Assembly (NCBI GenBank): GCA_963831155.1
Contig: CAWHOY010000007.1
Span: forward strand, 68,800-132,799
Source of the DNA: an uncultured Acidimicrobiaceae bacterium
Lineage (GTDB): Bacteria; Actinomycetota; Acidimicrobiia; Acidimicrobiales; Bog-793
Direction: 5' to 3'
Length of the DNA: 64,000 bases
The notes under the pieces are model-generated. The model had not been told where the DNA came from, made no database searches, and was given only the letters and a program-made list of their open reading frames with translations. Positions 1 through 64,000 of the stretch are shown here, piece by piece. The translations under genes and the position numbers were made by a program. The number at the start of each line of letters is the position of its first letter. The stretch's first letter is position 1.

Positions 1-303
1 CTCGTGCAGAGCTGTCTTGCCGACAATCGAGGCGCCGGCACCGCGCAGAGTCGCCACGACCGGCGCGTCGTGTGGCGCTGGTACTGCCCCATGGAAAGCA
101 GCAGAGCCGGCACGCGTCGGACAGCCGGCCACGTCAATCAAGTCCTTGATCGCCACCGGAATGCTGGCGAATGGTCCATTGTCCATGAACTCGGGGTGAA
201 GAATCTGCGTGTAGGCACCACCCTCAGCGACCGAGCGTCTCATTTCGAGCGCCCGCGAGTGCGTCCCTTTCGGATCGCGCCGCGCATCGGCGAGCGAGAT
301 CAA
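1..303 (-). CDS. amidase (amidase-signature family), N-terminal part only; continues beyond the window edge
   Basis: Minus-strand translation reads ...FASIPVAIKDLIDVAGCPTRAGSAAFHGAVPAPHDAPVVATLRGAGASIVGKTALHE, a typical amidase N-region. It is absent from the ORF track because it is open at the window edge. The start is TTG 303 (TTGA overlap with the upstream stop) or ATG 243. Confidence 0.6.
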   Translation of the reverse strand, partial: MISLADARRDPKGTHSRALEMRRSVAEGGAYTQILHPEFMDNGPFASIPVAIKDLIDVAGCPTRAGSAAFHGAVPAPHDAPVVATLRGAGASIVGKTALHE

Positions 304-1148
304 TCGAGCAAGCGCTGTTCGAGCGCCTCGAGACGTGCACCGAGGGCAGCGGCACGATCTTCGCTCAACTCGACCCCGAACGCGCGTGCCGCCGCATCGA
401 CCCTTTCGGTGCCAGTCGACTCGCTCAGTTCGTTCCTTGCATCGGACGGAGCGAGGTACGAACGCACGTCGATCCGGTAACTGAGCTCGAGCGCCGCTCC
501 AGTCTGGCGGTCGGAGAGTTCGGCGCGGAACTCAGATCCTCCGCGCAGGCCACCAATCGCGGGCAGCGTCCCGCAGAGCACGACGAACGAACGCGGTCTC
601 GCCCTCCATGGGATCGCGCCGAGAATGTCGACAGGCGACAACAGTGCTTCGGTTGAACCGTCTTGATAGAGGTCGTTTGTCTCGGTGCCGATCCAGCTGC
701 GGAGCCACAAGCTGTCCCAGTGGTCGGCGACGTCGGACAGCGTCCACGCGTGCTGCGCGAGCACTTTGTGACAAACGCCCTTCGACAGCGCGACATCGAT
801 CCGCTCAGCGGCACGATCTGTGTGGTCTGAGGCGATGGTGACATAGACCTCGTCGCCCGCGACGAGCAGTGCGACCTCCGCCTCGCCGGACGTCTCTTCG
901 GCAGTCGTGATGAGTTGCTGGCTTTGGGTGAGCAGCGCAGGCGGAAGCGGATAGAAACACGGCACCGATTCAGGCGGCTCGATGCCATGCTCGGCAAGTT
1001 CGCGAACGTGGGAGAGGACGGCCTCGTGATCACGTCCGGTGTATCCCGCGACAATGAGAATCTCCGGCTCGAGCGCGACGTTGCCGCCCGTCGGTTCGAG
1101 CTCGAAGCGCAAGAACCGATCGGCCAGATTCTGCGTGGGCTGTTTCAC
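300..1148 (-). CDS. DUF2848-like protein
   Basis: 282-aa ORF. The RFELEP...ILIVAGYTGRD...VPCFYPL pattern was recognised as DUF2848-like from memory. It is co-directional with, and overlaps, the downstream amidase. Confidence 0.5.
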   Translation of the reverse strand: MKQPTQNLADRFLRFELEPTGGNVALEPEILIVAGYTGRDHEAVLSHVRELAEHGIEPPESVPCFYPLPPALLTQSQQLITTAEETSGEAEVALLVAGDEVYVTIASDHTDRAAERIDVALSKGVCHKVLAQHAWTLSDVADHWDSLWLRSWIGTETNDLYQDGSTEALLSPVDILGAIPWRARPRSFVVLCGTLPAIGGLRGGSEFRAELSDRQTGAALELSYRIDVRSYLAPSDARNELSESTGTERVDAAARAFGVELSEDRAAALGARLEALEQRLLD

Positions 1149-1269
1149 CTTTCAGCGCCGACCCGCCGCAGGGCGTGTTGACTCCGCCGCTGCCTTCCCG
1201 TCGCCCTCAACGGCGCCCTTTTCCGAGCGCATCTCGGTTCCCAGTTCCATTTCGATCCTCACCCGGCCG

Positions 1270-1283
1270 GTAGTATACTACAT
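1270..1283. promoter_or_regulatory. operator-like palindromic box S1 (minus-strand reading ATGTAGTATACTAC)
   Basis: The inner 12-mer GTAGTATACTAC is a perfect palindrome. It lies in the divergent intergenic region between the DUF2848 gene and the hydratase/lyase gene. It is identical to the box at 16139-16152. Confidence 0.55.
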
Positions 1284-1353
1284 GCTACATCTGTTTCGAG
1301 AAATGGATGCTCCCTCATCACCGGACCGATAGACCCCAGACATAAGGCGCGAC

Positions 1354-1375
1354 GGGAGGGCCCCTTGGCCCTCCC
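1354..1375 (+). other. perfect 9-bp GC hairpin in the 5' leader of the hydratase/lyase operon
   Basis: GGGAGGGCC-CCTT-GGCCCTCCC, ending 31 nt upstream of ATG 1407. There is no U-tract after it. Confidence 0.4.
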
Positions 1376-1406
1376 TCCGAGATCCAAAGCGAGGTCGACC
1401 GAGTAA

Positions 1407-2225
1407 ATGTCCAGCTACAAGACCGTGAAGATCGAGCGGGAAAACGGCGTCTCATTCGTCGTGTTGAATCGGCCGGAGAAGAAGAACGCCATGAATCCGA
1501 CGATGCACTACGAGATGCTGGAGGTGTGGGACGAGCTCGAATTCGACGCTGAAACCCGGGTTGTCGTCCTCACCGGCGAAGGCGACAGCTGGTGCGCCGG
1601 CCAGGATCTGAAAGAGTCCTTCCTCGAAACCGCCAACAATCCGCTGGAGCTACGGCGCTCCTCCTGGGCGGCGTCGGAGTGGCGGTGGCGCCGCCTCTAT
1701 TACTTCCCGAAGCCGACGATCGCGATGGTGAACGGCTACTGCTTTGGGGGCGGCTTCACCCAGCTGATCGCCTGCGACTTCGCCATCTCCGCCGAGGAAG
1801 CAACGTTCGGGCTCAGCGAGGTGAACTGGGGATCGTTCCCGGGCGGACTCGTCAGCCGCGTCCTTGCCGAGGTGCTGGGCACGCGCGACGCCCTCTACTA
1901 CATCATGACCGGCGAAACCTTCGACGGCCGGACCGCGGAGAGGATGCGCCTCGTCAACGAGACGGTTCCGCTTTCGGACCTCCGCAAGACCACATTGACG
2001 CTCGCCGACAAACTCCTCAGCCTCAATCCGCACACGCTGCGCGCCTGCAAAGAGGTGTACAAGCACGTGAAGGACATGGACTACGAAGATGCCGAGGACT
2101 ACATGTGGGCGAAGCTCGACATGCTCACGGTCCTCGATCCGGGCGGTCGCCAGCGCGGGATCAGACAATTCGTCGAGGACAAGAGCTACAAGCCTGGATT
2201 CGAGTCGTACGAGCACGATGACTGA
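1407..2225 (+). CDS. ech: 4-hydroxycinnamoyl/feruloyl-CoA hydratase-lyase-like crotonase
   Basis: 272 aa. NRPEKKNAM, KPTIAMVNGYCFGGGF, EATFGLSEVNWGSFPGG and YYIMTGETF align with my recollection of Pseudomonas HCHL along the whole length. Confidence 0.75.
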   Translation: MSSYKTVKIERENGVSFVVLNRPEKKNAMNPTMHYEMLEVWDELEFDAETRVVVLTGEGDSWCAGQDLKESFLETANNPLELRRSSWAASEWRWRRLYYFPKPTIAMVNGYCFGGGFTQLIACDFAISAEEATFGLSEVNWGSFPGGLVSRVLAEVLGTRDALYYIMTGETFDGRTAERMRLVNETVPLSDLRKTTLTLADKLLSLNPHTLRACKEVYKHVKDMDYEDAEDYMWAKLDMLTVLDPGGRQRGIRQFVEDKSYKPGFESYEHDD

Positions 2226-3429
2226 CGAGCAGCCGACGCCGCTGCTCGAGGGTTTCACCGCGCTCGACCTGTCGGGGAACGAGGGACAGTTCGCCGGACG
2301 TCTGCTCGCCGACCTCGGGATGCGCGTAATCAAGGTCGAGCCACCGAGCGGGGATGTCGTCCGCAGCATCGGGCCGTTCAAGGACGATCTCGTCGACCGC
2401 GAGGCGAGCCTTCGCTTCGCATTCTTGAACGGCGGTAAAGAGAGCATCACCCTCAACTTGGAGAACGCCGACGGCCGAGCGATGCTCCTCGATCTCGTCA
2501 CCCACGTCGACGTATTGATCGAGAGCTTCCCCCCCGGGTTCCTCGACCATCTCGGCGTCGGTTTTCGGCGCCTTCACGAGCGCAACCGTCAGCTCGTCAT
2601 AGTCTCCATCACTCCGTTCGGACAGAACGGCCCGCACGCGGACTATCTGGCGACCGACATCGTCGGTGTGGCGATGGGCGGGATCATGTTCATCTCCGGA
2701 GATCCGAGCCTCCCGCCAGTACGCCCGCCTGAGACGCAGTCGTTCTATTACGCCTCGATCTACGCGGCCTACGCGGTGTTGCTCGCGCTCTTCAAGCGTG
2801 GCGAGGACGGCGACGGGCAATACATCGATGTCTCGATCCAAGAAAGCGTCGCCTCGCAAGAACACATGATCCGCGAGGCGGCATTCGACGGCGTACAAAT
2901 CACGCGCAATGGCAGCCAACACAAGCACACGTCGCCGGCGAACATCTTTCCGTGCACTGACGGTTACGTCTATCTCTTCATCCTGGGCGCGCGTGATTGG
3001 GAGCGCCTGCTCGAGTTGTGGACCGATCATCCGATTGAGCTCGACGCTCCGGAGCTGAGGGCGCCCGGGCGTCGCCGCGCCAAAGCGGCGGCGATCAATC
3101 CGCTCGTCGAACAGTTCACCTCGCGTTATTCCAAGCGTGAACTGATGGGTTATCTGCAAGAAAACGGGATCCCTTGCCTGCCGGTCAATTCGCCGCGCGA
3201 CTTCCTCGGAGAAGAACAAGTCCGCGTCCGGGAGTTCCTTGGCGACGTGGAAAGCGCCTCGATCGGCCGATACCAGGCGCCACGGTTCCCCGCACTCTTC
3301 GACGGGCAGCGTCCGCCGGTCGCCGGCCCCCCACCACAACTCGGAGCGGACAGCTCGGCGATCTACCACGAATGGCTAGGGCTCGACGCCGACGAGCTCG
3401 AGCTGCTCGCGGCGAGAGGCGTGGTCTAG
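2218..3429 (+). CDS. CoA-transferase family III (CaiB/BaiF type), copy 1
   Basis: LDLSGNEGQFAGRLLADLGMRVIKVEPPSGD is a typical family III N-terminus. The ATG at 2218 overlaps the upstream stop. The longer track ORF (2089) is rejected. Confidence 0.85.
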   Translation: MTDEQPTPLLEGFTALDLSGNEGQFAGRLLADLGMRVIKVEPPSGDVVRSIGPFKDDLVDREASLRFAFLNGGKESITLNLENADGRAMLLDLVTHVDVLIESFPPGFLDHLGVGFRRLHERNRQLVIVSITPFGQNGPHADYLATDIVGVAMGGIMFISGDPSLPPVRPPETQSFYYASIYAAYAVLLALFKRGEDGDGQYIDVSIQESVASQEHMIREAAFDGVQITRNGSQHKHTSPANIFPCTDGYVYLFILGARDWERLLELWTDHPIELDAPELRAPGRRRAKAAAINPLVEQFTSRYSKRELMGYLQENGIPCLPVNSPRDFLGEEQVRVREFLGDVESASIGRYQAPRFPALFDGQRPPVAGPPPQLGADSSAIYHEWLGLDADELELLAARGVV

Positions 3430-3431
3430 AG

Positions 3432-4631
3432 ATGGAGAGTTTCCTTTCCGGTATCCGCGTCGTCAGCCTTTCGACAGGCATCGCCGGTCCGAACGCCGCA
3501 CGCGGCCTCGCCCTATACGGAGCCGAGGTGTTCAAAGTCGAGTCGCGCGCCGGCGGTCTCGACGCCTTCCGCTCCTACGGCGACAACCCCGAGGCATCCC
3601 CGCGCTTCGTCGAGGTCAACCTCAACACCCGATCGCTGACGCTCAACTTGAAGCGCCCGGAAGGGATCGCCCTCTTCAAGGAGCTCGTCGCGAAGTCCGA
3701 CGTCGTGATGGACAACTTCCGACCGCAGGTGCTCCCCCGCCTCGGACTCGGACCGGACGACCTCCTGGCGGTCAATCCGCAGGTGATCGTGGTGCGCATG
3801 CCCGGACTCGGTTCGCAAGGACCGCTCAGCGCATACGGCACCTGGGGTCCGACACTTACCGCGTACTCGGGGCTCACCTACCTCTGGAACCATCCGGGCC
3901 AGGAACGCCCGATCGGCTCGCAGGGTGTCTACCCCGACTACCTGACGGGAGCGGTCGTGCCGGCGATCGTCGTCGCCGCCCTGTTACGCAGACGCCGTAC
4001 CGGCACGGGGACGGCGATCGACGTCGCCCAGATGGACCTCGCCGCCTACACACTCGGGACGGTCTTCCTCGACGCCACCGTCAACGGTCGCGACCCGCAG
4101 CCGGTCGGCAACACCTCGCCGCACATGGAGCCACACAACAGCTTCCCGTGCCTCGGAGACGACCGTTGGTGCGTGATCGCCGTGGAAAACGACGCGCAAT
4201 GGGCGGCGCTCTGCGCGGTGATCGACGAAGAGGCGCTCGCGTCGGACGAGCGATTCGCGACGCTGCGGACGAGAAAGGCGAATCGCGACGAGCTCTTCGA
4301 GATCATCGCGAAGTGGACGCGACGCCACGAGGCGACTTCCGTGATGGAGCAGCTGCAGCATGCCGGCGTCCCGGCAGGTGTCGTGCAGGGAGGCAGTGAT
4401 CTCGCGGTCGACGCGCAGCTCGAAGCGCGCGGCTACATCGAGATCGTCGAGCACCCGATCCTCGGCAAGATGCCGATGGCGGGAATGCCGATGCACTTCA
4501 GCGCTGGCCGGCACGAAGCGCTGAAGAGTCCTCCCCCGCTCGGGTCGGACAACGAATACGTGATCACCGAGATCCTCGGTTACAGCGTTGACGACTTGAA
4601 GCGGTGGGAAACAGAGGAGGTCGTTTACTAA
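3432..4631 (+). CDS. CoA-transferase family III (CaiB/BaiF type), copy 2
   Basis: The N-terminus MESFLSGIRVVSLSTGIAGPNAARGLALYGAEVFKVE fits family III. The ATG lies 2 nt after the upstream TAG. It is a tandem paralog of the previous gene. Confidence 0.85.
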   Translation: MESFLSGIRVVSLSTGIAGPNAARGLALYGAEVFKVESRAGGLDAFRSYGDNPEASPRFVEVNLNTRSLTLNLKRPEGIALFKELVAKSDVVMDNFRPQVLPRLGLGPDDLLAVNPQVIVVRMPGLGSQGPLSAYGTWGPTLTAYSGLTYLWNHPGQERPIGSQGVYPDYLTGAVVPAIVVAALLRRRRTGTGTAIDVAQMDLAAYTLGTVFLDATVNGRDPQPVGNTSPHMEPHNSFPCLGDDRWCVIAVENDAQWAALCAVIDEEALASDERFATLRTRKANRDELFEIIAKWTRRHEATSVMEQLQHAGVPAGVVQGGSDLAVDAQLEARGYIEIVEHPILGKMPMAGMPMHFSAGRHEALKSPPPLGSDNEYVITEILGYSVDDLKRWETEEVVY

Positions 4632-4702
4632 GTGGTTGTCAAGGTGAGTGGAAGTACTGGCAAATCAAAGGCTCAATGCCCAATAAGCGCAGGAAGGAAG
4701 TA

Positions 4703-5740
4703 ATGGAGTTCGGACTTGTCCTGGGGCCGTTCCTCCCGCCACGAGAGGAGATGACCTCGCAGGACGCGCTCACCCTGCAAATGCGGTTCGCCGAACGCGC
4801 CGCCAAATCGGGCTTCGACTGCGTGAGCATGGGCCACCACTATCTTTCGGGTCCGCTCGCGCAGTTCTTCCAGCCGATCCCGCTCGCTGGGGCGATCCTC
4901 GCCCGGTATTCGTCCCTTTCGGTGGCAACCACGATCTTCCTCCTCCCGTATCACAACCCCGTGGAGATAGCTGAAGCTGTCGCCACCCTCGACGCCCTCG
5001 CTCCAGGACGTTTTGTGCTCGGCGTCGCCCAGGGATACCGCCGCGACGAAGCCGAAGCAGTGGGAATTAACCACTCGAGCCGCCAGCAACGGCTGACCGA
5101 GTCCATCACCGCAATGCGACTCCTCTGGCAAGGTGGTCCAGCGAATTTCGAAGGCAAGTACTTCCGGTTTCACGACGCCGACATCGGCATCACGACCAAA
5201 AGTCCGACTGGCCCGCCCATAATTGTTGGGGCCGATACCATCGGCTCGATCCTCCGCATTCCTGTGATCGGCGGCGACCACTGGCTTCCGAGTCCACGCA
5301 ATGGGACGACATTTATCAAGAAGGTGCTTCCCGCTTACATCGAATCTGTCCGTAAAGCGGGCCGCGATTTCCTTGGCATCCCAATCATGCGAAGCGTTTA
5401 CGTATCGACGGACGAACATTCAGCCCAAGAGGCGCTTGTCAAAGCGGTGCGACGCATGTCCGCCATCCAGGCGAAATGGGGCCAGCCGGGTGAGCGATCA
5501 AGACCCGATTTCGACCAGATCCGGAGAGAGAAGCAGATCATCTTGGGGAGCACCGAACAGATCGCTGAGTCGATCGTCGAGCTATACCGCGAGATCGCTG
5601 TCAGGTGCATCTTCCTCCATTGCTATACCCCGGGGATGGACCCTGAAGCATCACTCGACATGGTCGCTCAGCTTGGTGAGGAGACGCTGCCACTTGTGCG
5701 CAAGGAAATCGGATCGGATTCCTTTTTGTTGAACCACTAG
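4703..5740 (+). CDS. LLM-class (luciferase-like) flavin/F420-dependent oxidoreductase
   Basis: MEFGLVL...FDCVSMGHHYL...PVEIAEAVATLDALAPGRFVLGVAQGY matches the family. An AGGAAGGAAG RBS precedes ATG 4703. Confidence 0.8.
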   Translation: MEFGLVLGPFLPPREEMTSQDALTLQMRFAERAAKSGFDCVSMGHHYLSGPLAQFFQPIPLAGAILARYSSLSVATTIFLLPYHNPVEIAEAVATLDALAPGRFVLGVAQGYRRDEAEAVGINHSSRQQRLTESITAMRLLWQGGPANFEGKYFRFHDADIGITTKSPTGPPIIVGADTIGSILRIPVIGGDHWLPSPRNGTTFIKKVLPAYIESVRKAGRDFLGIPIMRSVYVSTDEHSAQEALVKAVRRMSAIQAKWGQPGERSRPDFDQIRREKQIILGSTEQIAESIVELYREIAVRCIFLHCYTPGMDPEASLDMVAQLGEETLPLVRKEIGSDSFLLNH

Positions 5741-5805
5741 TGGAGCTCTGTTGCCCGAAGTCGTATCGCCGATGCCCGCGTGCTACGACAGCCACAGCCG
5801 GACGT

Positions 5806-6570
5806 TCAGCCTGGCATGTTCCCTCCGCCGTCGACGACAAGCACTTGTCCCGTAATCCAGGAGCTCATCTCGCTAGCAAGGAAGAGCATCGGCCCGACAA
5901 TGTCGGCTTCCGAGCCGAAACGCTTGATGCACCTCCACTCCAAGAAACTGCGAACGACCTCCTCTGAGATCTCAGCTTCGTCGCCGGTTATCACCGGACC
6001 CGGCGCGATCGCGTTGACCCGTATGCGGTAAGGGGCAAGCTCGCGGGCGAGCGAGCGGGTGATGGGAGGTATCGCTCCTTTCGACACCGTGTAATGGATC
6101 CGTCCAGGCGGGTTCTGCCAGATCGCGGGTGATGTCTGATTGATGATCACGCCACCTCCGCGGGACCGCATCAAAGGAGTGACGGCGCGCGTGGCAAGCA
6201 GAATCGACGTCAAGTTCATCGCCAGCACCCTCTCCCACAGCTCAAGGACCATGTCCTCGAGCGGATCTGGCGGCGGAAGTGGCAATCCTTGAAACATCGC
6301 GGCGTTATTGACAAGGACGTCTGCGCCGCCGAAGGCATCGCCGACAGCATTCGCCATCTCAAGGGTGCTTGCTTCGGAGGTGACGTCCGTCGGAACGAGG
6401 AGCGGTTCGTGACCAGCCTTCCGCAACACGGAAACTGTCGTGTCGCCCGATTGCTCTCCGTCGGCGATTACGACGCGCGCCCCTGCCTCCAGCAGACCGC
6501 GGCCGTAGGCCGTGGCGAATCCTCCCGGGCCGGTAACGATCGCTACCTTGCCGTCGAGTCCAAATGCCAT
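5806..6570 (-). CDS. SDR-family oxidoreductase
   Basis: 254 aa. KVAIVTGPGG glycine-rich motif, NNAA, and YTVSKGA catalytic Y-x3-K. Confidence 0.85.
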   Translation of the reverse strand: MAFGLDGKVAIVTGPGGFATAYGRGLLEAGARVVIADGEQSGDTTVSVLRKAGHEPLLVPTDVTSEASTLEMANAVGDAFGGADVLVNNAAMFQGLPLPPPDPLEDMVLELWERVLAMNLTSILLATRAVTPLMRSRGGGVIINQTSPAIWQNPPGRIHYTVSKGAIPPITRSLARELAPYRIRVNAIAPGPVITGDEAEISEEVVRSFLEWRCIKRFGSEADIVGPMLFLASEMSSWITGQVLVVDGGGNMPG

Positions 6571-6737
6571 ATGCCTCCTTCGAGCGGTTCGCGATCGAGA
6601 TGACCAGAGTCACATTCATTCTGCTACGAATTACGCGGAAACGATCTAGAGACTTGGCTCGTGTATTCCACGACATTCTCTAAAAGAAATACCCATTGTC
6701 GTCGGTTAGCGTCGATAGAGATGTAGCGAGGACTTGA

Positions 6738-8321
6738 ATGCATGCTCAACCCTCTGCAAAGGACGTCGTCAAGGTGGCTGCAGGGCTTGGCATCCAGCTC
6801 GGCCTCGAAGCGGCGGCCCTCTATCGCGATGCGATCATCGAACAGCTCGCCGCGATCGATGAACTTCTAAGTTTTCGCTTGAGCGAGCAAGCACCGCCGT
6901 TGTCGTACCCCATTCGAGATACCGGTTATCGGCCCTCTGCTGAAGAAGATCCCTATCGAGTGTGGCTTTGGAAGTGCTCGATAGGCGGAGATACCGAAGG
7001 GCTGCTTGCTGGAAAACGAGTGAGTTTTAAAGACCACATCGCAGTTGCGGGCATTCCAGAGACATTCGGTGCGGAACCACTGGAGGGGTTTATCCCCGAC
7101 TTTGACGCGACGGTCGTCAACAGAGTGCTCGCGGCCGGTGGACGAGTGATCGGGAAGAACTCGATGGACGGCCTAACCGGAGGAAGAGCCTCCGGGGCGG
7201 TTGGCGGCGACTACCCGCCCCCGATAAATCCCCACGATGCGACTCGCATAACTGGCGGATCGTCGTCCGGATCAGCAGCCGCGGTCGCGGTCGGGGAGGT
7301 CGACATTGCCTTCGGCGGTGATCAGGGAGGTTCCGCCCGCGTTCCAGCGGCGCTATGCGGAGTAATCGGAGTCAAGCCAACGTTCGGTTTGGTGTCGCAC
7401 ATGGGGGTGGCGTTCGGCGCTGAACCAAGCCTTGACCACGTCGGCCCCATCGCTCGATACGTCGAAGACGCTGCGGCCGCACTCGAAGCAGTCGCCGGCC
7501 ACGATGACTTCGATCCGCGCCAAACAAAGGAGATTCCAGATTGTCTTGACGTAATGACCTCACTCAAACGAGGTGTCTCGGGGTTGAGGATCGGCATCCT
7601 CGATGAAGGATTCGCTACGCCGATCGACGAGGAGGTTCGCGAGTCCGTGCTGTCGGCATTAGACGTGCTCCACGGCCTCGGTGCGGAAATCAAACGGGTT
7701 TCAGTGGAGGCGCACGAGTTTTGCGCACCAGCGTTCCTCGCCTTGTCGATTTTCGGATCTTCTGCGATACAGAAGACGGGCATCATGGGGTTTGGATCGG
7801 CGACTTTCTATCCCTCGTCACTCATCGTCGCCTTCAACAAGATGTGGGCGTCGAGTCTCGAGCGGATGTCGCCACGAACAATCGTTGGGTATCTGACGGC
7901 AGAATTCAGCCGCCGAAGCGATTTCGGTGCGGCTTACGCGAAGGCGCAGAATCTCCGATCGACGTTCGCTCACGCATACGACCGGGCTCTCAGCGAAGTC
8001 GACGTCATTGCCTTGCCGACCTGCCCGATCGTTGCGCCGAAAGTGACGAAAGAGCCAACAAGTGATCACGAAGCTCTTCAGGCAGATCTAAGTTCTCGGC
8101 AGCAGGTAGCTGTGATGTCGAGAAATACTCTGCCGTTCAATTACACTGGACACCCGGCGGTCGCTTTGCCTTGCGGAAAGGTGAGTGGCGGACTCCCAAC
8201 GAGCATCCAGCTAGTGGGCCGACAGCTCGAGGATGCGCTCTTGCTCCAAATCGCTTACGCCTTTGAGAAATCCGTCGATTGGGAACACCTCATTACTCCG
8301 CCTCTTCAGGTGGGCGGATGA
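6738..8321 (+). CDS. amidase (amidase-signature family)
   Basis: 527 aa with the GGSSSGSAAAVA signature and a KDHIAVAGIP motif. Confidence 0.85.
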   Translation: MHAQPSAKDVVKVAAGLGIQLGLEAAALYRDAIIEQLAAIDELLSFRLSEQAPPLSYPIRDTGYRPSAEEDPYRVWLWKCSIGGDTEGLLAGKRVSFKDHIAVAGIPETFGAEPLEGFIPDFDATVVNRVLAAGGRVIGKNSMDGLTGGRASGAVGGDYPPPINPHDATRITGGSSSGSAAAVAVGEVDIAFGGDQGGSARVPAALCGVIGVKPTFGLVSHMGVAFGAEPSLDHVGPIARYVEDAAAALEAVAGHDDFDPRQTKEIPDCLDVMTSLKRGVSGLRIGILDEGFATPIDEEVRESVLSALDVLHGLGAEIKRVSVEAHEFCAPAFLALSIFGSSAIQKTGIMGFGSATFYPSSLIVAFNKMWASSLERMSPRTIVGYLTAEFSRRSDFGAAYAKAQNLRSTFAHAYDRALSEVDVIALPTCPIVAPKVTKEPTSDHEALQADLSSRQQVAVMSRNTLPFNYTGHPAVALPCGKVSGGLPTSIQLVGRQLEDALLLQIAYAFEKSVDWEHLITPPLQVGG

Positions 8322-8536
8322 CGTCATAACAAAAGGAGACCAGCGGCGCACGTAACTGCGCGACGCGACCGACGCCGTACAAGCTTCGTGAAGGGGACTT
8401 TCAACTGGGAGCGGAGGCACCCTTGAGGATACGTCGCTGCGCGCAGATCTCGAACTGTGCAATCACCGCATCTTTCGCGAAAACCAGTTTCGCGTTTACG
8501 GGTGCTGGCAAAGTGATCAATGACAGTCTGAGACGG

Positions 8537-9190
8537 TCAGCGGGATATGAGCGCTCTCTCGCGTTGGCCACCTATTCGGCAAATGACCTCATCAACGGTC
8601 ACGACTTCTGCGAAGCAAAACGCCATGATGGCGCAAGCTGTGCGCTGTAACTCCTCAGCTGAGCAAGCTGCGATACCTGGCCCACCAGGCAGATCAAAGT
8701 TCGCCGTTCCGTCGGCGAGGAAGATCACCTCGAAGTTAAGCGCTGCAGCCTCCCGCGCCGTGGTATCAACACAAATGTTCGTGTTTATCCCGCCTATCAA
8801 AAGCGTCGTTATGCCATTGCTGCGTAGGATGAGATCCAAATCAGTCGCGCTGAAGCTACCAAACATCGGTTTGTCCAGGACGATGTCACCCTTCGCGACC
8901 TCGACAGACGCGTCGATGGCGACGGTATCGGCGGTTGCGTCCATGACCCCTTCATTGACCGCCGGAACCGCGCGGGCGAGGAGTCCCGCGTTGCTTCTGT
9001 CCGGTCGGACAACATGCCGTGTCCAGATGACGGGTATGCCGACCTGACGGCACTGTCGTGCCAGTCGATTAAGGCGGGAGACGACGTCTGCTGCGTTCGG
9101 GGCTGCCACGGGAGAGTCAGACACGAATCGCGTCTGAAGATCGACTGCGAGCAAGGCCGTTCGCAGACAGTCGATCTCGAACTCAAGCAT
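8537..9190 (-). CDS. isochorismatase-family cysteine hydrolase, copy 1
   Basis: 217 aa. ALLAVDLQ, a later K (DKPMFGSF) and LLIGGINTNICVDTTAREA supply the D-K-C catalytic pattern. Confidence 0.8.
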   Translation of the reverse strand: MLEFEIDCLRTALLAVDLQTRFVSDSPVAAPNAADVVSRLNRLARQCRQVGIPVIWTRHVVRPDRSNAGLLARAVPAVNEGVMDATADTVAIDASVEVAKGDIVLDKPMFGSFSATDLDLILRSNGITTLLIGGINTNICVDTTAREAAALNFEVIFLADGTANFDLPGGPGIAACSAEELQRTACAIMAFCFAEVVTVDEVICRIGGQRERALISR

Positions 9191-9420
9191 GCTTTACTCC
9201 TCGCTCCAGAGCGGATCGGATATTGCCGGGCAATCCATCGATCGAGTGATCACACGAGATGCTTCACCGTGCGTTGAAAGAGCCTTGCACCGCGAGCGCG
9301 GCGATGAACGACTTGACTGTTCGACGCGGGACTTGGCGGGATCGGCTCACAGAAGCGAACGCACGGGTTGCTAGTCAACGGAACACCACAACATCGAAAT
9401 TAGGACGTCCTGTCGGCGGC

Positions 9421-9445
9421 TAGTATGTCAGATGTCAAATACTAC
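9421..9445. promoter_or_regulatory. split version (S5) of the palindromic box
   Basis: The minus strand reads TGTAGTAT-TTGACATCTGAC-ATACTAG. Both half-sites of the box are present but 12 nt apart. The site ends 25 nt upstream of the cupin-1 ATG. Confidence 0.35.
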
Positions 9446-9470
9446 AAATGGTCAATAAGAGAGGATACGC

Positions 9471-9884
9471 ATGCCAGAGATTTTTTCCCCGGAGGGTTAC
9501 ACCATCCCGCTGAAAGACGTGCCGTTCTTGAATTTTCCCCCTTATAAAGCGCAGTGGGTGCAATGGGCCGGACATGCGATGGCGTTCGAGGTAGCTCCGG
9601 CCGGCTGGCCGCGAGATCCGGAAAGTGAGGTCCTTTGGGACGGGCAGGCTGAAAATCGTTGTCAGTGCCCCCATTTCGGCTACCTCGTGAAGGGCAAGGG
9701 CTTGATGCGCCTGTCTGATGGAAGCGAGCACATAATCAACGAGGGAGATCTCTATTACGCGCCTGCCGGTCATAGGGTGTATTCGCTTGAGGGGTTCGAG
9801 AACATCGAGTTCAATCCCGATGTGAACGCCGCCTTAGCGGCAATGGAAGCTTTCGACCGGAACGCGCAGAGGGCCGCGGGATAG
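9471..9884 (+). CDS. small cupin, CQCPH family, paralog 1
   Basis: 137 aa. CQCPHFGY, GDLYYAPAGH and FENIEFNP are shared with three other ORFs in this window. Confidence 0.7.
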   Translation: MPEIFSPEGYTIPLKDVPFLNFPPYKAQWVQWAGHAMAFEVAPAGWPRDPESEVLWDGQAENRCQCPHFGYLVKGKGLMRLSDGSEHIINEGDLYYAPAGHRVYSLEGFENIEFNPDVNAALAAMEAFDRNAQRAAG

Positions 9885-10085
9885 CGATCCCGGGGTAGCG
9901 GCATCTGTGCGCAGCCGCGCATACGGGCGATTCCGCGCTGTTGCCGAGATGTCGGGTTTCGTGAAGATCGACGACTTCGCCGTGGGCATGCAGCGCTGCA
10001 GCGGCGTTGAACGCAACTGCGATTTCGAAATCGGAGGCCGACGACTAACTGGAAAACCGGACTAACAATTAGGGAGGGTGAGAAC

Positions 10086-10496
10086 TTGGAGTTCTTTTCA
10101 CCGCGTGGCTGGACGATCGCTAAGAACGATCTTCCGGTAGTCAGGATGGGTCCCGGCCAGGCACAGTGTGCACAGTGGGAAGGCTTCTTGATTGAGTTCG
10201 CGCGCGTCCCCGCCGGTTTCCCACCAGGTGGTGACGCCGCATGGCAAGGTCTGCCGAACAACCTCTGTCAATGCCCGCACTGGGGATATCTGGTCACAGG
10301 AAAGGCACTGCTCCGCTTGGCAGACGGGACTGAGACGGTGATAAACGGCGGCGATCTCTACCATTGCCCGCCGGGTCACAAGCTCTACGCGATCGAAGAT
10401 TTCGAACTCATCGAGTTCAATCCGGTGACCTCGATGTCGGGTGCAGCGATCCAATCCTTCACTACGAACCTCGACAAAGAACAGCACCAAGGATAG
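10086..10496 (+). CDS. small cupin, CQCPH family, paralog 2
   Basis: 136 aa with a TTG start after an AGGGAGGG RBS. CQCPHWGY, GDLYHCPPGH, FELIEFNP. Confidence 0.7.
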   Translation: MEFFSPRGWTIAKNDLPVVRMGPGQAQCAQWEGFLIEFARVPAGFPPGGDAAWQGLPNNLCQCPHWGYLVTGKALLRLADGTETVINGGDLYHCPPGHKLYAIEDFELIEFNPVTSMSGAAIQSFTTNLDKEQHQG

Positions 10497-10509
10497 AGGT
10501 GAGGATTCG

Positions 10510-10851
10510 ATGCCTCGTGCGGTATTACTCGTGCATACGCGGCCGGCAGGACCCACGCGCGAAGGGGAATATCTCGACTGGTATGAGAACATCCACATCC
10601 CCGAGGTGTGTCAGGTGCCCGGAATCCTTTCTGGTCGACATTTTCGGATAAGTGGTTCACAAATGAATGGAGCAAATCCGGACCAGACGGCACGTCCCTA
10701 TTTAACAATATACGAGATCTCATCAGCTAATATCGCAACAACTTTTGGTGAGATGGCAAGGCGTCGCGTCGACGGTACATTTCAAATGAGTTATGCCCTA
10801 GAGATGGATCCCCCGCCCGTGTCCACTTGTTACGAATTGTGCGGCCCCTAG
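10510..10851 (+). CDS. EthD/DUF4286-like ferredoxin-fold protein
   Basis: MPRAVLLVHTRP...EYLDWYENIHIPEVCQVPGILSGRHFRI resembles that family. An RBS precedes ATG 10510. The family assignment is tentative. Confidence 0.45.
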   Translation: MPRAVLLVHTRPAGPTREGEYLDWYENIHIPEVCQVPGILSGRHFRISGSQMNGANPDQTARPYLTIYEISSANIATTFGEMARRRVDGTFQMSYALEMDPPPVSTCYELCGP

Positions 10852-11096
10852 AAGCGGGCGCCTTGTCATCGGTTCTTCCGCGCGTCGATCGGCGAGAAGC
10901 TTGGCAACTTTCGAGCCGTCCGACTTCGCGCCGGCACACTCGCTGCCAGTCGCTTTTCCCGTGCGCCAGAGCTCGTCATCGACACGGCGGTGGCAGATTG
11001 CAACCTCGCGAGGGGACGGCCAAGAAGGCAAACGGAAGATCCCATACGGACCACCAATCCCACCGAACTTCGCGGGCCGCTGGAAAGGAGACTCCG

Positions 11097-11819
11097 TTAT
11101 TCGACAGTTGAGGAGCGATCGCCCAAATAGCTAGTCATTAGGAAGATTGAGTCATCGCGAAGAACTTCGGCCGGGTCCTCTCGAACGATTACGCCGTGCG
11201 AGAGTACGTAGGCTCGATCTGCAACTTCGAGCGCTCGCTCCACTTGCTGTTCAACGATCACGACGCCAGCTCCCGCATCCAAAGCGAACCGACGAATGAC
11301 AGGGAAGAGATTGTCGAGGACGACTGGGGCGAGACCGAGGGAAAGTTCGTCGAGCACTAATAGGGTGCACTTACTGCAGAGGGCGCGAGCTACGGCCAGC
11401 ATCTGCTGCTCTCCGCCGGATAGCAGGCCGACTCGGCGATTGCGCAGATTCCGAAGGGCTGGAAAGTACATAAACGCCTCATCAGGATCGAGCCGTGTCC
11501 CTCCAAAGCCAAGTCGAAAATGGTCGGCGACGGTGAGCCCAAAGAAGATCCCGCGCCCTTCGGGTACGTGCGCGAGTCCTTTCCGTGCGACTAAGTGAGG
11601 AGGTACCCGACTGATGTCTTTGCCATCGAATATAACTGCGCCGCTCATTGGTCGTATAAGTCCCGAAACCACTCGAAGTGTCGTGGTTTTTCCCGCGCCG
11701 TTGCTTCCAAGCAGCGCAACGACCTCGCCCTTCTCAACGTGCAAATCCAAATCCCGGAGCACCGCCGCGCCGCCGTACCCGGCGGTTATTCGTTCTAATC
11801 GCAATACGTCGTCACTCAT
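11097..11819 (-). CDS. livF: branched-chain amino acid/amide-type ABC transporter ATP-binding protein (LivF-like)
   Basis: 240 aa with GSNGAGKTT Walker A, LSGGEQQML signature and LLVLDELSLGL Walker B. Confidence 0.85.
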   Translation of the reverse strand: MSDDVLRLERITAGYGGAAVLRDLDLHVEKGEVVALLGSNGAGKTTTLRVVSGLIRPMSGAVIFDGKDISRVPPHLVARKGLAHVPEGRGIFFGLTVADHFRLGFGGTRLDPDEAFMYFPALRNLRNRRVGLLSGGEQQMLAVARALCSKCTLLVLDELSLGLAPVVLDNLFPVIRRFALDAGAGVVIVEQQVERALEVADRAYVLSHGVIVREDPAEVLRDDSIFLMTSYLGDRSSTVE

Positions 11820-12645
11820 ACTGCGCCTTCGAATTAGATGCTTTGGCCACCTCGGCCGTGCGAATCGGAGATTTCAAGACGGACTCGCCAAGGTACGCCT
11901 CTATGACGACTGGATTTTCCCTGATTTCCCGCGGACTTCCCTCAGCTATAATCTTCCCAAAATCGAGCACATAGACGTAATCGCACACAGTCAGCACCAA
12001 ACCCATATTGTGGTCGATGAGCAAAGTTGCGATCCCGCTCTTCGCGATGCCGCGAAGGCGCGAACCAAGGATCTGGCTCTCGTTAACGTCGAGACCAGCG
12101 GCAGGCTCGTCGAGACAGATGACCAGCGGAAGTGCCGCTAGGGCGCGGGCGACCCCGACTAGCTTCCTTTGGCTCAACGTCAGATCCGGCGGGTAACTCT
12201 TCTCAAGCGGAATCAAGCCGAGTATCTCAAGAGCGCGGTCAGCGGACGGAACATCCAAATTCCGCCCAGCGACAGCAGAAGCCACGAGGTGCACTAGAGG
12301 CGGGAGCCCGCAAGCTACCGTCACGTTTTCTCGGACGCTGAGATCATCGAATAATTCAGTTGATTGCCAAGTGCGTGCCAAACCTAGGCGAGCCCGGTGA
12401 TTCGGAGTGTGCTTGGTTATTTCAGTGTCACAAAGCATGGTCCGGCCGCTGGCAGGTGAGAATCCCGTTATCGCGTCAATGAATGTCGTCTTTCCCGCAC
12501 CATTCGGGCCGATCAAGCCAACAAGTTCGCCCTTCCGAACGTCGACACTTGCGTTGTCGAGAGCGTGAACGCCCCCGTACCGCACCGTCAGCGCTTCTGT
12601 ACGTAATACGACTTCTTCGTCACTCCGTACGCTTCTGTACGTCAA
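11812..12645 (-). CDS. livG: ABC transporter ATP-binding protein (LivG-like)
   Basis: 277 aa with GPNGAGKTT, LSQRKLVGVARAL and VICLDEPAAGL. It overlaps livF. Confidence 0.85.
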   Translation of the reverse strand: MTYRSVRSDEEVVLRTEALTVRYGGVHALDNASVDVRKGELVGLIGPNGAGKTTFIDAITGFSPASGRTMLCDTEITKHTPNHRARLGLARTWQSTELFDDLSVRENVTVACGLPPLVHLVASAVAGRNLDVPSADRALEILGLIPLEKSYPPDLTLSQRKLVGVARALAALPLVICLDEPAAGLDVNESQILGSRLRGIAKSGIATLLIDHNMGLVLTVCDYVYVLDFGKIIAEGSPREIRENPVVIEAYLGESVLKSPIRTAEVAKASNSKAQYE

Positions 12646-14714
12646 TCCGCCGCCTTTTCGATCACGACTGGCGACTTTGAGAGATAATTCGAACCTCTTG
12701 TGTGCCGCCTTACTAGCCGAACGATGAGTCTCGCCAAAAGGACCACCGGCTGTTCGCGCAGCGGCACGAGCGCAGCGCCGTTCGGCAGAGTAGTGACTGA
12801 CACTATGAGTCCGATTCCGCCCATTATCAGTAGGTAGTCTGGGGACAGGTGGAGCCAGTTCGCCATTGCTAGCGCTCCGAGAGCCCCCGGGGTAAGAACT
12901 CCGCCAATCATTGCCCCGCGGACCGTCGTGATCCCGCCTAGATACGCGAATGCCACTATCTCAAGAGCGACCGTCGTATCGAACGCGTTCGGTGTGACCG
13001 ACGAGAAATCGTACGCGTAGAGCACTCCAGCCACAGCCGCGATGAGAGACGAAATCGCGATCGCCAAGAGCTTGATTCGGCGGGGACTTATGCCGACCGC
13101 CGCGGCAGCTCGCTCGTTCGACCTAACGGCCAACATCCGTTGGCCAAGCGCGCTACGACGCAGGCTGGCGACGAAGACGCCAAAGACTGTAAAGGTCGCC
13201 AAGCAGACGAACCCGAACGTTGGAGTCGGGACCAAGTGACCGAACCCAGGGAAAGCCCCAGTCGGGCCAAGATTCAGACCGAACAGTCGCGGCGCTGGAA
13301 CCGCGATCCCGGTACCTTCACCGGCGCCCCACGAAATGTTGTCGAGCACGAAGTTCTCGATAGCCACCATGCCCGCAACGGTCAGGATCGCGAGCTGTAC
13401 ACCTCGAACACGAAACGCTGGCAAAGCCACGATTACGCCGAACACCGTGGCCACTGTGATTCCAATGAGAGGGGCAAGCGGGAAACCTATTCCGGCATTC
13501 GTCGCAAGTTTTGAAACCACGACGCCGGCGATGCCTGCGAGCCCAACCTGGAACAAGGACACTTGTCCTACAAAGCCAGTGATCACGACCAACGACAAGC
13601 AGATGAGCGCTCCAATTAGTGAGTTGATAAGAGCCTCTCGCACGCCGGTCGATACGGTAAGAATCGCTATTGACCCGACCAGTACGCCTAGCAGCGCAGG
13701 CAAACCGATTCGACGCGCGCTAGGGGCGATGGGCAGTCGCGCCTCAACGAGCGTTCCGCGGACGGGGATCGTGCGACCCGCGAGCAACAGCACCGCGAGA
13801 ATGACCACGAAGTAAACAAGGTCCGCGACGCCCGGTAACGAGGTGCCGGCGGCACTTGGAAACCATGGTTTGGTCTGAAGATAAATGAGTTCCGACTGAA
13901 TGATCCCCATGCCGAGACCAGCGGCCGCGGCGACGGCGAACGACGTAAATCTTGCAATCAACGCTGCACCAAGAGCAGGAATAACCGCGAAGGCGATTGT
14001 GGTCGGGTCCAACTGGGAAGTCGGCGCCACGAGGATGCCGACAGCGCCAGCTAAGACGAAGCCGAGAAGCGTGTTAACTAGTGAGATACGTTGTGGTCCT
14101 AAACCAGTCAGCACCGCGGCCGATTCGTTCTCCGCGACTGCGCGCGTCGCGAGTCCGAACCGCGTGAATCGAAATATCGCGCCCAAGATTGCGGCTATCG
14201 CAATCACGATGCCTGTGAGAATGAATCGGTCATCTGGAACCGCGGTGCCAAACACATGAACCACGTCCGATACGCCAGACGGCAATACACTCGGCGCCGA
14301 TTGGCCGAACGGACCGAATTGTTGGACCGCGATTGCTTGAATGGTTAGGAGGAGTCCAAGCGATGCCACTAACTTCGCCAGTGGCGAAGAAGCTCGCAAC
14401 CGCCCGACGACAAAGCGATCAAACAGCCAGCCAACGACCGCACACATAGCCAAGGCAAGGCAAAATGCCGGCAGCGCAGGCAAATTTCCACCCACACCGA
14501 TAAGCGGAACCCCAGGAAGCGGTACGAAGAGCGACCCAAGCGTTCGCAGGGTGTAGTAGTCGTACGCGCCCAGCGTCGCGATGGCGCCTGTTGCGAGATT
14601 GATGACGCCTGAGCCCTGGTAGTTCAGAATGAGGCTAAACGAGAAACCCGAGATCAGGGCGCCCGTTCCGAGTCCGAGAACCGCAAAGAGTCCGAGTTGT
14701 TCCAGTACGTTCAC
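12642..14714 (-). CDS. fused LivH/LivM-type ABC permease
   Basis: 690 aa, highly hydrophobic throughout. It is about twice the size of a single Liv permease, and there is no second permease gene in the operon. Confidence 0.75.
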   Translation of the reverse strand: MNVLEQLGLFAVLGLGTGALISGFSFSLILNYQGSGVINLATGAIATLGAYDYYTLRTLGSLFVPLPGVPLIGVGGNLPALPAFCLALAMCAVVGWLFDRFVVGRLRASSPLAKLVASLGLLLTIQAIAVQQFGPFGQSAPSVLPSGVSDVVHVFGTAVPDDRFILTGIVIAIAAILGAIFRFTRFGLATRAVAENESAAVLTGLGPQRISLVNTLLGFVLAGAVGILVAPTSQLDPTTIAFAVIPALGAALIARFTSFAVAAAAGLGMGIIQSELIYLQTKPWFPSAAGTSLPGVADLVYFVVILAVLLLAGRTIPVRGTLVEARLPIAPSARRIGLPALLGVLVGSIAILTVSTGVREALINSLIGALICLSLVVITGFVGQVSLFQVGLAGIAGVVVSKLATNAGIGFPLAPLIGITVATVFGVIVALPAFRVRGVQLAILTVAGMVAIENFVLDNISWGAGEGTGIAVPAPRLFGLNLGPTGAFPGFGHLVPTPTFGFVCLATFTVFGVFVASLRRSALGQRMLAVRSNERAAAAVGISPRRIKLLAIAISSLIAAVAGVLYAYDFSSVTPNAFDTTVALEIVAFAYLGGITTVRGAMIGGVLTPGALGALAMANWLHLSPDYLLIMGGIGLIVSVTTLPNGAALVPLREQPVVLLARLIVRLVRRHTRGSNYLSKSPVVIEKAAD

Positions 14715-14752
14715 AGCTCGGGCTCTTTGCGATTTGAAACTATTGTCAGCCT

Positions 14753-16072
14753 CTACGGGATGGGCGCACTAACAAAGTGGCCGTCATTGTCGGCCTTGTA
14801 CTTGTTGTTGCCAAGATACGTGTAGAACAACCCTCGGGTCGATCCAATTGTTGCGAACGGGGGAACGCCAAACTTGATGTGTGGGTCGCCCATCCACATG
14901 GGACCGGTAAATGTGGCCGCCTTATGGATAATGGCAGAAGCGGTGTATTTGTTTTGGGCTACCAACTGATTCAACCAATGCGCAACAGTGAGGATCATGC
15001 CAAATGTCAATGGCGCGTATCCGCTATTCAGAAGGTTTGGGTTCCCATATCTGTCCATCGCCGCGACGTAGGCAGCTGTATCTGAATCCGGCGCATAGTG
15101 GGCCAGGTAGTTCAGGTTCGTGAACACGTAAGTCCATTTTGGATAATCTCCCAGTCCTTTTTTCACACCAGGTTGCAGACAAAAGGAGAGGGCTACCGTC
15201 GGCTTGTGAATGCCAAGCTGATTGAGGGCCTTATCCACGGCGATGCATTCGCCAGTCGTGGACAACGCAAGAAAAGTGGCACCGTCGGACGCGGCTCCCG
15301 AAGCTGCGATCGCGGAAATTAGGTCGGTTGAGGCCGGCGGGAACTCGACGACCGTCGATGAGACGCCAAGTGCTCCGAATAGTTCCTTGAACATCGCGAG
15401 CACTCCTGCTACCGCAGGAAGATCGGGGCCGATCATGGCGACTGACTTCACGCCAACGATTTTGGCGAGATACGTGACGAGCGAGAGCTGCGAATAGATC
15501 CCTCCATCAACGTAGAACGCATTCTTCGCCGTTAAGCCCGGTCCGTCGGTGAAAACACCGATCACTGGCTTCGCTCCAGCCATCGAATCCGTGAAGTTTG
15601 CTTCGCCTGTAAGCAACTCCCCTTCCGTTACCACTTTGACGGCATGGTTATTGATCATCTGTTGCGCGCACGAAGTGCCTTGCGCGTCAGAAGTGGTGAT
15701 GTCGCAAGTGACAAGCTTTAAAGGGTGCCCGTCGATGCCGTCAAGGTCGTCGTTGATGAAGGCGACCGCTGCATCCACGGCGCTCTGGTTCCCGGGATGC
15801 CCGGTGAGAGCAGTCTGATCGCTGACCCATCCGATCGAAATCGGCGATTTCTTGGGATCGGCGGCTCCTGGGGTGCCACCGTCATACTTGAGTGCGGCCT
15901 TCAACGCGGCTGACGGAAACGGCGGTTTGCCTGACGCGGCCGAACTCGAAACCGTCGCGACCACCGTCGCGCATGAAGCCGCCAAAACGGTCGCGAGCGT
16001 GAACGCGAACAGACCACGCCTACGTGGTTTCGTTGGCTGCATCTTCCGTCCGCTCGTCACTTCTGCCCCCAT
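14753..16072 (-). CDS. ABC transporter periplasmic substrate-binding protein (LivJ/K-like type I fold)
   Basis: 439 aa. The N-terminal RRRGLFAFTLATVLAASCA signal/lipobox-like region (alternative start 16042) and its position as first gene of the ABC operon support the call. Confidence 0.7.
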   Translation of the reverse strand: MGAEVTSGRKMQPTKPRRRGLFAFTLATVLAASCATVVATVSSSAASGKPPFPSAALKAALKYDGGTPGAADPKKSPISIGWVSDQTALTGHPGNQSAVDAAVAFINDDLDGIDGHPLKLVTCDITTSDAQGTSCAQQMINNHAVKVVTEGELLTGEANFTDSMAGAKPVIGVFTDGPGLTAKNAFYVDGGIYSQLSLVTYLAKIVGVKSVAMIGPDLPAVAGVLAMFKELFGALGVSSTVVEFPPASTDLISAIAASGAASDGATFLALSTTGECIAVDKALNQLGIHKPTVALSFCLQPGVKKGLGDYPKWTYVFTNLNYLAHYAPDSDTAAYVAAMDRYGNPNLLNSGYAPLTFGMILTVAHWLNQLVAQNKYTASAIIHKAATFTGPMWMGDPHIKFGVPPFATIGSTRGLFYTYLGNNKYKADNDGHFVSAPIP

Positions 16073-16138
16073 GACCCTTACCTCCCCCGATGGGGCCTGC
16101 GTCGCGAAGATGCCTTCGCGCGCTGGCTGCTATTCCAA

Positions 16139-16152
16139 ATGTAGTATACTAC
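16139..16152. promoter_or_regulatory. operator-like palindromic box S2 (ATGTAGTATACTAC)
   Basis: Exact 14-mer identity with the S1 reverse complement. It lies 67 nt upstream of the ABC-operon start codon at 16072. Confidence 0.55.
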
Positions 16153-16256
16153 GGGTTTACGTTCGTTTAGCGTCTGGTCTCGCTCCGGTCGCGTCCGAGA
16201 AACGGCAGTCCGTCCGCTCACGTTCTCGGTCGCACCCTAATCGAGTCCTCGACATC

Positions 16257-16985
16257 TCAACTTGGCGAGGGCGTTGTCTGCGAGACCCGAACGGCGAGGA
16301 TATTGATGACTTCCTCGCTGAACGCCGGGAATCCGATCGACATGCCGATCTTCCTCACATCAGCATCGTGGTTCGGACCTGGCGGTCCGCAACAATCGGC
16401 TACGAGAACAACGCCATAGTCGCGAGCCATTGCGTCTCGACAAGTAGCCTCAACGCAACCCGATGTCGCCCGGCCAGTCATCAGGACGGTAGTGATGGCG
16501 GCCGCATTCAAGACTTTCTCCAGGTCGGTTCTGAAAAATCCGCTGGGTCGCGTCTTGAGGATCACGGGTTCGCCAGGAAGAGGTTCGAGGCCGGCGGAAA
16601 TTCGTTCCACCCACTCGCCCTCATAAGTGCTACGTAGGCACGTCGTTTTCCAAAAGCGCGAATCCGTCGCTTCTGTTAAGCGGGATGGCACCCAAACAAC
16701 GGGGATGTTCAAGGAGCGACATCGCCCGATGAGATTCCGAAGGGCTGGAATCTCGTCCAGGTCCGGGTCTCCCGGATACATGGGACCAGCGGGGTTGTAA
16801 GGCGGTAGAGAACTGACGTCGATGCCATTCTGAACGGCAATCCACCGTGAAACGTTTGACTCCCGGTGAGTGAATTCTTCTTGCATATCGACGATGACCA
16901 AACCCGTATGTTCAGGGTCGAGCCACTCCCGAAGTACGCGCATCCGATTCACGGTGGGCACCGCGAAAGTATCTAGGTTGGCCAT
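16257..16985 (-). CDS. isochorismatase-family cysteine hydrolase, copy 2
   Basis: 242 aa. GLVIVDMQ and VLMTGRATSGCVEATCRDA match the family. Confidence 0.75.
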   Translation of the reverse strand: MANLDTFAVPTVNRMRVLREWLDPEHTGLVIVDMQEEFTHRESNVSRWIAVQNGIDVSSLPPYNPAGPMYPGDPDLDEIPALRNLIGRCRSLNIPVVWVPSRLTEATDSRFWKTTCLRSTYEGEWVERISAGLEPLPGEPVILKTRPSGFFRTDLEKVLNAAAITTVLMTGRATSGCVEATCRDAMARDYGVVLVADCCGPPGPNHDADVRKIGMSIGFPAFSEEVINILAVRVSQTTPSPS

Positions 16986-17108
16986 ATTCTCTCCTGAGAG
17001 AGCCGCAAAAGCTGACGGCTAATGGATCGATTAGATCGATACATGCGCCTCCCTCTGGCGAATCGCGGCACGACGGAGCAGAGCCGTGTGGTAGCGAGCG
17101 GAACTCGC

Positions 17109-17122
17109 ATGTAACATACTAG
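17109..17122. promoter_or_regulatory. operator-like box S3 (ATGTAACATACTAG)
   Basis: It lies in the divergent intergenic region between two isochorismatase-like genes, ending 18 nt upstream of ATG 17141. Confidence 0.5.
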
Positions 17123-17140
17123 CTCGAGGATGCCCTTGAG

Positions 17141-17890
17141 ATGGCGGACCTGGAATGTCAGGGTTTGGAGCGACCAGTGGCGAAGCACATATGGGATGAC
17201 TTCATCACTACCCAGGATCGCCAGGTCTACGGCAGCGGCGTCTTCGGCGGGAGCGTCGGAATCGGCAAACGCCCGGCAGTCCTTGTCATCGATGTTCTCA
17301 ACAAGAGCATCGGCGACGAGCCGCTGCCGATCCTCGAGGCGATAAAGCGCTTCGGCAGGTCCTGTTGCGGCGAGTACGGCTGGGCGACTATCCCGAAGAT
17401 CCACGCGATCCTCGTGGCCGCGCACGACGCCGCGTTGCCCGTCTTCTACACGACCCCCCAAGATCCCGAGGAGCGGCCGCCCGAAACCTTCCGCCGCTTC
17501 GATGAGAAGATGCCGAACTGGTACGACTACTCGGGCAAACGGGCGGGCTACGCCTTCGCCGACGAGATCGCCCCGATCGCCGGCGATCACATCTTCCACA
17601 AACCGACGGCGAGCTCGTTCTACCTCACCGATTTCGAGGACCAGCTTCACAAAATGGACGTCGACACGCTCATCGTCACCGGCTGCGCGACAAGCGGATG
17701 CGTCCGTGCCTCGGTCGTCGACGCACACGCACGTGGCTTCAAGGTGAACGTCATCGAGGACGCTGTTTTCGACCGCGGCCAAGTGACTCACGCCATGAAC
17801 CTCTTCGACATGCAGGCGAAGTACGCCGACGTGATCGATGCCGAGGAGGCTGTCCGCCGAATCGAGGCGGCCGCAACCAACTCGCAATGA
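17141..17890 (+). CDS. isochorismatase-family cysteine hydrolase, copy 3
   Basis: 249 aa. PAVLVIDV, HKPTASSF and LIVTGCATSGCVRASVVDA match the family. Confidence 0.8.
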   Translation: MADLECQGLERPVAKHIWDDFITTQDRQVYGSGVFGGSVGIGKRPAVLVIDVLNKSIGDEPLPILEAIKRFGRSCCGEYGWATIPKIHAILVAAHDAALPVFYTTPQDPEERPPETFRRFDEKMPNWYDYSGKRAGYAFADEIAPIAGDHIFHKPTASSFYLTDFEDQLHKMDVDTLIVTGCATSGCVRASVVDAHARGFKVNVIEDAVFDRGQVTHAMNLFDMQAKYADVIDAEEAVRRIEAAATNSQ

Positions 17891-18690
17891 CGCCTTCGAG
17901 CCGAAGCGAGCCACAACCGGTGGCGCCGACCACGTGTCGGCGCTACGTCGGCCGCACCGCGATCATCACCGGCGCGGGCGCGGGCATCGGCAAGGCGACC
18001 GCCGATCGGATCCTCACTGAAGGCGGGAGCGTCTTCATCACCGACCGCAACAAGGAAGCTCTCGCCGCTGCCGTCGAGGATCTCTCAGAACGCGGCGGCG
18101 CCGTCCACTCTTCGGTGAAAGACGTTTCCTCGGAGGAAGATTGGGAACGCTGCATTGCCGAAGCTCGCGACGCGTTCTCCAAGCTCGACGTGCTCGTCAA
18201 CAACGCCGGCTTCAGTCACGTCGGGATTATCACCGAATACCCGGCCGAAGATTGGAAGACCCTGCACGAAACACAGCTCTTCGGCACCTTCCTCGGCATC
18301 AAGCACTCGATTCCCCTTTTGCGCGAAGGCGGCGGCGGCGCCATCGTCAACGTCGCCTCCTCGATGGGATTGATGGGCTTTCCTCACATCCCCGCCTATT
18401 CAGCCGCCAAGGGTGGAGTGATCGCCCTCACGCGCCAGGTGGCGCTCGACTTCGCGCCGGACAAGATCCGGGTGAACTGCGTCTGCCCCGGACCGACGCG
18501 AACTGAACGGCTCCGCGGGATCGTTGAGTCCGGCGACGTCGATGAGAACTACCTGATCGGGAACGTGCCACTCGGTCGGTGGGCGCACCCGAGCGAAGTC
18601 GCGGCCGTCATCGCTTTCCTCGGAAGCGATGACGCTTCCTTCGTCACCGGTGCAGCTCTCCCCGTCGACGGAGGACAGACGTCGCACTGA
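17887..18690 (+). CDS. SDR-family oxidoreductase
   Basis: TAIITGAGAGIGKATA, NNAG and YSAAKGG. The ATG at 17887 overlaps the upstream TGA (ATGA). Confidence 0.85.
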   Translation: MTPSSRSEPQPVAPTTCRRYVGRTAIITGAGAGIGKATADRILTEGGSVFITDRNKEALAAAVEDLSERGGAVHSSVKDVSSEEDWERCIAEARDAFSKLDVLVNNAGFSHVGIITEYPAEDWKTLHETQLFGTFLGIKHSIPLLREGGGGAIVNVASSMGLMGFPHIPAYSAAKGGVIALTRQVALDFAPDKIRVNCVCPGPTRTERLRGIVESGDVDENYLIGNVPLGRWAHPSEVAAVIAFLGSDDASFVTGAALPVDGGQTSH

Positions 18691-19541
18691 TCCGCTTCGG
18701 CCACGTCGCAAATCCGTTCTCGACACCAGTCAGTCGCGCCATCGACGACGGGGCCTTCGCCGCTTCCGGCATCGAAGTCGAGGTCACGCGCCTTCGAAAC
18801 GGTTCGGAGGTCGCGGAACTGCTCGACGGCGGCCGGCTCGACGCCGGTCTCGGAGGACACCTGCAGACTCTCGCGGCGGCGCTCTCCGGATCTGACCAGG
18901 CGTTCTTCTCGGCGGTCGGGTTCGAACAGGCACCAGACCACCTCCCGGTGACATTGACAGTCAGTGCCGACGGCCCGGCGAGAGGAATCGTCGACGGTGC
19001 AACTGTCGCGATGAGTGCTCGGGCGGCGATCAGCGATTTGCAGGTGCGCATCTTCTCGGCCGCAGAGGGACTGGAGTATGAATCGCTTCGCATCGTGACG
19101 ATGCCCTTCACCGAGATGCAGGCGGCGTTCGAAAAGGGCGAGATCGATGCTGCGTCGGTGCCGGATCCGTTTGCCGCGCAGATCGAGAGCTCGGGAGTCG
19201 GAGTGATCATCGACCGTGGCACGCTCAGCAGAAAGATGCCAGCGATTGGCCGCGTGATGATCACCGGGCTCGTCTCGACAAAGCGATGGATCGAGGAGCA
19301 TCACGACCTCGCGACCCGGTTCGCTGAGGTCATCGGTCAGGTCATCGCCGCCGCTCCCCCGCCAAGAGATGGCAGCGCTGTGCGAAGTTCGCGTATGCAC
19401 GAGCCGACGTTCGACACCCGACTGCGCGTCGCGGATCTGCAGCTCGCGTTCGACCTCGCCGCCGGCTATGGCGTCGTCGCAGACAGCGTTGCCGCCGAGG
19501 TGCTGATCGCACCACCTGGGTTCGAAACAAGTCGCCACTGA
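18687..19541 (+). CDS. NMT1/THI5 (SsuA/TauA)-like binding-protein fold, no signal peptide; non-canonical start inferred
   Basis: The frame is open from 18633. Codons 18690-18947 read IRFGHVANPFSTPVSRAIDDGAFAASGIEVEV..., a typical N-terminus for this fold. The first ATG/GTG/TTG is only at 18948. CTG 18687 overlaps the SDR stop (CTGA). Confidence 0.55.
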   Translation: MIRFGHVANPFSTPVSRAIDDGAFAASGIEVEVTRLRNGSEVAELLDGGRLDAGLGGHLQTLAAALSGSDQAFFSAVGFEQAPDHLPVTLTVSADGPARGIVDGATVAMSARAAISDLQVRIFSAAEGLEYESLRIVTMPFTEMQAAFEKGEIDAASVPDPFAAQIESSGVGVIIDRGTLSRKMPAIGRVMITGLVSTKRWIEEHHDLATRFAEVIGQVIAAAPPPRDGSAVRSSRMHEPTFDTRLRVADLQLAFDLAAGYGVVADSVAAEVLIAPPGFETSRH

Positions 19542-19554
19542 TCGCGAGGTTCTG

Positions 19555-19881
19555 ATGTCTCAGTACGTCATCATCGCCAGTCATCGACCCGACCTCTGCC
19601 CCATCTCAAACGCGACGGTGCGCGCCCGGGTCACTGCCGGCATGTCACAGCTCAAGTCCGAGCGGGCACCATCTACTGGCGTCACCTTCACGGTTGACCC
19701 GGTCCACTTGGACCCGAGCCACCGGACGATTGCATTCGTCGAAGCGCCGAACATCGAAGCCGTCACCAAGCTCGTCTCGACCATCGGACTGTCGCAGTGG
19801 AATGAGGTCGAGGTTTGGCCGGCGACGCCGACCTTCGAACTGTTCTCGAATCTCGACGATGTTCCGCCGCTGTTCTCGTGA
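19555..19881 (+). CDS. hypothetical small protein (possibly DUF3303-like)
   Basis: 108-aa ORF placed tightly within the operon. No motif was recognised with confidence. Confidence 0.4.
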   Translation: MSQYVIIASHRPDLCPISNATVRARVTAGMSQLKSERAPSTGVTFTVDPVHLDPSHRTIAFVEAPNIEAVTKLVSTIGLSQWNEVEVWPATPTFELFSNLDDVPPLFS

Positions 19882-19974
19882 TGGTGTTTCCAAGCGCCGT
19901 CCCAACGGGCGCGCGTCGATCGCGCGCCGGTACCCGCGCGACGGGTTGACCCGACTGACCGACAAGTCGCGCTG

Positions 19975-21609
19975 ATGTCGGCAAGCAGGCCGAGCGCCAG
20001 AGTAGACTACGACGTCGTCGTCATCGGCGCCGGCTTCGCCGGGCTGTACATGGCGTACAAATCAATGCAGCTCGGCTTCACGACCATCGGCGTCGAGGCC
20101 GGCGAGGGGGTCGGCGGCACGTGGTTTTGGAACCGCTACCCAGGCGCGCGCGTCGACGTCCAGTCGGTCGAGTACTCATTCAGCTTCTCGAAACAGATCC
20201 AGCAGGAGTGGAACTGGACCGAGCTGATGGCCGCCCAGCCGGAGGTCGAGGCCTATCTCAACCATGTCGCCGATCGCCTCGACATCCGCCGGCATGTGTT
20301 GTTCTCGAGTCGTGTGACGGCGATGACATTCGACGAACGCTCGGCGACATGGGAAGTCGTCACCGATCGGAACGGGCGCTTCCGCTGCCGCTTCGTCATC
20401 GCCGCAACCGGCTGCCTCTCGGTTGCGCTCGAGCCTCAGATCCCGGGTCTGGAGACCTTCGGCGGTGACTCCCTGTACACGAGCCGCTTCCCGCCTGAGG
20501 GCTACGACTTCACTGGCAAACGGGTCGCCGTCATCGGCACCGGGTCCTCCGGGGTGCAGGTGATACCCGAGATCGGCCTGCAGGCGGAGCATCTCGCCGT
20601 CTTTCAAAGATCCGCCGCCTACACCAGGCCGGCGAACAACCGGCCCTTCGAGCCGGGCGAACTCGAAAGGATCAAGGACAGCTACGACGACCTCCGGGCC
20701 AAAGAACGCGCCTCGAACTTCGGGCTGATGCAACTCGGGTCGATGGTCGTCGAAGGAATCGAGCCGCCGATACAACGCATCCTCGACACCCCAATGCCGG
20801 ATCGAATCGCCAAGCTCGACGTTCTCGGCTGGGACGCCCTTCACGCATGGGCCGACGTGACGACGGACCTAGAAGCGAACAAGGCGGCGACCGAGCTCTA
20901 CGCGATCCAGATCTCGCGGCTCGTGCGCGATCCCGCGACGGCGCGGTCATTGATCCCCTGCTATCCGATGGGATGCAAGCGGCAAATCTTCGACATCGGG
21001 TATTTCGACACCTTCAATCGCCCCAACGTTCGCCTCGTCGACGTCGCGGCGAACAACATCGTGGGCATCACGCCGAAGGGGATCGACACCGAAACCGAGT
21101 CGTTTGGGTTCGACGTGATCGTCTACGCGACGGGATTCGACGCGATGACGGGTGCGCTCAACCGAATCGCGATTACCGGCAAGAGAGGCGAGACGCTTTC
21201 AGCGGTTTGGAGGCAATCAGGTCCTGTCTCTTACCTCGGTCTGCAAGTCGCTGGCTTTCCCAACCTCTTCACCATCACGGGGCCCGGCAGCCCTGCGGTC
21301 GTGACGAACATGGTCGTGTCGATCGAGCAGCACGTCGAATGGATCGCTTCGTGCTTGGACCATCTGAGCCGGAACGACTATTCGACGATCGAAGCCGACC
21401 CCACGGCCCAGGACCGATGGGGCGACCATGTCCGTTCGCTCTCGGAGGGCCTGATCAGGACGGCACCGACGTGCAACTCCTGGTACCTCGGCTCGAACGT
21501 CCCGGGTAAAAAGCGCGTCTACATGCCCTATGCGGGGGGCCACGCGCGGTATCGGAAGGAGTGCGATGAAATCGCGGAGTCGAAGTACGAAGGATTCATC
21601 CTGAGCTAG
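19975..21609 (+). CDS. Baeyer-Villiger (type I flavin) monooxygenase with atypical fingerprint
   Basis: 544 aa. VVVIGAGFAGL, GGTWFWNRYPGARVD and VAVIGTGSSGVQ fit the family. The fingerprint position reads FGGDSLYTSRFP rather than FxGxxxHxxxWP. Confidence 0.8.
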   Translation: MSASRPSARVDYDVVVIGAGFAGLYMAYKSMQLGFTTIGVEAGEGVGGTWFWNRYPGARVDVQSVEYSFSFSKQIQQEWNWTELMAAQPEVEAYLNHVADRLDIRRHVLFSSRVTAMTFDERSATWEVVTDRNGRFRCRFVIAATGCLSVALEPQIPGLETFGGDSLYTSRFPPEGYDFTGKRVAVIGTGSSGVQVIPEIGLQAEHLAVFQRSAAYTRPANNRPFEPGELERIKDSYDDLRAKERASNFGLMQLGSMVVEGIEPPIQRILDTPMPDRIAKLDVLGWDALHAWADVTTDLEANKAATELYAIQISRLVRDPATARSLIPCYPMGCKRQIFDIGYFDTFNRPNVRLVDVAANNIVGITPKGIDTETESFGFDVIVYATGFDAMTGALNRIAITGKRGETLSAVWRQSGPVSYLGLQVAGFPNLFTITGPGSPAVVTNMVVSIEQHVEWIASCLDHLSRNDYSTIEADPTAQDRWGDHVRSLSEGLIRTAPTCNSWYLGSNVPGKKRVYMPYAGGHARYRKECDEIAESKYEGFILS

Positions 21610-21652
21610 TCGCAAGACTGCTCAGTACTGCGGCTCACAGCGCCCAGATTCC

Positions 21653-23062
21653 CTACGCGCCGACGAGGGATCTCGACTCGGCGACGAGATCGATGGCGCT
21701 CGAGGGTGGACGGCGCAGGTACTCGCCGAAACCCTCTTTGCCGACGATCTCGCCGTCTTTCATCACCGTTTGGCCGCGGACGAGCGTCTGCACCGACCAT
21801 CCCTTCAGCCGTTCTCCTTCCCAAGGCGAGAAATCAGCCCGGGACTGCAGGTAGCCGGCGTCAACGACCATCTCCTTGTCGAGATCGACGATGGCGAGGT
21901 CGGCGTCACTTCCGACCTCGATCGCCCCTTTGCGCGGGTAGAGGTTGAAGATTCGCGCCGTGTTGTACGAGGAGATCTCGGCGATCCGCTGCAGACTGAC
22001 CCCGCGGCGGTGGTAGCCCTCGGTGAGCAGCACCGAGAGCATCGTCCCGACCCCTGGGAAGGCGGATCCCGCCTTCCACACTCCTCCTTCTTTGTCCGCC
22101 CGGAAGCGAGCCGAATGGTCGCACCCGACCGTGTCGACCTGACCGGCCTCGACCGCCGCCCACATTGCGTCGACGTCCTTCGCCTTGCGGACCGGAGGGT
22201 TGACCTTCGCAAGCAGCCCGCATGGCGAGTCGATCGTGAGCGAGAGGTAGTGCGGGGTCGTCTCGATAAAGACCGGCGTCTCGTTGCTGCGAATGCTCGC
22301 GAATTCTCGCGCCGACTCCTCGCAGCTCATATGGACGAAGTACACAGGACAACGCGTTGTCCTCGACATGAACGCCGCGGTCATCATCGCCGTCGCTTCT
22401 GCCACTGGCGGACGCGCCGCATAGTGCGCCTTTAAGCCGTCGAGTCCTTGTTTTTTGACTTCCTCCTCGGCACGCCAGATCATCTCGATGTCCTCGGTAT
22501 GGACGTTGACGATCGCGCCGGGGATACCCGCGATCGTCTCGAGCAGCTCGTAGAACAGCCCGTCGTCGGTGGTTCCAACGCCGCGCGCTGTCCCCTCGTT
22601 GCCCTTGTAACTCATGAAGAGCTTGAACGACGAGATGCCGAGATCATTGATGTAATGCGGGATCTTGGCGATGTGCTCCGAGGAGAAGATCCCGAGGTGA
22701 ATCCCCATGTCGACGTAGGCGAGGCGGTCGATGTGGTCGAGGAACTCGTCGTAGTCGGCCTTGTAGGAGCCCGGCTTCAAGATGTAGTTGAGAATCGAGG
22801 TTGCCCCCCCGATGGCGGCCGATCGGGTCTCGCTGCTGACGTCGGAGAGCGGCTGGCCGACGAAGCCGATGTGCATGTGCGGATCGATGAGTCCGGGGAA
22901 GATAAAACGACCTTTCGCATCGATGTCCACGTCGGCACTGACGGACTCGTCCGGTTCTAACAGCGCGGCGATCTTGCCCTCACGGATGGCGATGTTGATC
23001 TTGCGCAATCCGTGGGCCGGGATGACCGCCGTGCCGCTCCTGATCACTGTGTCGAAACTCAT
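21653..23062 (-). CDS. dihydropyrimidinase/hydantoinase-type cyclic amidohydrolase
   Basis: 469 aa. GLIDPHMHIGF, a later K for carbamylation, VHTEDIE and GSDADLAIVD give the amidohydrolase-superfamily pattern. Confidence 0.85.
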   Translation of the reverse strand: MSFDTVIRSGTAVIPAHGLRKINIAIREGKIAALLEPDESVSADVDIDAKGRFIFPGLIDPHMHIGFVGQPLSDVSSETRSAAIGGATSILNYILKPGSYKADYDEFLDHIDRLAYVDMGIHLGIFSSEHIAKIPHYINDLGISSFKLFMSYKGNEGTARGVGTTDDGLFYELLETIAGIPGAIVNVHTEDIEMIWRAEEEVKKQGLDGLKAHYAARPPVAEATAMMTAAFMSRTTRCPVYFVHMSCEESAREFASIRSNETPVFIETTPHYLSLTIDSPCGLLAKVNPPVRKAKDVDAMWAAVEAGQVDTVGCDHSARFRADKEGGVWKAGSAFPGVGTMLSVLLTEGYHRRGVSLQRIAEISSYNTARIFNLYPRKGAIEVGSDADLAIVDLDKEMVVDAGYLQSRADFSPWEGERLKGWSVQTLVRGQTVMKDGEIVGKEGFGEYLRRPPSSAIDLVAESRSLVGA

Positions 23063-23090
23063 CGCGCTCGTTCGCCTTTCTCTGTCGATC

Positions 23091-23123
23091 GTCAGAACAA
23101 CAGCCGAGCCCGCGACGCTCGGC
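23091..23123 (-). terminator. possible intrinsic terminator/attenuator between the NMT1-like gene and the hydantoinase gene
   Basis: 7-bp GC stem GCCGAGC/GCTCGGC (23103-23123). On the transcribed minus strand it is followed by UGUUGUUCU. Confidence 0.3.
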
Positions 23124-23143
23124 GGTACCGCCCGTTCTGGTCC

Positions 23144-24193
23144 TCAATAGCCGTACTTGGCGGCGACTTTCTTCGCCCGGTCGCGATCGCCCTTCAGCTC
23201 CGCACGCCCCGAAAGCTCCGCGTAGGCGTCCTTTGCCATGTCGAGTTGGGAGATCTTGCTCGGCTCGACGTAATCGTCGATCGCCCCGATAGCGACCGCC
23301 TCTTTCAGGTACCCCTCGAGACCGGTCGGCAGCCCGTCGATCGGGAAGGGCATCATCTCGGCCTGCACCGCCGATCCGAACTGCGCCATGCGGACGCGCT
23401 CGTCGGGATCGGGGCTCCGCCTCCGCAGGCGCGCCTCGATCGCCGCGGTGAGTTCGATGTTGTCGGGCTGACGGCGGATGAACCAGTACGCCCGGATCAT
23501 CCCCTTGATGAACGCTGTGAGGTCATCGGGCCGCTCATCGATCGCCTTCTCGGTAGCTGCGATCACACGGTCGGGGCGACCGTCTGGGTAGTGCGCGCCG
23601 ACATCGAAGATCTGCACGTACCCCTCGTCGAGCAACCCGGGGAGATCGAGACTGTCGACGAACGACGCGTCGGCGCGCCCCTCTCGCAGCGCGAACGGTC
23701 CCCGCCGTGTGTCGATGCCCGTCACCCACTCGATGTCGTTTTGCGGATCGATTCCTTCTTGAATAAGCCAGTACGTGAGCATCGTCACGAGAATGTCGTC
23801 GGGATCGATAATGCCGACTCGCTTGCCGACGAGATCCCTTAGCGTCGACACGCCGGAACGGCCGACGACGTAGAAGGCCATTTGGTTGCGCCACCCGGCG
23901 ATGACCCGTAGCCCCTTTCCTTGTTGCTGGAGGAAGGCGACGGTCGAGGGCTTGACGTCCATCGTCACGTCGATCCCGCGTTCTTTCATCGTCTGCCAAA
24001 GCGTCTGCTTCTCGAACATGAACGGCGCGTGGCTGTCGGGGACGATCTCGTAGGTCTCAAGACCGTCTTCGTCGCGGAGTCCCTCGTCGTAGAAGTAGTT
24101 GAGCTCGTCGGCGATCGTCGGAGGGACGAGGTGCAACACGTGATAACAGGATGGGCCGATGCGAAGCGGGCGGCGGCTGCGACCGCGGGTCAC
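23144..24193 (-). CDS. NMT1/THI5-like binding-protein fold, no signal peptide, copy 2
   Basis: GTG 24193 overlaps the TGA of cupin paralog 3 (GTGA). The upstream part of the 421-aa track ORF is rejected because it overlaps the cupin gene. Confidence 0.55.
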   Translation of the reverse strand: MTRGRSRRPLRIGPSCYHVLHLVPPTIADELNYFYDEGLRDEDGLETYEIVPDSHAPFMFEKQTLWQTMKERGIDVTMDVKPSTVAFLQQQGKGLRVIAGWRNQMAFYVVGRSGVSTLRDLVGKRVGIIDPDDILVTMLTYWLIQEGIDPQNDIEWVTGIDTRRGPFALREGRADASFVDSLDLPGLLDEGYVQIFDVGAHYPDGRPDRVIAATEKAIDERPDDLTAFIKGMIRAYWFIRRQPDNIELTAAIEARLRRRSPDPDERVRMAQFGSAVQAEMMPFPIDGLPTGLEGYLKEAVAIGAIDDYVEPSKISQLDMAKDAYAELSGRAELKGDRDRAKKVAAKYGY

Positions 24194-24597
24194 GCGCTCT
24201 GGACCTTCTTGATGTTGGCGCTGAACGCTTCGATCGTGTCCGCCGCTTCCTTCGCCGGATTGAACTCGATGTTCTCGAAGTCCTCGATCGCGTACAGCTT
24301 GTGGCCCGGGGGCGCGTAGTAGAGGTCGCCGCCGTTGATCGTGACCTCCCGACCGTCCGCCATCCGCAACAGCGCCTTTCCCTTCACGAGGTAACCCCAG
24401 TGCGGGCACTGGCAGAGGTCCTCAGGGAGCCCCTCCCACGCCGCGTCGCCGCCGGGGGGGAATCCGCCCGGGACGCGTTCGAAGGCCATCGCGTACCCCT
24501 CCCACTGTGCCCATTGCGCCTGATAGGCACCCATGCTGACGACGGGAAGATCGTCCTTGGCGATGGTCAGACCGTCCGGCGAATAGAGCTCGGCCAT
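24190..24597 (-). CDS. small cupin, CQCPH family, paralog 3
   Basis: 135 aa from ATG 24597: MAELYSPDGLTIAKDDLPVV..., CQCPHWGY, GDLYYAPPGH, FENIEFNP. The longer track ORF (to 25236) is antisense to the aldehyde dehydrogenase gene and is rejected. Confidence 0.75.
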   Translation of the reverse strand: MAELYSPDGLTIAKDDLPVVSMGAYQAQWAQWEGYAMAFERVPGGFPPGGDAAWEGLPEDLCQCPHWGYLVKGKALLRMADGREVTINGGDLYYAPPGHKLYAIEDFENIEFNPAKEAADTIEAFSANIKKVQSA

Positions 24598-24652
24598 TTT
24601 CGACGACTCCTCTACTGTTCTGGGCGCCAGGGCCACCGGTGGCGCGATTCGT

Positions 24653-24666
24653 ATGTAGCATACTAG
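24653..24666. promoter_or_regulatory. operator-like box S4 (ATGTAGCATACTAG)
   Basis: It lies in the divergent intergenic region between cupin paralog 3 (ATG 24597) and the aldehyde dehydrogenase (ATG 24739). Confidence 0.5.
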
Positions 24667-24738
24667 GCGAGCTTTGGAGCGAGAAAATCCAGGCCACAAG
24701 CGGCAAACAGCGTTGCCGAGGCCCTGCGAGGGGGAGTC

Positions 24739-26262
24739 ATGACCACCACCGCCACATCCTTCGCCCAGGACTTCGTCGCCGGTCAGTCCTTCAAGATGCT
24801 GATCGGCGGGAGGTTCATCGGTGTCGATGAGCACCACGGTGCCGTCTTCGAAACGGTCGACCCGTCGACGGGGCTCACCCTCGCCGAGGTTCCCGATGCC
24901 GACGGAAGCGATGTCGGGCTCGCCGTCGAGGCCGCGCGCGGGGCGCAAGCGGCGTGGGAAAAGCTCGGCCTCGAGGGTCGCTCCGAGTGCTTTGCGCGCT
25001 TTTCGGCACTCCTCAAACAGAACCGCGAGCGCATCGCCATGCTCGATGCTGTCGACTGCGGCAATCCGATCCGCGCAATGCGCGTCGACGTCGACCTCTG
25101 TCAGGAGTACCTGCGCGCCTATCCGCCCATGGCGTGGGGACTGCACGGACGGGTGCACGAGATGAACCGCGGCGGTCTCCACTACACGATCTCCCGCCCG
25201 TACGGAGTGACCGGGCGGATCCTCGCCTTCAATCACCCACTACTCTTCGCCGTGTCGCGGGCGCTGCCAGCGCTCATCGTCGGCAACACGCTTGTCATGA
25301 AGCCGGCGCCGCAGACACCGCTTTCGGCGCTCGCGCTCGGCGAGCTCTTCGCCGAAGCCTTTCCCCCCGGCGTCGTCAACATCTTGAGCGGCGGCGCTCC
25401 GGCCGGCGAGGCGATCGTCCGCCACCCGGAGGTGAAGCGGATCTCGTTCACCGGCAGCGTCCGAACCGGTCTCGCCATCCAGCGCACGGCCGCCGACAGC
25501 GGGCACGTGAAGCACGTCTCGCTCGAGCTCGGCGGGAAGAACGCGATGGTCATCTTCCCTGACGTCGACGTCGAGGCGGCCGTCGAGGGCGCGGTGTTCG
25601 GCATGAACCTTGGCGTGTGCCAGGGCCAATCTTGTGGTTCAAATTCGCGCGTCCTTGTCCATAAGAAGATCCACGACGAGTTCGTTGAGGCGCTCGGGGC
25701 GCGTCTCGATCGCTTCCGCGTCGCGACCGCGTACGACGAGGCCTCGGAGATGGGGCCGCTCGTCACTCGGGCTCACCTCGAACGGGTGGCTGGATACGTC
25801 GCCAAGGGCAACGAGGAAGGCGCGCGCCTCGTCACGGGCGGCGGACGGCCTGAGGAGGTGCCGGATGGGGGCTATTTCATGCGCCCGGCTGCTTTCGATC
25901 GTGTCGAACAGTCGATGACGATCGCTCGCGAGGAGATCTTCGGTCCGGTGGTGAGCGTTCTCGACTGGGACGACTTCGATCAGATGGTCGCCACCGCCAA
26001 CGCCGTCGACCTCGGCCTCACCGCGAGTATTTGGACGAACGACTTGAACCTCGCCCAAAAGTCGGCGGAGCTCCTCGATGCCGGCTACGTGTGGATCAAC
26101 GACAGCACGGTCCACTACGTGGGTACGCCGTTCGGAGGCACAAAAGACAGTGGAACAGGGCGCGAGGAATCCGAAGAGGAGTTACTCAGCTTCTTAGAGC
26201 AGAAAGCGGTACACACAAAACTCGCTTCGCCCGGTATCGCAATGGAAAGGCACGGCTGGTAG
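24739..26262 (+). CDS. NAD(P)-dependent aldehyde dehydrogenase
   Basis: 507 aa with VSLELGGKNAMVIF, a QGQSCGSNSR catalytic-Cys region and EEIFGPV. Confidence 0.9.
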   Translation: MTTTATSFAQDFVAGQSFKMLIGGRFIGVDEHHGAVFETVDPSTGLTLAEVPDADGSDVGLAVEAARGAQAAWEKLGLEGRSECFARFSALLKQNRERIAMLDAVDCGNPIRAMRVDVDLCQEYLRAYPPMAWGLHGRVHEMNRGGLHYTISRPYGVTGRILAFNHPLLFAVSRALPALIVGNTLVMKPAPQTPLSALALGELFAEAFPPGVVNILSGGAPAGEAIVRHPEVKRISFTGSVRTGLAIQRTAADSGHVKHVSLELGGKNAMVIFPDVDVEAAVEGAVFGMNLGVCQGQSCGSNSRVLVHKKIHDEFVEALGARLDRFRVATAYDEASEMGPLVTRAHLERVAGYVAKGNEEGARLVTGGGRPEEVPDGGYFMRPAAFDRVEQSMTIAREEIFGPVVSVLDWDDFDQMVATANAVDLGLTASIWTNDLNLAQKSAELLDAGYVWINDSTVHYVGTPFGGTKDSGTGREESEEELLSFLEQKAVHTKLASPGIAMERHGW

Positions 26263-26336
26263 CAACGGATTAGGCCGGCACGGCTTCGCGTTCTCAATCG
26301 TTCGATCGCCACGATGGGGGCGCTCCGATCCTCTCG

Positions 26337-27104
26337 GTGCAGCGTCAGGTGGTGACGCTCCTCGAGCTCGTCGTGCTCGTCGGCGCGCTCTCCTTTGTTT
26401 CGGGGATGCTCGGCATCGGCTCCGCGTTGGTCGTCGCGCCCGTTCTCGCCCTCTTCGGCTATGCACTGAAAGACGTCGTTCAGCCCTGGGCGCTCCTGCT
26501 CAACGCCACGACATCGTTGAGCGCCAGCATCAGCTTCATCCGGGCCCGGATGGTCGATTACCGCACGGTGGTGCCAGTCGCCGTTATCTGCACGCTCGGA
26601 GCTCCACTCGGAGTGCTCATCGCCGATCGCGCTTCGACAACCCTCATCTGGTGGCTGTACATCGCCGCACTCTTCTTCGTCGCAATCCGGATGCTCGCCC
26701 CGCAAGGACAACGAAGCGAATCCGTCGCAAAGATCCCGCGAAGGGCACGGCGAGCGACCGACATCGCCTCCGTCCCGATCAGCGTCTTCTCCGGTTTCCT
26801 CGGAGTCGGCCCGGGGTTCCTGCTCGTTCCAATGATGATGGCAGTCGGACTTTCGGCTCGCCTCGCGGCGGCGACCAACTCGCTCGCCGTCGTCGTGCCA
26901 TCGTTCGCTGCGTTCGGCACCCACCTCGGAACGGCGCGGCTCGATTGGACGACCGTGATCGCGACCTGCGCGGTCGGTGTCGTGACGAGCATCGCCGGGG
27001 CGTCGTTCACTGTCAGCAAAGTGCGTTCCCGGCCATTGGCGGTGGTATTCGCATTCGTGATGATCGGGCTAGCAATCGAAAGAGCGGTCGTCCTTTTGCG
27101 CTGA
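26337..27104 (+). CDS. TauE/SafE-family sulfite/anion exporter-like membrane protein
   Basis: 255 aa with about 7-8 hydrophobic helices. GMLGIGSALVV and a second GFLGVGPGFLLVP repeat are typical of the family. Confidence 0.7.
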   Translation: MQRQVVTLLELVVLVGALSFVSGMLGIGSALVVAPVLALFGYALKDVVQPWALLLNATTSLSASISFIRARMVDYRTVVPVAVICTLGAPLGVLIADRASTTLIWWLYIAALFFVAIRMLAPQGQRSESVAKIPRRARRATDIASVPISVFSGFLGVGPGFLLVPMMMAVGLSARLAAATNSLAVVVPSFAAFGTHLGTARLDWTTVIATCAVGVVTSIAGASFTVSKVRSRPLAVVFAFVMIGLAIERAVVLLR

Positions 27105-27128
27105 GGAGCGACGGCCCCAATTGAACGG

Positions 27129-27701
27129 TCAGGAAAGCGCGGGAAGCGCTCGGCCGAGTGCTTCGAGGCGCGCGAGCGAAACAGAGACCGTCGCGAAGAT
27201 CTGGACCTGCGTCGTGTGATCAAGGACGTACAAGAAGCGGTCGGGCTCGGCGACGTACGTGTACGCCCCGGACTGTATGCCGGCGATCATGTGTTCCGAA
27301 TGCGTTTTCGCGAGCGACGCTTCGACCGCCGCGAACGCCGTTGGCGAGGCGGGAACGAAGTTGATCGTCGCCTCGTTCGCGGCTCGCCCGCCGTTTCCGT
27401 AGTACGAGCAGATGAGTGCTCCTGCAGGAGCTGCAGGATGGTGCGCGGTCACGTGCGCCGCGTCGATCCCGAGCTTTTCGTTCACGAGCGCAACCGACAC
27501 GACCCCGCACGTCGTTGGGGTCGAGCCGGCTTGGCCGTCTGCCATGAATGCGAAGACGCCAACCAGAAGACCGGAGAGTGAAAGCGCCAACCCGAGTTTC
27601 GACACGAGGCGTGTTATGACCCTCAACGTACCGTGCCGGCTCCCGTCCGGCGCTCTCCCTTTTCCGAGCGCCGGAAACAGAGGGGGGCAGGAGCGCCGCA
27701 C
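27129..27701 (-). CDS. hypothetical membrane-anchored/secreted protein
   Basis: 190 aa with a hydrophobic N-terminal segment (LGLALSLSGLLVGVFAF) and no recognised domain. It starts 4 nt after the stop of cupin paralog 4. Confidence 0.4.
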   Translation of the reverse strand: MRRSCPPLFPALGKGRAPDGSRHGTLRVITRLVSKLGLALSLSGLLVGVFAFMADGQAGSTPTTCGVVSVALVNEKLGIDAAHVTAHHPAAPAGALICSYYGNGGRAANEATINFVPASPTAFAAVEASLAKTHSEHMIAGIQSGAYTYVAEPDRFLYVLDHTTQVQIFATVSVSLARLEALGRALPALS

Positions 27702-27704
27702 GGT

Positions 27705-28118
27705 TCACAGGCCCTCTTTGGCCTCTCGCGCGAGATTTCGGGAGAAGGTCGTGATCGAGTGTTCAAGCTCCGGGGCGGGGTTCCACTCGATGTTCTCGAA
27801 GTCTTCGATCGCGGAGATTCGGTGGCCGGGAGGGCAGTAGTACAGGTCGCCGGCATGGACCACCGTTTGGTGGCCGTCCCCCATTTGCAGAAGCGCCTCG
27901 CCACGGAACACGTATCCCCAGTGGGGACACTGACAGAGGTTGTCGTGGAGCCCCTGCCAGGCAAGGTCCCCACCTGGCGGAAAACCCTCCGGAAACAACT
28001 CGAAGGCGAAGGCGTGGCCCGCCCACTTGGCAAACTGCGCTTGGTACGGGCCGATCTTGACCACGGGAAGTTCCGACTTCGAAATGACCAGCTATTGCGG
28101 AGCGAAGATCTCTGTCAC
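27705..28118 (-). pseudogene. small cupin, CQCPH family, paralog 4, N-terminus interrupted by an in-frame TAG (28092-28094)
   Basis: The minus strand from GTG 28118 reads VTEIFAPQ*LVISKSELPVVKIGPYQAQ... It is colinear with paralog 3 (MAELYSPDGLTIAKDDLPVVSMGAYQAQ), with the stop at the conserved Gly position. A residual ORF 27705-28064 remains intact. Confidence 0.55.
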
Positions 28119-28233
28119 GTTGGCGACTCCTTTCTCCCGCTCGATGTTGACATCATCCGAACACGTCCATGGAATACAGCTGCAACCACCCATTCGCTCT
28201 CGAGAAGAGCGAGCACACGATGGCACCTAAGGG

Positions 28234-28890
28234 CTAAGAATCGAGATAGCGAAGCACCGCTAGCACTCGGCGGTGGTCGACCTGCGACACCGGTAGGTCG
28301 AGCTTGGTGAAGATGCTCGTCACATGCTTCTCGACCGCTCCCTCCGAAATGACGAGCGTTGTGGCGATGGCCGCATTCGTTCGGCCCTCTGCCATGAGCG
28401 CGAGTACCTCGCGCTCGCGCACTGAAAGGCTCGAGAGTGAATCCCGTCGACGGCTTGCGCCCACGAGTTGGGTCACGACCTCGGGATCAAGCGCCGTGCC
28501 CCCTGACGCGACGCGGACGATGGCCTCGACGAAGTCAGCGACGTCGGCCACGCGGTCTTTCAGCAGATACCCGATCCCGCCGGCGCCGTCGGCGAGTAGC
28601 TCGGCCGCGTAGCGCGTCTCGATGTACTGGGAGAAGAGGAGGATGCCGAGGTCAGGGTGCGCTCGCCTGACGTCGATCGCGAGTCGGAGCCCCTCGTCGG
28701 TAAAGGTCGGTGGCATGCGGATGTCGATCACGGCGACATCGGGCAGTTCGCGCCCGATGACGGCCCGCAGCGACTCGGGGTCGCCGACCGCGTCGATGAC
28801 GTTGAAGCCCCGGCCGGCGAGCAATTGCGTCAGCCCGTCGCGCAAGACAGCCGAGTCCTCGGCGATTGCGATGCGGATGGCGTCAGACAT
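28234..28890 (-). CDS. LuxR/NarL-family response regulator
   Basis: 218 aa with a receiver domain (IRIAIAEDS...VIDIRMPP) and a C-terminal LuxR HTH (LSVREREVLALMAEGRTNAAIA). Confidence 0.9.
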   Translation of the reverse strand: MSDAIRIAIAEDSAVLRDGLTQLLAGRGFNVIDAVGDPESLRAVIGRELPDVAVIDIRMPPTFTDEGLRLAIDVRRAHPDLGILLFSQYIETRYAAELLADGAGGIGYLLKDRVADVADFVEAIVRVASGGTALDPEVVTQLVGASRRRDSLSSLSVREREVLALMAEGRTNAAIATTLVISEGAVEKHVTSIFTKLDLPVSQVDHRRVLAVLRYLDS

Positions 28891-30297
28891 CTAGGTGTGC
28901 AACGGCAGATCGACGGTGGCCACAGTCGGGCCGCCGGCAGGGCTCGTCACGTCGAGGTGCCCGTCGACGGCGCGGACGCGCTCCGCCAGTCCGGACAGGC
29001 CGCTCGCAGTGGAGCTCGTTCGGATCGCCGCCCCGCCACGCCCGTCGTCGCGCACCACGATGCGGAGCCATGAGCCGGTTTGCGAACAGGTCACGGTCGA
29101 TAGCGATGCCCCGGCGTGCTGAGCGACGTTGGCGAGCAGTTCGGCGACACAGAAGTAGGCGATGGACTCTATGGCTTGGACGGGACGGTCTGTGACCGAG
29201 ACGGTGAGCTCAGTGGGCACCGTGCTCCGGGCGGCGAGCGTGCTCAGCGCGCCTTCGAGGCCGACGTCCAGCGCGGGCGGGTGAATTCCTCGGGCCAGGT
29301 CACGCAGCTCGACGATCGCTTCCTTGGCGCCTCGGTGCGCGTCCTCGACCAGCTGGCGGACCTGGTCCAGTTCGGGGCTGGCTTTGGCGTTGACGTCGAG
29401 CCGCTCTTTGGCCTCGCCAAGCCGCATCGCGAGCGCGACGAGCTGCGCCTGGGTCCCGTCGTGGAGATCGCGCTCGATCTGTCGCAGCACGGCGGCCGAG
29501 GCGTCGACGGTCTGCGCCCGTGCTGCTTCGAGAACGCGCATGCGAGCGGCGACGGCGTCGGGACCGAGGAGCAGGTGGACGAGTTGGCGGTCGACGCATA
29601 CGGCCAGTCGCATCGGCCAGGGCGCGATAAACAACAGCACCACCCCGGTGGCGACGATGAAGGCACCGTGGATCACGCCGTGCTCACCGACGGAAAAGAA
29701 CCCGGGGAAGAACACGTTGTAAACGACACCGTAGATCGCCGGGTGGGCGTTGCCGCGCTCGAAGAGCGGATAACCGAGGCAGGCCAGGACGTCCCACCAC
29801 ACGCTGATCGCGAACCAGACATTGAAGGCCGTCCAGACGGCCTTCAAGAAGAGATAGGCGATCGTCTTCCAGCCGATCTTGTCGCGCAGCGCCGCCTGTA
29901 GCCATCCGAATAGGCCGCGACGGCTCACGAAGGGCTCCGGATCTTCGATGGCGTCGGCGAGGAAATGGCGGGCGAGGTTGCGCTGGATGCTCCCAAACCA
30001 GCGCGATCCACGCACCCCGAGCGCGACGATGGCGACGCCGATGAAGGTGACGGCCAGCGCGGCACCACCTCCCAAGAAAAGAACCGAGAACGCCAGCCCG
30101 AGGGCAACAACCGGACAACCCAAGACGAAGTACGCGAGCTCTGCGTAAGTCCGCCGAGAGAACGGCTCGCGCACGAAGGTTCCTGCCGAGCGGCGGATCG
30201 CGGCTACCTGCGGCTCTGAAAGCCCGATGACCCGGTCCTTGCCACCCACCCGAAACTGCACCCGGATGCCACGCGACTCGACCGCGGCCTCCGTCAT
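28891..30297 (-). CDS. sensor histidine kinase (HisKA_3/NarX-like) with multi-TM N-terminal sensor region
   Basis: 468 aa with an H-box (IERDLHDGTQAQLVAL) and a C-terminal HATPase region. It directly abuts the response regulator gene. Confidence 0.85.
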   Translation of the reverse strand: MTEAAVESRGIRVQFRVGGKDRVIGLSEPQVAAIRRSAGTFVREPFSRRTYAELAYFVLGCPVVALGLAFSVLFLGGGAALAVTFIGVAIVALGVRGSRWFGSIQRNLARHFLADAIEDPEPFVSRRGLFGWLQAALRDKIGWKTIAYLFLKAVWTAFNVWFAISVWWDVLACLGYPLFERGNAHPAIYGVVYNVFFPGFFSVGEHGVIHGAFIVATGVVLLFIAPWPMRLAVCVDRQLVHLLLGPDAVAARMRVLEAARAQTVDASAAVLRQIERDLHDGTQAQLVALAMRLGEAKERLDVNAKASPELDQVRQLVEDAHRGAKEAIVELRDLARGIHPPALDVGLEGALSTLAARSTVPTELTVSVTDRPVQAIESIAYFCVAELLANVAQHAGASLSTVTCSQTGSWLRIVVRDDGRGGAAIRTSSTASGLSGLAERVRAVDGHLDVTSPAGGPTVATVDLPLHT

Positions 30298-30446
30298 CGA
30301 TCACTCTGCCCGACAACGGGTCCGCCGAGTTCCATGAAAGCGACGCTGCGGCCGATGAAGTCAAATCGGACGACCGAAGCGAAGATCAGGATTGGGATCG
30401 AGACCGAGTTGTCAGACTTATTGGTCACTGAGTGCGTCGCGATCAT
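30294..30446 (-). CDS. possible small membrane protein translationally coupled to the kinase
   Basis: Its TGA overlaps the kinase ATG (ATGA at 30294-30297). It has one hydrophobic segment (VSIPILIFASVV). A longer version runs to 30647 in the ORF track. There is no family match. Confidence 0.25.
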   Translation of the reverse strand: MIATHSVTNKSDNSVSIPILIFASVVRFDFIGRSVAFMELGGPVVGQSDR

Positions 30447-30720
30447 GGGTTCATTTTCGGGAACCGGGGAAGGGATGGCTATGGCGCCACCGGGCGTTTC
30501 TGCCGGGGGATAACCCGACTCCCCGAATGCCCGACGAGCCGGTGAAAGCAGGCTCAGCTCAGTATGTGTAATCGAAGCCCCAATTGAACGCGACCTGACT
30601 TGTTCCGTTCTTGCAGGAGTACGCGCAATACGTGCCGCCCCAGGCACAAGCCCACTTTGATCCGACCCTCAGCGGTCGGCGAGCAGCAAAACCGTGTGCG
30701 GAATAGGGCTTGCCCCACGA

Positions 30721-31608
30721 TTAGCCGAGCGAAACGACCGCGACGATGCTTTGCGAGGCTGCGAAACCTGGCGATCCGCTGAACGACGCCTGCACCCCGA
30801 TGCTGTCATCGACGACATCGCTCGCGGGTACCAGAATGCCGGCTGGGCCGGACCAGGTCGCGCCGTCGCTCGATTTCGGGTCGACGACGAACACCACGCC
30901 CACAAGGTTGGTCGTGTACGACCATACGAAGCCGACCGCTTTCGATGTAGTCACCGTTGTCCATGTTCCAAGTGTCGCACCGGTTGTTACGTCGACGAGG
31001 CTGATCGATTCTTGACCGCCAGTCGGTGTGCTGCGCGTCGTGCAGAGAATGCAATACGTGCCGGCCGCGGCAACAAGTTCTTTAGGCGCTTGCAAAGCTG
31101 CGCTGACTGAAGTTCTAGTAGCGAACTCCGTCGCCGTGGTTGTTGTCGTCGTCGTCACCGGAGGTCCAGTTGTTGACGTCACCAGAGGTTGAGTTGTCGG
31201 CGTCGTCACCGGAGGCCGAGTTGTCGTCGTCACCGGAGGCCGAGTTGTCGTCGCCGGTCGTGTCGTCGTCGCCGGAGGTCGAGTTGTTGTCGTTACCGGA
31301 ATCGTGACAGAGGTTGCTGCGCGCGGCAGTCGGGTTGTCGCGACCGCAGCCGGATTGGGGGACGTCCGTGAAACCGGGATGGTTGATGGCGGAATTTCGC
31401 GACCCGCGTCAAATACGGGCTCGTCGGACGCAGCGATCGCAGGCGCGGATGTCGAGGTCGGGATAGAAGCAGCCTGTCGTGTCTTGGTGTGGTTTGAACT
31501 ACCCGTCGAGCCGAACTCGTAGGTCGCCCAGTCACCGATCAGCAGCCCGATCGCGATGAGGGCGACGAGGGTTGCTATCCCGCGTCGACGTGCTCGACGA
31601 GACTCCAT
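30721..31608 (-). CDS. membrane-anchored Thr/Pro-rich repeat protein with unknown C-terminal domain
   Basis: 295 aa with an N-terminal TM (IATLVALIAIGLLIG) and a TTTRPPATTTRPATTTRPPVTTTTRPPVTT linker. Confidence 0.6.
   Translation of the reverse strand: MESRRARRRGIATLVALIAIGLLIGDWATYEFGSTGSSNHTKTRQAASIPTSTSAPAIAASDEPVFDAGREIPPSTIPVSRTSPNPAAVATTRLPRAATSVTIPVTTTTRPPATTTRPATTTRPPVTTTTRPPVTTPTTQPLVTSTTGPPVTTTTTTTATEFATRTSVSAALQAPKELVAAAGTYCILCTTRSTPTGGQESISLVDVTTGATLGTWTTVTTSKAVGFVWSYTTNLVGVVFVVDPKSSDGATWSGPAGILVPASDVVDDSIGVQASFSGSPGFAASQSIVAVVSLG
31140..31300 (-). repeat. coding tandem repeats (about 24-27 nt units) encoding the TTTRPP linker
   Basis: GTCGTCACCGGAGGCCGAGTTGTC-like units are repeated on the plus strand. 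Confidence 0.7.
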
Positions 31609-31902
31609 CGCGCGCCAATCCTCCGTTGCCCTCGGAATCGTCGCATCGGGGCCGATGCGGATTCAATGGGGGATCGATATCAGCCGGAAGTTGATCAGGC
31701 AAGGCGGATAAAGGCTGTCTGTTACAGGCAAAAACCTGATGGCAGCGAGCTTGTCAAAAGTTTGTTCGGGTGCGATGCGGGGATCGTCGCCCTCTCAGGT
31801 CAGAACTTTCGGGAACGGACTAGGACATGCCGCGCTCCGTGGCTTGACGGTCGGCACGGGAGCTGTAATCTTACTATCTTCCTAGTGGAATGGTAGTTTA
31901 GC

Positions 31903-32295
31903 TTGATCGATTTCAATCTCGACCCGGCTTCCGGAGTCGCGCCCTACCTGCAACTCGTTCACCAAGTTCGCCGAGCGCTGCGACTTGGACTTCTTCAGGT
32001 GGGCGACCAACTCCCAACCGTCAAGGAAGTCGTTGGACGCATTGCGATCAACCCGAACACCGTCGCCAAGGCCTACCGAGAACTGGAGCGCCAGGGCCTC
32101 GTCGCAGCGCGTCCAGGACTCGGGACCTTCGTCGTCGCCACCTTGGGAGACGCCTCCGTGGCCGCCCAGGGACCGTTGCGCACGAAGCTGCGGCGCTGGC
32201 TCCTCGAGGCACATCGGGCGGGGCTCGACCAAGAGAGCATCGAAGCGTTGTTCCACGACACCTCCCGAGCACTTTCCGACGAGGAGACAGCGTGA
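31903..32295 (+). CDS. GntR-family (YtrA-like) transcriptional regulator
   Basis: 130 aa. YLQLVHQVRRALRLGLLQVGDQLPTVKEVVGRIAINPNTVAKAYRELERQGLV is a winged-HTH. The short C-terminus is typical of the YtrA subfamily. Start is TTG. Confidence 0.8.
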   Translation: MIDFNLDPASGVAPYLQLVHQVRRALRLGLLQVGDQLPTVKEVVGRIAINPNTVAKAYRELERQGLVAARPGLGTFVVATLGDASVAAQGPLRTKLRRWLLEAHRAGLDQESIEALFHDTSRALSDEETA

Positions 32296-33188
32296 CGACC
32301 GTCCTTGAGACCGACGGGCTCGGCAAGCGCTACCGCCGGCGGTGGGCGCTTCGCGACTGCACTCTCGCCATTCCCGACGGACACGTCGTAGGCCTCGTCG
32401 GACCGAACGGCGCCGGGAAGAGCACGCTGCTGCAGCTCGCGGTCGGGCTCTTGGCACCGTCCGAGGGGAGCATCGAAGTCCTCGGCAAACACCCCGCAGA
32501 CGACGCCGTCCAGCTCAACCGCGTCGGCTTCGTTGCCCAAGACACCCCGCTCTACGCCGGACTGTCTGTGTCCGACCACCTCCACATGGGACAGAAGCTC
32601 GCCTCGCACTGGGACCCCGAACTCGCGACGCGTCGAATCTCCGAAGTGGAGCTCGATTCCCATCAACGAGCCGGCACGCTCTCCGGTGGTCAGCGAGCAC
32701 AGCTCGCCTTGACGCTCGCACTCGCGAAGCGACCAGAGCTGCTGCTCCTCGACGAACCCGTGGCGAGCCTGGACCCACTCGCCCGGCGGGACTTCCTCCG
32801 AGGGCTCATGGAGGTGGTTGCTGAGCACGAAACGGCGGTGGTCCTCTCCTCCCACCTCATCGCCGACCTCGAGCGAGTCTGTGACTACGTGATCGTCCTC
32901 GCGGCGGCGCGGGTGCAGCTTGCAGGCGAGGTCGAAGATCTCCTTGCTACTCACCACCGGCTGATTGGTCCCCGTCGGGATCTGAGCACGCTGCCGTCAA
33001 ATCACGAGGTGGTGGAGGCGAGCCACACCGACCGATCGAGCACCCTGCTCGTTCGAACGGACGACCCGATCCGCGATCCTTCGTGGTCCGTGGAGCGCAT
33101 CACCCTCGATGACCTCGTGCTTGCCTACATGGGCCGCGCTGTCGGGCAAGCACGGGATCGAGCATTCACGTTGGAGGCCGTCAGGTGA
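32292..33188 (+). CDS. ABC transporter ATP-binding protein
   Basis: 298 aa with GPNGAGKST, LSGGQRAQL and LLLLDEP. There is a GTGA overlap with the regulator gene. Confidence 0.9.
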   Translation: MTTVLETDGLGKRYRRRWALRDCTLAIPDGHVVGLVGPNGAGKSTLLQLAVGLLAPSEGSIEVLGKHPADDAVQLNRVGFVAQDTPLYAGLSVSDHLHMGQKLASHWDPELATRRISEVELDSHQRAGTLSGGQRAQLALTLALAKRPELLLLDEPVASLDPLARRDFLRGLMEVVAEHETAVVLSSHLIADLERVCDYVIVLAAARVQLAGEVEDLLATHHRLIGPRRDLSTLPSNHEVVEASHTDRSSTLLVRTDDPIRDPSWSVERITLDDLVLAYMGRAVGQARDRAFTLEAVR

Positions 33189-34240
33189 TCTGGCTCACGT
33201 GGCGACAGTTCCGACTCCCGGCGGTCGTCGCGTTCGCGGCGCTCGGAGTCGTGGCGATCATCCTCGCAATCACCGGCCCCCATATCGCGGACCTCTTCCA
33301 CACCAGCGTGGCGACATGCACGGTCGGTTGCTCGTCCGCGAAGAGCACCTTCGCTCGCTATGACCTCACGCTCCAGAATGGCTTGAACGCGCTCGTGATC
33401 TTTGCTCCGGCCCTGATCGGATTGTTCTGGGGCGCGCCGCTCGTGGCACGCGAGTTCGAGACGGGGACGTTCCGTCTGGCGTGGACAGAGGGCGTGACGA
33501 AACGATCCTGGATGGCGACGAAACTCGCCGGGGTTGGCCTCGCGTCGATGTTGCTTGCCGGGCTGCTCTCGTTGTTCGTCACCTGGTGGTCGAGCTCGTT
33601 CGACCGGGTGAACCTGAACCGCTTGTCGCCTGGCGTGTTCGCCGCGCGGGACATTGTCCCCATCGGTTATGCCGCTCTTGCGTTCACGCTCGGAGTGACC
33701 GTCGGACTCGTCATTCGCCGAACGATCCCGGCGATGGTGGTTGCGCTCGGCGCGTTCTTCGGAGCGCGACTCGGCATGACGTACTGGGTGCGTCCGCGCC
33801 TCGCGGCACCGTTGACCCTTGCCCGCAGCTACTGGACCCCCTCCCTCGCTCGCAGCTACGGAAGCGCTCTGTCCAAAGGCAAACCTTTGCCCTTTTCGTA
33901 TCCGATGACCGTCGCGGCTCCCCAGGGGGCGTGGGCGGTCTCGAACAACACCGTGAATGCAACGGGCCAGGTCGTCAGCACAATCGGTTGTGCCGCGAAC
34001 AGTGGCGTGAGAGTCCATGGCCACAAGCCAGGTCACCCAAGAGCGATCTCCATTCGCGCCAACAACGAAGCGGGCGACCGAGTGCTTCACGCTTGCCTCA
34101 CCCAGTTCCATCAGGTGCTCAGCTATCAGCCCGCCAGTCGCTTTTGGGGGTTCCAATGGGAGGAGCTAGCAATATTTGCCGGAGTCGCACTAGCGCTAAG
34201 TGGCTTCTGCGTCTGGTGGATCAGCCGCCGACTCGCCTGA
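33185..34240 (+). CDS. ABC-2-type transporter permease
   Basis: 351 aa with multiple TM segments. There is a GTGA overlap with the ATPase gene. Confidence 0.7.
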   Translation: MIWLTWRQFRLPAVVAFAALGVVAIILAITGPHIADLFHTSVATCTVGCSSAKSTFARYDLTLQNGLNALVIFAPALIGLFWGAPLVAREFETGTFRLAWTEGVTKRSWMATKLAGVGLASMLLAGLLSLFVTWWSSSFDRVNLNRLSPGVFAARDIVPIGYAALAFTLGVTVGLVIRRTIPAMVVALGAFFGARLGMTYWVRPRLAAPLTLARSYWTPSLARSYGSALSKGKPLPFSYPMTVAAPQGAWAVSNNTVNATGQVVSTIGCAANSGVRVHGHKPGHPRAISIRANNEAGDRVLHACLTQFHQVLSYQPASRFWGFQWEELAIFAGVALALSGFCVWWISRRLA

Positions 34241-34431
34241 ACGTTCGGGCGTACTAGTGGTCTCCACCGCGGCTCGATCGCTGCGCGATTTTGCCGTGGC
34301 TCATTCGAACCGCCCGCCAGTCGAAGTTGTCAGAGCGTCCGCTACCGCTCGTTGAAGTTGGCCGGGTCCCCGTGAAGTGAGCCATGCGTTGTGCGAGTCC
34401 AACGCCCATCATTGGGCAGGAGGACCGCACG

Positions 34432-34710
34432 ATGAAGCACCGTCATCACAGCCCCGAGCAGATCGTGAGGAAGCTCGCCGAAGCAGACAAGCTCCTCGCT
34501 GAAGGAAAAGACGTCGATGAAGTCGCCCGGCAGCTCGAGATCTCCGAGTCGACCTTCCACCGTTGGCGCAATCAATACGGCGGCATGAAGGCCGACGACG
34601 CGAAGCGCCTGCGCGAGCTCGAGAAAGAGAACAGCCGGCTGAAAAAGCTCCTCGCCGAAGCCGAGCTCGACAAGGCGATGCTGAAGGAGTTGGCTGAGGG
34701 AAACTTCTGA
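34432..34710 (+). CDS. IS3-family transposase OrfA (HTH)
   Basis: MKHRHHSPEQIVRKLAEADKLL...STFHRWRNQYGGM...LRELEKENSRLKKLLAEAELDKAMLKE shows an HTH plus a leucine-zipper-like end. A GGAGGA RBS precedes it. Confidence 0.8.
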   Translation: MKHRHHSPEQIVRKLAEADKLLAEGKDVDEVARQLEISESTFHRWRNQYGGMKADDAKRLRELEKENSRLKKLLAEAELDKAMLKELAEGNF

Positions 34711-34742
34711 CCCCGGACCGCCGAAGGAGAGCCGTCCTTCGG
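34698..34742 (+). promoter_or_regulatory. programmed -1 frameshift signal: slippery heptamer G_GGA_AAC plus downstream hairpin
   Basis: GGGAAAC at 34698-34704 is in correct X_XXY_YYZ phase with orfA, 1 codon before its stop. A hairpin CCGAAGGA-GAGCCG-TCCTTCGG lies at 34721-34742. Confidence 0.55.
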
Positions 34743-35573
34743 CTCGAGGAACGGTTCGGGGTCTCCGAGAGAAGGGCGTGTCTGGTCACCGGACAGTCGC
34801 GCTCGACTCAGCGCCTCCCGGTTCCCGTCCCATCTGACGACGAGCTCGCCCTCAGAGCGTGGCTGCGCGACTTCTCGCGTCGCCGTCCCCGCTGGGGATG
34901 GCGCAGAGCGGCGACCGAGGCGAAAGGAGAGGGATGGCGCGTGAACGACAAGCGCATCCACCGCCTGTGGCGAGAAGAAGGCCTGCGTGTGCCCCATCGC
35001 AAGCGCAAGAAGCCCCTGCGGGGCATCGGTGTCCACGTCGGCGCGATGTGCCCGATTCGACCGAACGTCGTCTGGGCGGCGGACTTCCAGTTCGATCAGA
35101 CGAGCAACGGCCGCACGATCAAGATCTTGAACCTCATCGACGAGTTCACAAGAGAAGCGCTTTCGACCGAGGTCGCCAGGTCGATCGACGCCGACCACGT
35201 CGTCTCGGTCTTGGACAAGATCGCGAAAGAACGCGGCCACCCCGCGTATCTCCGCTTCGACCACGGACCGGAGTTCATCGCCTACACGGTCGCCGACTGG
35301 TGCCGCTTCAACGGTGCACGAACGATCTTCATCGATCCCGGATCACCATGGCAGAACGGCTGGATCGAGTCGTTCAACGGGCGCATGCGCGACGAGCATT
35401 TGAACGGTCAGCTCTTCGACACCGTGTTCGAGGCACAGGTGCTCACCGAGGACTGGCGCGTCGACTACAACATGAACCGACCGCACAGCGCCCACGGCTG
35501 GAAGACACCAGCTGCGTTCGCCGCGGAGTGGACCATCACCCACCAACCAACACTCGCAGAACGAGTGGCTTAG
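34698..35573 (+). CDS. IS3-family transposase OrfB (rve/DDE integrase core), -1 frame relative to OrfA
   Basis: The frame is open from 34698. It reads ...RRACLVTGQSRSTQR...VWAADFQF...NLIDEFTRE...FDHGPEF...IDPGSPWQNGWIESFNGRMRDE, showing the D, D, E pattern. Confidence 0.8.
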   Translation, partial: GKLLTPDRRRRAVLRLEERFGVSERRACLVTGQSRSTQRLPVPVPSDDELALRAWLRDFSRRRPRWGWRRAATEAKGEGWRVNDKRIHRLWREEGLRVPHRKRKKPLRGIGVHVGAMCPIRPNVVWAADFQFDQTSNGRTIKILNLIDEFTREALSTEVARSIDADHVVSVLDKIAKERGHPAYLRFDHGPEFIAYTVADWCRFNGARTIFIDPGSPWQNGWIESFNGRMRDEHLNGQLFDTVFEAQVLTEDWRVDYNMNRPHSAHGWKTPAAFAAEWTITHQPTLAERVA

Positions 35574-35758
35574 TTATCGGGTCCCGGTCAAAGTGAGACT
35601 CAAGCGCGCGGCATAGGTACCGAACTATGACGCAAAGCCGGCGTTTTGGGGCGCTCCGAAATCATCCGACTCGTGAAAGTTTAGGGTCAGGCGAACGCTG
35701 CCGGCGGGTATCCGTTCATCGCCACGGGTTACGCCGGACGCAAGCGAATGTCCGTTGC

Positions 35759-36184
35759 TCAAGCTGCGTTATCGACCGGCTGAAGTGAGCCGTCGATAAC
35801 GAGCGAGTCGTCACGACCGCCGGAACGACTGCGCAGTGCCTCCCAGGCGCGAAGTCGCTCGGGCCTTAGCTGCCCTCCCTCGTAGAGATCCTGGAGGTAG
35901 CAGTGAAGGGCGGTCTGATCCCCGTTGGCCTCGAAACGTATGACCAGCGATTCCTCGCCGGACGACGAAAACTGACTCACTTCGCGGATGAACCGAACAC
36001 GTTTAACCTAATCAAGTCGCACGTCGAGGACCCATTTCGATTCCGGATCGCCGTGCTCAACGTGCCACCAGCGCCGGTCGTTCGTCACCCGAAAAAGCGG
36101 TTGGGTCGAGCCGCGCAGGTGGGTGGTGAGCCAGCCATTGCCGAAGACGAAGACAACTGGACCGCTCGACGATAGGTCGGTCAC
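35759..36184 (-). pseudogene. hypothetical gene interrupted by an in-frame TAG (36008-36010)
   Basis: GTG 36184 is followed by 58 codons (MTDLSSSGPVVFVFGNGWLTTHLRG...WVLDVRLD), then TAG. The same frame then continues into the 73-aa track ORF 35759-35980. No family was recognised. Confidence 0.3.
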
Positions 36185-36420
36185 CAGCGCGTCTCCAGTT
36201 CGTTGGCCGGAGCGTCTGATACTTCAACGATGTCCATGCCCGCGCTCCTTCCGATCGAGTGGCGAATCCTTCCTTGCAAACGCGGTCCGGTCCCTTCCCA
36301 TTCCCGCACCGCACTGACCCGGCGATCGGGGATTCGCGAGTGGGAAAGCAGTCCATGAGCGGTTGGCAGGTCAGAGGGCTATGGTGCGCGAGCACCTCAA
36401 CCGAGTGAAGGGAGCGATCC

Positions 36421-36600
36421 ATGAGCCGAAAAGTTGCAGATTGCCGAGACTTCCCAAGTGAAAGTGGATGCACGCTCACCATTTCGGGCGAGGAAGACGA
36501 GGTGGTAACTGCTGCAACCCAACACGCTGTCAGCGTTCACGGACACCAAGACACCGAAGAAGTCCGGACCTGGCTGCGGCAAAACTTGAAGGATGAGTGA
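36421..36600 (+). CDS. DUF1059-family small metal-binding protein (59 aa, below the ORF-track cutoff)
   Basis: MSRKVADCRDFPSESGCTLTISGEEDEVVTAATQHAVSVHGHQDTEEVRTWLRQNLKDE shows the C-x-D...G-C...EE-V...HA...HGH pattern of DUF1059. A GGGAG RBS precedes it. Confidence 0.65.
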   Translation: MSRKVADCRDFPSESGCTLTISGEEDEVVTAATQHAVSVHGHQDTEEVRTWLRQNLKDE

Positions 36601-36722
36601 CCCGTCGCCTCATAACGCTAACTGCGTCACATATGTGCGTACTGGGGCGGTCGCGTAACCGGAAGACACGTCTTAATTTACGCCGCCTGCTTCGAGAGCG
36701 CCCTCTTTGATGACGATCTGAG

Positions 36723-37172
36723 TTACCGGATCACTTCGGTGGCGTACTTCGCCATCGTTCGGCCGATGTCGGCCGGGTTGAGCATCCCCTGATCGTCGAC
36801 GGGGAGCTTGCCCAGATCACGGAAGTACTCGACGTAAAGGTCGGGCGTGAGCGTGCAGATGAACTCGGCTGCTTCGCCGAAAGGATTCGAGAAGGTGTGC
36901 GGCGTGCCCGCGGGGACGGTGACGCAGGATCCTGCGTCGACCTCGACGCTGTCTGCTCCCGAGGTGAACCTGAGCTTGCCTTCGGTCACGACGAAGATCT
37001 CGTCGTGGTCACGGTGAAGGTGCTGAGGCGGCGCGCCCGGGCCCGGCGGCACCGTCGCTTGGATAAGACCGAGGCGGTGGTCGGTGTGCGAGCCGTCCTC
37101 GATGATGCGGCAGCGGATCGGCCCACCGCCTGATTGCTCGCCGCCGTTCGGTTCGACGACATGGATCGACAT
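36723..37172 (-). CDS. cupin-domain protein (classical HxH type)
   Basis: 149 aa with PPQHLHRDHDEIFVVTEGKL and VPAGTPHTFSN. Confidence 0.75.
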   Translation of the reverse strand: MSIHVVEPNGGEQSGGGPIRCRIIEDGSHTDHRLGLIQATVPPGPGAPPQHLHRDHDEIFVVTEGKLRFTSGADSVEVDAGSCVTVPAGTPHTFSNPFGEAAEFICTLTPDLYVEYFRDLGKLPVDDQGMLNPADIGRTMAKYATEVIR

Positions 37173-37214
37173 CTTTCTCTCCTTTGCGATTGCGTAGATG
37201 TTGTGACTTCGGGG

Positions 37215-37703
37215 TTATGAGCTTGGGTTCGGTGCCGCCAGCGCGAACTCGTACGAGGCGCGTACCAATCTCAGGACCATCTCACGTTCGCGTTCGTCTC
37301 GGGGGGCGTAGAGCATGACGACGGTTGCGGGCGCTTGGCCCGTGTGAACGAGGAAGTGGGGTTCGGCCCACCCCGCGCGCTCGGCGGCCTTAGCGAGTGG
37401 AACCGGCAAGGTGGCGTGCAGGCTGAAGTCCCCCTGGGCGTGCACGTGACAGAACTCCTTACCGACCATGAACGCCTCAGCCGGCCCACGTGCGATGCTG
37501 CCGTCCAACGTCAGCGCCCGCGCGCCCTCCACGGATATTTCGGAAGGCCGTCCGAGCACGGCTGGCCACGAGAGGGCCTCGGCCAGGATGGCGTCCACGT
37601 GCTGGCTGTCGGCAGGTTGCTGATCGAGTTGGCTCTGGGGGAACTCCTCAGTGATACGCGGCCGGGACCCTGCCCGGGACGGCAGGTGTGCGTCGCTGAT
37701 CAT
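37215..37703 (-). CDS. DUF5519-like ('luciferase family') protein
   Basis: 162 aa from ATG 37703, which lies 1 nt after the upstream stop. EFCHVHAQGDFSLHATLP...GWAEPH...LRLVRASYEFA resembles that family. The longer track ORF is rejected. Confidence 0.45.
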   Translation of the reverse strand: MISDAHLPSRAGSRPRITEEFPQSQLDQQPADSQHVDAILAEALSWPAVLGRPSEISVEGARALTLDGSIARGPAEAFMVGKEFCHVHAQGDFSLHATLPVPLAKAAERAGWAEPHFLVHTGQAPATVVMLYAPRDEREREMVLRLVRASYEFALAAPNPSS

Positions 37704-37704
37704 C

Positions 37705-38154
37705 TCAGCTGCCGAACCAAAAGAGCTCGATCGGGATACCGTCCGGGTCGCGCACCAGCACAAGGGCGATCGGAACTGGCCCGGCGCTCTCGACGGTCGC
37801 TTCGTGTTCGACGCCGATGGCATCGAGGTGCGTGGTCCATTCCTCGATCGCTTCCCGGCTGGGAAGTTGAACCGCCAGGTGGTCCAGGCCGGTGCGTCGC
37901 GGGCTGAACCGTGACCGGTCGGCCCCGGGATGGTGGTGGAGGCCGATGAACAGCCCGGTATCCGGCCGGGTCATCACCACGGCGTAGCCGTCGTCAGCCG
38001 GGTGGGGCTCGACGAAGGCTCGGACAAGGCCCAGAACCTTCGCGTACCAAGCCTCGCTGGCGACGATGTCGCGGACGGTAAGGCCGAGGTGCTGCAGACC
38101 GGTCAGCTCCGGCAAAGCCGGGCTGAACGGGGAAGTTTCGGTGACGGTGGTCAT
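37705..38154 (-). CDS. VOC-family (glyoxalase/bleomycin-resistance/dioxygenase) protein
   Basis: 149 aa with LQHLGLTVRDIVASEAWY and GLDHLAVQL paired beta-alpha-beta-beta-beta motifs. Confidence 0.8.
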   Translation of the reverse strand: MTTVTETSPFSPALPELTGLQHLGLTVRDIVASEAWYAKVLGLVRAFVEPHPADDGYAVVMTRPDTGLFIGLHHHPGADRSRFSPRRTGLDHLAVQLPSREAIEEWTTHLDAIGVEHEATVESAGPVPIALVLVRDPDGIPIELFWFGS

Positions 38155-38197
38155 AGTGCCCCTCCTAATTGGCGTCTCCTCCGAGTTAGACTCGGCA

Positions 38198-38230
38198 TCT
38201 CAATATGAGAGTATTTGTCTCATAATGAGA
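38198..38230. promoter_or_regulatory. two tandem 13-bp palindromes, candidate TetR operators
   Basis: TCTCAATATGAGA (38198-38210) and TCTCATAATGAGA (38218-38230) are 20 bp centre to centre. They lie in the divergent region between the VOC operon and tetR. Confidence 0.45.
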
Positions 38231-38279
38231 TGTCGAGTATCATGGACCCCAGCTCCGGTTTTGTCAAGGAGGCAAGTCA

Positions 38280-38897
38280 ATGGAACGCCCAGATGACGTT
38301 GGGGAGCGGTCCGGCCCGAGAGAGCGCACGATGCGGCTGCTGAGGGGAGCAGTGCGGGAGTTGTTGCGCACCGGCGGCCCGCTGACGGTCCCCGCCGTCG
38401 CCGAGCTCGCCGGAGTGTCTCGGGCAACCGCCTACCGCTACTTGCCGAACAACGACGCGGTGGTGCTACACGCGACAATGACCTTGGCCGACGATCCGCT
38501 CGATGACACCGACTTAGTCCCGTCGGCGGCTACATCGCGGCACGACCTCGACGCCCGGTCGGCAGACCTCGTGCGAGCGAAGGCGGGTTGGGCTTTCGAG
38601 CACGAGACCGAGCTACGCACGATGCTGCGCCTCTCGCTCGAAGCGGAGAGGGATCAAGTCAAACCCCGCCGAGGACTGACCAACCGCGGTCGCTGGATCG
38701 CGACGCTCCTCGAAGGCCTGCCCAGCGATGTCCCGCAAGATGCTCGAGATCGCCTCGCAAAGGCGCTCGTCCCGCTGTTCGGCGCCGATGCCATCGTCTG
38801 GACCACCGACATGGCAGACCTACCACGTGAGCAGGCAATCGACCTCCTCGCGTGGATGGCACAAGTCCTCGTCAAAGCCACTCTGGCGGGCTGGTAA
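38280..38897 (+). CDS. TetR-family transcriptional regulator
   Basis: 205 aa with an N-terminal HTH (LTVPAVAELAGVSRATAYRYLPN). Confidence 0.8.
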   Translation: MERPDDVGERSGPRERTMRLLRGAVRELLRTGGPLTVPAVAELAGVSRATAYRYLPNNDAVVLHATMTLADDPLDDTDLVPSAATSRHDLDARSADLVRAKAGWAFEHETELRTMLRLSLEAERDQVKPRRGLTNRGRWIATLLEGLPSDVPQDARDRLAKALVPLFGADAIVWTTDMADLPREQAIDLLAWMAQVLVKATLAGW

Positions 38898-39263
38898 CGC
38901 CCCTACGGACGGGGCTTGGGTGCAGCAGACCTCGCACGGTCGGAGGCGCGCAAGCGCGTCGTCACCCCGACCATGTCACCCACTGTCCCCGAATTCAGAT
39001 GGATTTCCGATTGGGGCATCGCCCGGAAGTGCCGTACTGCGTCACACTCCCGGCGACGCTCCTATCAGTTGTCAAGCCCTGTGAGTCTTCGGGAGTGGAA
39101 ACAGCGGGCAGAACAATGAAGAGCCACTCCGTGTCGGAGGGCAAGCTCTTATCAAGCCACGCGTTTCGAAGAAGTGTGTGCCGGATCGTGGATCGGCGAG
39201 TCGCCGGAAAGTCAACCCGTGTGGGCGACAGTTAGGTGATGAGCCAGATCCACGGTCGCGGGC

Positions 39264-40310
39264 TCAGCCGCGAGGTAAGTGGCGATACACCTCGCGGGCT
39301 ACGTAGCGCTTCAAGATGCGGATGACCTCGGGCTTCGTTCGTCCTTCTTTCACGCGCCGCTCGAAGTAGGCAGTCGTCTCTGGGTCGTGGGCGATGCGCA
39401 CCATGACGATGCGCCACAGCGCGCTGTTCGCTTGACGATCACCACCGCTGTCGAGTCGAAAACGACCGGTGCTCTTTCCCGATGACGCTGGGATCGGCGA
39501 CACTCCGCACAAGTGTGCGAAGGCGGCTTCTGAATGGAGGCGCTCGGGATTGTCGCCGGCGGTCACCAATAGCGCGGCGGCGGTGTCGGGGCCGACTCCG
39601 AACAAAGCGAGCAACTCAGGAGCGGTGACTGCAAGAAGCGAGTTGATCTTCGCGTCGAGATCGGTGAGCTCTCTTTCGAGCGCTTGGATCCGACGGGCCA
39701 ACGAGGACACGGCGGCCTTCGTCGCCGCGGTGACCGGATCACTCGACTGCGCGGGGCGGAGCTTCGCTCCTTCTTTGACCAAGGCGGAGACGGTGAGGCC
39801 CTTCAGGCGACGATGGAGCACGTCGGGAGCAGTGACGACCAGGTGACGCACTTGGACGACGGCTTTGACCCGAGCCTGTCGGGCGGAGCGCTTGGCGACG
39901 AGGAGGACCCGGATCGCCTCGACTGCGCCGTCTTTTGTCTTGGCGACACTCTTTGCTCGGCCATTGAGCGCTGATCGCGCGGCTTCCACTGCATCGAGGG
40001 GATCGGACTTGCCCGACCGACGCCGTTCGGCTCGGTTCGGCCGGTCGACCTCGATGACATCGACGCCGTGACGGTGAAGAAAGCGCGCCAGCCCGGCTCG
40101 ATAAGAACCGGTTCCTTCGACACCGACTTTCCCCACCGCACCGAAGCTCTCGAGCCAGGAGAGCAAGGACTTGTAGCCGGCCGGGTTGACTTCGAACGAC
40201 TTCGTGCCGATGAGACCGCCGAGTGGATCAAGTGCGGCAGCGACGTGCACGTCGAGGTGGGTGTCGACACCACCGGTCACTCGACGCGTATCTAGCATTG
40301 TCATCGCCAT
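39264..40310 (-). CDS. IS110-family DEDD transposase/recombinase, copy A
   Basis: 348 aa. VTGGVDTHLDVHVAAALD..., VGVEGTGSY and the C-terminal SGG...RQANSALW...RYVAREVY region fit the family. Confidence 0.9.
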   Translation of the reverse strand: MAMTMLDTRRVTGGVDTHLDVHVAAALDPLGGLIGTKSFEVNPAGYKSLLSWLESFGAVGKVGVEGTGSYRAGLARFLHRHGVDVIEVDRPNRAERRRSGKSDPLDAVEAARSALNGRAKSVAKTKDGAVEAIRVLLVAKRSARQARVKAVVQVRHLVVTAPDVLHRRLKGLTVSALVKEGAKLRPAQSSDPVTAATKAAVSSLARRIQALERELTDLDAKINSLLAVTAPELLALFGVGPDTAAALLVTAGDNPERLHSEAAFAHLCGVSPIPASSGKSTGRFRLDSGGDRQANSALWRIVMVRIAHDPETTAYFERRVKEGRTKPEVIRILKRYVAREVYRHLPRG

Positions 40311-40571
40311 CCCTTCCTTTCTTCAAGCGGGATTGAGGGGTGGCACGGCCGTCCCGGATCGGAGTGACGGGTGGTCCGCCTTGTTGCTGCAAGACGGGCC
40401 AATCACCCTTGCTTCGGAACGGGACGTGCCGTTTTCAATGTGCGGCCGAAGGAGCTCAACCGACGACGACCGAGGTCGTCATCACTTCAAGTCAGGCTGA
40501 ACTCCTAGCGCTCCCGAAACTATTGAGAACCAACGAACACGCGGTGGACCCTCTGGGGCATTGTCATTGTT
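40311..40571 (-). ncRNA. candidate bridge RNA (IS110 left-end non-coding region), copy A
   Basis: The conserved structured region upstream of the recombinase has the hairpin CCGTCTTG-CAGCAA-CAAGGCGG (40377-40398). Only its loop differs from copy B. Confidence 0.35.
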
Positions 40572-40680
40572 CTGTGACACCGTCGCCTAAGTGGGCTGCG
40601 CATTATGGGGCAGCCGCTCGCCACGACGACCGCGCGGATTTGGCTCACCAGAACTTGCGGCCGTGGCGAATCGGACGGAA

Positions 40681-41280
40681 CTACATCTCGGAGGCGGGGA
40701 AGATCATCGCCGCGAGGCGCTCCACATCCTCGGGTGCGAGCCGGTTTGGCTGACCTTTTAGCCACTTCGTGATCTCACGTCTCTTCACCACTGCCACTCC
40801 GTCAGGCTGAGCTTTGATGACAATGCGATCACGGTCAGCGATCACGACAATCACTGGTGTGACTTCGAACTGGACACTCGATCCGGCGAGCCGCCTCGTC
40901 ACTTCCCGCTTTTCCCACTGCGCTTTGCGCAGATAGTCGGTCGGTTTCCCGTTCACATAGAAAGCATGCTCCGTCACCCACACTCGGCCAGACAGGTTCT
41001 TCGCGTTCACGGAGAAGACGCCTCCCGGGCCGATGACGAGGTGATCCACGTTGTGATCTTTCTTATTGAGAGGAATATCGGGGATCACTCGCCAAGAATC
41101 CGGCAGATGCGCGAGCTGCTCGTCGACCAACTTCTCGCCCTTGGCGCCTTGGCTCCAAGCTCGCTCGGTCGTGTGCTCTCCCAGGACCCGGCCGAGAAAC
41201 GAGCGAAATGGGGCCGCCCTTCTCGCCCCGCGAGCCATTCGCCGCGCGCTGTCACCGGCCGAAGTCGGGACCTCACTCAT
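40681..41280 (-). CDS. NERD (nuclease-related domain) protein
   Basis: 199 aa. GEKLVDEQLAHLPDSWRVIPDIPL...NVDHLVIGPGGVFSVNAKN fits NERD. Confidence 0.7.
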   Translation of the reverse strand: MSEVPTSAGDSARRMARGARRAAPFRSFLGRVLGEHTTERAWSQGAKGEKLVDEQLAHLPDSWRVIPDIPLNKKDHNVDHLVIGPGGVFSVNAKNLSGRVWVTEHAFYVNGKPTDYLRKAQWEKREVTRRLAGSSVQFEVTPVIVVIADRDRIVIKAQPDGVAVVKRREITKWLKGQPNRLAPEDVERLAAMIFPASEM

Positions 41281-41601
41281 TCCGTCTGTCTACAGGTTTT
41301 CGGCGGTTTGGCGATGAGCGCTCGTAGGATCCCGAGGCGAAGGGGCCTCTCGGAGGTGGCGGTTAATGCAGGAGCAGGAGGCATCGTCGGCCAATCAGCC
41401 CTATATGCAACTTGCCTCCTATCGGCATTGCGTCGATCGCATTCGCGGCGCTTGGCCCGCGTACTCCACACGACGCCGTCAACGGTTGCAGCAGGGTCTG
41501 TTCGATGCCCCGGTCGAAAAGATCGCCGAGAATATCTTGGAGGATCTCTTCACCACCGTCCTTGACTGGTCGCTCGACTTTCGCAAAGCGAGCAAAAGTG
41601 A

Positions 41602-41889
41602 TCACTCGCCAAAGATCAAGAGTCGGGAGTCGGACGACCGTTGCCTGATCGTGAGCGCTTCGCGGTACTCGATTGAGCCGTACCAAGCCCGCGCAGACTC
41701 TCGATTCGGAAACGAAATGAGAATGGTGATTCCGCCGGGCTGCCAGTCGCCCTCCATCACTTCGACATCCCGGCTAGCGGCGACCATCTCACCTTTGTGG
41801 GCCGCAAGGCTTACTCCTACCAGCTCGACATATCTGTTACGCCCCTCCTCGTTCGTCCAAGTGACGTCTGCTAGCACGTATCCGCTCAT
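41602..41889 (-). CDS. DUF1330-family protein
   Basis: 95 aa. MSGYVLADVTW...Y...EGDW...ILISFPNRESARAWYGSIEYREALTIRQRSS fits the family. Confidence 0.8.
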   Translation of the reverse strand: MSGYVLADVTWTNEEGRNRYVELVGVSLAAHKGEMVAASRDVEVMEGDWQPGGITILISFPNRESARAWYGSIEYREALTIRQRSSDSRLLIFGE

Positions 41890-42270
41890 AGGACCCTCCG
41901 AGTCGTCGATGGGAGCGAGGATTCGCAGCCTCGCTCAGCGTCTCACCGACGAGATGAATATCAGGTGTTGTGCAACCGTGGCACTCCGAGCGGAGGCGGT
42001 CGCCGTGCGACGCACCCGACGATTAGGGTCACCTCGTCGACGACGTCGATGCTCGATTCCATGGGCGCAGGGGTTCGCGTCGGAGGAGGGACGCGCTCGT
42101 TCTGCTACCGAGCACTGGCGGCTGGATGTATCGAAGGGCGGAAGGTGACTCCGATCGGCACCTCGAGGCCACCCCTGACGCTCGTTGAGATGCGCGTTAT
42201 GAGCGACCTCGGGGCTGGTGCTGTCGCCTTTCCTCGCCCGTTTGGGTGTCGGTACCGACGCGAGGCCCTC

Positions 42271-42855
42271 TCAGAGCTTGGTCACTGCGGGACAGCTCCA
42301 GCTTCCTGTCATCGTGCTAGCGCTCGAGTGCGCGCTTGTGGTGCCGTCTGACCAAGTCATCTTGAACTTGAACGAACCGGTCTTCCCCCCAATGGTGATC
42401 GTCCCGGAGGTCGCTGAGAAGTAGTTCGAGACGATCACCTTTGTGGGGGAGTACGGAGAGAGCAAGTCCGCCTTCGACTCGGGGATACTGCTTTGGGTGA
42501 ACGTCCCGTTGCCCTTCGCCCCGGCGATGAAGCTCCACTCGCCGTAGCTGAGCCCTGACAGCTTGCCGAAGTAGTACAACTCGACAACGTCTCCCTTCTT
42601 ATTGGGCAGGTTGTCGAAGAGCTCCTTGCAGTCCTTCGCTGGGTTCTCGAGCTCCAAGGTGCCCGAGTACTTGCCGGACACGACGATGGTGTTCGTCGCG
42701 ACGTGTGGCGCGAGCGCCGCCGACCTCGCAGCAAGAGCGGTGTGCTCGGCAACAACGCCGCCGGGGGCGACAACGAGCGCGGCACCAAGCAGCAACGACA
42801 TCGGCCTGCCACCCGGCCAGCTCGGCAGCGTCATTCGGCGCAGGATCTGTCGCAT
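42271..42855 (-). CDS. hypothetical secreted protein
   Basis: 194 aa with a signal-like N-terminus (MSLLLGAALVVAPGGVVA) and no recognised domain. Confidence 0.5.
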   Translation of the reverse strand: MRQILRRMTLPSWPGGRPMSLLLGAALVVAPGGVVAEHTALAARSAALAPHVATNTIVVSGKYSGTLELENPAKDCKELFDNLPNKKGDVVELYYFGKLSGLSYGEWSFIAGAKGNGTFTQSSIPESKADLLSPYSPTKVIVSNYFSATSGTITIGGKTGSFKFKMTWSDGTTSAHSSASTMTGSWSCPAVTKL

Positions 42856-43108
42856 CTCGTCCTCCGCTCGTCGATGCCGACGCCTGCCTCTCCTACCTCC
42901 AGCTTCTCCATCTGACCTGGGAACCCCGGAAGGACCCGTACGTCCGGTGGGAACGGCGAGGCGACTTCGGCTACCGCATCATCGCTCAGGGTCCCGAGCC
43001 TGTTCCTCCTCGTCCTCGGCTGCCTCCTCCGAAGTTGCGCGGGGTCAAGACTGCAAACGGGATAGCCACGCAGCGTGCCGGCCGGCGGTCAGGCCCCGGG
43101 CTCGATGC

Positions 43109-43669
43109 TTAGGCGGCGATGTCGAGCGTGAGCAGGCGCTCGCCGACTGGCACGTGCCCCGCCGCGGCACCAAAGGTCTTCGCCGCGCCGCCCAGCGCGA
43201 CGCCATAGCCGGTGGTTCCCTTGTTGTCGGCGACGCCGACGAGCTGCCCGCCGTTCAGCGCTTCGCCATAGGTCCAGCTGAACGCGGTCGAGCCGACGGA
43301 CGGAAGGGAAGTGAAGATCAGCTTCACGCCCTTCGGGGACTCAGCGGCAATCCTCGCCTCCGCCTTGGCCCGGGTGGCGAGCTGAGAAGCCGGGATACCG
43401 GGCTGCTTCGTGATGACGACCTCGTCGATCGGATGCGCGACAGAGGCCGCCACCTTGCCGAAATAGATGCACTCGAGGGCGTTGCTTTTGACGACGGCCT
43501 CAAAGAGCGAGACCGTTGTCCCGACGATCGAGGAGACCTTTGTGGCCGGGATGTGTGCACAAAAGGTCGAGACAGTGGAGCGCGGTCCCGTAGCACTGGG
43601 CTGCAGAGCCTCCGCCGTGGCCGGGAATATGGCCAGAGACACCGCGCAGCTGCCCGCCGCGAGCAGCAT
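43109..43669 (-). CDS. hypothetical secreted protein
   Basis: It starts at MLLAAGSCAVSLAIFPATAEA (signal-like). An upstream GTG is an alternative start. The 311-aa track ORF is probably over-extended. Confidence 0.45.
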   Translation of the reverse strand: MLLAAGSCAVSLAIFPATAEALQPSATGPRSTVSTFCAHIPATKVSSIVGTTVSLFEAVVKSNALECIYFGKVAASVAHPIDEVVITKQPGIPASQLATRAKAEARIAAESPKGVKLIFTSLPSVGSTAFSWTYGEALNGGQLVGVADNKGTTGYGVALGGAAKTFGAAAGHVPVGERLLTLDIAA

Positions 43670-44208
43670 GCCCGCGGACCGCCAAGCCCAGGCCCTGCAC
43701 CGGATCGAGATCGTCGTGGGGGTGTGCGACGCGCCAGCACTGAAGGTACTCGTCACCTCTGCTCCTTGGTTGATGTTGATCGGGGTGTGCCCGCAAGTGG
43801 CGCCCCGGTCCTCGAATGATGTCACTCCGTGTGACCGGTGTCGGAGGGCCGACTTCCACAATCTCCGACTGGGCTTGAGCCTTGGGGAGGCGCCTAACCG
43901 ACGAAGCCCCTTCGGCGACGAAATTGTTGGCCAGGACCGTCGGACGCGTCGCTCTGACCAGCCGGTCGCGGGAACCATCGTTGTTCTTACGGCATTCCGT
44001 ATGGGGCGAATAAGGGAGAAATGCGCGTTAGGGAATGCTCTCAAGGACGAAGCGTAAACGGATGACTATTGCGCGGTGCCGTTGCACCGTAACGCTGCCC
44101 AATACAACTCGTCGACTAAGCGATCCCTCCGGTACAGATCGGCCACTACCAGGGGTCGTCAAGTAGCCTTCGCGGTCCAACGCCTCACCGGAGCCCTAGA
44201 AGATCCAA

Positions 44209-45162
44209 ATGAAGAAGTCCGGAATACTGTTGGGATTGATCGTGTATGTGTTGGGCTTGGCCGTACCCGCGGGATCATCAGTCAATCTCAAGTCTGATCT
44301 GCTGACTCTCTCCCAGCTTCCGAAGGGCTGGGTGACAGCCTCGGCTTCGAGCGCTGAGTTACCGGGCTGCAAAGCGACCGCACTTCCGGCGAAGCCCACG
44401 ACGCAGGCGAACGCCACGTTCAACTACCGAGCCCTGAAAGGGTTTCCCCAACTCGTCGAGGTGCTGGCGGCCTATACGAACATCGATAAGGGGTTCAACT
44501 CGCTCACGTCTGGACTGAACGGTTGCAAGAATGTCACCGGGAACAAGAACGGAAAGTCATTCACCACCACGGTTTCAAAGATGGCTTTCAGCAGCTACGG
44601 GGACCAATCCGCCGCCTTTCACGCCAGCATCAAGGCCTCGGGCTTGCTTGTTGCCATCGACATCTTGGTCGTGCGCAAGGGGAAGGTGTTGCTCGAACTT
44701 CAAGAGGGCAATAACAACTCCAGCGTTAGCCTGAGTACATTCCACGGCTTCGCAACGGCCGCGGTTCGCAAGCTGACATCAACCACGACGGTCTCGTCGA
44801 CAAAGGCGTCTCAGCAGTTCCTGGCGACCGCCACGGCCTCCAAGGCCGCGTACCTCACGTGGAGGGCCGCGATCAAAGGCAAGACCACGGTCAGCCAGGT
44901 AATCGGTCCTTGTGACACTTACGCGGCCGCGTTGACGAACTTCGACAACGCGATATTGCGCATCGCCGTCACTGGCAAGACGGAAACCGACATTCAGACC
45001 TTGGTCGCCGATGACCGCGTCGTCATCAAGGATCTGGAAGCTGTGAAAACAGAAACCGCGGCCGAAATCAGGAAGGATGCCGCTCAACTCATAGCCACTG
45101 GCGAGACGGCGATAAGCGCCGGCGACGTTGTTCGGAGCGACCTCGGGTTGCCGCCGAGTTGA
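44209..45162 (+). CDS. hypothetical secreted protein, N-terminal half possibly PknH-like sensor-domain fold
   Basis: 317 aa with a clear signal peptide (MKKSGILLGLIVYVLGLAVPAGSS) and conserved Cys pairs. It has visibly lower GC than the flanks. The domain guess is tentative. Confidence 0.55.
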   Translation: MKKSGILLGLIVYVLGLAVPAGSSVNLKSDLLTLSQLPKGWVTASASSAELPGCKATALPAKPTTQANATFNYRALKGFPQLVEVLAAYTNIDKGFNSLTSGLNGCKNVTGNKNGKSFTTTVSKMAFSSYGDQSAAFHASIKASGLLVAIDILVVRKGKVLLELQEGNNNSSVSLSTFHGFATAAVRKLTSTTTVSSTKASQQFLATATASKAAYLTWRAAIKGKTTVSQVIGPCDTYAAALTNFDNAILRIAVTGKTETDIQTLVADDRVVIKDLEAVKTETAAEIRKDAAQLIATGETAISAGDVVRSDLGLPPS

Positions 45163-45355
45163 GTTTGGCGAGCCCGACGCGATCAGGCAACCAACGAAGT
45201 TGATCGGGACACGGTGGGCAGTAGCGACGCCCACTGTCACACGCGAAGTGCCATAACTGGTCGATCTGATCGACACCTCCGGCACGTTCTCGGACTGGAC
45301 TTGCCCCGCTTTCGTGGACACCTAATTTCGGCTGAAGCCGAAGGGAGGGTGTCCG

Positions 45356-45778
45356 GTGGCGAGACCGTCGAAGTATCCAGAGGAGTTCCGTCAGGAAGCG
45401 GTGCAGATGGCTTTGGCGAGCGACGGATCGCGAGCCTCTGTGGCTCGGCGACTCGGGGTCAACGAGACCACGCTTCGCAACTGGATCCAGGATCACCTCG
45501 CTGAGGAAGCAAGGGCAGCCGATCCCTTGGCCGTGAGTCCCTCTGAGTTCGAGGAGCTTCGTCGACTCCGTCTTGAGGTGAAAGAACTCAAGATGGAGAA
45601 GGAGATCCTCAGAGATGCAGCCGCGTATTTCGCGCGGGAGACGATCCGCTCTGCCGCTTCCGGTTCGTCTCCGAGTACCGACACCGCTACGGAGTCAAGC
45701 GGCTCTGCCGGGTCCTCTCTGTCTCACGCTCGGGCTACTACGCCCAAACGCTCCGGCCGCCGTCAAAGAGGTCGCTGA
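45356..45778 (+). CDS. IS3-family transposase OrfA (reading frame runs on unusually far)
   Basis: MARPSKYPEEFRQEAVQMAL...ETTLRNWIQ...ELRRLRLEVKELKMEKEILRDAAAYFARET. GTG start. Beyond about 45650 the frame is probably non-functional read-on. Confidence 0.7.
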   Translation: MARPSKYPEEFRQEAVQMALASDGSRASVARRLGVNETTLRNWIQDHLAEEARAADPLAVSPSEFEELRRLRLEVKELKMEKEILRDAAAYFARETIRSAASGSSPSTDTATESSGSAGSSLSHARATTPKRSGRRQRGR

Positions 45779-46512
45779 CAGACGCCCTCCTAGAAGAGGC
45801 GATCTGCGAGATCTACCTCGATTCACGCAGCACCTACGGGGCCCCAAGAATCCACGCCAAGCTCGCTCAACGAGGTGTTCGCTGCGGGAGGAAGCGAGTC
45901 GCCCGCCTCATGAAAAAACACCGCCTGGTCGGCGTGCATGCGAGGAAGCGCTGGAGAAGGTCCAAGCCCGGAGAGGCACGAGCTCCGGACCTGTGCCGGC
46001 GCGACTTCAACCCGTCTCGGCCCGACGAGATCTGGGCCGCAGACGTCACCCAGTTCCGGACCGGCCAAGGCTGGCTCCATCTCGCCACCGTTCTCGACCT
46101 GTGGTCGCGCCGGGTGATCGGCTGGTCGATGGGTCCTTCGGCCAGCACCGAGCTCGTCACAGACGCCCTCGTCATGGCTGCCGAGCGCCGGCGCCGCGAC
46201 CAGAGGGTCGTCCATCACTCAGACAGAGGATCTGCCTATACGTCGCTCGCTTTCTCAGAAAGAGTCACAGAACTCGGACTCGACCAGTCGTTTGGAAAGA
46301 CCGGCGATTGCTATGACAACGCGGCAGTCGAATCCTTCTTTGCGACTCTGAAGCGAGAGCTCGCGTGGATTCACGCGACCAAACGTTGGAATACCCGAAC
46401 GGAACTGCGCACCGCGCTCTTCGAGTTCATCGAGGGCTTTTACAACCCGCAACGCATCCAACTGAGGCTTGGATACCTGAGCCCAATAGAGTTCGAGGAG
46501 AGAGTTGCTTAA
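45577..46512 (+). CDS. IS3-family transposase OrfB (rve/DDE), -1 frame
   Basis: The frame is open from 45577. It reads ...RFRFVSEYRHRYGVKRLCRVLSVSRSGYY...IWAADVTQF...HSDRGSAYTS...DCYDNAAVESFFATLKRE. Confidence 0.8.
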   Translation, partial: GERTQDGEGDPQRCSRVFRAGDDPLCRFRFVSEYRHRYGVKRLCRVLSVSRSGYYAQTLRPPSKRSLTDALLEEAICEIYLDSRSTYGAPRIHAKLAQRGVRCGRKRVARLMKKHRLVGVHARKRWRRSKPGEARAPDLCRRDFNPSRPDEIWAADVTQFRTGQGWLHLATVLDLWSRRVIGWSMGPSASTELVTDALVMAAERRRRDQRVVHHSDRGSAYTSLAFSERVTELGLDQSFGKTGDCYDNAAVESFFATLKRELAWIHATKRWNTRTELRTALFEFIEGFYNPQRIQLRLGYLSPIEFEERVA

Positions 46513-46598
46513 TAACCGCGTGTCCGCGGAACCGGGTCAACTCCAGACGCCGACAGTCACGGATAATCGGCTTTCTGCAGTGCACTCAAGTAGCCCAT

Positions 46599-46852
46599 AA
46601 CAATGACAATGCCCTTGAGGGTCCACCGCGTCGTTGTTGGTTCTCAATAGCTTCGGGAGCGCTGGAGCGTTTAGCAGTGATGACGACCTCGGCCATCGTC
46701 GGCTGAGCTTCCGGACCCGCACATTGAAAAACGGCACGTCCCGTTCCGAAGCAAGGGTGATTGGCCCGTCTTGAGCGAACAAGGCGGACCACCCGTCACT
46801 CCGATCCGGGACGGCCGTGCCACCCCTCAATCCCGCTTAAAGAAAGGAAGGG
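46599..46852 (+). ncRNA. candidate bridge RNA (IS110 left-end non-coding region), copy B
   Basis: Hairpin CCGTCTTG-AGCGAA-CAAGGCGG lies at 46766-46787. There is long-range pairing between GGCACGTCCCG (46733-46743) and CGGGACGGCCGTGCC (46807-21). A variable block at 46664-46720 differs from copy A. Confidence 0.35.
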
Positions 46853-47899
46853 ATGGCGATGACAATGCTAGAAGCGCCTCGCGTGACCGGTGGTGTCGAC
46901 ACCCACCTCGATGTGCACGTCGCTGCGGCACTCGACCCAGTCGGTGGCCTGCTCGACACGAAGTCGTTCGAGGTCAACCCCGCCGGCTACAAGTCGTTGC
47001 TCGCATGGCTCGAGAGCTTCGGCGAGCTCGGAAAGGTTGGTGTCGAAGGAACCGGTTCTTATGGAGCCGGACTGGCACGGTTTCTTCGCCGACAAGGTGT
47101 CAGTGTCATCGAGGTCGACCGGCCGAACCGAGCTGAACGGCGCCGATCCGGAAAGTCCGATCCCCTCGACGCAGTGGAAGCTGCCCGATCAGCGCTCAGT
47201 GGCCGAGCAAAGAGCCTCCCGAAGTCAAAAGACGGTGCGGTCGAGGCGATCCGCGTCCTCGGTGTCGCCAAGCGCTCGGCACGCCAGGCGCGGGCGAAGG
47301 CTGTCGTCCAGATGCGCCACCTCGTCATCACGGCTCCTGACGAGCTCCGTTCCAGGATGAAGGGCCTGAGTGTCCCCGCCTTGGTCAAAGAGGGAGCAAA
47401 GCTCCGCCCCTCGCGATCGGCCGATCCGGTCACCACCGCGACAAAGGCAGCCATCTCCTCGTTGGCGCACCGGATCCAGGCGCTCGAGTCCGAGCTCGCC
47501 GAACTCGACGAGATGATCACCGCTCATCTCGTTGCGACCGCGCCCGATCTGCTCGCCATGTTCGGAGTCGGTCCCCACACGGCCGCCGCTTTATTGGTGT
47601 GCGCCGGCGACAACCCCGAACGGCTCCACACAGAAGCTTCCTTCGCGCATCTTTGCGGGGTGGCACCGATCCCGGCGTCGTCGGGGAAGACCACGGGTCG
47701 TTTTCGACTCGACACAGGTGGTGATCGTCAAGCGAACAGCGCGCTGTGGCGCATTGTCATGGTGCGCATCGCCCACGACCCAAAGACGACGGCCTACTTC
47801 GAACGCCGCCTGAAAGAGGGTCGAACCAAGCGCGAGGTGATCCGCATCTTGAAGCGCTACGTCGCCCGCGAGGTCTATCGCCATCTACCTCGCGGCTGA
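46853..47899 (+). CDS. IS110-family DEDD transposase/recombinase, copy B
   Basis: 348 aa, colinear with copy A. Many substitutions are scattered throughout, so the two are clearly diverged (I estimate very roughly 80-90 % identity by eye, not computed). Confidence 0.9.
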   Translation: MAMTMLEAPRVTGGVDTHLDVHVAAALDPVGGLLDTKSFEVNPAGYKSLLAWLESFGELGKVGVEGTGSYGAGLARFLRRQGVSVIEVDRPNRAERRRSGKSDPLDAVEAARSALSGRAKSLPKSKDGAVEAIRVLGVAKRSARQARAKAVVQMRHLVITAPDELRSRMKGLSVPALVKEGAKLRPSRSADPVTTATKAAISSLAHRIQALESELAELDEMITAHLVATAPDLLAMFGVGPHTAAALLVCAGDNPERLHTEASFAHLCGVAPIPASSGKTTGRFRLDTGGDRQANSALWRIVMVRIAHDPKTTAYFERRLKEGRTKREVIRILKRYVAREVYRHLPRG

Positions 47900-48262
47900 G
47901 TCCGTGGCCGTGGGTCTGGCTCTGCCCATAACTGTCGCCCGAACGGGCTGACTTTCGCGCGACCCGCCGACCCACGGCCCGGTATTCACTTCTTCGAAAC
48001 GCGTGGCCTCATAAGAGCTTGCCCTCCGACTCGGAGTGGCTCTTCATTGTTCTGCCCGCTCCACTAAAGAAGATCACCAACGGGGCTTGACAACTGATAG
48101 GAGCGTCGCGCGCGAGCATGCGCAACTGATGCGTGGCAGAAGTGCCGATCGGTGGCAGTTCCTCCCGGAGGGGCTGTGCGGAGTTAGACACCTGTCTGAG
48201 CGCTGTGCTCTCCGTCTCAGCGGTGCCGCTGTTCCTATTACCCCAGTTCAGTAGCCATTTAG

Positions 48263-48336
48263 TGGGCGCTGACGGACTCGAACCGCCGACCTGCTCGTTG
48301 TAAGCGAGCTGCTCTAACCACCTGAGCTAAGCGCCC
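48263..48336 (-). tRNA. tRNA-Val (anticodon TAC)
   Basis: The reverse complement folds as a cloverleaf: acceptor GGGCGCT/AGCGCCC, D arm GCTC..GAGC, anticodon arm GCTCG-CTTACAA-CGAGC, T arm GGCGG-TTCGAGT-CCGTC. It is 74 nt with no encoded CCA. Confidence 0.9.
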
Positions 48337-48389
48337 TTCGCGCTCATCTTCGCATCGCGGTGATCGTCGCCGCCCGCCCAGCGCGCGCC

Positions 48390-49025
48390 TCAGGGATGTT
48401 CGGAGCCGGGCGTCCCGATCGCGTAAACCTCGACCGATCCCCCACAGACCGAGATCGCAATAGCGGTCGAGAGCACTTGATCCGTGGCAGGGAGCACGAC
48501 GCCCGCCGACGCGACCGTCGAACAGCCCAACCCGCCAACAGGGACGTCGTGATAGACGACGATGAATTGCGCGTCCTTGCCCGTCGCGACCGACACCGTC
48601 GTCGCCGCCGGACCGGAGTCGACATCGGTGATCGAAAGACGTGGGCCTGTGGTCGTGGTCCCAGTCTTCGCCGGCCCGTAGAAGGTCACCGAGGGGTACC
48701 CCTCGAGCGAGCAGGAGGCACCGTGGTTCATGAGAGCGAACACCGAGTACGACGTCCCGGCCGCGGTGCCACCGAAGGAGGTCGCGAGAACGATCGCCGT
48801 CGGCGTGCATGCCGGCGGCATCGTCGTCGTCGTTGTTGACGTCGAAGTGCTCGGCGTCGAAGTCGTGGTGGTGGTCGTCGTCGCGTGGCTGTGGTGCTGA
48901 TGGTGCTCTCCAGAAGCTGACGGCGTCGAAGTGCAAGCGGCGAGCGCGACGGCGCCGAGCGCGACGAGAACTACAGCGGACAGCGGACTGCGAGTGCCCG
49001 CGAGGCGAGAACTGCCTGAGCGCAC
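48390..49025 (-). CDS. DUF4232-like lipoprotein with His-rich and Thr-rich linker
   Basis: GTG 49025 lies 5 nt after the gdh stop. It has an LAAC lipobox, HHQHHSH plus poly-T/S, then ...ALMNHGASCSLEGYPSVTF...VVYHDV...C, which resembles DUF4232. Confidence 0.6.
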   Translation of the reverse strand: MRSGSSRLAGTRSPLSAVVLVALGAVALAACTSTPSASGEHHQHHSHATTTTTTTSTPSTSTSTTTTTMPPACTPTAIVLATSFGGTAAGTSYSVFALMNHGASCSLEGYPSVTFYGPAKTGTTTTGPRLSITDVDSGPAATTVSVATGKDAQFIVVYHDVPVGGLGCSTVASAGVVLPATDQVLSTAIAISVCGGSVEVYAIGTPGSEHP

Positions 49026-49030
49026 AGGGA

Positions 49031-50284
49031 TTACGGGAACAGCCCCCGCAGTCGCGTCGTCTCGGCAACGCGGCTGAGGCCGAGCGCGACCGCCGCGCGC
49101 CGGAGCGACACCTTCAACGCTTCGTGTTCGTTCCACGTCGCCTCGAAGGCACGCTCCATCGTCGCGAGATGGCGTTTTGTGAACAGCTCCTTGTCCCATG
49201 CATATCCCTGGCGCGCCTGGGCCCACTCGAAGTACGACGCGACGACGCCGCCAGCGTTCGCCAGAACATCAGGGACGACGACAACCCCGCGCTCTTCGAG
49301 AATCGGGTCGGCCTCCGGCGTCGTCGGGCCGTTGGCCGCCTCAACGAGCACGCGACCCCCGAAGTTTTTTGCAACATCGGCCGTGATCACGCCGTCGAGC
49401 GCCGCAGGGATGACGAGTTCGCATTCGACGGCGAACAGTTCAGCGGGGTCGATAGCGTCGGCGGCCTTGAAGCCGGCGATCGTCCCGTGCTCGGAGAAGT
49501 GGTTCGCCAACTCTTCGGGGTTGAGCCCTTCCTCGCTGTGGATCGCACCACCCACGTCCGCGACCGCGACGACGCGCGCGCCTTCCCGCGCGAGCAGATC
49601 GAGGAGCGGCGCGCCGACTTTCCCGTACCCTTGGATCACCGCGCGCGCTCCGGCGAAGTTCATGCCGAGCTTGTTGAACGTCTGCTTGGCGCACAAAACG
49701 ACGCCGACCGATGTGGCGCCGACGTGTCCGACAATGCCGCCGACCTCGACGGGCTTTCCAGTCACGACACCGGGAACGTTGTTGCCCGCCATCATCGTGA
49801 CGGTGTCCATGATCCACGACATGATCCGTGCATCGGTGTTCACGTCCGGGGCGGGGACGTCGCGATCAGGGCCGAGCAAGCTCGCTATGTCGTACGCATA
49901 GCGGCGCGTGAGCCGCTCGAGTTCACCGTAGGAAAGCGTCGAGGGTTCGACAGTCACTCCCCCCTTTGCCCCGCCGAACGGGATGTCGACGACCGCGCAC
50001 TTGATCGTCATGTCCGCGGCGAGCGCCATCACCTCGAACTGGTCGACGTCGGGGTGGAAGCGGATCCCTCCCTTGCCCGGGCCACGCGCCGTCGAGTGCT
50101 GCACGCGCCAACCCGTGTAGACCTCGATCTCCCCGCTGTCGAGTCGGATCGGGATCGCGACTTCCAAGATGCGCTCGGGCTTGATGATCTGCTCGGTAAG
50201 ACCCTTCTCTACGCCGAGGAGATTCGCCGCGTCTTCGATCCGTCCTCGGATCGACTCCCAGGCCCGCAAACCGACGTTGCTCAT
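49031..50284 (-). CDS. gdh: Glu/Leu/Phe/Val dehydrogenase family, glutamate dehydrogenase-like
   Basis: 417 aa from ATG 50284, with GPGKGGIRFHP, PFGGAKGG and VIQGYGKVG. Confidence 0.9.
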   Translation of the reverse strand: MSNVGLRAWESIRGRIEDAANLLGVEKGLTEQIIKPERILEVAIPIRLDSGEIEVYTGWRVQHSTARGPGKGGIRFHPDVDQFEVMALAADMTIKCAVVDIPFGGAKGGVTVEPSTLSYGELERLTRRYAYDIASLLGPDRDVPAPDVNTDARIMSWIMDTVTMMAGNNVPGVVTGKPVEVGGIVGHVGATSVGVVLCAKQTFNKLGMNFAGARAVIQGYGKVGAPLLDLLAREGARVVAVADVGGAIHSEEGLNPEELANHFSEHGTIAGFKAADAIDPAELFAVECELVIPAALDGVITADVAKNFGGRVLVEAANGPTTPEADPILEERGVVVVPDVLANAGGVVASYFEWAQARQGYAWDKELFTKRHLATMERAFEATWNEHEALKVSLRRAAVALGLSRVAETTRLRGLFP

Positions 50285-50321
50285 CGAATCACCGTTCCTT
50301 CGCCGATCACCACGAAATTCA

Positions 50322-51230
50322 TCATGGGACTGGAGTTCCGACAGGTGCGTCCGCAACGACTCTGCGCTTCGACAGTCGTTCCGCTTCGCGCGACGTCGAG
50401 ATGAGCGGCGACTGCGCGAGGACGAGGAGCGACGAGAACATCAACCCTAGGAAGACTCCCTCCACCACCGCACGCGCGCCTGTCGCGTGCACGTGATCAT
50501 CGAACAACCAGATGCCGATGACGATACTCGACAACGGATTCACGATGAGGAGCGCGGCTTGCGACGCGGCGACCGGACCGGATTCGAGCGCGCGTTGGCT
50601 GATGACAAGACCGGCGAGTCCGCTCGCTGCAACGGCGTACGCCGCGGGGTGGGAGAACACGTACGCGAGTCCCTGTTGCCATTCGTTTGCGACTGTTTTG
50701 ATGAACGTCGCGGTCAGCGCGAAGACGATGCCGGCGCTCGCGCCGTACGCCGCGGCACGAAAAGAACGCGAACCGTGCCGCGCGAAAATGAGCGTGATGA
50801 TGACCGCGGCGCCAGCGGCGGCCAACAACAAGACCCAGTCCTGGAAGTCTGGCTGTCCTGTACCGCGGCGCGAGTAACTCAGCCCGAGGAAAACGCCGAG
50901 TCCGACCGCGGTGCCGATCGTACCGACCCACTCCCGCCAGCCGAGGCGCTGGTGGAACCAGATCCCGAGGATCAAGACGAGAAAGACGATCTCGGTGACC
51001 ATGACCGGCTGAACCGAGGTGAGGTTCCCGAAGGCGAGCGCGACCGCTTGGAGAAGGAAACTAGCGGTCGTCAAGCCCAGTCCGATGAACCAGATCGGCC
51101 GGCGAAGGACGGCTGCCATCAACTTCCTCGTCGTCGCGTTCCCCGACGCCACCGACTCCACTCCGAGGCGCTGGAGCACCGTCGCCGCCGCGTTCGCGAC
51201 GGCGGCGAAGAGGGCGAGCAGGATGGACAC
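50322..51230 (-). CDS. multi-pass membrane protein, DMT (EamA-like) superfamily guess
   Basis: About 302 aa from GTG 51230, with about 9-10 hydrophobic helices. The upstream part of the track ORF overlaps rnhB and is rejected. Confidence 0.5.
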   Translation of the reverse strand: MSILLALFAAVANAAATVLQRLGVESVASGNATTRKLMAAVLRRPIWFIGLGLTTASFLLQAVALAFGNLTSVQPVMVTEIVFLVLILGIWFHQRLGWREWVGTIGTAVGLGVFLGLSYSRRGTGQPDFQDWVLLLAAAGAAVIITLIFARHGSRSFRAAAYGASAGIVFALTATFIKTVANEWQQGLAYVFSHPAAYAVAASGLAGLVISQRALESGPVAASQAALLIVNPLSSIVIGIWLFDDHVHATGARAVVEGVFLGLMFSSLLVLAQSPLISTSREAERLSKRRVVADAPVGTPVP

Positions 51231-51238
51231 CGGGACCG

Positions 51239-51880
51239 TTATACCTGGCGGGGCGTCGACTCGACCACGGCGTCGGTCGAACGGACATTCCAGCTGCGAC
51301 GGTGGATCGGCGACAGGCCGAACTGCCCGACCGCTGAGCGATGCGCGGCCGAGACGTAGCCCTTGTTGTGCTCGAAGCCGTACTTCGGATGCTCGGTCGC
51401 GGCATCGATCATCCACTCATCTCGCGTCACCTTCGCGAGCACCGACGCGGAGGCGACGAGCGCGCACCGCTCGTCACCGTCGATGACACAGCGGGCGTTC
51501 GTATTCGTGTAGTCGATCGGTCCGTCGATGATCACCGCGTCGAATTCGCTGCGCAACCCGGAAAGCGCGCGCTGCGCTGCGAGCACGAGCGCCGCCGTCA
51601 TACCCATCGCGTCGCACTCGAGCGCGGTGACGTGACCGAACGCGTAGGCGCGCACCACGTCGGTGAGCGGACCGTACAGCGATTCGCGTTGTCTCGCCGT
51701 CAGCGCCTTCGAGTCGCGGACACCGTCTGGCAGGCATCGGAGTTCTGTCCGACTGACCGCCACCGCGCCAACGGTCAACGGACCGGCCCACGCCCCCCGT
51801 CCCACTTCGTCCACGCCGACGATGACGCGGCATGCCCCCGACAGCAGTTCCGTCTCGACGTCGACGGTCGGCTCGATCAT
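51239..51880 (-). CDS. rnhB: ribonuclease HII
   Basis: 213 aa with VGVDEVGRGAWAGPLTVGAV, DSKALT and ASVLAKVTRD. There is an ATGA overlap with gpsA. Confidence 0.85.
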   Translation of the reverse strand: MIEPTVDVETELLSGACRVIVGVDEVGRGAWAGPLTVGAVAVSRTELRCLPDGVRDSKALTARQRESLYGPLTDVVRAYAFGHVTALECDAMGMTAALVLAAQRALSGLRSEFDAVIIDGPIDYTNTNARCVIDGDERCALVASASVLAKVTRDEWMIDAATEHPKYGFEHNKGYVSAAHRSAVGQFGLSPIHRRSWNVRSTDAVVESTPRQV

Positions 51881-52890
51881 CGGTCCATCCCGAAGACGAG
51901 CGGGTCGACCTCTGATTTCGGTGCCCGCCGCATCAGGATCGGAATCGCCTCTTGGGGAGAGCGACCACCGTGGCACACCGCGACGACCTGCTCGGCGACG
52001 GGGACCTCGACACCGAGGCGGTTCGCGAGCTCGAGCACTGGGCGGCAGCTCTTCACACCTTCGGCGACCATGCGCGTCGAACCGGTCGCCTCGGCAAGCG
52101 TTCGTCCTTGTCCGAGCGACACGCCCACCGAGAAATTCCGGCTCTTTTGGCTCGTGCACGTCGCGACGAGGTCCCCGAGACCCGCGAGGCCCGCAAAGGT
52201 CGGCGGGTCCCCGCCGAGCGCGACTCCGAGGCGGGTGAGCTCGGCGAGCGAGCGGGTGATGAGCGCGGCGCGGGTGTTGTCTCCGAGACCGAGACCGATC
52301 GCCATTCCGCTCGCGATCGCCATCACGTTCTTCACCACCCCGGCTATCTCACAACCGGTGACGTCAGGGTTCGTGTAGATCCGCAACGTTTCGGTTGCGA
52401 AGAGTTCGCGCACTTCGACCGCCAGTTCTTCGTCGGCGTAGGCGATAACCGAAGCCGTCGGCTGGCCGGCGCAAACCTCTTGGGCGAGATTCGGTCCGGT
52501 GAGCACGCCGACCGGGCATCCCGGCCAGCATTCGCCGACAACCTCGCTCATGCGCGCCATCGTGTGCTCCTCGAGACCCTTTGTGAGGCTGAGCACAGTC
52601 GCGTGCGGGTGGACGAACGGCGATGCCTCGACGAGCACCTGGCGAAGCCCGTGACTCGGAATGGCGAGGACGACTACGTCTACCTCCCGGAGAGCTTCGG
52701 CGAGCGAGGCGGTGGCGCGCAGGGTCGGCGGCACTTCGAAGGATCCGAGGTACGCCGCATTCGTCCGCCGCTCGCGGAGCTCCTCGGCGACCGCCGCGGA
52801 TCTCGCCCAGAGCGTCGTCGAGGTCCGTGGCGCGAGCAGCGCGGCGATCGTCGAACCCCAAGACCCGGCGCCCAGGACCGCAACGGTCAT
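51877..52890 (-). CDS. gpsA: NAD(P)H-dependent glycerol-3-phosphate dehydrogenase
   Basis: MTVAVLGAGSWGSTIAALLA, GPNLAQEV and GVVKNVMAIASG. The alternative start at 52914 adds 8 aa. Confidence 0.9.
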   Translation of the reverse strand: MTVAVLGAGSWGSTIAALLAPRTSTTLWARSAAVAEELRERRTNAAYLGSFEVPPTLRATASLAEALREVDVVVLAIPSHGLRQVLVEASPFVHPHATVLSLTKGLEEHTMARMSEVVGECWPGCPVGVLTGPNLAQEVCAGQPTASVIAYADEELAVEVRELFATETLRIYTNPDVTGCEIAGVVKNVMAIASGMAIGLGLGDNTRAALITRSLAELTRLGVALGGDPPTFAGLAGLGDLVATCTSQKSRNFSVGVSLGQGRTLAEATGSTRMVAEGVKSCRPVLELANRLGVEVPVAEQVVAVCHGGRSPQEAIPILMRRAPKSEVDPLVFGMDR

Positions 52891-53024
52891 CGGTGCGCGG
52901 CGCGAACCGGGCACGGAGAGTTCAGCACCACGGCCACCATACTGAGCCGACCCTGCCTCCTACGGGACTGATCACCGCACCCGCGCCCAGATTGCAGGGC
53001 AAATGACCCTCGTAAGCTGCGCTC

Positions 53025-53633
53025 GTGCGAGCCTTGCTCGTCCCACTGAAATCCTTCGCCCAGGCAAAGGCGCGTCTCGCGTCTTCCCTCGACGAACAGG
53101 CACGCGTCATCCTGATCAAACGGTTCGCGACGCGGGTGCTGCTCGCCGCAGGCGCCCTGCCGGCCTTTATCGTCTGCGACGACGGCGGCGTCGCAGACTG
53201 GTCGATCCGCCATGGCGCGCTGGCCCTCTACGCGCCGGGTCTCGGCCTCAACGGCGCCGTGACCGCCGGAGTCGAGCTTCTCGGCACCCTCGGGTTCGAC
53301 CTCGTCGTCGTGGCGCACGCCGATCTCCCCTTCGTCGAAGGGCTCGACCGCTTCGGCTCGGACGGCGAAGTCACGATCGCCCCCGATCGGCGTGACGACG
53401 GCACGAACGTGATCGCCATGCCGATCGGCGCGCCCTTCCACTTCTCGTATGGCCCGGGATCCTTTTCACGCCACGTGCGCGAAGCCGAACGACTCGGTCT
53501 TCCCTACAGGATCGTGCGTGATCGCAGATTCGCCACCGACGTCGACGTTCCCGACGACCTCGCCGAGCTCGGTCAGATCCCGCTCACCCAGGCCTGCCTC
53601 GGCGTCGAAGGAGACCCCGCAGCGAATGAGTAA
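53025..53633 (+). CDS. cofC: 2-phospho-L-lactate/phosphoenolpyruvate guanylyltransferase (F420 biosynthesis, CofC/FbiD)
   Basis: 202 aa with a GTG start. ALLVPLKSFAQAKARL, VVAHADLP, PDRRDDGTNV, FSYGPGSFSRH and DVDVPDDL fit the family. Confidence 0.7.
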   Translation: MRALLVPLKSFAQAKARLASSLDEQARVILIKRFATRVLLAAGALPAFIVCDDGGVADWSIRHGALALYAPGLGLNGAVTAGVELLGTLGFDLVVVAHADLPFVEGLDRFGSDGEVTIAPDRRDDGTNVIAMPIGAPFHFSYGPGSFSRHVREAERLGLPYRIVRDRRFATDVDVPDDLAELGQIPLTQACLGVEGDPAANE

Positions 53634-54011
53634 GGCATTCCAACCAGCACCGACGTCGGCCCCGCAAGCTTCGCCATCGCCGACATCGGGGCCCCAAGAG
53701 TTCTCGCGCCGCACCCACTGTTCTATAGAGCGCCGTCCTCGCCCCGTCGGCCCGAGGTCCTCGCCTAAGGGCAGGCCGGCGAACGGATCACCTGGAGCAC
53801 ATCGGCGACAGTTTCGGGGAGAAGATCGAAGCCCTGCTTGACCAAGGCAGCCAGCTGCGAACGACGATGGAGATCACCGATGAGCTGGCTTTTCCCGGCG
53901 CGCAGGTCGAGGCCCGCCGGGTGCGCAGCGAGCGCTGGGCAAGACAGAATGGTGAGCGAGCGGGGCGGGCGTTGGCCGAAGCGCTGCTGCGCCACACCCC
54001 GTGAAAGCGCT

Positions 54012-54049
54012 CGTCCCGGGCACCGGCACACAAGCCGGCGCCCGGGACG
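54012..54049 (-). terminator. strong hairpin downstream of the HU gene, candidate intrinsic terminator
   Basis: A 16-nt stem with 15 pairs (CGTCCCGGGCACCGGC / GCCGGCGCCCGGGACG) and a 6-nt loop lies 25 nt after the stop. The U-tract on the minus strand is weak (GCUUUC). Confidence 0.45.
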
Positions 54050-54073
54050 AGGGTGGTGGAGCTGCCGCTTGAA

Positions 54074-55030
54074 CTAAGCGGCGATCCGCGCCAGACGACG
54101 CATCGATGCGCGTGCTGGACGGCGCCTGCTCGGTGCGCGGCGTGACGTTGCTCGTTTCGCCGGGCGCCTGCGGGTCGTCCGCCGCTTCAGCGGAGCAGTG
54201 CGCTTCGCTGGCCGACGCTTCGCTGGGGCCTTCTTCGCCGGGCGACGCTTCGCTGGACGACGCTTCGCCGGCGCCTTCTTGGCGGGACGACGCTTCGCCG
54301 GGCGACGCTTCGCTGGGGCCTTCTTCGCCGGGCGACGCTTCGCTGGGCGACGCTTCGCCGGTGCCTTCTTGGCGCCACGTCGCTTTGCTGGGCGACGCTT
54401 CGCCGGTGCCTTCTTGGCGCCACGTCGCTTTGCTGGGCGACGCTTCGCCGGTGCCTTTTTCGCTGCGCGCTTCTTTGTCGCGCGGCGCTTTGCGGGGGCC
54501 TTGCGGGCCGCACGCTTCTTCGCCGGACGCTTCTTCGCCGCAGCCTTGCGTGTTGCGCGCTTTTTCGCCGGAGCCTTCCTGGCCGCCTTCTTCGGCGCAG
54601 CCTTCCTGGCTGTCCGCCTCTTTGCGGCCTTCTTCGGCGCAGCCTTTTTGGCTGTGCGCTTCTTCGCTGCCTTCCTCGGAGCCGCCTTGCGAGCCCTCTT
54701 CTTCGGCGCAGGTGCCGCTGACGCCGGAGCCGGTGCAGGCATGGGCAGTTCCGCGCTGGCGTTCAGATCCGTCTTCAATTGCGACCCGGGGGTAAAACCA
54801 ATTCCCCGAGACGCTTTGATCGCCACCGTGGCACCAGTTTGCGGGTTACGTCCGCTGCGTGCGGGACGCTGACGCAACTTGAATGTGCCAAAACCGGTGA
54901 TACGGATCGGATCACCCGAACGCACGCTCTTCGTGATCTCATACACGAGAGCGTCGAGCGCGGCCTCCGATTGCTGACGGGTCAGTCCCGAGTCGGCACT
55001 GAGTCTCCCGATCAGTTCGGTTTTATTCAC
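54074..55030 (-). CDS. hupB: HU-family nucleoid protein with about 220-aa Lys/Arg/Ala/Pro-rich C-terminal tail (HupB/MDP1-like)
   Basis: GTG 55030 lies 5 nt after AGGAGG. The HU fold reads VNKTELIGRLS...ITGFGTFKLRQRPARSGRNPQTGATVAIKA. It is followed by PAKKR/PAKRR repeats. Confidence 0.85.
   Translation of the reverse strand: MNKTELIGRLSADSGLTRQQSEAALDALVYEITKSVRSGDPIRITGFGTFKLRQRPARSGRNPQTGATVAIKASRGIGFTPGSQLKTDLNASAELPMPAPAPASAAPAPKKRARKAAPRKAAKKRTAKKAAPKKAAKRRTARKAAPKKAARKAPAKKRATRKAAAKKRPAKKRAARKAPAKRRATKKRAAKKAPAKRRPAKRRGAKKAPAKRRPAKRRGAKKAPAKRRPAKRRPAKKAPAKRRPAKRRPAKKAPAKRRPAKRRPAKKAPAKRRPAKRTAPLKRRTTRRRPAKRATSRRAPSRRRPARASMRRLARIAA
54195..54475 (-). repeat. near-perfect 45-bp coding tandem repeats (AKKAPAKRRPAKRRP units) in the HU tail
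   Basis: GACGCTTCGCCGG.GCCTTCTTGGCG...-type units recur about six times on the plus strand. Confidence 0.75.
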
Positions 55031-55302
55031 GGCCACCTCCTGTACATGTGGTGTAGCCGACGCAATAAAAGGCGATTTCGCCATGAAATGCAAGCATTTT
55101 CGATTTCGCGCGACGCGCAGACGCGCAACGTGTGTCGCGACGTCGCGAATATCTCTCACCGCTCGCGCGTCATCGCACGAGATTTACCTGTGTAACCCAT
55201 CAAAATTGCACTCACGACGAATTTTTTGCCGCCCTTTGCGATTTCATAACAGCCGTTATCTCAATCGGGAGTGGCACGCGTCAGCATCGCCTTCGCCGAC
55301 CG

Positions 55303-56739
55303 ATGATGATGCAAGAACACGACGACGCGTGGGAGGTCCATCGCCGCGTTCTCGCCGTTTCGCGGCGTACGACGCATGCGATTCTCCTCGGTGAAACTTG
55401 GGGAGAACTTGTGTTCGCGCCGGTGGAACACGGCGTGCTCGTTCTCGGACCGCCGCGTTCTGGCAAGACTTCGAGCGTCGTTGTGCCAAATGTTCTCGCG
55501 GCGTGCGGACCGGTGGTCGCAGTGTCGACGAAACGCGACGTCCTCGATCAGACGCTGTCGGCGAGGACGCGTCTTGGGGACTGCCTCGTCTTCGATCCGA
55601 CAGGATCGCTCGATGGACTCCCCGATGCGCGCCGCGTCGGATGGTCGCCGCTGCCTTCGTCTCGTTCGTGGGATGGCGCGGTGCTCGCCGCGGAAGCGAT
55701 GGTCGGCGCGAGCCGCGAAGGCCGCAATGCTCCCGACGGTTCGCATTGGACCGAGCGCGCTGCGGCCCTGTTGTCGACGATGTTCCACGCGGCCGCCACC
55801 GGTGACATGGCATTCAAGGACGTCGTCTCCGCCGTGAACCGAAGAGAGCCGCAACGATTCCTCTCCGCGCTCGCGCGCGCCGGTGCCGAGCAGGCACTCG
55901 ATCTTCTGAAGGGCTTGACCGAAACCGAGGAACGTGAGCAAAGCGGAATCTGGTCGACGGCGTCGAGCGTTCTCTCTGGCTATCGCACCCGCGCCGCGGT
56001 CGAGAACGCCTCGATCCCCTCTGTCGATGCCGATCGCTTCGTCACGTCGTGCTCGACGCTCTACATCGCGGCGCCGGCCGAGCACCAGTTGCATCTCGCA
56101 CCACTCGTCGCCGGTGTCCTCCGCGAGATCCGCACCGCCGCGTATCGCCAGTTCGCGGCGGTGACGCGCGCAACTCGGTCGCCGACGCTGTTCGTCCTCG
56201 ACGAGCTGGCGAACATCGCGCCCTTGCACGACCTGCCGGTCCTCGTCGCGGAAGGCGCGAGCCAGGGAGTCATCACCTTGGCCTGCTTGCAAGACCTCTC
56301 CCAGGCGCGAGCGCGCTACGGCGTCGCGGCCGACGGTTTCCTCACCTTGTTCGGCTCCAAGCTCGTTCTCTCCGGGGTGAGCGACGTGCGGACTCTGGAG
56401 GCGCTCTCGGCGCTCGCGGGTCGGCACGACCTGACGACGCTCACCCGGTCGTCGTCCCGGGTTGCGGGTCGGTTCCGTCGGCAGCGCACCGTCTCGTCCT
56501 CGCTGCGCAGCGAGCCGCGCCTACCAGTCGACCGGCTGGCGAGCCCGCCGTTGGGAACAGCCGTTGCCTTCATCGGCGCCGAGCCGTACCGGGTCGGCCT
56601 GACGCCTTGCTACTTGTCATCGACGTGGTCACGGATCGTCGTGCCTGCGTCGCGAGGCGAGATCGGCCGTCCGCCCCGCGAGGCCGAAGGTGTCCGTCGA
56701 CGCCTCGCCGGCACGCCTCATCATCGTTCCGACCTCTGA
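55303..56739 (+). CDS. type IV secretion coupling protein-like ATPase (VirD4/TraG/TraD family), no TM anchor
   Basis: 478 aa from ATG 55303. Walker A is VLVLGPPRSGKTSS and Walker B is TLFVLDELANIA. LACLQDLSQAR...FGSKLVLSG is typical of T4CPs. Confidence 0.75.
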   Translation: MMMQEHDDAWEVHRRVLAVSRRTTHAILLGETWGELVFAPVEHGVLVLGPPRSGKTSSVVVPNVLAACGPVVAVSTKRDVLDQTLSARTRLGDCLVFDPTGSLDGLPDARRVGWSPLPSSRSWDGAVLAAEAMVGASREGRNAPDGSHWTERAAALLSTMFHAAATGDMAFKDVVSAVNRREPQRFLSALARAGAEQALDLLKGLTETEEREQSGIWSTASSVLSGYRTRAAVENASIPSVDADRFVTSCSTLYIAAPAEHQLHLAPLVAGVLREIRTAAYRQFAAVTRATRSPTLFVLDELANIAPLHDLPVLVAEGASQGVITLACLQDLSQARARYGVAADGFLTLFGSKLVLSGVSDVRTLEALSALAGRHDLTTLTRSSSRVAGRFRRQRTVSSSLRSEPRLPVDRLASPPLGTAVAFIGAEPYRVGLTPCYLSSTWSRIVVPASRGEIGRPPREAEGVRRRLAGTPHHRSDL

Positions 56740-58893
56740 TTAAAGGTCCCGACCGATCTCGCGAGGTCGGCGAAGCGAGCGATCGAACGGCGTCCGATCC
56801 AAGGGTCGGACAGGATCGAGCGCGATCACTCGATCGGGTGCTTCGCTGCGGGAGCTCCACCTGGCGCGCTCTTTGGAGCCGAGCGGGAACCGTCCGAGGG
56901 ATCGCCGCGCACCGAGCGGCTCAGCGAAGCCGAGCGCGGCGGCCCGCCCGACACGGACCCGCTCGATCGAAGAGAGCAGGATATGAGTGCGGGATCCATC
57001 GGCGACGTCGTCGATCGCCCGCGACAGAACGGCCGCCGGGCCAACGGCGATGACCTCCGCGCACGGGTGACGGTCAAGAGCGCCCTTCAGGCGTCTCGGA
57101 TCGGTCGTCTGTCCGACGAGGTCGGCGATCGAATCCGGACGGGCGCTCACGACAATCGGTTCGTGGCCGTTCGCCCGGGCCGCTTCGGAGAGGCGACGGA
57201 CCTCGAGTGCGAGTCGCGTGAGATCCGGAGCGACGACGACGCGCACTCCGTCCACATCGAAACGCTTGAGCGGCGCCGAATCGTCAGCAATCGTCAGATC
57301 GCGGCGCGGCAGATCGCCGTGCGCGCCTCCATCGAGGAAAACGGCGGCGATCCGACCGGACCGGGCCAACGCGACCAGCTCGGCGGTTCCGCGAATCGGC
57401 GTGAAGCGTGGGCCGTCGATGACGACGAAGGCATCCTTTGGAATCGTCGAGGCCCTGGTCCAGGGCTCCGGCTCGATCCCTGTCACCGCTTCCAGGTGCG
57501 CGGCGCCGACGCGGCTCGCGGCGAAAGCGAGGATCGGCCGGCCGGCTTCGTGCGCGCTCCTTGCCGCAGTTCGCACGAACTCGTAGGCGCTGGTCGTCGG
57601 AGGGACAACAAGTCCGCCGCGTTCAAAGGCACGGGCGTCGTCGACGGCGAGAGCCAGCTCCGAGGGGCGGAGGCCGGCGAGACCGTCGTCGCGGTCGCGG
57701 ACGAATTCGGCGACTTCTTGTGTCATGTAGCGCGCTTCGGTGACGCCCGATGGAAACCGACCAGAACGCGGGCCACTCAAGTACGCGACGCGCTCGTCCG
57801 CTCGAACGAGCGGTGCCCTCTTGAGTTCGCTTTCGATTACGGATTCGACCGCTTCGACAGGCGCCCCGTCGACGAGACGCCCCGAGGTCGCGCGGACAAG
57901 CTCTCCTCGCGTGAACGGTCGACAAAAGGACGAGACGGATGCCTCCACGGCGCGGGCCAGATCGATGATCGATCCGGGGGCGTCCGCCACGTCTCGGGAG
58001 GGAGACGACAGCCGGGTGAGCGTCGAGCGCGAGATGCCGAGGTCGAAGGCGCGCTCACGCCACTGTCGAACGAGGCTCTCGTAGTTGACGTCGAGCTGTT
58101 TCGGGCGCCGGGTGCGGTTGGCGGCGACGTCTTTTGCTCGTCGCGACGATCCGTGGGCTTCTCGCAGCTCGGCGTCGATCTCGTCCGACCGCTGCGAAAA
58201 GCCCCGCAGCGCTAGCTTCGAGATCCCAACGAGATCGGCGAACCCCTCGACGCGGCGTTCCCAAGAGATGTCGAGACGATCGGAAATCGCTCGCCGGAGG
58301 CTCGCCCGGTATAGCGACCCGACGGTGCCGGCCTGCGCGTAGATCGGACGGCCGTCGATCGCCGACCACCGGCCTTCGCCGTCGACGCCGAGGTTCGCGA
58401 CAAGCAGGTGGGTGTGCAGGTGCGGGTCCGGCGCTCGGCTCGTCCGATGGACGAACGCCGCAGCGAGCAGACCGCCCGTGTCGACGAGCCGCCCGCGCCG
58501 CCGGACGAACGCCGCATGGCGCTCGAGATAGCCGAGCGCTCCTTCGACGGCGGCATCGTGCGCCTGACGCACGATGCCGCCGACCTCGTCAGAACCGAGG
58601 GCGTGCAGGACACTCACCGATTTCGGTGCGGCGAAGACGCAGTCGATGGCGGAGACCGAAACCCGCTCGTGGCGCGCATCGAGCGGTTGTCGGCGCGTCG
58701 GGTCGAGTCCTTCGAATGCGGCGGCGAGACTCGGCTGATCGACAATCGCGTCATCGATCGCAAGGTCTTTCGCGAGCGATCCCTTCCATCGCCCGTCGGC
58801 TTCGACAAGACCGTTCGGGTCCGCTCCGCCGGCGAGCGTTGTCATCAGGTAGTACGCGCCGTTCGAGCGGTGGAGGCTTCGCAGCCGCAGCAC
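56740..58893 (-). CDS. MOBF/TrwC-type relaxase with degenerate C-terminal helicase-like region
   Basis: 717 aa with a GTG start. It has an N-terminal GAYY tyrosine motif and the HUH motif PDPHLHTHLLVAN. I could find no GxxGK[ST] P-loop anywhere in the protein. Confidence 0.8.
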   Translation of the reverse strand: MLRLRSLHRSNGAYYLMTTLAGGADPNGLVEADGRWKGSLAKDLAIDDAIVDQPSLAAAFEGLDPTRRQPLDARHERVSVSAIDCVFAAPKSVSVLHALGSDEVGGIVRQAHDAAVEGALGYLERHAAFVRRRGRLVDTGGLLAAAFVHRTSRAPDPHLHTHLLVANLGVDGEGRWSAIDGRPIYAQAGTVGSLYRASLRRAISDRLDISWERRVEGFADLVGISKLALRGFSQRSDEIDAELREAHGSSRRAKDVAANRTRRPKQLDVNYESLVRQWRERAFDLGISRSTLTRLSSPSRDVADAPGSIIDLARAVEASVSSFCRPFTRGELVRATSGRLVDGAPVEAVESVIESELKRAPLVRADERVAYLSGPRSGRFPSGVTEARYMTQEVAEFVRDRDDGLAGLRPSELALAVDDARAFERGGLVVPPTTSAYEFVRTAARSAHEAGRPILAFAASRVGAAHLEAVTGIEPEPWTRASTIPKDAFVVIDGPRFTPIRGTAELVALARSGRIAAVFLDGGAHGDLPRRDLTIADDSAPLKRFDVDGVRVVVAPDLTRLALEVRRLSEAARANGHEPIVVSARPDSIADLVGQTTDPRRLKGALDRHPCAEVIAVGPAAVLSRAIDDVADGSRTHILLSSIERVRVGRAAALGFAEPLGARRSLGRFPLGSKERARWSSRSEAPDRVIALDPVRPLDRTPFDRSLRRPREIGRDL

Positions 58894-58990
58894 GTTGTGA
58901 CGGTACGAACCGGCTTCGCCTTCAGACCTACCGCCACCGCGACACGGTCATCGTGGGTCGATCTCTGATCACGACAGCGCTCGCTCGGCG

Positions 58991-59944
58991 TCAGGCGGTG
59001 ACGCCGTACCGCGCAAGCGCGCGTCGAGCCACCTCACGGCCGGCGTCGGCGAATTCTGGGGGCTCGAGCACCTCGGCACGCTCACCGAGGCCGAGGAGCA
59101 GGCGCCCGAGGAAGTGCCGGTCGGCGACGTCGATCGGAACAACGACTCGCCCGTCGTCTTGATGTTCGATCGGTCCTGACGCGAATCGGTCGAGGACGAC
59201 CGAACTCGATTGGTCGATCGCGACGCGTACCCTCGTCGCCGAGCGCCCGACGAAGGCCCGAGCACTCGAGAACTCGGCCGGCAGACTGCGCGGTGCGACC
59301 GGTTCGCCGAGTCGACGGACGCGACGGATGCGGGCCACCTGGAACCGCCGCCAGTCGCCGACCGCGTTCGAGTAAGCGTCCAGGTAGAAGCGGCCCTCGC
59401 GCGCCACGACCGCGTACGGCTCGACACGGCGGACCGATTCGTCGCCACGCTTCGCTCCGAGGTATTCGATCTCGATCGCCTCGCCGGCGACCGCCGCGGC
59501 CCGCACCTCGGCGAGTTGCTCGGGAGCATCGATTTCGACGGCGACGGTCTCGGCTCCGAGAACGACCTCGAGCTTCGCGAGGGCGCTGGCGAGCGGTCCG
59601 TGCGCGTCGACGCCTGGCATCGACAACATCGCCCGCACGGCTGCGGCGAGCGCGAAGCCCTCCTCGGCGGTGAGGCGCGGGGGACGCCCGAGAGCTTCGA
59701 GACCGTGAACACGGACGTGCTCGCCGTCGACGATCAGCTCCAACAACGCGTCCGGCGTGTACGGGGGCAATCCGCAGCACGCGGCGAGCTCGAGCTCGGC
59801 GATCAGCACGCGCTCGTCGACAGAGAATCGCTTGGCTACCTCGCCGAGGTCGGCTTCGCCGACCTCGGCGAGGTAAGCGAGGACACCGAGGAGGCGTCGC
59901 AGTCGGGTCCCGGCGTCGAGCACGTCGATCGTCTCCGCGCTCAT
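58991..59944 (-). CDS. pafC: PafC-like HTH/WYL-domain transcriptional regulator
   Basis: 317 aa. RLRRLLGVLAYLAEVGEADLGEVAKRFSV fits the family. It is the second of two tandem, 4-nt-overlapping WYL paralogs. Confidence 0.75.
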   Translation of the reverse strand: MSAETIDVLDAGTRLRRLLGVLAYLAEVGEADLGEVAKRFSVDERVLIAELELAACCGLPPYTPDALLELIVDGEHVRVHGLEALGRPPRLTAEEGFALAAAVRAMLSMPGVDAHGPLASALAKLEVVLGAETVAVEIDAPEQLAEVRAAAVAGEAIEIEYLGAKRGDESVRRVEPYAVVAREGRFYLDAYSNAVGDWRRFQVARIRRVRRLGEPVAPRSLPAEFSSARAFVGRSATRVRVAIDQSSSVVLDRFASGPIEHQDDGRVVVPIDVADRHFLGRLLLGLGERAEVLEPPEFADAGREVARRALARYGVTA

Positions 59945-60894
59945 CTCCGCGAGGACTCGACGCCGAGTTCGCGCAGCCGGTCGATGACCCGTGATCGCAC
60001 GTCCGGCGGCTCGAGGACCTCGGCGCCGTCGCCGAGGCCGATCACCCAGTGATCAAATGTCGCCCCATCGTCGATCGGTACCTCGACCGTGGCCGAGCCG
60101 TCGTCGAAGCGCGAGCGGATCGCTGCTTCTCCGAGAGCCCCGACGACTGCTGGCAGCTCACGGGCGTCCACAGCGACAAGCGCGCGCACATCGGCGTCGT
60201 GCGCGCCCTCGCCGCGAAACGGCGAGAAGTCGGTCTCGTCGGCAAGGTCGATGTCGCTCGGCACCTCGTACTCGCCCGACGATCCAACGCTCGGCAGGCT
60301 CTCGATCCGATCGACGCGGAAACTCCGTCGGCCGGCGCGTCCTTCGATCTCGAGGTCACGTCCGACGAAATACCACCGCCCGTTGCGGAAGATGAGCCCG
60401 TAACCCTCGACGCGCCGCTTGCGTCCCCGAAAGGAAAAGGTGGCGACTGCGCGGTCACGGACCGCCTGTTGCAACGGCGCCAGCGCCGGGAAGGCCGGCA
60501 ATACGGCGAGCGGCGCAACAGCGTCCGATCCCGGCGCGCCGAGCTTCTGCACGACGTCGGCGCCCATCCCCCCGTCGACGCGAACCGCGACCAAAGCGAG
60601 GACGAGCGCCGAACGCTCGTCCTCGGTCAAGTCGAGTTCGGGCAGGTAGTAGTCCTCGGGACGGATCCGATAGCCGAACTGCTCGTCGCCGCCGACTCGT
60701 TCGACGGTGATCGGGATGCCGCTGTCCCGCAGCGTGCGCTTATCACGCTCGAAGGCCTGGCGGATCGCACTCGCCTGCGCCGGGTAGCCCGCCACCTGGC
60801 CGCCGATCTCACGCAGCGACAGCGGCCGGCTCGTCTGCAACAGTGCCAGCACGAGGTTCGTCAACCGCTCGAGCCGGTCGGTTCCCGTCGCCAC
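59941..60894 (-). CDS. pafB: PafB-like HTH/WYL-domain transcriptional regulator
   Basis: 317 aa. DRLERLTNLVLALLQTSRPLSLREI...RQAFERDKRTLRDSGIPI...GYRI fits the family. Confidence 0.75.
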   Translation of the reverse strand: MATGTDRLERLTNLVLALLQTSRPLSLREIGGQVAGYPAQASAIRQAFERDKRTLRDSGIPITVERVGGDEQFGYRIRPEDYYLPELDLTEDERSALVLALVAVRVDGGMGADVVQKLGAPGSDAVAPLAVLPAFPALAPLQQAVRDRAVATFSFRGRKRRVEGYGLIFRNGRWYFVGRDLEIEGRAGRRSFRVDRIESLPSVGSSGEYEVPSDIDLADETDFSPFRGEGAHDADVRALVAVDARELPAVVGALGEAAIRSRFDDGSATVEVPIDDGATFDHWVIGLGDGAEVLEPPDVRSRVIDRLRELGVESSRR

Positions 60895-60953
60895 GCTCGC
60901 AATCTACGAGCCGCCGGGCGGCGCGCCGCGAAGCACGCGATCGGGCGCAGAAC

Positions 60954-61436
60954 TCAGATGAGCGGGGGGAACTCCTTCGACAGCCGCAGCGGCGACCGGC
61001 GCAGGACGACGGTCGCCACGACGTCGGGTTTTTGCAGCCGCACGACCACGATCGCGAGCGTCCCGTTCCTCCCCGTCGGCGACCAACCGTGCGCGACGCG
61101 GTGCGGGTCATAAACGCCGCGGTACGCGACGGCACAGATCGGCCCCTTCACATCTACGAGCGCGTGGGGAAGATTGACCCTCCCGCGCGCCTCCACCTTG
61201 GCTTTTCTGATCGCCGTGGTGAAGTCGCGCGCGCTGACGTAGCGCACGCCGGAGAACTTGCCCTTGTCGTTCACTGCGGCGCGCGCGAGCGGGATCGCCC
61301 GAAAACACGGGCTCTCGCTCGGGCCGAGGGCGTTGCGGGCGGAGGTGCACCCCGCCGCGCCCACCGCGACGAGCAGCACCGCGCCGAGGAACACGCGGCG
61401 CATCCCGCCTTTTGGAAGCTCGCGTCGTCGCCTCAT
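60954..61436 (-). CDS. hypothetical lipoprotein
   Basis: 160 aa from ATG 61436 (ATGA overlap with the upstream gene), with the lipobox LLVAVGAAGC. Confidence 0.6.
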   Translation of the reverse strand: MRRRRELPKGGMRRVFLGAVLLVAVGAAGCTSARNALGPSESPCFRAIPLARAAVNDKGKFSGVRYVSARDFTTAIRKAKVEARGRVNLPHALVDVKGPICAVAYRGVYDPHRVAHGWSPTGRNGTLAIVVVRLQKPDVVATVVLRRSPLRLSKEFPPLI

Positions 61437-62554
61437 GAGGTCATCTTCCTCTCCCCTCCGGCCACTGCGCGAGAAGGCGCTTCGATGAGTGGCGCGGCGT
61501 GATGTTCGACGGCGGCGCTCGCAGCGGCGCGTCCCCGACGCCGGCGGTCCAAGGCGAGGCCGGCCCACGACAGCCAACCCACTGGCAAGAACCCCCAGAA
61601 ACTGACGATCCGGTAGACGAGCACGGCGGCGACCGTGGACAGTTCCGCTCCGCCGAACGCGACGAGGGCGACGGTGAGGCTGCCCTCGACAACGCCCAGT
61701 CCGCCCGGCGTGACCGGCAGGTTCGCCGCCAGCTGTCCGGCGCCATAGGCGAGGAGCAGGCCGCGCCAAGGAACCGAGGCGCCCGTCGCCACGAACCCGC
61801 ACGCCAGGCAGCCGCAGTCGAATACCCAATTCCCGAAGGCCGCCGCGAGGACCACAAAGAGGTCGCGCCGCGTGAGGTGCACGTCTTCGAGCCGTTGCAG
61901 CCAGCCCTCGACGACCGCCGCCGATTCCTGGCGCGGACGGCCGATGACGCGACGGAGCAGGTCCAGCATCCAGATAGCGACGTTTTCGAGCCAGCGCCGC
62001 TGAAAGACGATCGCGTCGACCGCGATCGAGAGCGCGAAGACGCCGAGAATCACGCCGATCAGGTCATAGGACGCGCTCTCCTGGGTGGCGAGGATCACCC
62101 CGGCGGTCGCGATCAGACCGAGACCCGCAGCCGCGCAGGCGAACGTCGCGAGCAGCGTCCACGCGGCGAGGGTGTCGTTGGCGCCGCGCCGGCGATAGAC
62201 GCCGAAGGCGTACACGCTGGCGAACGCCGGGCCCGCTGGCAGCGAGTTCGAGATCGCGCCGGCGGCGAGGGTGAGAAAGGTCATGAACGACAACGGCGTG
62301 CGCACCCCGCCGGCGTTGAGCAGGCGGCGTTGCAGCTCAGCGAAGCAGACGAACGATGCAATCTCGGACGCGATCGCGAGCAGAAGCCACGGCACGACGA
62401 GTCGCGCGAGTTCTCCTGAAGCGTCGACCAGCTCGCTTCGCCGGCCGTTCAGCGCCCACAGCGCGAGCGCCCCGAGCGCGAGGCCGACGACGAGCCGCAG
62501 CGCGTGCCACCAGCGGGTTTGCGTGACGCGTCGCCGAGGGTTGGGCGTCGACAC
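61433..62554 (-). CDS. flippase-like / lysylphosphatidylglycerol-synthase TM-domain (UPF0104) membrane protein
   Basis: 373 aa with about 8 TM helices. The C-terminal PVTPGGLGVVEGSL motif is typical of this family. Confidence 0.65.
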   Translation of the reverse strand: MSTPNPRRRVTQTRWWHALRLVVGLALGALALWALNGRRSELVDASGELARLVVPWLLLAIASEIASFVCFAELQRRLLNAGGVRTPLSFMTFLTLAAGAISNSLPAGPAFASVYAFGVYRRRGANDTLAAWTLLATFACAAAGLGLIATAGVILATQESASYDLIGVILGVFALSIAVDAIVFQRRWLENVAIWMLDLLRRVIGRPRQESAAVVEGWLQRLEDVHLTRRDLFVVLAAAFGNWVFDCGCLACGFVATGASVPWRGLLLAYGAGQLAANLPVTPGGLGVVEGSLTVALVAFGGAELSTVAAVLVYRIVSFWGFLPVGWLSWAGLALDRRRRGRAAASAAVEHHAAPLIEAPSRAVAGGERKMTS

Positions 62555-62617
62555 GCCGAAGCGTACCGAGCGCAGGACTTGGTGAGGTGACGCAAATCGC
62601 TGTCACTTCGAAACGAG

Positions 62618-63760
62618 TTAGCTGGCTGGGACCACCTTGTGGTCGCTGCCGCCCTTCAGCGCCGACTCGATCAACTCGCGAAAGGCGCGTTCTGCGCGGT
62701 CGGGGCCGTACCGCTTCGCCCGCTCGCGCCCACGGGCGAGGAACGTCGAGCGCGTCTGTTCATCGTTCAGCAGGCGGTGGACGACCGACGCGACGAGCGC
62801 CGGCGACTTTTCTGTGAGAAGGACGCCGGCGTCACCGAGGGTTTCCGGAACGGCCGCCGCCGCGTAAGCGACGACGGATGTTCCCCGCGCCATCGCCTCG
62901 ACGATCGGTGCGCAGAAACCCTCATGGTTCGACAGGCACACGAAGGCGTCGGCCGTCTCGTAATACGCGGCGAGCGTGCCGACGGGAACCGAGCCAGGAA
63001 ACTCGACGACGTCGGCGAGTCCGAGCGATGCAACAAAGCGGCGCAGTGCGTCGATGTAGATGCTGCCCATCTCGCGTCCGACGATGTGCAAGCGGGCTTT
63101 CGCGTCGTACACGCGCCGATAGATGGCGAACGCTTTGATCACGTCGTGTTGGGCCTTGTGTGGTCCGATCTGGCCGACGAACAGCCAATCGGTGCCGCCA
63201 TCGCGTTTTCGGGCCCGGAACCGCGCAAGGACGCGCGCGTCAGGCGCCGCGAGAAGGTTGCCCGACTCGACGAGGACCGGCACGACCTTTGCGCTCGGAT
63301 AACCGAACGAGTCGAGCTCGGCGGCGTTGAACGCCGAGTCCGCGAACGCCACCGAGACCATCGGCGCGAGCGTCGCCAGCTGGCGCCGTCCCAGTCGGGA
63401 CTCCTCGGCGAGCGGGGGGAGCCACTTCTCGACGAGCTCCTCGGGGACGATGTTGTGGTAGTCGAGGAGTTTGCGCCCCGGGTGGTTGGCGACCGCGTCA
63501 GCCGCTGGACTGCCGATCGAGCACTGGTAAAGGATCCATTGCGACCCGTCCCGGTGCTTCGCGATCTCACGCAGCGGACGGACGCGTCCTTCGCAACCCG
63601 GCCCGATGATCAGCGCGTAGATCTCCGAATCAAAGCCCAGCTCCCGCAAGAGCCGCTCGACTGCGAAGGTGTGGTTGCTCACCGCGTCGTGCTCGACGAT
63701 CGCCGGGATGATCTGATCGATGCGCGCCGGACGCTGAATTTGGGGTGCATCGCCGGTCAT
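62618..63760 (-). CDS. glycosyltransferase family 4 (GT-B fold)
   Basis: 380 aa. LFVGQIGPHKAQHD, SNHEGFCAPIVEAMARGTSVVA and the E-x7-E region fit the family. Confidence 0.85.
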   Translation of the reverse strand: MTGDAPQIQRPARIDQIIPAIVEHDAVSNHTFAVERLLRELGFDSEIYALIIGPGCEGRVRPLREIAKHRDGSQWILYQCSIGSPAADAVANHPGRKLLDYHNIVPEELVEKWLPPLAEESRLGRRQLATLAPMVSVAFADSAFNAAELDSFGYPSAKVVPVLVESGNLLAAPDARVLARFRARKRDGGTDWLFVGQIGPHKAQHDVIKAFAIYRRVYDAKARLHIVGREMGSIYIDALRRFVASLGLADVVEFPGSVPVGTLAAYYETADAFVCLSNHEGFCAPIVEAMARGTSVVAYAAAAVPETLGDAGVLLTEKSPALVASVVHRLLNDEQTRSTFLARGRERAKRYGPDRAERAFRELIESALKGGSDHKVVPAS

Positions 63761-64000
63761 TTCTGTTCCCGACGATCGCGAAAGACTTCGTAGACCCGCT
63801 CGATCCGTGCCAGCGCCCGGCGCAGCTTCGGCCGCAGCGGCCGCGGGATCGTGCGCCGCGCAATTTTGCGGAGCCGGACCGAGCGTTCAGCGATCCGTGG
63901 GGCCCGCAGCGCGTCGTACGTCGCGCGCGCGAACCGCCGCTCGAGATCGTTGTCGTCCTCCGCGCTCCAGCGACCCTCAGCGTCGAGCGAGTCGACGTCG
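63757..64000 (-). CDS. hypothetical protein, C-terminal 80 codons only (gene continues beyond the window)
   Basis: An open minus-strand frame reads ...RWSAEDDNDLERRFARATYDALRAP...RIERVYEVFRDRREQK. It ends in a TGA that overlaps the glycosyltransferase ATG (ATGA). It is not in the ORF track. Confidence 0.4.
   Translation of the reverse strand, partial: DVDSLDAEGRWSAEDDNDLERRFARATYDALRAPRIAERSVRLRKIARRTIPRPLRPKLRRALARIERVYEVFRDRREQK

Follow-up and report, generated by a model that had tools for sequence, protein, structure and literature searches.

Does the dense run of amide hydrolases, oxidoreductases and CoA-thioester enzymes found in an uncultured Acidimicrobiales bacterium form a single catabolic unit, and on what kind of compound might it act? 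The locus lies in a window of 64,000 nucleotides, the whole stretch of DNA that was analysed, whose first 27,104 had been described in an initial annotation as a paralog-rich island without an assignable substrate, apparently for an N-heterocycle, lactam or cyclic ureide. That interpretation is partly supported. The 35-kb catabolic island is a real unit; its approximately 35 breakdown genes are most likely controlled by one island-encoded regulator, a putative repressor-type GntR/FCD protein, and it most likely degrades an aromatic or N-heteroaromatic acid by a pathway not previously described, no published account of the cluster having been found in the literature.

Extent, mobility and gene content of the island

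The island measures 35,279 bp (contig C7:60621-95899, which corresponds to L002:11821 through window position 27100); it does not begin at base 1, as had been assumed, but 8.2 kb 5' of the window, which carries the larger part of this accessory island. The upstream part encodes the GntR/FCD regulator, UbiD, UbiX, a homologue of 4,5-dihydroxyphthalate decarboxylase and a Cupin_7 protein, all of which were missing from the original gene list. The families that were listed are borne out by Pfam and NCBIfam scans (Table 1), with some corrections: both amidases are present, the second being cut by the window edge and continuing upstream, while the only basis for an "EthD-like" protein is a sub-threshold DUF4286 match (20 bits, cut-off 25.8). 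As for the richness in paralogs, only SDR_A/SDR_B (68% identity) and the cupins (46-69%) are close, and most of the others, which share 21-38% identity, are anciently diverged members of their superfamilies. A fourth cupin (27705-28064) lies beyond the island boundary.

Synteny with three related genomes (G001, G002, G004) stops at about 27100, and homology to the flank in a further one, G003, begins at 27101. G003 differs from the island genome (G000) by a clean 35,279 bp and has kept a single trace of it, a frameshifted 3'-end remnant of the terminal SDR gene; neither the island, a GntR orthologue nor the operator box described below is present in it. The chromosomal position of the island differs in G001 and G002. 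The island moves as one block, being lost or relocated whole.

Table 1. Island features located in the window (window coordinates)
Feature	Position	Strand	Remarks
Amidase 2, 5' part (amidase-signature family)	1..303	-	gene on to L002:19070; ~410 aa
DUF2848 protein	300..1148	-	PF11010, 211 bits
Operator box GTAGTATACTAC, perfect palindrome	1270..1281	.	between DUF2848 and HCHL-like operons
HCHL-like enoyl-CoA hydratase/lyase, non-canonical clade	1407..2225	+	NCBIfam NF006588
Family III CoA-transferase 1 (CaiB1)	2218..3429	+	PF02515; start overlaps HCHL stop codon
Family III CoA-transferase 2	3432..4631	+	CoA_transf_3
LLM (luciferase-like) oxidoreductase	4703..5740	+	best family matches F420-dependent classes, all sub-cut-off
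SDR_B	5806..6570	-	68% paralog of upstream SDR_A; first gene of low-GC G000-only segment
Amidase 1 (amidase-signature family)	6738..8321	+	G000 alone
Isochorismatase-like cysteine hydrolase 1 (Isoc1)	8537..9190	-	G000 alone
Degenerate operator box	9434..9445	.	3 mismatches, 18.6 bits (matrix scan); 5' of cupin 1
Cupin 1 and cupin 2, small CxCPH-type	9471..9884 and 10086..10496	+	island pair
Small protein (formerly "EthD-like")	10510..10851	+	weak DUF4286 match (dimeric alpha/beta-barrel family), E 6.6e-4
Liv-type ABC importer	11097..16072	-	Pfam/NCBIfam scans
Importer ATPases, two	11812-12645 and 11097-11819	-	importer operon
Importer fused LivH/LivM permease	12642-14714	-	690 aa; importer operon
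Importer lipoprotein SBP	14753-16072	-	signal peptide with lipobox
Perfect operator box	16141..16152	.	5' of importer operon
Isochorismatase-like cysteine hydrolase 2 (Isoc2)	16257..16985	-	G000 alone
Operator box	17111..17122	.	3 mismatches, 20.8 bits; between divergent Isoc2 and Isoc3
Isochorismatase-like cysteine hydrolase 3 (Isoc3)	17141..17890	+	core gene
SDR_C	17698..18690	+	ORF coordinates; true start probably ~17940, because SDR domain begins at ORF residue 83
NMT1_B, NMT1/SsuA-fold	18633..19541	+	no signal peptide; no canonical start codon before 18948
108-aa protein, no family assigned	19555..19881	+	G004 orthologue, 75% identity
BVMO-like flavoprotein	19975..21609	+	G000 alone; congeners have ~100-140 bp at this position
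Cyclic amidohydrolase, hydantoinase/dihydropyrimidinase/allantoinase family	21653..23062	-	core gene
NMT1_C, cytoplasmic NMT1/SsuA-fold	23144..24193	-	core gene, conserved in other lineages
Cupin 3, CxCPH-type, core copy	24190..24597	-	in L010, L011, L019 at 62-73% identity
Operator box	24655..24666	.	2 mismatches; between cupin 3 and ALDH; kept in G002, G004
NAD(P)-dependent aldehyde dehydrogenase (ALDH)	24739..26262	+	Pfam/NCBIfam scans
TauE/SafE-family anion exporter, predicted	26337..27104	+	last island gene

Three sister species keep the box and the gene set, 22 orthologues being common to the island and G002/G004, and on three unrelated metagenome contigs (L010, L011, L019) 13-19 core genes are found in compact clusters at 40-82% identity. 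The core comprises the Liv-type importer, the HCHL-like hydratase/lyase, the two CaiB CoA-transferases, the hydantoinase-like hydrolase, a cysteine hydrolase, decarboxylases, small cupins and SDRs and, in most versions, DUF2848 and the aldehyde dehydrogenase; the genes for the HCHL-like protein, both CaiB proteins, the hydantoinase-like protein, Isoc3, NMT1_C, a cupin, the PhtD-like protein and CMD form a set that is kept together across four separate lineages. The chemistries originally presented as one set do not all belong to this core: the BVMO, amidase 1, Isoc1 and Isoc2 were found in G000 alone, as was the low-GC insert (~5750-17150), and the island LLM, amidase 2 and TauE have no orthologues outside the genus among the genomes and contigs compared. 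L019 carries an LLM gene that is not orthologous to that of the island. Since DUF2848 and ALDH are missing within 20 kb around the L019 cluster and UbiD is not adjacent to that of L010, the gene set may be modular and not one linear route.

The operator box and its candidate regulator

The palindrome GTAGTATACTAC is found at eight promoter regions, all inside the island, and one site of this type lies immediately 5' of the GntR gene. When up to two mismatches are allowed, five of the eight genome-wide matches fall in C7:62257-93454. A symmetrised matrix, scanned over the whole 2.88-Mb genome, returned eight sites of at least 14 bits, all in the island, and no comparable site outside it; seven of these eight constitute the training set of the matrix, and the single independent one is located between UbiD and the GntR gene. 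The regulator encoded upstream combines GntR and FCD domains.

The positions of the box are conserved as well. The site orthologous to 1270-1281 shows no mismatch in G002, G004 and L009, and one in L010 and L011; at orthologous promoters in general, the box has 0-3 mismatches in the first three (perfect at the HCHL/DUF2848 promoter) and 1-2 in the other two, while the L019 boxes have two, one of them being immediately 5' of the L019 GntR gene. In the sister species, matches with at most one mismatch are confined to the island. Thus, the island most likely behaves as one regulon, and the co-occurrence of box and regulator suggests that the GntR/FCD protein binds the former. The proposal that the genes function together is upheld by the eight in-island operator promoters, the conserved box positions and the recurrence of the gene set in unrelated contigs; the opposite, operons never co-located elsewhere and independently regulated, was checked and is contradicted on both points.

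Enzyme families

The HCHL-like protein scores 386 bits against NF006588, the NCBIfam equivalog for p-hydroxycinnamoyl-CoA hydratase/lyase (cut-off 276), and matches the Pseudomonas fluorescens HCHL at E 1e-97. The catalytic Glu143 is kept, as is Gly151, and Met70 is replaced by Gln, Tyr75 by Ser, Ser123 by Thr and Tyr239 by Trp. In solved HCHL complexes (PDB 2VSS, 2VSU), Tyr75 and Tyr239 hold the 4-hydroxyl of the substrate; Ser at 75 and Trp at 239 occur in all HCHL-like orthologues, and among the 120 closest database relatives the canonical combination of Met70, Tyr75 and Tyr239 is found in none, Gln70 being present in all of them and Tyr239 in none. Canonical HCHLs of sister genera retain the three residues and sit in other gene contexts. 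Judged from its sequence, the island protein is not a ferulate enzyme, both phenol-binding tyrosines being lost. The best PDB match of CaiB1 (E 4e-48) is one subunit of the heteromeric benzylsuccinate CoA-transferase; CoA-transferase 2 is 28% identical to CaiB1 and may therefore supply the other half of a two-subunit enzyme. The adjacent pair is kept in L009, L010, L011, L018 and L019, and NMT1_C, whose AF2 model is unusable (pLDDT 44), lies directly 3' of ECH-CaiB-CaiB in L018 and L019.

The AF2 model of the DUF2848 protein (pLDDT 90.5) has only FAH-family enzymes as top PDB fold matches (probability 1.00), and its motifs G-E-x-E and S-D-H-T-D-R are invariant; it is probably a metal-dependent enzyme (hydrolase, decarboxylase or isomerase) with a 2-oxo or diketo acid as its substrate. 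Its gene adjoins a small Cupin_7 gene in three of three distant contigs, and a conserved Cupin_7 gene is found also in the island. ALDH is 71% identical to the product of the gene directly 3' of DUF2848 in L010 and L011. UbiD has its nearest matches in 6h6x (E 5e-50) and AnInD (E 2e-33), and is less close to protocatechuate decarboxylases; for SBPlike_A, the match to 9jp7, a 4,5-dihydroxyphthalate decarboxylase, has an E of 1.6e-76. The small cupins, with their unusual CxCPH motif, might, as a guess, be dioxygenases; the pair orthologous to cupins 1 and 2 is inside the island in G004 and 713 kb from it in G002.

As regards the amide hydrolases, the upstream part of amidase 2 (L002:19070-19999) matches Pfam Amidase at E 5e-55, and its orthologues in G002 and G004 are 73-76% identical. 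The three isochorismatase-like proteins share an invariant Asp-Lys-Cys triad; Isoc3, with orthologues in L010, L011 and L019 (68-72% identity), has as its nearest matches N-carbamoylsarcosine amidohydrolase and 3ot4, an entry of the isochorismatase family. The hydantoinase-like protein has an HxH motif and the lysine of SFKLFM, and is 61-68% identical to its orthologues in the same contigs, where those of NMT1_B reach 40-46%. LLM orthologues in G002, G004 and L009 show ~73% identity. The BVMO-like fingerprint reads FGGDSLYTSRFP, its His and Trp being therefore replaced. In L011 and L010, an importer orthologue (58-68% identity) whose fused permease has 678 aa adjoins the cluster, and the sister species have a NitT/TauT-type system in place of the Liv-type one.

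Proposed route and its rivals

The best explanation, to which we assign a probability of about one half, is a single GntR/FCD regulon serving one catabolic route, whose step order and substrate class we infer from the enzyme families. The regulator would bind the box at eight divergent or operon promoters, its own included, and release them once a pathway metabolite is present. The acid would be taken up by the Liv-type system and converted to its CoA thioester by the two-gene family III CoA-transferase; hydration and retro-aldol cleavage by the HCHL-like enzyme would give acetyl-CoA and an aldehyde, which the aldehyde dehydrogenase would turn into a ring carboxylate. Decarboxylation by UbiD/UbiX and the 4,5-dihydroxyphthalate-decarboxylase-like enzyme would follow, an amide, imide or ureide function would be stripped by the hydantoinase-like hydrolase and the carbamoylase-/maleamidase-like cysteine hydrolase (with additional amidases available in G000), and the small cupins and the FAH-fold protein would complete ring degradation. 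A route ending in side-chain cleavage had been proposed; the upstream genes and the FAH fold favour early cleavage and late ring fission instead. UbiD/UbiX, the dihydroxyphthalate-decarboxylase homologue, Cupin_7 and the FAH fold together suggest that the compound is a carboxylic acid with an aromatic or heteroaromatic ring; the favoured substrate would be a nitrogen-carrying acid of the aryl- or heteroaryl-acrylate type other than a 4-hydroxyphenyl one, and an N-heterocycle, cyclic imide or ureide is possible. The island genes yielded no identifiable acyl-CoA dehydrogenase or ring hydroxylase, nor any recognised ring-cleavage dioxygenase, and the route gives no step to the two NMT1-fold proteins.

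One regulator might instead govern several short routes for related compounds, with separate arylacrylate side-chain, cyclic-amide hydrolysis and decarboxylase modules, a tentative alternative that we hold about half as probable; it would account for the lineage-dependent composition around L019 and L010, the importer exchanged between G000 and the sister species, the displaced cupin pair of G002, and the amidase, isochorismatase, BVMO and importer genes gained in G000. The set that stays together in four lineages, the single operator type over all units and the L011 operon, in which the hydantoinase-like gene is joined to the ECH and CaiB genes, argue against it. That operon also tells against an ordinary ferulate/p-coumarate pathway (HCHL, vanillin-type dehydrogenase, and vanillate, 4-hydroxybenzoate or protocatechuate decarboxylase) with the amidohydrolases as unrelated neighbours. 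This unlikely reading draws on the HCHL model and structure matches and on the presence of ALDH, UbiD/UbiX and the dihydroxyphthalate-decarboxylase homologue; it conflicts with the substituted tyrosines, the canonical signature being kept by sister-genus enzymes in other contexts and absent from the 120 closest relatives, with the affinities of UbiD, and with an island that has no feruloyl-CoA ligase.

Very improbable is a variant route for pyrimidines, hydantoins or creatinine, of Rut, Pyd or hydantoinase-carbamoylase character, in which the CoA enzymes would process a C3 product. The hydantoinase-like and N-carbamoylsarcosine-amidase-like genes are indeed both core, LLM, SDRs and ALDH are in the island, and the permease of the importer is similar to those of urea transporters (UrtB, UrtC); however, all Rut and Pyd equivalog scores fall far below the cut-offs (RutA 34/498, RutB 42-64/378, dihydropyrimidinase 283/393), the scanned island genes include no PydA-/PydC-like (dihydropyrimidine dehydrogenase, beta-ureidopropionase) nor RutC-, RutD- or RutF-like gene, and the HCHL-type lyase, UbiD/UbiX, the PhtD-like decarboxylase, the cupins and the FAH-fold protein are left unaccounted for. 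That independent operons became chance neighbours in a variable region is the least credible reading and largely refuted: the island is accessory and mosaic, as its G000-only insert and BVMO gene illustrate, but the common operator is confined to it, distant contigs hold the same gene set, and it is lost or relocated as a single block.

Compared with known systems, the original remark that no textbook pathway matches is upheld. Of the island enzymes, only the HCHL-like protein and UbiX score above their cut-offs for curated equivalogs, and among the Rut, Pyd, hydantoin, nicotinate and ferulate models only that for HCHL is reached; this does not amount to a match with the ferulate pathway, because in the island enzyme the ferulate-binding tyrosines have given way to other residues.

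The catabolic island in the host and its relatives

The host genome (2.88 Mb in 8 contigs, GC about 64%; the window is C7:68800-132799) has its closest named database relatives among metagenome-assembled Acidimicrobiales genomes, and it carries a catabolic island. When aligned at the DNA level with four congeneric species (G001–G004), this island spans 35,279 bp, from L002:11821, in the 20 kb upstream of the window (L002), to window position 27100. The initial annotation had described positions 1–27104 as a paralog-rich region, and nearly every gene that it named was confirmed by the ORF listing, Pfam and NCBIfam; the “EthD-like” protein has only a sub-threshold match to DUF4286, and the second amidase is the gene that is cut by the window edge. 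As for the paralogs, most of them are ancient superfamily relatives (21–38% identity), and only SDR_A/SDR_B (68%) and the cupins (46–69%) are close. L002 holds more of the same island (see the table). A 222-aa ORF at L002:16280-16948 was discarded as an antisense frame of UbiD, the real conserved gene at this place being the Cupin_7 ORF.

Coordinates of the island genes upstream of the window and of other features discussed in the text
Feature	Location	Remarks
SDR	L002, upstream island part	
4,5-dihydroxyphthalate decarboxylase homologue (SBPlike_A, PhtD-like)	L002	cytoplasmic; profile E 1.6e-76 to PDB 9jp7
CMD/AhpD-like protein	L002, upstream island part	
PNPOx-like protein	L002, upstream island part	
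UbiX	L002	above family cut-off
Second SDR	L002, upstream island part	
Cupin_7 protein	L002:16239-16577	112 aa, conserved
UbiD	L002	three UbiD Pfam domains
GntR/FCD regulator	L002, upstream island part	
Amidase 2	window 303 into upstream DNA; remainder in L002	minus strand
NMT1_B, conserved N-terminal lobe	window 18633-18947	first ATG/GTG/TTG at 18948
Cupin 4	window 27705-28064	CxCPH type; within G000-only piece 27634-28190
Putative insertion sequence	window 39050-40000	ORF 39264-40310, minus strand
Triple operator array, G002	L004:317-344	28 bp
Triple operator array, G004	L005:16701-16728	28 bp
FAD_binding_2 flavoprotein, G002	L003:10721-12215	two overlapping ORFs, 265 and 375 aa
DUF2848–Cupin_7 pair, distant contig	L013:10001-12524	
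DUF2848–Cupin_7 pairs, two distant contigs	L012 and L014, around 10000	

Twenty-two genes have orthologues in the islands of G002 and G004, with 67–96% protein identity, and the BVMO gene and the window segment from about 5750 to 17150 were not found in the congeners in the DNA comparison of the four species. This segment has a lower GC content and carries SDR_B, amidase 1, two isochorismatase-like cysteine hydrolases (Isoc1 and Isoc2), the cupin 1/2 pair, the DUF4286-like gene and the Liv-type importer; at the corresponding positions, the congeners encode a NitT/TauT-type ABC system, a PGA_cap protein and a FAD flavoprotein. The cupin 1/2 pair is located inside the island in G004, between UbiD and GntR, and 713 kb away from it in G002. 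The G002 flavoprotein is split in two ORFs, probably as a result of a frameshift or of an assembly error; its orthologue in a further locus (L009) is a single 496-aa gene.

In G003, the two flanks of the island are about 10 bp apart, and what is left there of the terminal SDR gene is a 3′-end remnant with a frameshift; because of this remnant, G003 appears to have lost the island by deletion. The same flanks are adjacent in G001 and G002, where the island lies elsewhere in the genome, and in G004, which contains the island core, the copies of the host flanks are found on other contigs or far from it. In this island one can see a large catabolic region being gained, lost and remodelled as a unit in uncultured Acidimicrobiales.

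Two further observations concern the sequence beyond the island. Cupin 4 lies just outside it, in a short piece found only in the host, where synteny with G003 breaks, and a tblastn match spanning this gene has one in-frame TAG. Farther downstream, one stretch recurs with 100% identity at two sites of G003, with additional matches (65–84%) in G001, G003 and G004, several of them in the latter; it looks like an insertion sequence which was shared very recently between species, or which was cross-assembled.

Among the other genera of this family and order, 36 genomes were sampled; neither DUF2848 nor the special HCHL type described below was found in them, and three contain a canonical HCHL (54–55% identity). 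Unrelated metagenome contigs with a compact version of the cluster were located via DUF2848 and HCHL homologues. One of them, L011, carries on one strand the Liv importer, with a 678-aa fused permease, followed by the hydantoinase-like gene, two CaiB genes and the HCHL-like hydratase/lyase (ECH); the divergent genes are DUF2848, ALDH, SDR, NMT1_B, cupin, SDR_C, Isoc3, NMT1_C, SDR, PhtD-like, CMD, PNPOx and UbiX. The gene set of L010 is nearly equal. L019 comprises PhtD-like, GntR/FCD, LLM (non-orthologous to that of the host), hydantoinase-like, Isoc3, CMD and SDR genes, a Liv importer, the order ECH-CaiB-CaiB-NMT1_C, UbiD, NMT1_B, a binding protein and a cupin. The ECH-CaiB-CaiB-NMT1_C order is also kept, together with a Liv system, in L018, assigned to Dehalococcoidia by NCBI, and on a more distant Chloroflexota contig (L020) ECH is still linked with NMT1-fold, UbiD, isochorismatase-like and cupin genes. 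On the basis of this conservation survey, BVMO, amidase 1, Isoc1, Isoc2, the DUF4286-like gene, amidase 2, TauE and the host-type LLM are accessory.

The regulator and its predicted operator

The regulator of the island, encoded at L002:18377-19189, contains an N-terminal GntR winged helix and a C-terminal FCD domain. The palindrome GTAGTATACTAC has three matches in the window at two or fewer mismatches, against 0.12 expected, and five of the eight matches found genome-wide at this stringency are inside the island. When a symmetrised matrix trained on seven island sites was used to scan the whole genome with a threshold of 14 bits, eight sites were retrieved, all within the island; the one not used for training is located in the short divergent region between UbiD and GntR, directly upstream of the regulator gene. 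Seven sites are in divergent promoters and the remaining one precedes the importer operon; the SDR_B/amidase 1 region is the sole divergent region of the island where the scan identified no site.

The box was kept while the flanking sequence diverged. At the ECH/DUF2848 promoter it shows no mismatches in G002, G004 and L009 and one in L010 and L011; it is also retained at the PhtD-like/CMD and cupin 3/ALDH promoters, and in L019 boxes are found upstream of GntR, CMD and the cupin. The NitT/TauT-type importer of the congeners, downstream of CaiB2, has an array of three overlapping operators, and no equivalent triple array is present in the host genome. In the sister species, matches with at most one mismatch are confined to the island, and G003 has neither the island nor a GntR orthologue nor the box. 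The initial annotation had taken a shared operator box as a sign that the genes function together, and this view is strengthened by eight palindromes that are all restricted to the island and conserved at orthologous promoters. The GntR/FCD protein is predicted to bind the palindrome, including the one at its own promoter; a 12-bp palindrome with a central GTATAC is in keeping with the known operators of the FadR subfamily of GntR regulators.

Enzymes of the island

ECH clearly belongs to the HCHL lineage (HCHL, EC 4.1.2.61: NF006588, 386.5 bits with a cut-off of 276; E 1e-97 to PDB 2vsu/2j5i) and aligns nearly full-length to the Pseudomonas fluorescens HCHL, with conservation of the catalytic Glu143, in the motif FGLSE(143)VNWG, and of the oxyanion-hole Gly151. 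Compared to this enzyme, Met70 is replaced by Gln, Tyr75 by Ser, Ser123 by Thr and Tyr239 by Trp, and all six cluster orthologues carry exactly the same substitutions; the signature of the island subtype is Q-S-T-E-S-F-W. In the numbering of the island protein, Ser75 and Trp239 are residues 71 and 234. Tyr75 and Tyr239, which bind the 4-hydroxyl (phenolate) of the substrate in the solved complexes (PDB 2VSS and 2VSU), are present in two solved HCHLs and in three HCHLs of sister genera, whose canonical signature is Met/Tyr/Tyr. None of the 120 closest database proteins (63–99% identity) displays the canonical signature and all have Gln70; therefore, they represent a large uncharacterised clade. 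These substitutions suggest that ECH may catalyze the same type of reaction on a different ring. Since the specificity-defining residues are missing, the “p-hydroxycinnamoyl-CoA hydratase/lyase” labels that members of this clade bear in Acidimicrobiia, Chloroflexota, Binatia and Deltaproteobacteria are probably wrong as to the substrate.

ECH is followed, with translational overlap, by two diverged CaiB genes, whose products share 28% identity. The best solved relative of CaiB1 is a subunit of the heteromeric benzylsuccinate CoA-transferase BbsEF (PDB 9fn0, about 168 bits); family III transferases are obligate dimers, and solved heteromers exist. No CoA ligase was found in the island. The binding protein of the importer (SBP, window 14753-16072) has a lipoprotein signal, and a search of the PDB gave no relative with an E-value of 1e-3 or lower.

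Two kinds of decarboxylases are encoded. UbiX, the flavin prenyltransferase, passes both family cut-offs (NF004685, 250 vs. 188; TIGR00421, 229 vs. 109). UbiD contains the UbiD_N, UbiD and UbiD_C domains and scores 192 bits with TIGR00148, whose subfamily cut-off is 245; its closest relative is 6h6x, the furandicarboxylate decarboxylase HmfF, followed by AnInD. The match of SBPlike_A to 9jp7 covers positions 8–336, nearly the full length. This protein and the NMT1-fold proteins NMT1_B and NMT1_C have no signal peptide, unlike SBP. A role as enzymes or cytoplasmic binders is more likely for them than one in transport. For NMT1_C, the structure prediction gave no usable model (pLDDT 43.7, five aligned sequences), the profile search of the PDB returned only weak matches to transporter domains and the Atlas search only generic NMT1 clusters. 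NMT1_B has a conserved N-terminal lobe that is encoded before the first canonical start codon; as the alignments with the G002 and G004 orthologues cover this lobe, translation probably begins at a non-canonical start or is coupled to the stop codon of the SDR gene.

The DUF2848 model (pLDDT 90.5) has a FAH fold, and all 50 Foldseek matches listed are FAH-family proteins (probability 1.00, TM-scores 0.48–0.71). Its acidic cluster, formed by E77, E79, D96 and D99, is invariant and may bind a metal. Outside the Acidimicrobiales cluster, DUF2848 adjoins a small Cupin_7 gene in all three distant contigs examined, once beside a HpaB-type hydroxylase; this adjacency suggests that the cupin and the FAH-fold protein are a ring-fission pair, and the two-gene module merits a separate study.

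Among the amide hydrolases, Isoc1–3 have an invariant Asp-Lys-Cys triad (D51, K154, C187), found also in two orthologues, and their best scores with the RutB, BiuH and nicotinamidase equivalogs are 42–82 bits, with cut-offs of 174–378; the best matches of Isoc3 are N-carbamoylsarcosine amidohydrolase and 3ot4, an entry of the isochorismatase family. The hydantoinase-like protein contains DPHMH at residue 60, SFKLFM, NVHTED and YFVHMS, corresponding by motif position to the binuclear-metal ligands (HxH, carboxylated Lys and two His); it scores below the cut-offs for TIGR02033 (283 vs. 393), allantoinase (249 vs. 358) and ErtD (222 vs. 650). The BVMO-like protein has Rossmann motifs at residues 18 and 188 and the GGTWFWNRYPG motif; its fingerprint reads FGGDSLYTSRFP in place of the type I BVMO fingerprint FxGxxxHxxxW[P/D], with His changed to Tyr and Trp to Phe, and its best equivalog is PtlE (247, cut-off 1100).

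Proposed pathway and comparison with known systems

These data are best read as one catabolic regulon under GntR control, which would serve to degrade an aromatic or heteroaromatic acid taken up by the cell. The acid would be activated by CoA transfer and then undergo hydration and retro-aldol cleavage, yielding acetyl-CoA and an aldehyde, which would be oxidised; one or two decarboxylations would follow, an amide, imide or ureide function would be removed by hydrolysis, and the cupin and the FAH-fold protein would finally open the ring. We infer both the order of the steps and the class of the substrate. A more far-reaching reading is a new pathway for a non-phenolic, probably N-containing aromatic acid (examples would be a heteroaryl-acrylate and a carboxylated imide or ureide), where a Gln70-clade HCHL with new specificity would be fed by a heteromeric CoA-transferase, the NMT1-like proteins would act as enzymes and a CxCPH/Cupin_7 cupin would be paired with DUF2848 in ring fission; to this full combination we assign a tentative probability of roughly 0.3.

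The main rival is a modular regulon, serving several short routes instead of one pathway. A canonical ferulate pathway, a Rut- or Pyd-type pyrimidine route and a chance juxtaposition of operons are all disfavoured, each being counted against by specific tests. An organosulfur/DMSP route, suggested by the cupins, CaiB, ECH, TauE, the SsuA-like fold and LLM, was set aside because of the firm place of ECH within the HCHL lineage and because both TauE and the host LLM are outside the core. The earlier judgement that the substrate is not assignable still stands: urocanate/thiourocanate, indole-3-acrylate, o-coumarate/coumarin, maleimide-type pyrrole fragments and pyridine or pyrrole polycarboxylates were considered, and none is preferred on the evidence. 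With its dedicated GntR/FCD regulator, sharp operator and dedicated binding protein, the cluster allows the substrate to be sought by ligand screening, without cultivation.

A literature search retrieved no paper on the cluster, on DUF2848, on HCHL in Acidimicrobiia or on this combination of enzymes. Each enzyme family is already known, and the novelty lies in the way they are combined, in the regulon and in the HCHL clade with its altered residues. A defined, regulator-linked genomic context is now available for DUF2848, the CxCPH cupins and the cytoplasmic NMT1-fold proteins, which have no assigned function.

The closest known system is the CoA-dependent, non-beta-oxidative hydroxycinnamate pathway (Fcs-Ech/HCHL-Vdh in Pseudomonas and Amycolatopsis, CouAB in Rhodopseudomonas palustris), with which the island shares a HCHL-lineage hydratase/lyase with Glu143 and Gly151, an aldehyde dehydrogenase for the next step and a Liv-type importer, as in the CouP system. 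Unlike in that pathway, Ser75, Trp239 and Gln70 take the place of Tyr75, Tyr239 and Met70, activation would rely on a family III CoA-transferase pair and not on an AMP- or ADP-forming ligase, and the regulator is GntR/FCD and not MarR; moreover, ring-amide hydrolases, two kinds of decarboxylases, cupins and a FAH-fold protein are added. The two adjacent, diverged CaiB-type genes resemble those of the heteromeric transferases BbsEF and SmtAB of Chloroflexus, but the similarity is only about 168 bits and the island heteromer is a candidate deduced from the genes.

UbiX, above its cut-off, and UbiD, with all three domains although below the subfamily cut-off, recall the prFMN-dependent decarboxylases (6h6x, AnInD, AroY), and SBPlike_A is a near full-length homologue of 4,5-dihydroxyphthalate decarboxylase, but the island contains no phthalate dioxygenase or dihydrodiol dehydrogenase genes. 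A ring hydrolase of the DHPase/hydantoinase family together with an isochorismatase-like cysteine hydrolase is also found in cyclic-imide and hydantoin routes (the Blastobacter imidase, hydantoinase-carbamoylase, and creatinine to N-carbamoylsarcosine); however, the island pair reaches no equivalog cut-off and is tied to genes for CoA-thioester chemistry and aromatic-acid decarboxylation, which are absent from those pathways. Finally, the GntR winged helix with FCD, the operator type and its location at divergent promoters, including that of the regulator, are shared with the GntR/FadR-subfamily repressors of catabolic operons, compared to which the island regulon, with eight predicted operators and about 35 genes, is unusually large.

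Follow-up and report, generated by a model that had tools for sequence, protein, structure and literature searches.

The recurrent A/T-rich boxes in a catabolic gene island of an Acidimicrobiaceae bacterium very probably serve as operators for a single GntR regulator of the FadR subfamily (FCD type), the gene of which is located 0.8 kb upstream of the analysed window. The window, a stretch of 64,000 nucleotides, comes from a metagenome contig of 416 kb. The predicted regulon includes 8 operator regions and about 34 genes over about 33 kb; three of the regions are located upstream of the window, which itself would contain 5 operator regions and 24 genes. An initial annotation had proposed a single regulator for about 25 kb of genes. 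The proposal of one regulator is supported by the pairing of regulator and box in about 13 lineages, while the extent given for the regulon was too small.

Predicted operator regions and flanking genes

All five box copies described in the initial annotation are present at their positions, including the split site (9421-9446). Each is intergenic and 5' of genes, and Pfam identifies the flanking genes as they had been named. Four sites are found in head-to-head regions, and the fifth (16139) precedes the gene of an ABC binding protein. The operator regions in the window are as follows.

Operator D: 1268-1290, minus strand; between the DUF2848 gene (minus) and the enoyl-CoA hydratase operon (plus).
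Operator E (the 'split' site): 9418-9447, no strand assigned, GGCTAGTATGTCAGATGTCAAATACTACAA; between an isochorismatase gene (minus) and two cupin genes (plus).
Operator F: 16135-16154, plus strand, CCAAAT-GTAGTAT-ACTAC; 66 nt 5' of the binding-protein ATG of the Liv-type ABC importer operon (minus).
Operator G: 17102-17124, plus strand, CTCGCAT-GTAACAT-ACTAG; between the divergent isochorismatase 2 and isochorismatase 3 genes.
Operator H: 24649-24668, plus strand, TCGTAT-GTAGCAT-ACTAG; between the cupin/NMT1-like/hydantoinase operon (minus) and the ALDH-TauE operon (plus).

In the window search, ATGTAGTATACTAC matches exactly at 1270-1283 (minus strand) and at 16139-16152 (plus strand); the same search gave ATGTAACATACTAG at 17109 and ATGTAGCATACTAG at 24653. 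Positions 9432-9445 are one arm of the split site, ATGTCAAATACTAC, which in full (9421-9446) reads CTAGTAT-N12-ATACTAC. The gene units on both sides of the operators are listed below.

1-186, minus strand: 3' end of an amidase gene, leftward unit of operator D (Pfam).
300-1112, minus strand: DUF2848 gene, leftward unit of operator D (Pfam).
1407-5740, plus strand: enoyl-CoA hydratase, two family III CoA-transferases and luciferase-like monooxygenase, rightward unit of operator D (Pfam and gene calls).
8537-9190, minus strand: isochorismatase-family hydrolase 1, left of operator E (Pfam).
9471-10496, plus strand: two small cupin genes, right of operator E.
11097-16072, minus strand: Liv-type ABC importer (binding protein, fused permease, two ATPases), under operator F.
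16257-16985, minus strand: isochorismatase-family hydrolase 2, left of operator G.
17141-21609, plus strand: isochorismatase 3, SDR, NMT1-like protein, 108-aa ORF and Baeyer-Villiger-type flavin monooxygenase, rightward unit of operator G.
21653-24597, minus strand: cupin (24190-24597), NMT1/SsuA-like protein and hydantoinase-type amidohydrolase, leftward unit of operator H.
24739-27104, plus strand: aldehyde dehydrogenase and TauE/SafE-family exporter, right of operator H; right-hand edge of the regulon.

The distances to start codons vary. The cupin ATG at 9471 begins 23 nt past the end of operator E; operator G ends about 17 nt from the isochorismatase 3 ATG (17141) and 117 nt from the divergent isochorismatase 2; boxes D and H are located 55-155 nt from the start codons on either side.

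Structure and specificity of the box

In an alignment of 43 sites, the core is the inverted repeat TAGyA|TrCTA, which with y=T gives GT-AT-AC. A third, direct half-site is located 7 nt upstream (TnGyAT-GTAGyAT-rCTAs), so that the site comprises a direct pair with a 7-nt period and then one inverted unit, the inverted symmetry being dominant. Conserved positions number 17-18 and are two-fold symmetric (G6/C11, T4/A13). The left half favours C (TAGCA), which makes the site systematically asymmetric; it also varies in orientation with respect to the nearest gene, from which box F and the box at position 2051 of the extended locus L001 point away. Operator D contains a perfect palindrome, GTAGTATACTAC (1270-1281), as described earlier; together with the additional direct half-site it reads TAGCAT-GTAGTAT-ACTAC (minus strand, 1270-1287), and the box is thus not a plain palindrome. 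In operator E two good half-sites, CTAGTA and TACTAC, stand 14 bp apart, and the spacer consists of two degenerate heptads.

FadR-subfamily operators follow the consensus NyGTM-N0-1-KACNy, often with extra half-sites at a distance of 7-12 nt from the centre (PMC4494728). The box agrees with this pattern, being an A/T-rich palindrome with GT and AC 2-3 nt apart. The GntR resemblance suggested in the initial annotation applies to the central GTATAC (GT-N2-AC) and not to the outer GT/AC. Three tandem direct repeats as the sole symmetry, the arrangement of NanR-type operators, were not found. The operator sequence itself was not found in the literature.

Seven matches to the box at up to 3 mismatches were counted against 0.37 expected, and none of 100 shuffles reached seven. 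In a reverse test, a matrix built from sites of distant genomes only recovered exactly the five window regions with scores of 13.3-21.2: operator D 19.9 (overlapping match 13.3), F 19.8, G 21.2 (overlapping direct half-site 14.5) and H 19.6. Operator E scored as two overlapping weaker boxes (14.2 and 13.6), whereas regions lacking a box reach 8.8 at most. At a score of at least 12, shuffled sequence (200 shuffles) gave a mean of 0.32 matches versus 8 observed. Scanning extended over about 73 kb of the genome, starting 8.6 kb ahead of the window and running to its last position, and over short flanks in relatives. The matrix scores on the 73 kb are bimodal: eight 5' regions scored 14.2-21.2, other intergenic DNA up to 8.8 and coding DNA up to 6.8. 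Right of 24668 the scan gave no box above 8.8 up to the window end, and it gave none in one head-to-head promoter inside the island (6572-6738).

The repeats could have arisen by chance, or could represent a small dispersed repeat or an RNA element without regulatory role. Repetition as such is common: 267 repeated exact 14-mers occur in the window outside the IS pair, and the earlier argument that an exact 14-mer repeat is very unlikely by chance does not hold. What distinguishes the box 14-mer is its A/T content, the highest among these repeats, together with its degenerate copies and their placement. Nevertheless, both shuffle tests, the position of every site in a 5' region, the conservation of sites across phyla, the occurrence of the element in either orientation relative to genes and the lack of an Rfam family match at any box leave this reading effectively refuted.

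The actinobacterial -10 consensus is TAnnnT. Both TAGyAT (top strand) and TAGTAT (bottom strand) fit it, and a sigma-70-like match in operator D (TCGAAA-16-TATACT, 1299-1272, minus strand) has its -10 hexamer, TATACT, within the box. The box could be no more than a shared core-promoter element, a possibility that the initial annotation had named as a refutation: it would then serve as a strong -10 for both strands, or an alternative sigma factor would recognise it, and no dedicated repressor would be involved. This is very improbable, since 17-18 conserved positions in two-fold symmetry go well beyond the needs of a -10 hexamer, and dozens of promoters must exist in 64 kb, yet none outside the regulon exceeds 8.8. 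The element also travels with one regulator gene across phyla, and in two loci (L007, L009) the box includes the start codon, which is too near for the main hexamer to act as a -10. Moreover, the two roles are compatible, an operator over the -10 being the arrangement expected of a repressor.

Regulator gene and its co-conservation with the box

The absence of a helix-turn-helix regulator between 1 and 27 kb, pointed out earlier, holds as far as Pfam shows; the regulator is out of view because of where the window was cut. Inspection upstream of position 1 for a regulator with its own box, as had been advised, leads to a GntR + FCD (FadR-subfamily) gene encoding 270 aa, which ends 810 bp ahead of window position 1 and is divergent from a UbiD decarboxylase gene. 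Coordinates are tied by L001 position 8595, which is window position 1.

Regulator gene: L001 6973-7785, window -1621 to -809, plus strand (gene calls with Pfam GntR+FCD).
Regulator's own box: window -1657 to -1642, ATGTAGCATGGTAC, 21 nt 5' of the ATG.
Further upstream boxes: window -3812 to -3797 and -6543 to -6528.

Orthologous regulators (47-88% identity) of about 13 lineages in two phyla (Acidimicrobiia, Nitriliruptorales, Chloroflexota) have the box at their own start, immediately 5' of the start codon or overlapping it; in L007, L009 and L026 the regulator ATG forms positions 13-15 of the box. A cross-genome test used a matrix from the four contiguous window sites of the initial annotation only, a hit being a score of at least 8.5 within 150 nt of the start. 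Hits were obtained for 17 of 18 homologous regulator genes (47-88% identity; Acidimicrobiia, Nitriliruptorales, Limnocylindria), and between 30 and 64 kb of the window, where no box occurs, no 150-nt window attains 8.5. A gammaproteobacterial homologue (L010, 46% identical) had no box in this test.

The targets are shared as well. In distant loci boxes are found 5' of Cupin_7, of an AhpD-like gene, of the ABC binding protein and between ALDH and NMT1-like genes. L015 and L025 have boxes 5' of the orthologous ABC binding-protein gene, as in operator F, and L016 and L018 (regulators 67-68% identical) have a box in the ALDH|NMT1-like divergent region equivalent to that of operator H. At operator D, the intergenic region has diverged in L003 and L005, and the 21-nt block CGGTAGTATACTACATGCTAC is its longest run of invariant positions. 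A UbiD/UbiX decarboxylase is also co-conserved with the system.

Another transcription factor, encoded elsewhere, could bind the box, with the neighbouring GntR gene being one more target. Binding by the GntR protein is a prediction, and the scan covered about 73 kb of the genome, which leaves some room for this explanation. It is nonetheless quite unlikely. In a lineage search with the proteins of this contig as queries, the GntR+FCD gene was the only regulator found co-occurring with the boxes across about 13 lineages and two phyla; the regulator's own promoter always has the box; the core agrees with the consensus of the FadR subfamily; and the recognition-helix region, ISRTPVREAL...IVPQRGFR, shows no variation between orthologues.

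Regulator family and predicted mode of action

The protein consists of an N-terminal GntR winged helix-turn-helix (PF00392; E 8e-16, 57.9 bits against a cut-off of 27) and a C-terminal all-helical FCD domain (PF07729; E 3.6e-22, 79.5 bits against 24.3), both found in 6 of 6 orthologues, and its best PDB matches are solved FCD-type GntR structures. Named FadR-subfamily regulators (PhnR, NanR, CsiR, LldR, ExuR, UxuR, GlcC, FadR) all remain below their NCBIfam equivalog cut-offs, the best being PhnR (88.8 bits versus 271.5), with the others further below. By these scores, the regulator is orthologous to none of the named ones. Within FCD, the VanR and FadR groups differ in having six versus seven helices in the C-terminal domain. 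Placement in the VanR group is hinted at by the short length of the orthologues (222-232 aa) and by the resemblance to TM0439 and Atu1419.

D142, H146, H190 and H212 are invariant (alignment A1), and by spacing alone the domain falls among metal-containing FCD domains: the Ni/Zn ligands of Ps5454 (N144, H148, H192, H214) have the identical spacing 4/44/22 (PMC7674646). This match predicts a metal-assisted pocket for a carboxylate, although DgoR, TM0439 and Ps5454, which possess such domains (PMC7674646), are only distantly related in sequence and the regulator is known here from its sequence.

The system shares with the FadR subfamily surveyed by Suvorova et al. 2015 (PMC4494728) the GntR winged HTH plus FCD architecture, an A/T-rich palindromic operator with a GT..AC core, a weaker additional half-site 7-12 nt off centre, one site serving divergent operons, and autoregulation, which is predicted here. 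The GT-N2-AC spacing of TAGTA|TACTA is listed there for the GntR, HpxS, HypR, MdcY and PrpR groups. Unlike the surveyed systems, the regulon is large, with 8 operator regions, and the site is asymmetric.

Atu1419 of Agrobacterium fabrum (VanR group, PDB 6Z74, PMC7797058), an FCD-type autorepressor, controls a catabolic island with an enoyl-CoA hydratase among its genes. The Atu1419 operators overlap -10 boxes, occur several per locus and are bound by a protein with a Zn site in the FCD domain. Comparison of its operator ATGTATACAT with ATGTAGTATACTACAT reveals a common ATGTA...TACAT outline and GTATAC centre; however, the Atu1419 operator is a 10-mer, the half-sites here are each one base pair longer, and the PDB match is detectable (E 2.8e-9) but of weak similarity (40 bits). 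Atu1419 is a DNA-looping tetramer whose effector is methylene-tetrahydrofolate, which shows that an effector can be something other than an intermediate of the pathway (PMC7797058). NanR of E. coli, a FadR-subfamily repressor, has the operator (GGTATA)3, direct repeats of a short GTAT-containing unit to which several dimers bind cooperatively (PMC8012715). It matches the regulator's FCD domain weakly in both NCBIfam and PDB and is non-orthologous (64.5 bits versus a cut-off of 260); in contrast to its three tandem hexamers, inverted symmetry is dominant here, with one added direct unit at a 7-nt period.

The regulator would bind as a dimer or higher oligomer via its winged helix-turn-helix, recognising the inverted repeat TAGyA|TrCTA and the direct half-site 7 nt upstream. 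At the genes they precede, the boxes lie across the -10 region, transcription start or even start codon, so that the bound protein would block RNA polymerase, and this overlap with core promoters argues for autoregulated repression. Targets of this repression would be the regulator gene itself and about 13 further transcription units. An effector at the FCD metal site would free the DNA; most likely it would be a pathway carboxylate, such as a heteroaromatic or aromatic acid handled by the UbiD/UbiX decarboxylase.

The same regulator could instead bind the boxes as an activator or dual regulator. FCD-family activators exist (CitO, for example), and boxes D and H, at 55-155 nt from start codons, are compatible with more than one position relative to the promoters. 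This is unlikely, as in several lineages the regulator's start codon is overlapped by the box or lies within 25 nt of it, and in the window the same holds for the ATGs at 17141 and 9471. Boxes so near to start codons leave no room for a downstream core promoter, and the characterised relatives with similar operators (Atu1419, DgoR, NanR) are repressors.

The "missing regulator" of the island is an effect of the window cut. In this uncultured Acidimicrobiaceae bacterium, the system is a catabolic regulon of a conventional kind, well supported and of modest interest.

Box sites and the specificity of the motif

All five boxes of the initial annotation were re-found by motif search and sequence inspection, and Pfam annotation agreed with the flanking genes that it named. 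All head-to-head promoter regions from -7 kb to +25 kb have a box, with one exception (last line of the list).

Boxes in the window and the sole box-free head-to-head region
1270-1283 (-), box D: ATGTAGTATACTAC
9421-9446, box E, the "split" site: CTAGTAT-N12-ATACTAC
16139-16152, box F: ATGTAGTATACTAC, identical to box D
17109-17122, box G: variant ATGTAACATACTAG
24653-24666, box H: variant ATGTAGCATACTAG
6572-6738, no box: between SDR (-) and 527-aa amidase (+), best matrix score 1.6

Seven box matches with at most three mismatches were observed in the window against 0.37 expected, and no shuffle attained seven. The earlier argument that an exact 14-mer repeat is very unlikely in 64 kb does not stand as worded, 267 14-mers being repeated outside the IS pair; among these the present one has the highest A/T content. 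The weight of the box evidence rests on the degenerate copies and their placement, not on exact repetition.

A matrix built from 25 sites of distant loci (this genome and its close relatives left out) gave eight hits in the window, scoring 13.3-21.2, all in the same five regions; the shuffled window yielded a mean of 0.32 hits scoring at least 12. In an extended scan, from 8.6 kb left of the window through the window end, the scores were bimodal: eight 5' intergenic regions reached 14.2-21.2, the remaining intergenic regions at most 8.8, coding DNA at most 6.8 and the 30-64 kb part at most 7.2.

Alignment of 43 distinct sites, oriented by the flanking AT, gave the consensus T-n-G-y-A-T-G-T-A-G-y-A-T-r-C-T-A-s. 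Its core is the inverted repeat TAGyA/TrCTA, in which the left half favours C (30/43) and the right half the T equivalent (27/43). With y=T the centre reads GT-AT-AC and fits the FadR-subfamily consensus NyGTM-N0-1-KACNy (PMC4494728). A third half-site (TnGyA) stands in direct orientation 7 nt upstream of the left half; its T is present in 39 of the 43 sites, with no conservation at the corresponding position of the opposite flank. This half-site accounts for the conserved tCGyAT flank at 17109 and 24653 and for the GTAGCAT-GTAGTAT-ACTAC arrangement at 1270. GntR-family sites are known to carry additional half-sites at 7-12 nt from their centre (PMC4494728). The split site (9418-9447) comprises two good half-sites parted by two degenerate heptads, and registers in the matrix scan as a pair of weaker boxes that overlap (14.2 and 13.6).

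Rfam, applied to the whole window, matched nothing at the boxes and only a tRNA at 48263-48336, so the idea of an RNA element was dropped. A promoter scan based on the E. coli consensus gave 3 hits against 4.8 expected and is uninformative overall; one sigma-70-like match places its -10 hexamer (TATACT) inside box D. Were the box a bare promoter element, its 17-18 conserved, partly symmetric positions, occurring nowhere else in the scanned stretch, would be left unexplained. In the literature search, GTAGTATACTAC occurred solely in an unrelated virus paper, the operator sequence was found in no paper on such a system, and DUF2848 returned no paper. No annotated relative turned up when window positions 1-25 kb were compared by megablast with a plasmid collection; the only matches were short ones in hydratase/lyase genes, at 72-77% identity.

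The regulator gene and other regulators nearby

Pfam annotation bore out the absence of an HTH regulator from 1-27 kb. The "missing regulator" is an effect of the window cut, because a gene encoding GntR and FCD domains and preceded by its own box adjoins the window on the left, where the initial annotation had proposed to look; the apparent anomaly is thereby resolved. An exact match of the window's hydratase protein identified the source of the window as a 416 kb ENA metagenome contig (ERZ25039509:contig_50277); in L001, the stretch of it that includes the left flank, window position 1 falls at position 8595. The gene (270 aa; L001 6973-7785, or -1621 to -809 in window coordinates) stands head-to-head with a UbiD decarboxylase gene, and the box ATGTAGCATGGTAC lies 21 nt before its ATG. 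Two boxes are situated further left, one between a 223-aa ORF and the AhpD-like/PNPOx/UbiX operon, the other flanked by SDR and Cupin_7 genes.

Residues D142, H146, H190 and H212 are invariant in the effector domain across the orthologue alignment and, judged by spacing, would correspond to the metal ligands of Ps5454; in FCD domains such an arrangement holds a metal contacting the carboxylate ligand (PMC7674646). The features tested for the FadR/FCD subfamily (both domains, metal residues, operator consensus) were all found in this protein, which by NCBIfam equivalog profiles is an orthologue of no named regulator. The protein has a C-terminal tail of ~45 aa (L001 7605-7785, window -989 to -809), distant orthologues being 222-232 aa long. 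The tail-coding DNA overlaps a convergent amidase gene call by ~180 nt; that amidase fits family profiles over its first ~240 residues only.

Regulators inside the window were rejected as binders, their own genes being without a box, because no site right of 24668 exceeds 8.8.

Rejected regulators
28234-30297: LuxR-type response regulator and kinase
31903-32295: YtrA-like GntR, 130 aa
38280-38897: TetR-like protein
58991-60894 (-): WYL/WCX-domain tandem (PafBC-like) pair, one with a PafC-type HTH as in PafBC-like regulator pairs

The LuxR-type regulator and its kinase, the two of these proteins among the tblastn queries, had no match at the boxed loci of other genomes. Together with the ABC-2 exporter next to it (32292-34240; block 31883-34240), the YtrA-like gene forms a separate small GntR system without box use (score 6.2 at 31883).

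Several features of mobile elements lie to the right of the regulon.

Mobile-element features
34384-35573: IS3-type transposase pair (HTH_Tnp_1 orfA 34384-34710, rve orfB 34941-35573)
39264-40310 (-) and 46853-47899 (+): IS110-family transposase genes
39103-40435 and 46728-48060: 1333-nt inverted repeats, 85% complementary, enclosing the IS110 genes
40681-41280: NERD-domain gene
48263-48336 (-): tRNA gene (Rfam, 69 bits)
55132-56739 (+): type IV coupling protein, TraG/TrwB-like
56740-58893 (-): TrwC-type relaxase

The IS110 pair, with ~6.3 kb between the copies holding the NERD-domain gene and several ORFs without a Pfam match, resembles a composite transposon. An integrated element may have its edge at the tRNA gene, which borders the IS-rich stretch on the right, and the pair at 55132-58893 looks like a piece or a vestige of an integrative conjugative element.

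Conservation of the regulator with its box

With the regulator as the query against one genome per species and the JGI metagenomes, 26 loci were recovered at 45-88% identity, with E-values no higher than 1e-46. They represent ~13 distinct lineages of Acidimicrobiia, Nitriliruptorales and Limnocylindria (Chloroflexota); nearest among the genomes are MAGs of uncultured Acidimicrobiaceae. A matrix built from the four contiguous window sites alone located a site, with scores of 8.5-19.2, no more than 150 nt from the regulator start in 17 of the 18 loci tested, the exception being a gammaproteobacterial homologue (46% identity), whereas no 150-nt window of box-free DNA attains 8.5. Taken with the shuffle counts, the distant-locus matrix and the bimodal scores, this excludes chance matches. 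It is unlikely that another, unseen protein binds the box, since the boxes are conserved together with this one regulator and a site lies at its own promoter.

A core gene set is common to the loci (UbiD, UbiX, thioredoxin, Cupin_7, AhpD-like, PNPOx-like, DUF2848, amidase and a Liv-type ABC importer), and the relatives' boxes precede the same genes as here. The counterpart of the 24653 site is an ALDH/NMT1-like divergent region with a box in two relatives (L016, L018), and that of the 16139 site is a boxed ABC binding-protein gene in two others (L015, L025). The DUF2848/hydratase spacer has diverged in two close relatives, and no invariant block in it is longer than the 21-nt CGGTAGTATACTACATGCTAC.

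Three relatives' loci have triple arrays of overlapping weaker boxes at a stagger of 7-8 nt, such as AACTAGTATCCTAGTATACTTGTATGCTACGG: L003 16286-16317 and L005 16287-16318, both preceding a second ABC transporter gene, and L027 4205-4235. These arrays suggest cooperative multi-dimer operators. Direct repeats bound by several dimers have a precedent in NanR (PMC8012715).

Mode of regulation and the pathway served

Repression is favoured by where the boxes lie. Three lineages have the regulator's start codon, fixed by an in-frame stop just upstream, at box positions 13-15; in the window, the distance from box end to ATG is ~17 nt for the gene at 17141 and 23 nt for the one at 9471. A role as an activator is hard to reconcile with boxes overlapping start codons. 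The -10 consensus is TAnnnT, and hexamers of this type occur on both box strands, so that a single bound protein could silence both divergent promoters. We infer binding, sign of regulation, stoichiometry and effector alike, and the regulator would be an autoregulated repressor released by a carboxylate of the pathway. The single-repressor reading of the island in the initial annotation gains support from the regulator gene, its own box and their pairing across genomes.

The UbiD-family decarboxylase (L001 5535-6911; window -3059 to -1683) has 6h6x/6h6v as its closest solved structures (E 2e-50), and a UbiX prenyltransferase belongs to the same regulon. We take 6h6x to be the 2,5-furandicarboxylate decarboxylase HmfF, and this likeness hints at a heteroaromatic acid. 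By analogy of behaviour, Atu1419 of Agrobacterium fabrum, an FCD autorepressor of a catabolic island, is the nearest characterised counterpart; its operator ATGTATACAT overlaps -10 boxes and has an outline like that of the present box. Its example shows that such a repressor may respond to an effector other than an intermediate of the pathway (PMC7797058).

Four small cupin paralogues are encoded in the window.

Small cupin paralogues
9471-9884
10086-10496
24190-24597 (-)
27705-28064 (-)

The third is one intact gene by tblastn, which rules out the 58-aa ORF at 24422-24597 as a fragment or frameshift, and is 54-69% identical to the others. Three of the four directly adjoin a box, and the remaining copy neighbours a two-component system beyond the regulon. 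The ALDH gene is followed by a gene for a membrane protein of the TauE/SafE family (sulfite-exporter type; 26337-27104), and two NMT1/SsuA-like proteins (18700-19541, 23144-24180) are encoded in the regulon; these genes could hint at an organosulfur step. G+C content is 56-59.5% at 6000-17000 within the regulon against 60-66% on either side. The genes of this part (amidase B, isochorismatases 1 and 2, two cupins, the ABC importer) may be a separate acquisition that later came under the same operator.

The system is an uncharacterised new case of a well-known regulator-operator type, with two points of modest interest, the three-half-site operator and the conserved UbiD-centred gene cluster. 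It is conceivable, if on the unlikely side, that the three half-sites (one inverted, two direct) are recognised together by a higher-order assembly, for instance a tetramer or a dimer of dimers, with NanR or Atu1419 as models, and that this operator governs an uncharacterised UbiD/UbiX prenylated-flavin-dependent catabolic pathway for a (hetero)aromatic carboxylate. If so, the pathway core shared by Acidimicrobiia, Nitriliruptorales and Limnocylindria would comprise the GntR regulator and the nine gene types of the common set, and the regulon here would have recruited amide/lactam-hydrolase, Baeyer-Villiger monooxygenase and CoA-transferase modules, one box each.

In genome scanning, the window edges need a look before an absence of any regulator in view is called surprising. 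An apparent orphan motif becomes a defined, predicted regulator-operator pair, which would give Actinomycetota a transferable set of repressor and operator. The regulon is delimited to ~34 genes of an uncultured soil Acidimicrobiaceae bacterium. It joins DUF2848, AhpD-like, small cupin and NMT1-like proteins into one pathway alongside the UbiD/UbiX decarboxylase, the amidases and the importer, and this grouping gives a handle for a substrate search through the release of the regulator from its box by carboxylates.

What the first reader, a model, noticed from the sequence alone, without database searches (positions are those of the whole stretch)
46599..46852. IS110 left ends look like bridge-RNA genes: conserved stems, with copy-specific differences confined to a loop and one block
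IS110-family recombinases are known to be guided by a structured bridge RNA encoded in the non-coding end of the element. Both copies here (46599-46852 on the plus strand and 40311-40571 on the minus strand) have about 255-260 nt upstream of the recombinase. The 3' half is almost identical between copies. It contains a hairpin whose stems are conserved while the 6-nt loop differs. Copy B has CCGTCTTG-AGCGAA-CAAGGCGG and copy A has CCGTCTTG-CAGCAA-CAAGGCGG. It also has a long-range helix, GGCACGTCCCG pairing with CGGGACGGCCGTGCC. Most other differences cluster in one block (B 46664-46720, A 40443-40508, including a 7-nt length difference). Loop-restricted variation on a conserved scaffold is what re-targeted guide loops would look like. 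The two copies are also inserted in different flanking sequences.
Basis: partly seen in the sequence, partly recalled or inferred. Interest (0 to 1): 0.7.

Follow-up and report, generated by a model that had tools for sequence, protein, structure and literature searches.

The report
IS110 left ends encode bridge-type RNA

Summary
Two diverged IS110-family elements (B 46602-48107 +, A 40568-39055 -) each have about 250 nt before an intact DEDD/Ser recombinase gene. The 3' half is identical apart from a 6-nt hairpin loop, and most other differences sit in one block.

160 related loci support a structured RNA on the recombinase strand:
- 91% of cells paired, against 52% or less when partners are slid.
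- 19 pairs changed on both sides.
- Conserved G-U pairs.
- A TTGACA -35 box in the right end that meets a GAYAMT -10 box in the left end only in the excised circle, as in IS621.

Empty sites fix the insertion point inside a REP-like palindrome (..TGCCCCnnnAC^GCCGGGA..).

The guide-loop reading is not supported:
- The variable loop caps the distal stem P4, varies freely across relatives that share one target, and is not complementary to either copy's flanks or ends.
- The variable block is an expansion segment that short relatives lack entirely. Copy B has a deletion in it.

I could not assign the real guide segments with confidence. Rfam has no bridge-RNA model, so its silence says nothing.

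Verdict: a new member of a known kind.

The parts
46602..48107 (+). Copy B, IS110-family element proper (1506 bp): AATGACAATG...GATAGGAGCGTC
   Evidence: Two-copy alignment. Boundaries refined with empty sites and 58 insertions.
39055..40568 (-). Copy A, the same element family (1514 bp). CDS 84% nt identical to B, 294 of 349 translated positions identical.
46617..46852 (+). Copy B predicted non-coding RNA. It runs from the inferred start (first base of H1) to the recombinase start codon. The structured part ends at 46821.
   Evidence: Start inferred from the -10 position and IS621 geometry. Structure.
40311..40553 (-). Copy A predicted non-coding RNA (structured part ends at 40342).
48087..48092 (+). 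-35 box TTGACA in the right end of B, 15 nt from the element end (A: 39075-39070, - strand).
   Evidence: Found in nearly every relative whose right end was recovered. Only two matches in the window against 0.04 expected.
46605..46610 (+). -10-like GACAAT in the left end of B (A: 40565-40560). It lies 18 nt from the -35 only when the right end is joined to the left end.
   Evidence: Conserved as GA(C/T)A(A/C)T. Same layout as IS621.
46617..46645 (+). H1 hairpin: GAGGGUC / GGUUCUC around a 15-nt loop CACCGCGUCGUUGUU (A: 40553-40525). Loop 3' half plus the first two stem bases (B 46633-46640 GUUGUUGG; A 40537-40530 UUCGUUGG) is a candidate right-donor guide.
   Evidence: Stem changes on both sides in relatives, e.g. 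GAGGGUC/GACCCUC and AGGAUCC/GGGUCCU. Complementary to TC|AATGAC at 8/8 (B, 3 wobbles) and 7/8 (A).
46664..46719 (+). Expansion segment, the 'variable block' (A: 40506-40443). It holds a covarying hairpin GACGAC/GUCGUC. Copy B lacks the conserved CUGACUU piece.
   Evidence: Absent in L008 and L015. X17 contigs skip 46657-46728.
46722..46727 (+). J2 segment CAUUGA between the expansion segment and P1 (A: 40440-40435). Alternative right-donor guide candidate.
   Evidence: Antisense to core plus first 4 nt of the left end (TC|AATG), 6/6 in both copies. Wobble or one mismatch in other clades.
46733..46821 (+). 3' domain: P1 GGCACG:CGUGCC, P2 CCGU(U)CC:GGGACGG, internal loop A, P3 GGGUGAU-GG:CC-GUCACUC, bulge, P4 (A: 40430-40342).
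   Evidence: RNAalifold on two sets of 48 sequences. Both-sided changes in P1 (A-U 40, G-C 4), P2 (U-A 28, C-G 20) and P4.
46766..46787 (+). P4 hairpin with apical loop 46774-46779 AGCGAA (A: 40397-40376, loop 40389-40384 CAGCAA).
   Evidence: Stem covaries, e.g. GTCTTG/CAAGGC, GGGTTG/CAACCC, GAGCTG/CAGCTC. Loop hypervariable and unrelated to flanks.
46820..46856 (+). Tail helix: CCACCCCU (46820-46827) can pair with AGGGAUGG (46849-46856), which is the Shine-Dalgarno sequence plus the start codon.
   Evidence: Predicted in all four sub-family consensus folds. Inference only.
46853..47899 (+). Copy B recombinase gene (348 aa). Copy A: 40310-39264 (-).
   Evidence: Pfam DEDD_Tnp_IS110 and Transposase_20. 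IS621 D11, E60, D102 and S241 conserved, D105 is Glu.
46590..46601 (+). Copy B left target GTAGCCCATA + AC. Right target is 48108-48120 GCGCGCGAGCATG, which is atypical.
39041..39054 (-). Copy A right target GCCGGGAGTGTGAC. Left target is 40582-40569 GGTGTCACAGA + AC. Together they form a REP-like hairpin, stem GTCACA/TGTGAC.
   Evidence: Another insertion with the same 10 + 9 nt but other outer flanks appears in run X23.

Best explanation
Each element is an IS110-group insertion sequence whose left end encodes a bridge-type guide RNA.

Proposed mechanism (inferred):
1. Excision joins the right end to the left end.
2. That junction brings TTGACA (right end) 18 nt from GACAAT (left end), creating a promoter.
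3. The promoter fires about 15 nt into the left end, at the foot of hairpin H1.
4. The transcript is H1, an optional expansion domain, a single-stranded linker and a highly conserved 3' domain (P1-P2-loop A-P3-P4). It continues into the recombinase mRNA, whose ribosome-binding site can be masked by the RNA's tail.
5. The DEDD/Ser recombinase uses the RNA to pair the circle junction GGAGCG-TC|AATGAC with a REP-like palindrome ..TGCCCCnnnAC^GCCGGGA.. and exchanges strands just 3' of an NC dinucleotide.

Differences between the two window copies are drift, not re-targeting. They lie in the apical loop of the distal hairpin P4, in the dispensable expansion domain (where copy B has a deletion), and at three positions of the H1 loop. 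Neither copy's differences track its target.

Shown: structure, conservation pattern, promoter halves, insertion point, intact catalytic residues.
Inferred: transcription, RNA-recombinase binding, which segments are guides.
For: - Recombinase family and catalytic residues.
- Structure: 91.4% of cells paired against 52% or less when slid. 19 pairs changed on both sides. 0 of 500 shuffles reached the observed values. Both-sided changes in P1, P2 and P4 in a wider set.
- Conserved G-U pairs, e.g. 45-47 of 48 in P3, fit only the sense strand.
- The 3' domain has no substitution outside the loop between copies whose third codon positions differ by 30%.
- The -35 and -10 halves are conserved across the loci whose ends were recovered, with the spacing seen in IS621.
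- Empty sites such as L007:22 CTGCCCCCGAAC^GCCGGGACGGTGGGGCA fix the insertion point.
- The left junction keeps the target's dinucleotide (AC, TC or CC). The right junction always has the donor's TC. This is what top-strand exchange 3' of the core gives in IS621.
- The loop is not a guide. The block is dispensable.
- Candidate donor guide in the H1 loop has compensatory changes: left-end position 2 A:U to G:C, and position 6 C:G to T:A. L089 has a perfect match while its sisters L088 and L090, which have a different left-end start, do not.
Against: - There is no direct evidence of the transcript, its ends or its binding to the recombinase. Metatranscriptome contigs of relatives only show RNA spanning 46775-46911.
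- Target- and donor-binding segments could not be assigned with confidence. The H1-loop match fails in the largest clade (left end ATTGAT). The J1 match does not track the right-end G/A variant.
- Wobble-tolerant matches are plentiful because both the donor junction and the target are near-palindromes.
- No published bridge-RNA model was available. Rfam has none.
- Copy B's right flank does not fit the family target.
Confidence: 0.7

Rival explanations
1. One reading: the P4 loop and the variable block are programmable guide loops, re-targeted in each copy to its own insertion site.
For: - Variation is concentrated there on an otherwise identical scaffold.
- The two copies sit in different flanks, and copy B's right flank is atypical.
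- Pairs of insertions with the same loop share 13.7 of 20 flank positions, against 12.6 for different loops (p = 0.0125 in a permutation that ignores relatedness).
Against: - The loop's best matches to its own target and donor are at chance level.
- The common loop classes occupy the same consensus site, and one loop class is found with many flank variants.
- L040 has copy A's loop but copy B's left flank.
- It is an apical loop of 6-7 nt with only 3-5 variable letters. Known guides lie in internal loops and include the core.
- The block is missing in relatives with the same target.
- The small excess is what clade structure alone would give.
Confidence: 0.06
2. The conserved structure is only a cis-acting 5' leader of the recombinase mRNA (translational control or stability), not a guide RNA.
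For: - The tail after P1 can pair with the Shine-Dalgarno sequence and start codon in all sub-families.
- Metatranscriptome contigs run from the 3' domain into the CDS.
- No guide segment could be proven.
Against: - Masking a ribosome-binding site needs about 8 nt, not a 90-nt domain kept invariant while the CDS diverged 16%.
- The IS110 family to which the recombinase belongs is known to depend on such an RNA.
- The promoter exists only in the circle, as for IS621.
- The two roles are not exclusive.
Confidence: 0.1
3. The complementarity between the H1 loop and the first bases of the left end is an RNA-RNA fold-back. It would form only in read-through transcripts from outside the integrated element and disable them. 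It would not be a donor guide.
For: - The match covers bases upstream of the inferred start site, so it could form only in read-through RNA.
- Its register relative to H1 differs between clades, and it is missing in the ATTGAT clade.
Against: - The register next to the core dinucleotide, and inclusion of the core, are what a right-donor guide needs.
- No experimental precedent for this was checked here.
Confidence: 0.1
4. The conservation acts at the DNA level (recombinase binding sites or sub-terminal repeats), not through an RNA.
For: TGAYA-like motifs recur in both ends (TTGACAACTGATAGG and AATGACAATG).
Against: Both-sided compensatory changes in helices up to 90 nt apart, and near-invariant G-U pairs that would be A-C mismatches on the other strand.
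Confidence: 0.03

Closest known systems
IS621 / IS110-group bridge RNA (Durrant et al. 2024, PMC11208160; Hiraizumi et al. 2024, PMC11208158)
   Same: - The RNA gene lies in the left end on the recombinase strand, ending just before the start codon.
- The -35 is in the right end and the -10 at left-end positions about 3-9, so the promoter exists only in the circle.
- DEDD plus Ser catalytic residues.
- The target is a repeated extragenic palindrome.
- The junction pattern fits top-strand exchange 3' of a dinucleotide core.
- A less conserved 5' part and a highly conserved 3' part.
   Different: - No detectable sequence similarity. The recombinases are 27% identical.
- The layout is a 5' hairpin with a 15-nt apical loop, a three-way junction with an optional expansion domain, and one long 3' stem with internal loops. 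IS621 has a 5' stem-loop plus two internal-loop domains.
- The core is NC (donor TC, target mostly AC) rather than CT.
- Guide segments are not identified here.
- The right end is 208 nt, which is long for the group.
ISPpu10 bridge RNA system (bioRxiv 10.64898/2026.03.19.712850; abstract only read)
   Same: IS110-family element said to need both RNA complementarity and a hairpin in the target DNA. Here most insertions lie in the loop of a REP-like hairpin, 4-5 nt after its 5' stem.
   Different: A hairpin requirement is not tested here. Copy B's site has only the left half of the repeat. The RNA architectures were not compared.
IS1111-group seekRNA (Siddiquee et al. 2024, PMC11187229)
   Same: Same recombinase superfamily and the same idea of an RNA from the non-coding region matching both target strands.
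   Different: In IS1111 the non-coding region lies downstream of the gene and there are 7-17-bp sub-terminal inverted repeats. Here the RNA is upstream, and only a 4-bp GTCA..TGAC symmetry spans the circle junction.

Membership tests
IS110-group bridge RNA | Encoded in the non-coding left end, upstream of and on the same strand as a DEDD/Ser (RuvC-like + Tnp) recombinase | tested here: met
   251 and 258 nt before the CDS in both copies. Pfam PF01548 and PF02371. D11, E60, D102 and S241 conserved, D105 is Glu.
IS110-group bridge RNA | Promoter reconstituted at the circle junction (-35 in the right end, -10 in the left end) | tested here: met
   Sequence level only. TTGACA is 15 nt from the right-end tip and GACAAT sits at left-end positions 4-9, giving an 18-nt spacer. 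Both are conserved in relatives. Same geometry as IS621. Activity not tested.
IS110-group bridge RNA | Conserved secondary structure supported by covariation | tested here: met
IS110-group bridge RNA | Two loops whose strands pair with left-target and left-donor bottom strands and right-target and right-donor top strands, each including the core | tested here: inconclusive
   Donor candidates exist: H1 loop, J2, J1, P3 3' strand. Target candidates exist: P2 5' strand with loop A, P2 3' strand. None holds in all clades, and near-palindromic sites give many wobble matches.
IS110-group bridge RNA | Same dinucleotide core on both sides of the inserted element | tested here: inconclusive
   Both junctions carry NC. 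The left keeps the target's AC, TC or CC and the right always has TC. Only the C is shared in most insertions.
IS110-group bridge RNA | Match to published bridge-RNA covariance models | not testable with these tools
   Rfam 15 gives no hit for the window's left ends. It also gives none for the validated IS621 bridge RNA, so it holds no such family.
IS110-group bridge RNA | Discrete RNA of about 150-200 nt that binds the recombinase and is required for recombination | not testable with these tools
   Only assembled metatranscriptome contigs of relatives were available, without strand or ends.
IS1111-group seekRNA | Non-coding RNA region downstream of the recombinase gene and 7-17-bp sub-terminal inverted repeats | tested here: not met
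   The structured conserved region is upstream. The ends share only GTCA/TGAC around the junction.
REP-targeting, hairpin-gated IS110 elements (ISPpu10-like) | Insertion next to or within a hairpin-forming extragenic repeat | tested here: met
   Met for the family and for copy A. Copy B has only the left half-site. Any dependence on the hairpin is untested.

The most novel reading that the evidence does not exclude
This Acidimicrobiia clade may use a bridge RNA laid out differently from IS621. Donor recognition would sit in an apical hairpin loop or three-way junction at the 5' end. The target-recognition module would be a basal helix whose two strands (GUCCCGUUC... and ...CCGGGACGG) copy the two halves of the REP-like target around the insertion point. 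The RNA might then invade one DNA strand on both sides of the crossover rather than opposite strands.
Probability: 0.12. Interest if true: 0.55.

Novelty: new member of a known kind. Interest (0 to 1): 0.3.

Why it matters
Bridge RNAs are programmable recombination guides, so each divergent architecture widens the toolbox and the rules. Here the value is modest. The work documents a well-populated soil actinobacterial clade (160 loci) with a clear consensus structure, a precisely mapped REP-like target, a tolerant first core position and a possible coupling of guide RNA and recombinase translation. It also gives a practical warning. Sequence variation on a conserved scaffold is not enough to call a guide: apical loops of distal stems and expansion segments vary for free.

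Tried and rejected
- **Rfam, gathering and E <= 10:** no hit. The control with the IS621 bridge RNA shows Rfam holds no such family, so this result carries no weight.
- **Boundaries from the two copies alone (AACAATG...GTCGC):** rejected once empty sites showed that AAC is target and GC is right flank.
- **Core candidates CG, CC, GT and CA:** each fails on sets of identical elements in different sites.
- **P4 loop as left-target guide (NNN + AAC against the target):** rejected, for example CUAG loops sit at CCG sites.
- **Mutual information between flanks or ends and RNA columns:** dominated by clade structure and uninformative.
- **J1 GGGAGC(G/A) as left-donor guide:** the G/A does not follow the right-end GCGTC/GCATC variant.
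- **H1-loop GC(G/A)UC as left-donor guide:** L001 fits but L082 and L083 do not.
- **UGCCCCAGA at left-end positions 9-17 as left-target guide:** lies mostly upstream of the inferred start and is absent in other clades.
- **Search for empty sites or circle junctions:** Logan contigs showed none across the window copies. None was found in the sequences held apart from a 7-nt remnant in L028.

Full report
**What is there**

The window holds two diverged copies of one IS110-family element in inverted orientation. By two-copy alignment alone, copy B (+) spans 46599-48109 and copy A (-) spans 40571-39053. Each encodes a 348-aa protein with the Pfam domains DEDD_Tnp_IS110 and Transposase_20. Aligned with the IS621 recombinase (27% identity), the catalytic D11, E60, D102 and S241 are conserved and D105 is Glu. 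No other copy of the conserved RNA motif or of the right-end motif occurs in the 64 kb.

**The observation**

- The hairpin CCGTCTTG-loop-CAAGGCGG lies at B 46766-46787 and A 40397-40376, with loops AGCGAA and CAGCAA.
- From the linker before P1 to the end of P1 (B 46720-46821) the copies agree at 97 of 102 columns. The only differences are the four loop letters and a 1-nt indel.
- The CDS is 84% identical, and 70% at third codon positions.
- The block B 46664-46719 / A 40506-40443 is 61% identical with 8 gap columns.

If the roughly 96 non-loop positions of the 3' domain evolved like third codon positions, about 29 changes would be expected. None is seen. Four differences in six loop positions is compatible with neutral change (binomial p of about 0.07 at 30% divergence, my calculation).

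Single-sequence folds give z = -2.6 for B and -3.9 for A. Logan contigs of a soil-metagenome run reproduce both junctions of copy A, and the left junction and the block of copy B, with 0-1 differences. These are not assembly artefacts.

**Relatives**

One scan of species-representative genomes and one of metagenomes gave 160 loci. They are 61-92% identical in protein. The genome-derived loci come almost all from Acidimicrobiaceae/Acidimicrobiales genomes assembled from metagenomes; the metagenome contigs carry no taxon label.

**True ends, target and core**

Uninterrupted copies of the target occur in the flanks of several loci. Examples are L007:22 CTGCCCCCGAAC^GCCGGGACGGTGGGGCA and L033:3783 TGCCCCCGAAC^GCCGGGTCGGTGGGACA. 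Compared with 58 insertions, they show three things.

- The three bases before A(A/G/T)TGA belong to the target.
- The element ends at GGAGC(G)TC.
- The right flank starts GCCGG.

Copy B is therefore 46602-48107 and copy A is 40568-39055.

The target is a REP-like palindrome (stem TGCCCC/GGGGCA), hit 4-5 nt after its 5' stem.

- Copy A fits a variant of it: stem GTCACA/TGTGAC, site GTCACAGAAC^GCCGGGAGT. Another insertion in run X23 has the same 10 + 9 nt but different outer flanks.
- Copy B has a recognisable left half (TAGCCCATAAC, also seen in L040) but an atypical right flank (GCGCGCGAG). Several close relatives share an RCGCG-type right flank.

The left junction keeps the target's own dinucleotide (AC, TC or CC). 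The right junction always carries TC. This is the outcome expected if, as shown for IS621, top strands are cut and exchanged just 3' of the core. Here the core is NC, with a tolerated mismatch at its first base. That reading is my inference.

**Promoter**

TTGACA lies 15 nt from the right-end tip (B 48087-48092). It is found in nearly every relative whose right end was recovered. GA(C/T)A(A/C)T occupies left-end positions 4-9 (B 46605-46610). The two are 18 nt apart (17 in the GGAGC-TC clade) only when the ends are joined. The real IS621 locus has the same geometry, with TATTAT at left-end positions 3-8 and the RNA starting at position 15. This puts the likely start near 46617, the first base of hairpin H1. 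It is a sequence-level inference. No circle junction was found in the sequences held.

**Structure**

RNAalifold on 48 left ends, and again on 48 3' domains that include the deeper clades, gives the following.

- P1: GGCACG:CGUGCC, with one pair A-U 40 / G-C 4 / G-U 3.
- P2: CCGU(N)YC:GRACGG, with one pair U-A 28 / C-G 20.
- An internal loop A.
- P3: GGGUGAU-GG:CC-GUCRCUC, almost invariant and rich in G-U pairs.
- A small bulge.
- P4, with abundant both-sided changes.

I added three features by hand: H1 (GAGGGUC/GGUUCUC), the basal helices of the expansion domain, and its hairpin GACGAC/GUCGUC. The 60-pair structure then scores as follows.

- 91.4% of cells paired, against 30-52% with partners slid by 1-3 columns.
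- 19 pairs changed on both sides, against 11.7 +/- 1.9 in shuffles.
- 0 of 500 shuffles reach the observed values.

Near-invariant G-U pairs would be A-C mismatches on the opposite strand. The structure therefore belongs to an RNA made in the recombinase direction.

For the inner one, the comparative data favour CCGUUCC:GGGACGG over GUCCCG:CGGGAC, which would be mismatched in most relatives.

Sub-family consensus folds also pair the tail CCA(C/U)CCCU with AGGGAUG(G), the Shine-Dalgarno sequence plus the start codon.

**The two variable places**

1. The P4 loop is apical.
   - Across 58 insertions its middle 3-5 letters take at least 14 forms (CUAG, CAGC, CACG, CUACC and others). The stem covaries and the flanking G...AAC is fixed.
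   - The common loop classes all sit at CCCC(G/A)(T/A)AC^GCCGG.
   - Identical elements sit in different flanks.
   - L040 has copy A's loop with copy B's left flank.
   - In both window copies the longest match of the loop (plus 3 nt either side) to its own target or donor, sense or antisense, with or without wobble, is what shuffled loops give (p 0.11-1.0).
   - Same-loop pairs share slightly more flank positions, 13.7 against 12.6 of 20. The p of 0.0125 comes from a permutation that ignores relatedness, and clade structure alone would give this excess.
   - The simplest reading is that P4 is the distal stem of a binding module and its tip is unconstrained.
2. The block is an expansion domain.
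   - It is absent in L008 and L015 (left ends 185-192 nt) and reduced to one hairpin in a mid-length group.
   - All of these insert at the same site.
   - Contigs in run X17 skip 46657-46728.
   - Copy A has the family-typical form (helix GGAGUUCAGCC:GGUUGAGCUCC, the CUGACUU motif, hairpin GACGAC-CUCG-GUCGUC). Copy B has lost CUGACUU and part of the helix.

**Where are the guides?**

I could not settle this. Left guides have the sense of the top strand. Right guides are antisense to it. All four include the core. Handshake bases favour the exchanged partner.

Candidates for the donor (circle junction GGAGCG-TC|AATGAC):

- **H1 loop, last bases (B GUUGUUGG, A UUCGUUGG, L047 GUCGUUGG).** Antisense to TC|AATGAC.
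  - In clades whose left end starts AGTGAC the same place reads GUCACUGG or GUCGCUGA. Position 2 therefore switches A:U to G:C.
  - In the ATTGAT clade position 6 switches C:G to T:A.
  - L089, which has AGTGAC, carries a perfect UCACUG. Its sister elements L088 and L090, which have ATTGAT, carry UGACUG.
  - Against it: the ATTGAT clade as a whole pairs poorly, and the register shifts by 3 nt in some lineages.
- **J2 CAUUGA.** Antisense to TC|AATG at 6/6 in the window copies. It needs a wobble in AGTGAC elements and has one mismatch in ATTGAT elements.
- **J1 GGGAGCG.** It has the sense of the right-end AGGAGCG, but its last base does not follow the GCGTC/GCATC variant.
- **H1-loop GCGUC.** It has the sense of the last three right-end bases plus the core, and becomes GCAUC in L001 (right end GCATC). 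L082 and L083, with the same right end, keep GCGUC.

Candidates for the target:

- The 3' part of the P2 5' strand plus loop A (GUCUCCGAGU, or GUUCCGAAGC in the window copies). This is a wobble-tolerant sense match to GCCCCCGA-AC that ends at the core.
- The P2 3' strand, CCGGGACGG, which is identical to the consensus right target.
- The P3 3' strand, CGUCGCUCC, which is antisense to GGAGCG-TC-G.

The donor junction (GTCA-N-TGAC) and the target (GTCCCC...GGGAC) are both near-palindromes and G+C rich. Such matches are therefore cheap. Mutual information is swamped by clade structure. The whole clade uses one repeat family, which leaves almost no target variation to covary with. The one clear shift is a deeper clade that inserts 3 nt further right, at ..GTTCGCC^GG.., and it did not resolve the matter.

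**Databases and transcription**

Rfam 15 has no hit in either left end. It also has none on the validated IS621 bridge RNA taken from an E. coli genome.

Two metatranscriptomes hold contigs of relatives covering 46775-46911. That is RNA spanning the 3' domain and the start of the CDS, with no strand or end information.

**Verdict**

The left ends are best explained as genes for a bridge-type RNA of an IS110-group element. Durrant et al. predicted such RNAs for 85.7% of IS110-group elements, so the kind is known. This is a divergent, well-populated Acidimicrobiia member. The specific idea that made the finding attractive, guide loops re-targeted between the two copies, is not supported. I give 0.7 to the overall explanation. 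Most of the remaining doubt concerns the missing proof of a trans-acting RNA and the unresolved guides.

Noticed in passing
46820-46827 with 46849-46856 (copy B); 40343-40336 with 40314-40307 (copy A): The tail after P1 (CCACCCCU) can pair with AGGGAUGG, the Shine-Dalgarno sequence plus the recombinase start codon. The pairing is predicted in all four sub-family consensus folds. It suggests translation is masked in the full-length transcript.
   Followed up: partly
40569-46601: The two IS110 copies are inverted and bracket a 6.0-kb segment. It contains a NERD-domain ORF (40681-41280, -), several ORFs without Pfam hits, and an IS3-type rve-domain ORF (45910-46512) that ends 90 nt before copy B. 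The segment could be inverted by recombination between the copies.
   Followed up: partly
48263-48336 (-): tRNA gene (Rfam 69 bits), with anticodon loop CUUACAA and so Val(UAC) by my reading. It lies 155 nt to the right of copy B.
   Followed up: no
L028:2734; L063 and L121/L122 right junctions; L023:362: In three lineages the right end plus TC is followed by the first 5-7 nt of the left end (AGTGAC..) before ordinary flank resumes. One otherwise empty REP site carries ATTG, the first 4 nt of that clade's left end, at the insertion point. These look like footprints of abortive or imprecise events.
   Followed up: no
L069-L076, L128, L129, L149, L156: A deeper clade (65-69% protein identity) keeps the same 3' RNA domain. 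It inserts 3 nt further right in the same REP-like repeat (..GTTCGCC^GGnnnnGGG) and has a different left-end start (AATGATGT..).
   Followed up: partly
copy B right flank 48108-48130; L001, L002, L040, L047, L082, L083: In the sub-group closest to the window copies the right flank is often RCGCG.. rather than GCCGGG, while the left half-site is kept. Right-target recognition seems loose or short in this sub-group.
   Followed up: partly
left junctions of L004-like loci against empty sites: 25 of 30 insertions of the ATTGAT clade have T before the core (GT-AC). None of about 15 empty sites has TAC. Unexplained: it could be site selection, or a base brought in by the element.
   Followed up: no
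38984-39030 and 40600-40625 (window): Further REP-like pieces lie near copy A. TGTCCCCGAATTC...GATTGGGGCA is to its right. CTGCCCCATAATGCGC is about 35 nt to its left, and the same 14-mer GCCCCATAATGCGC lies upstream of the element in L079.
   Followed up: no
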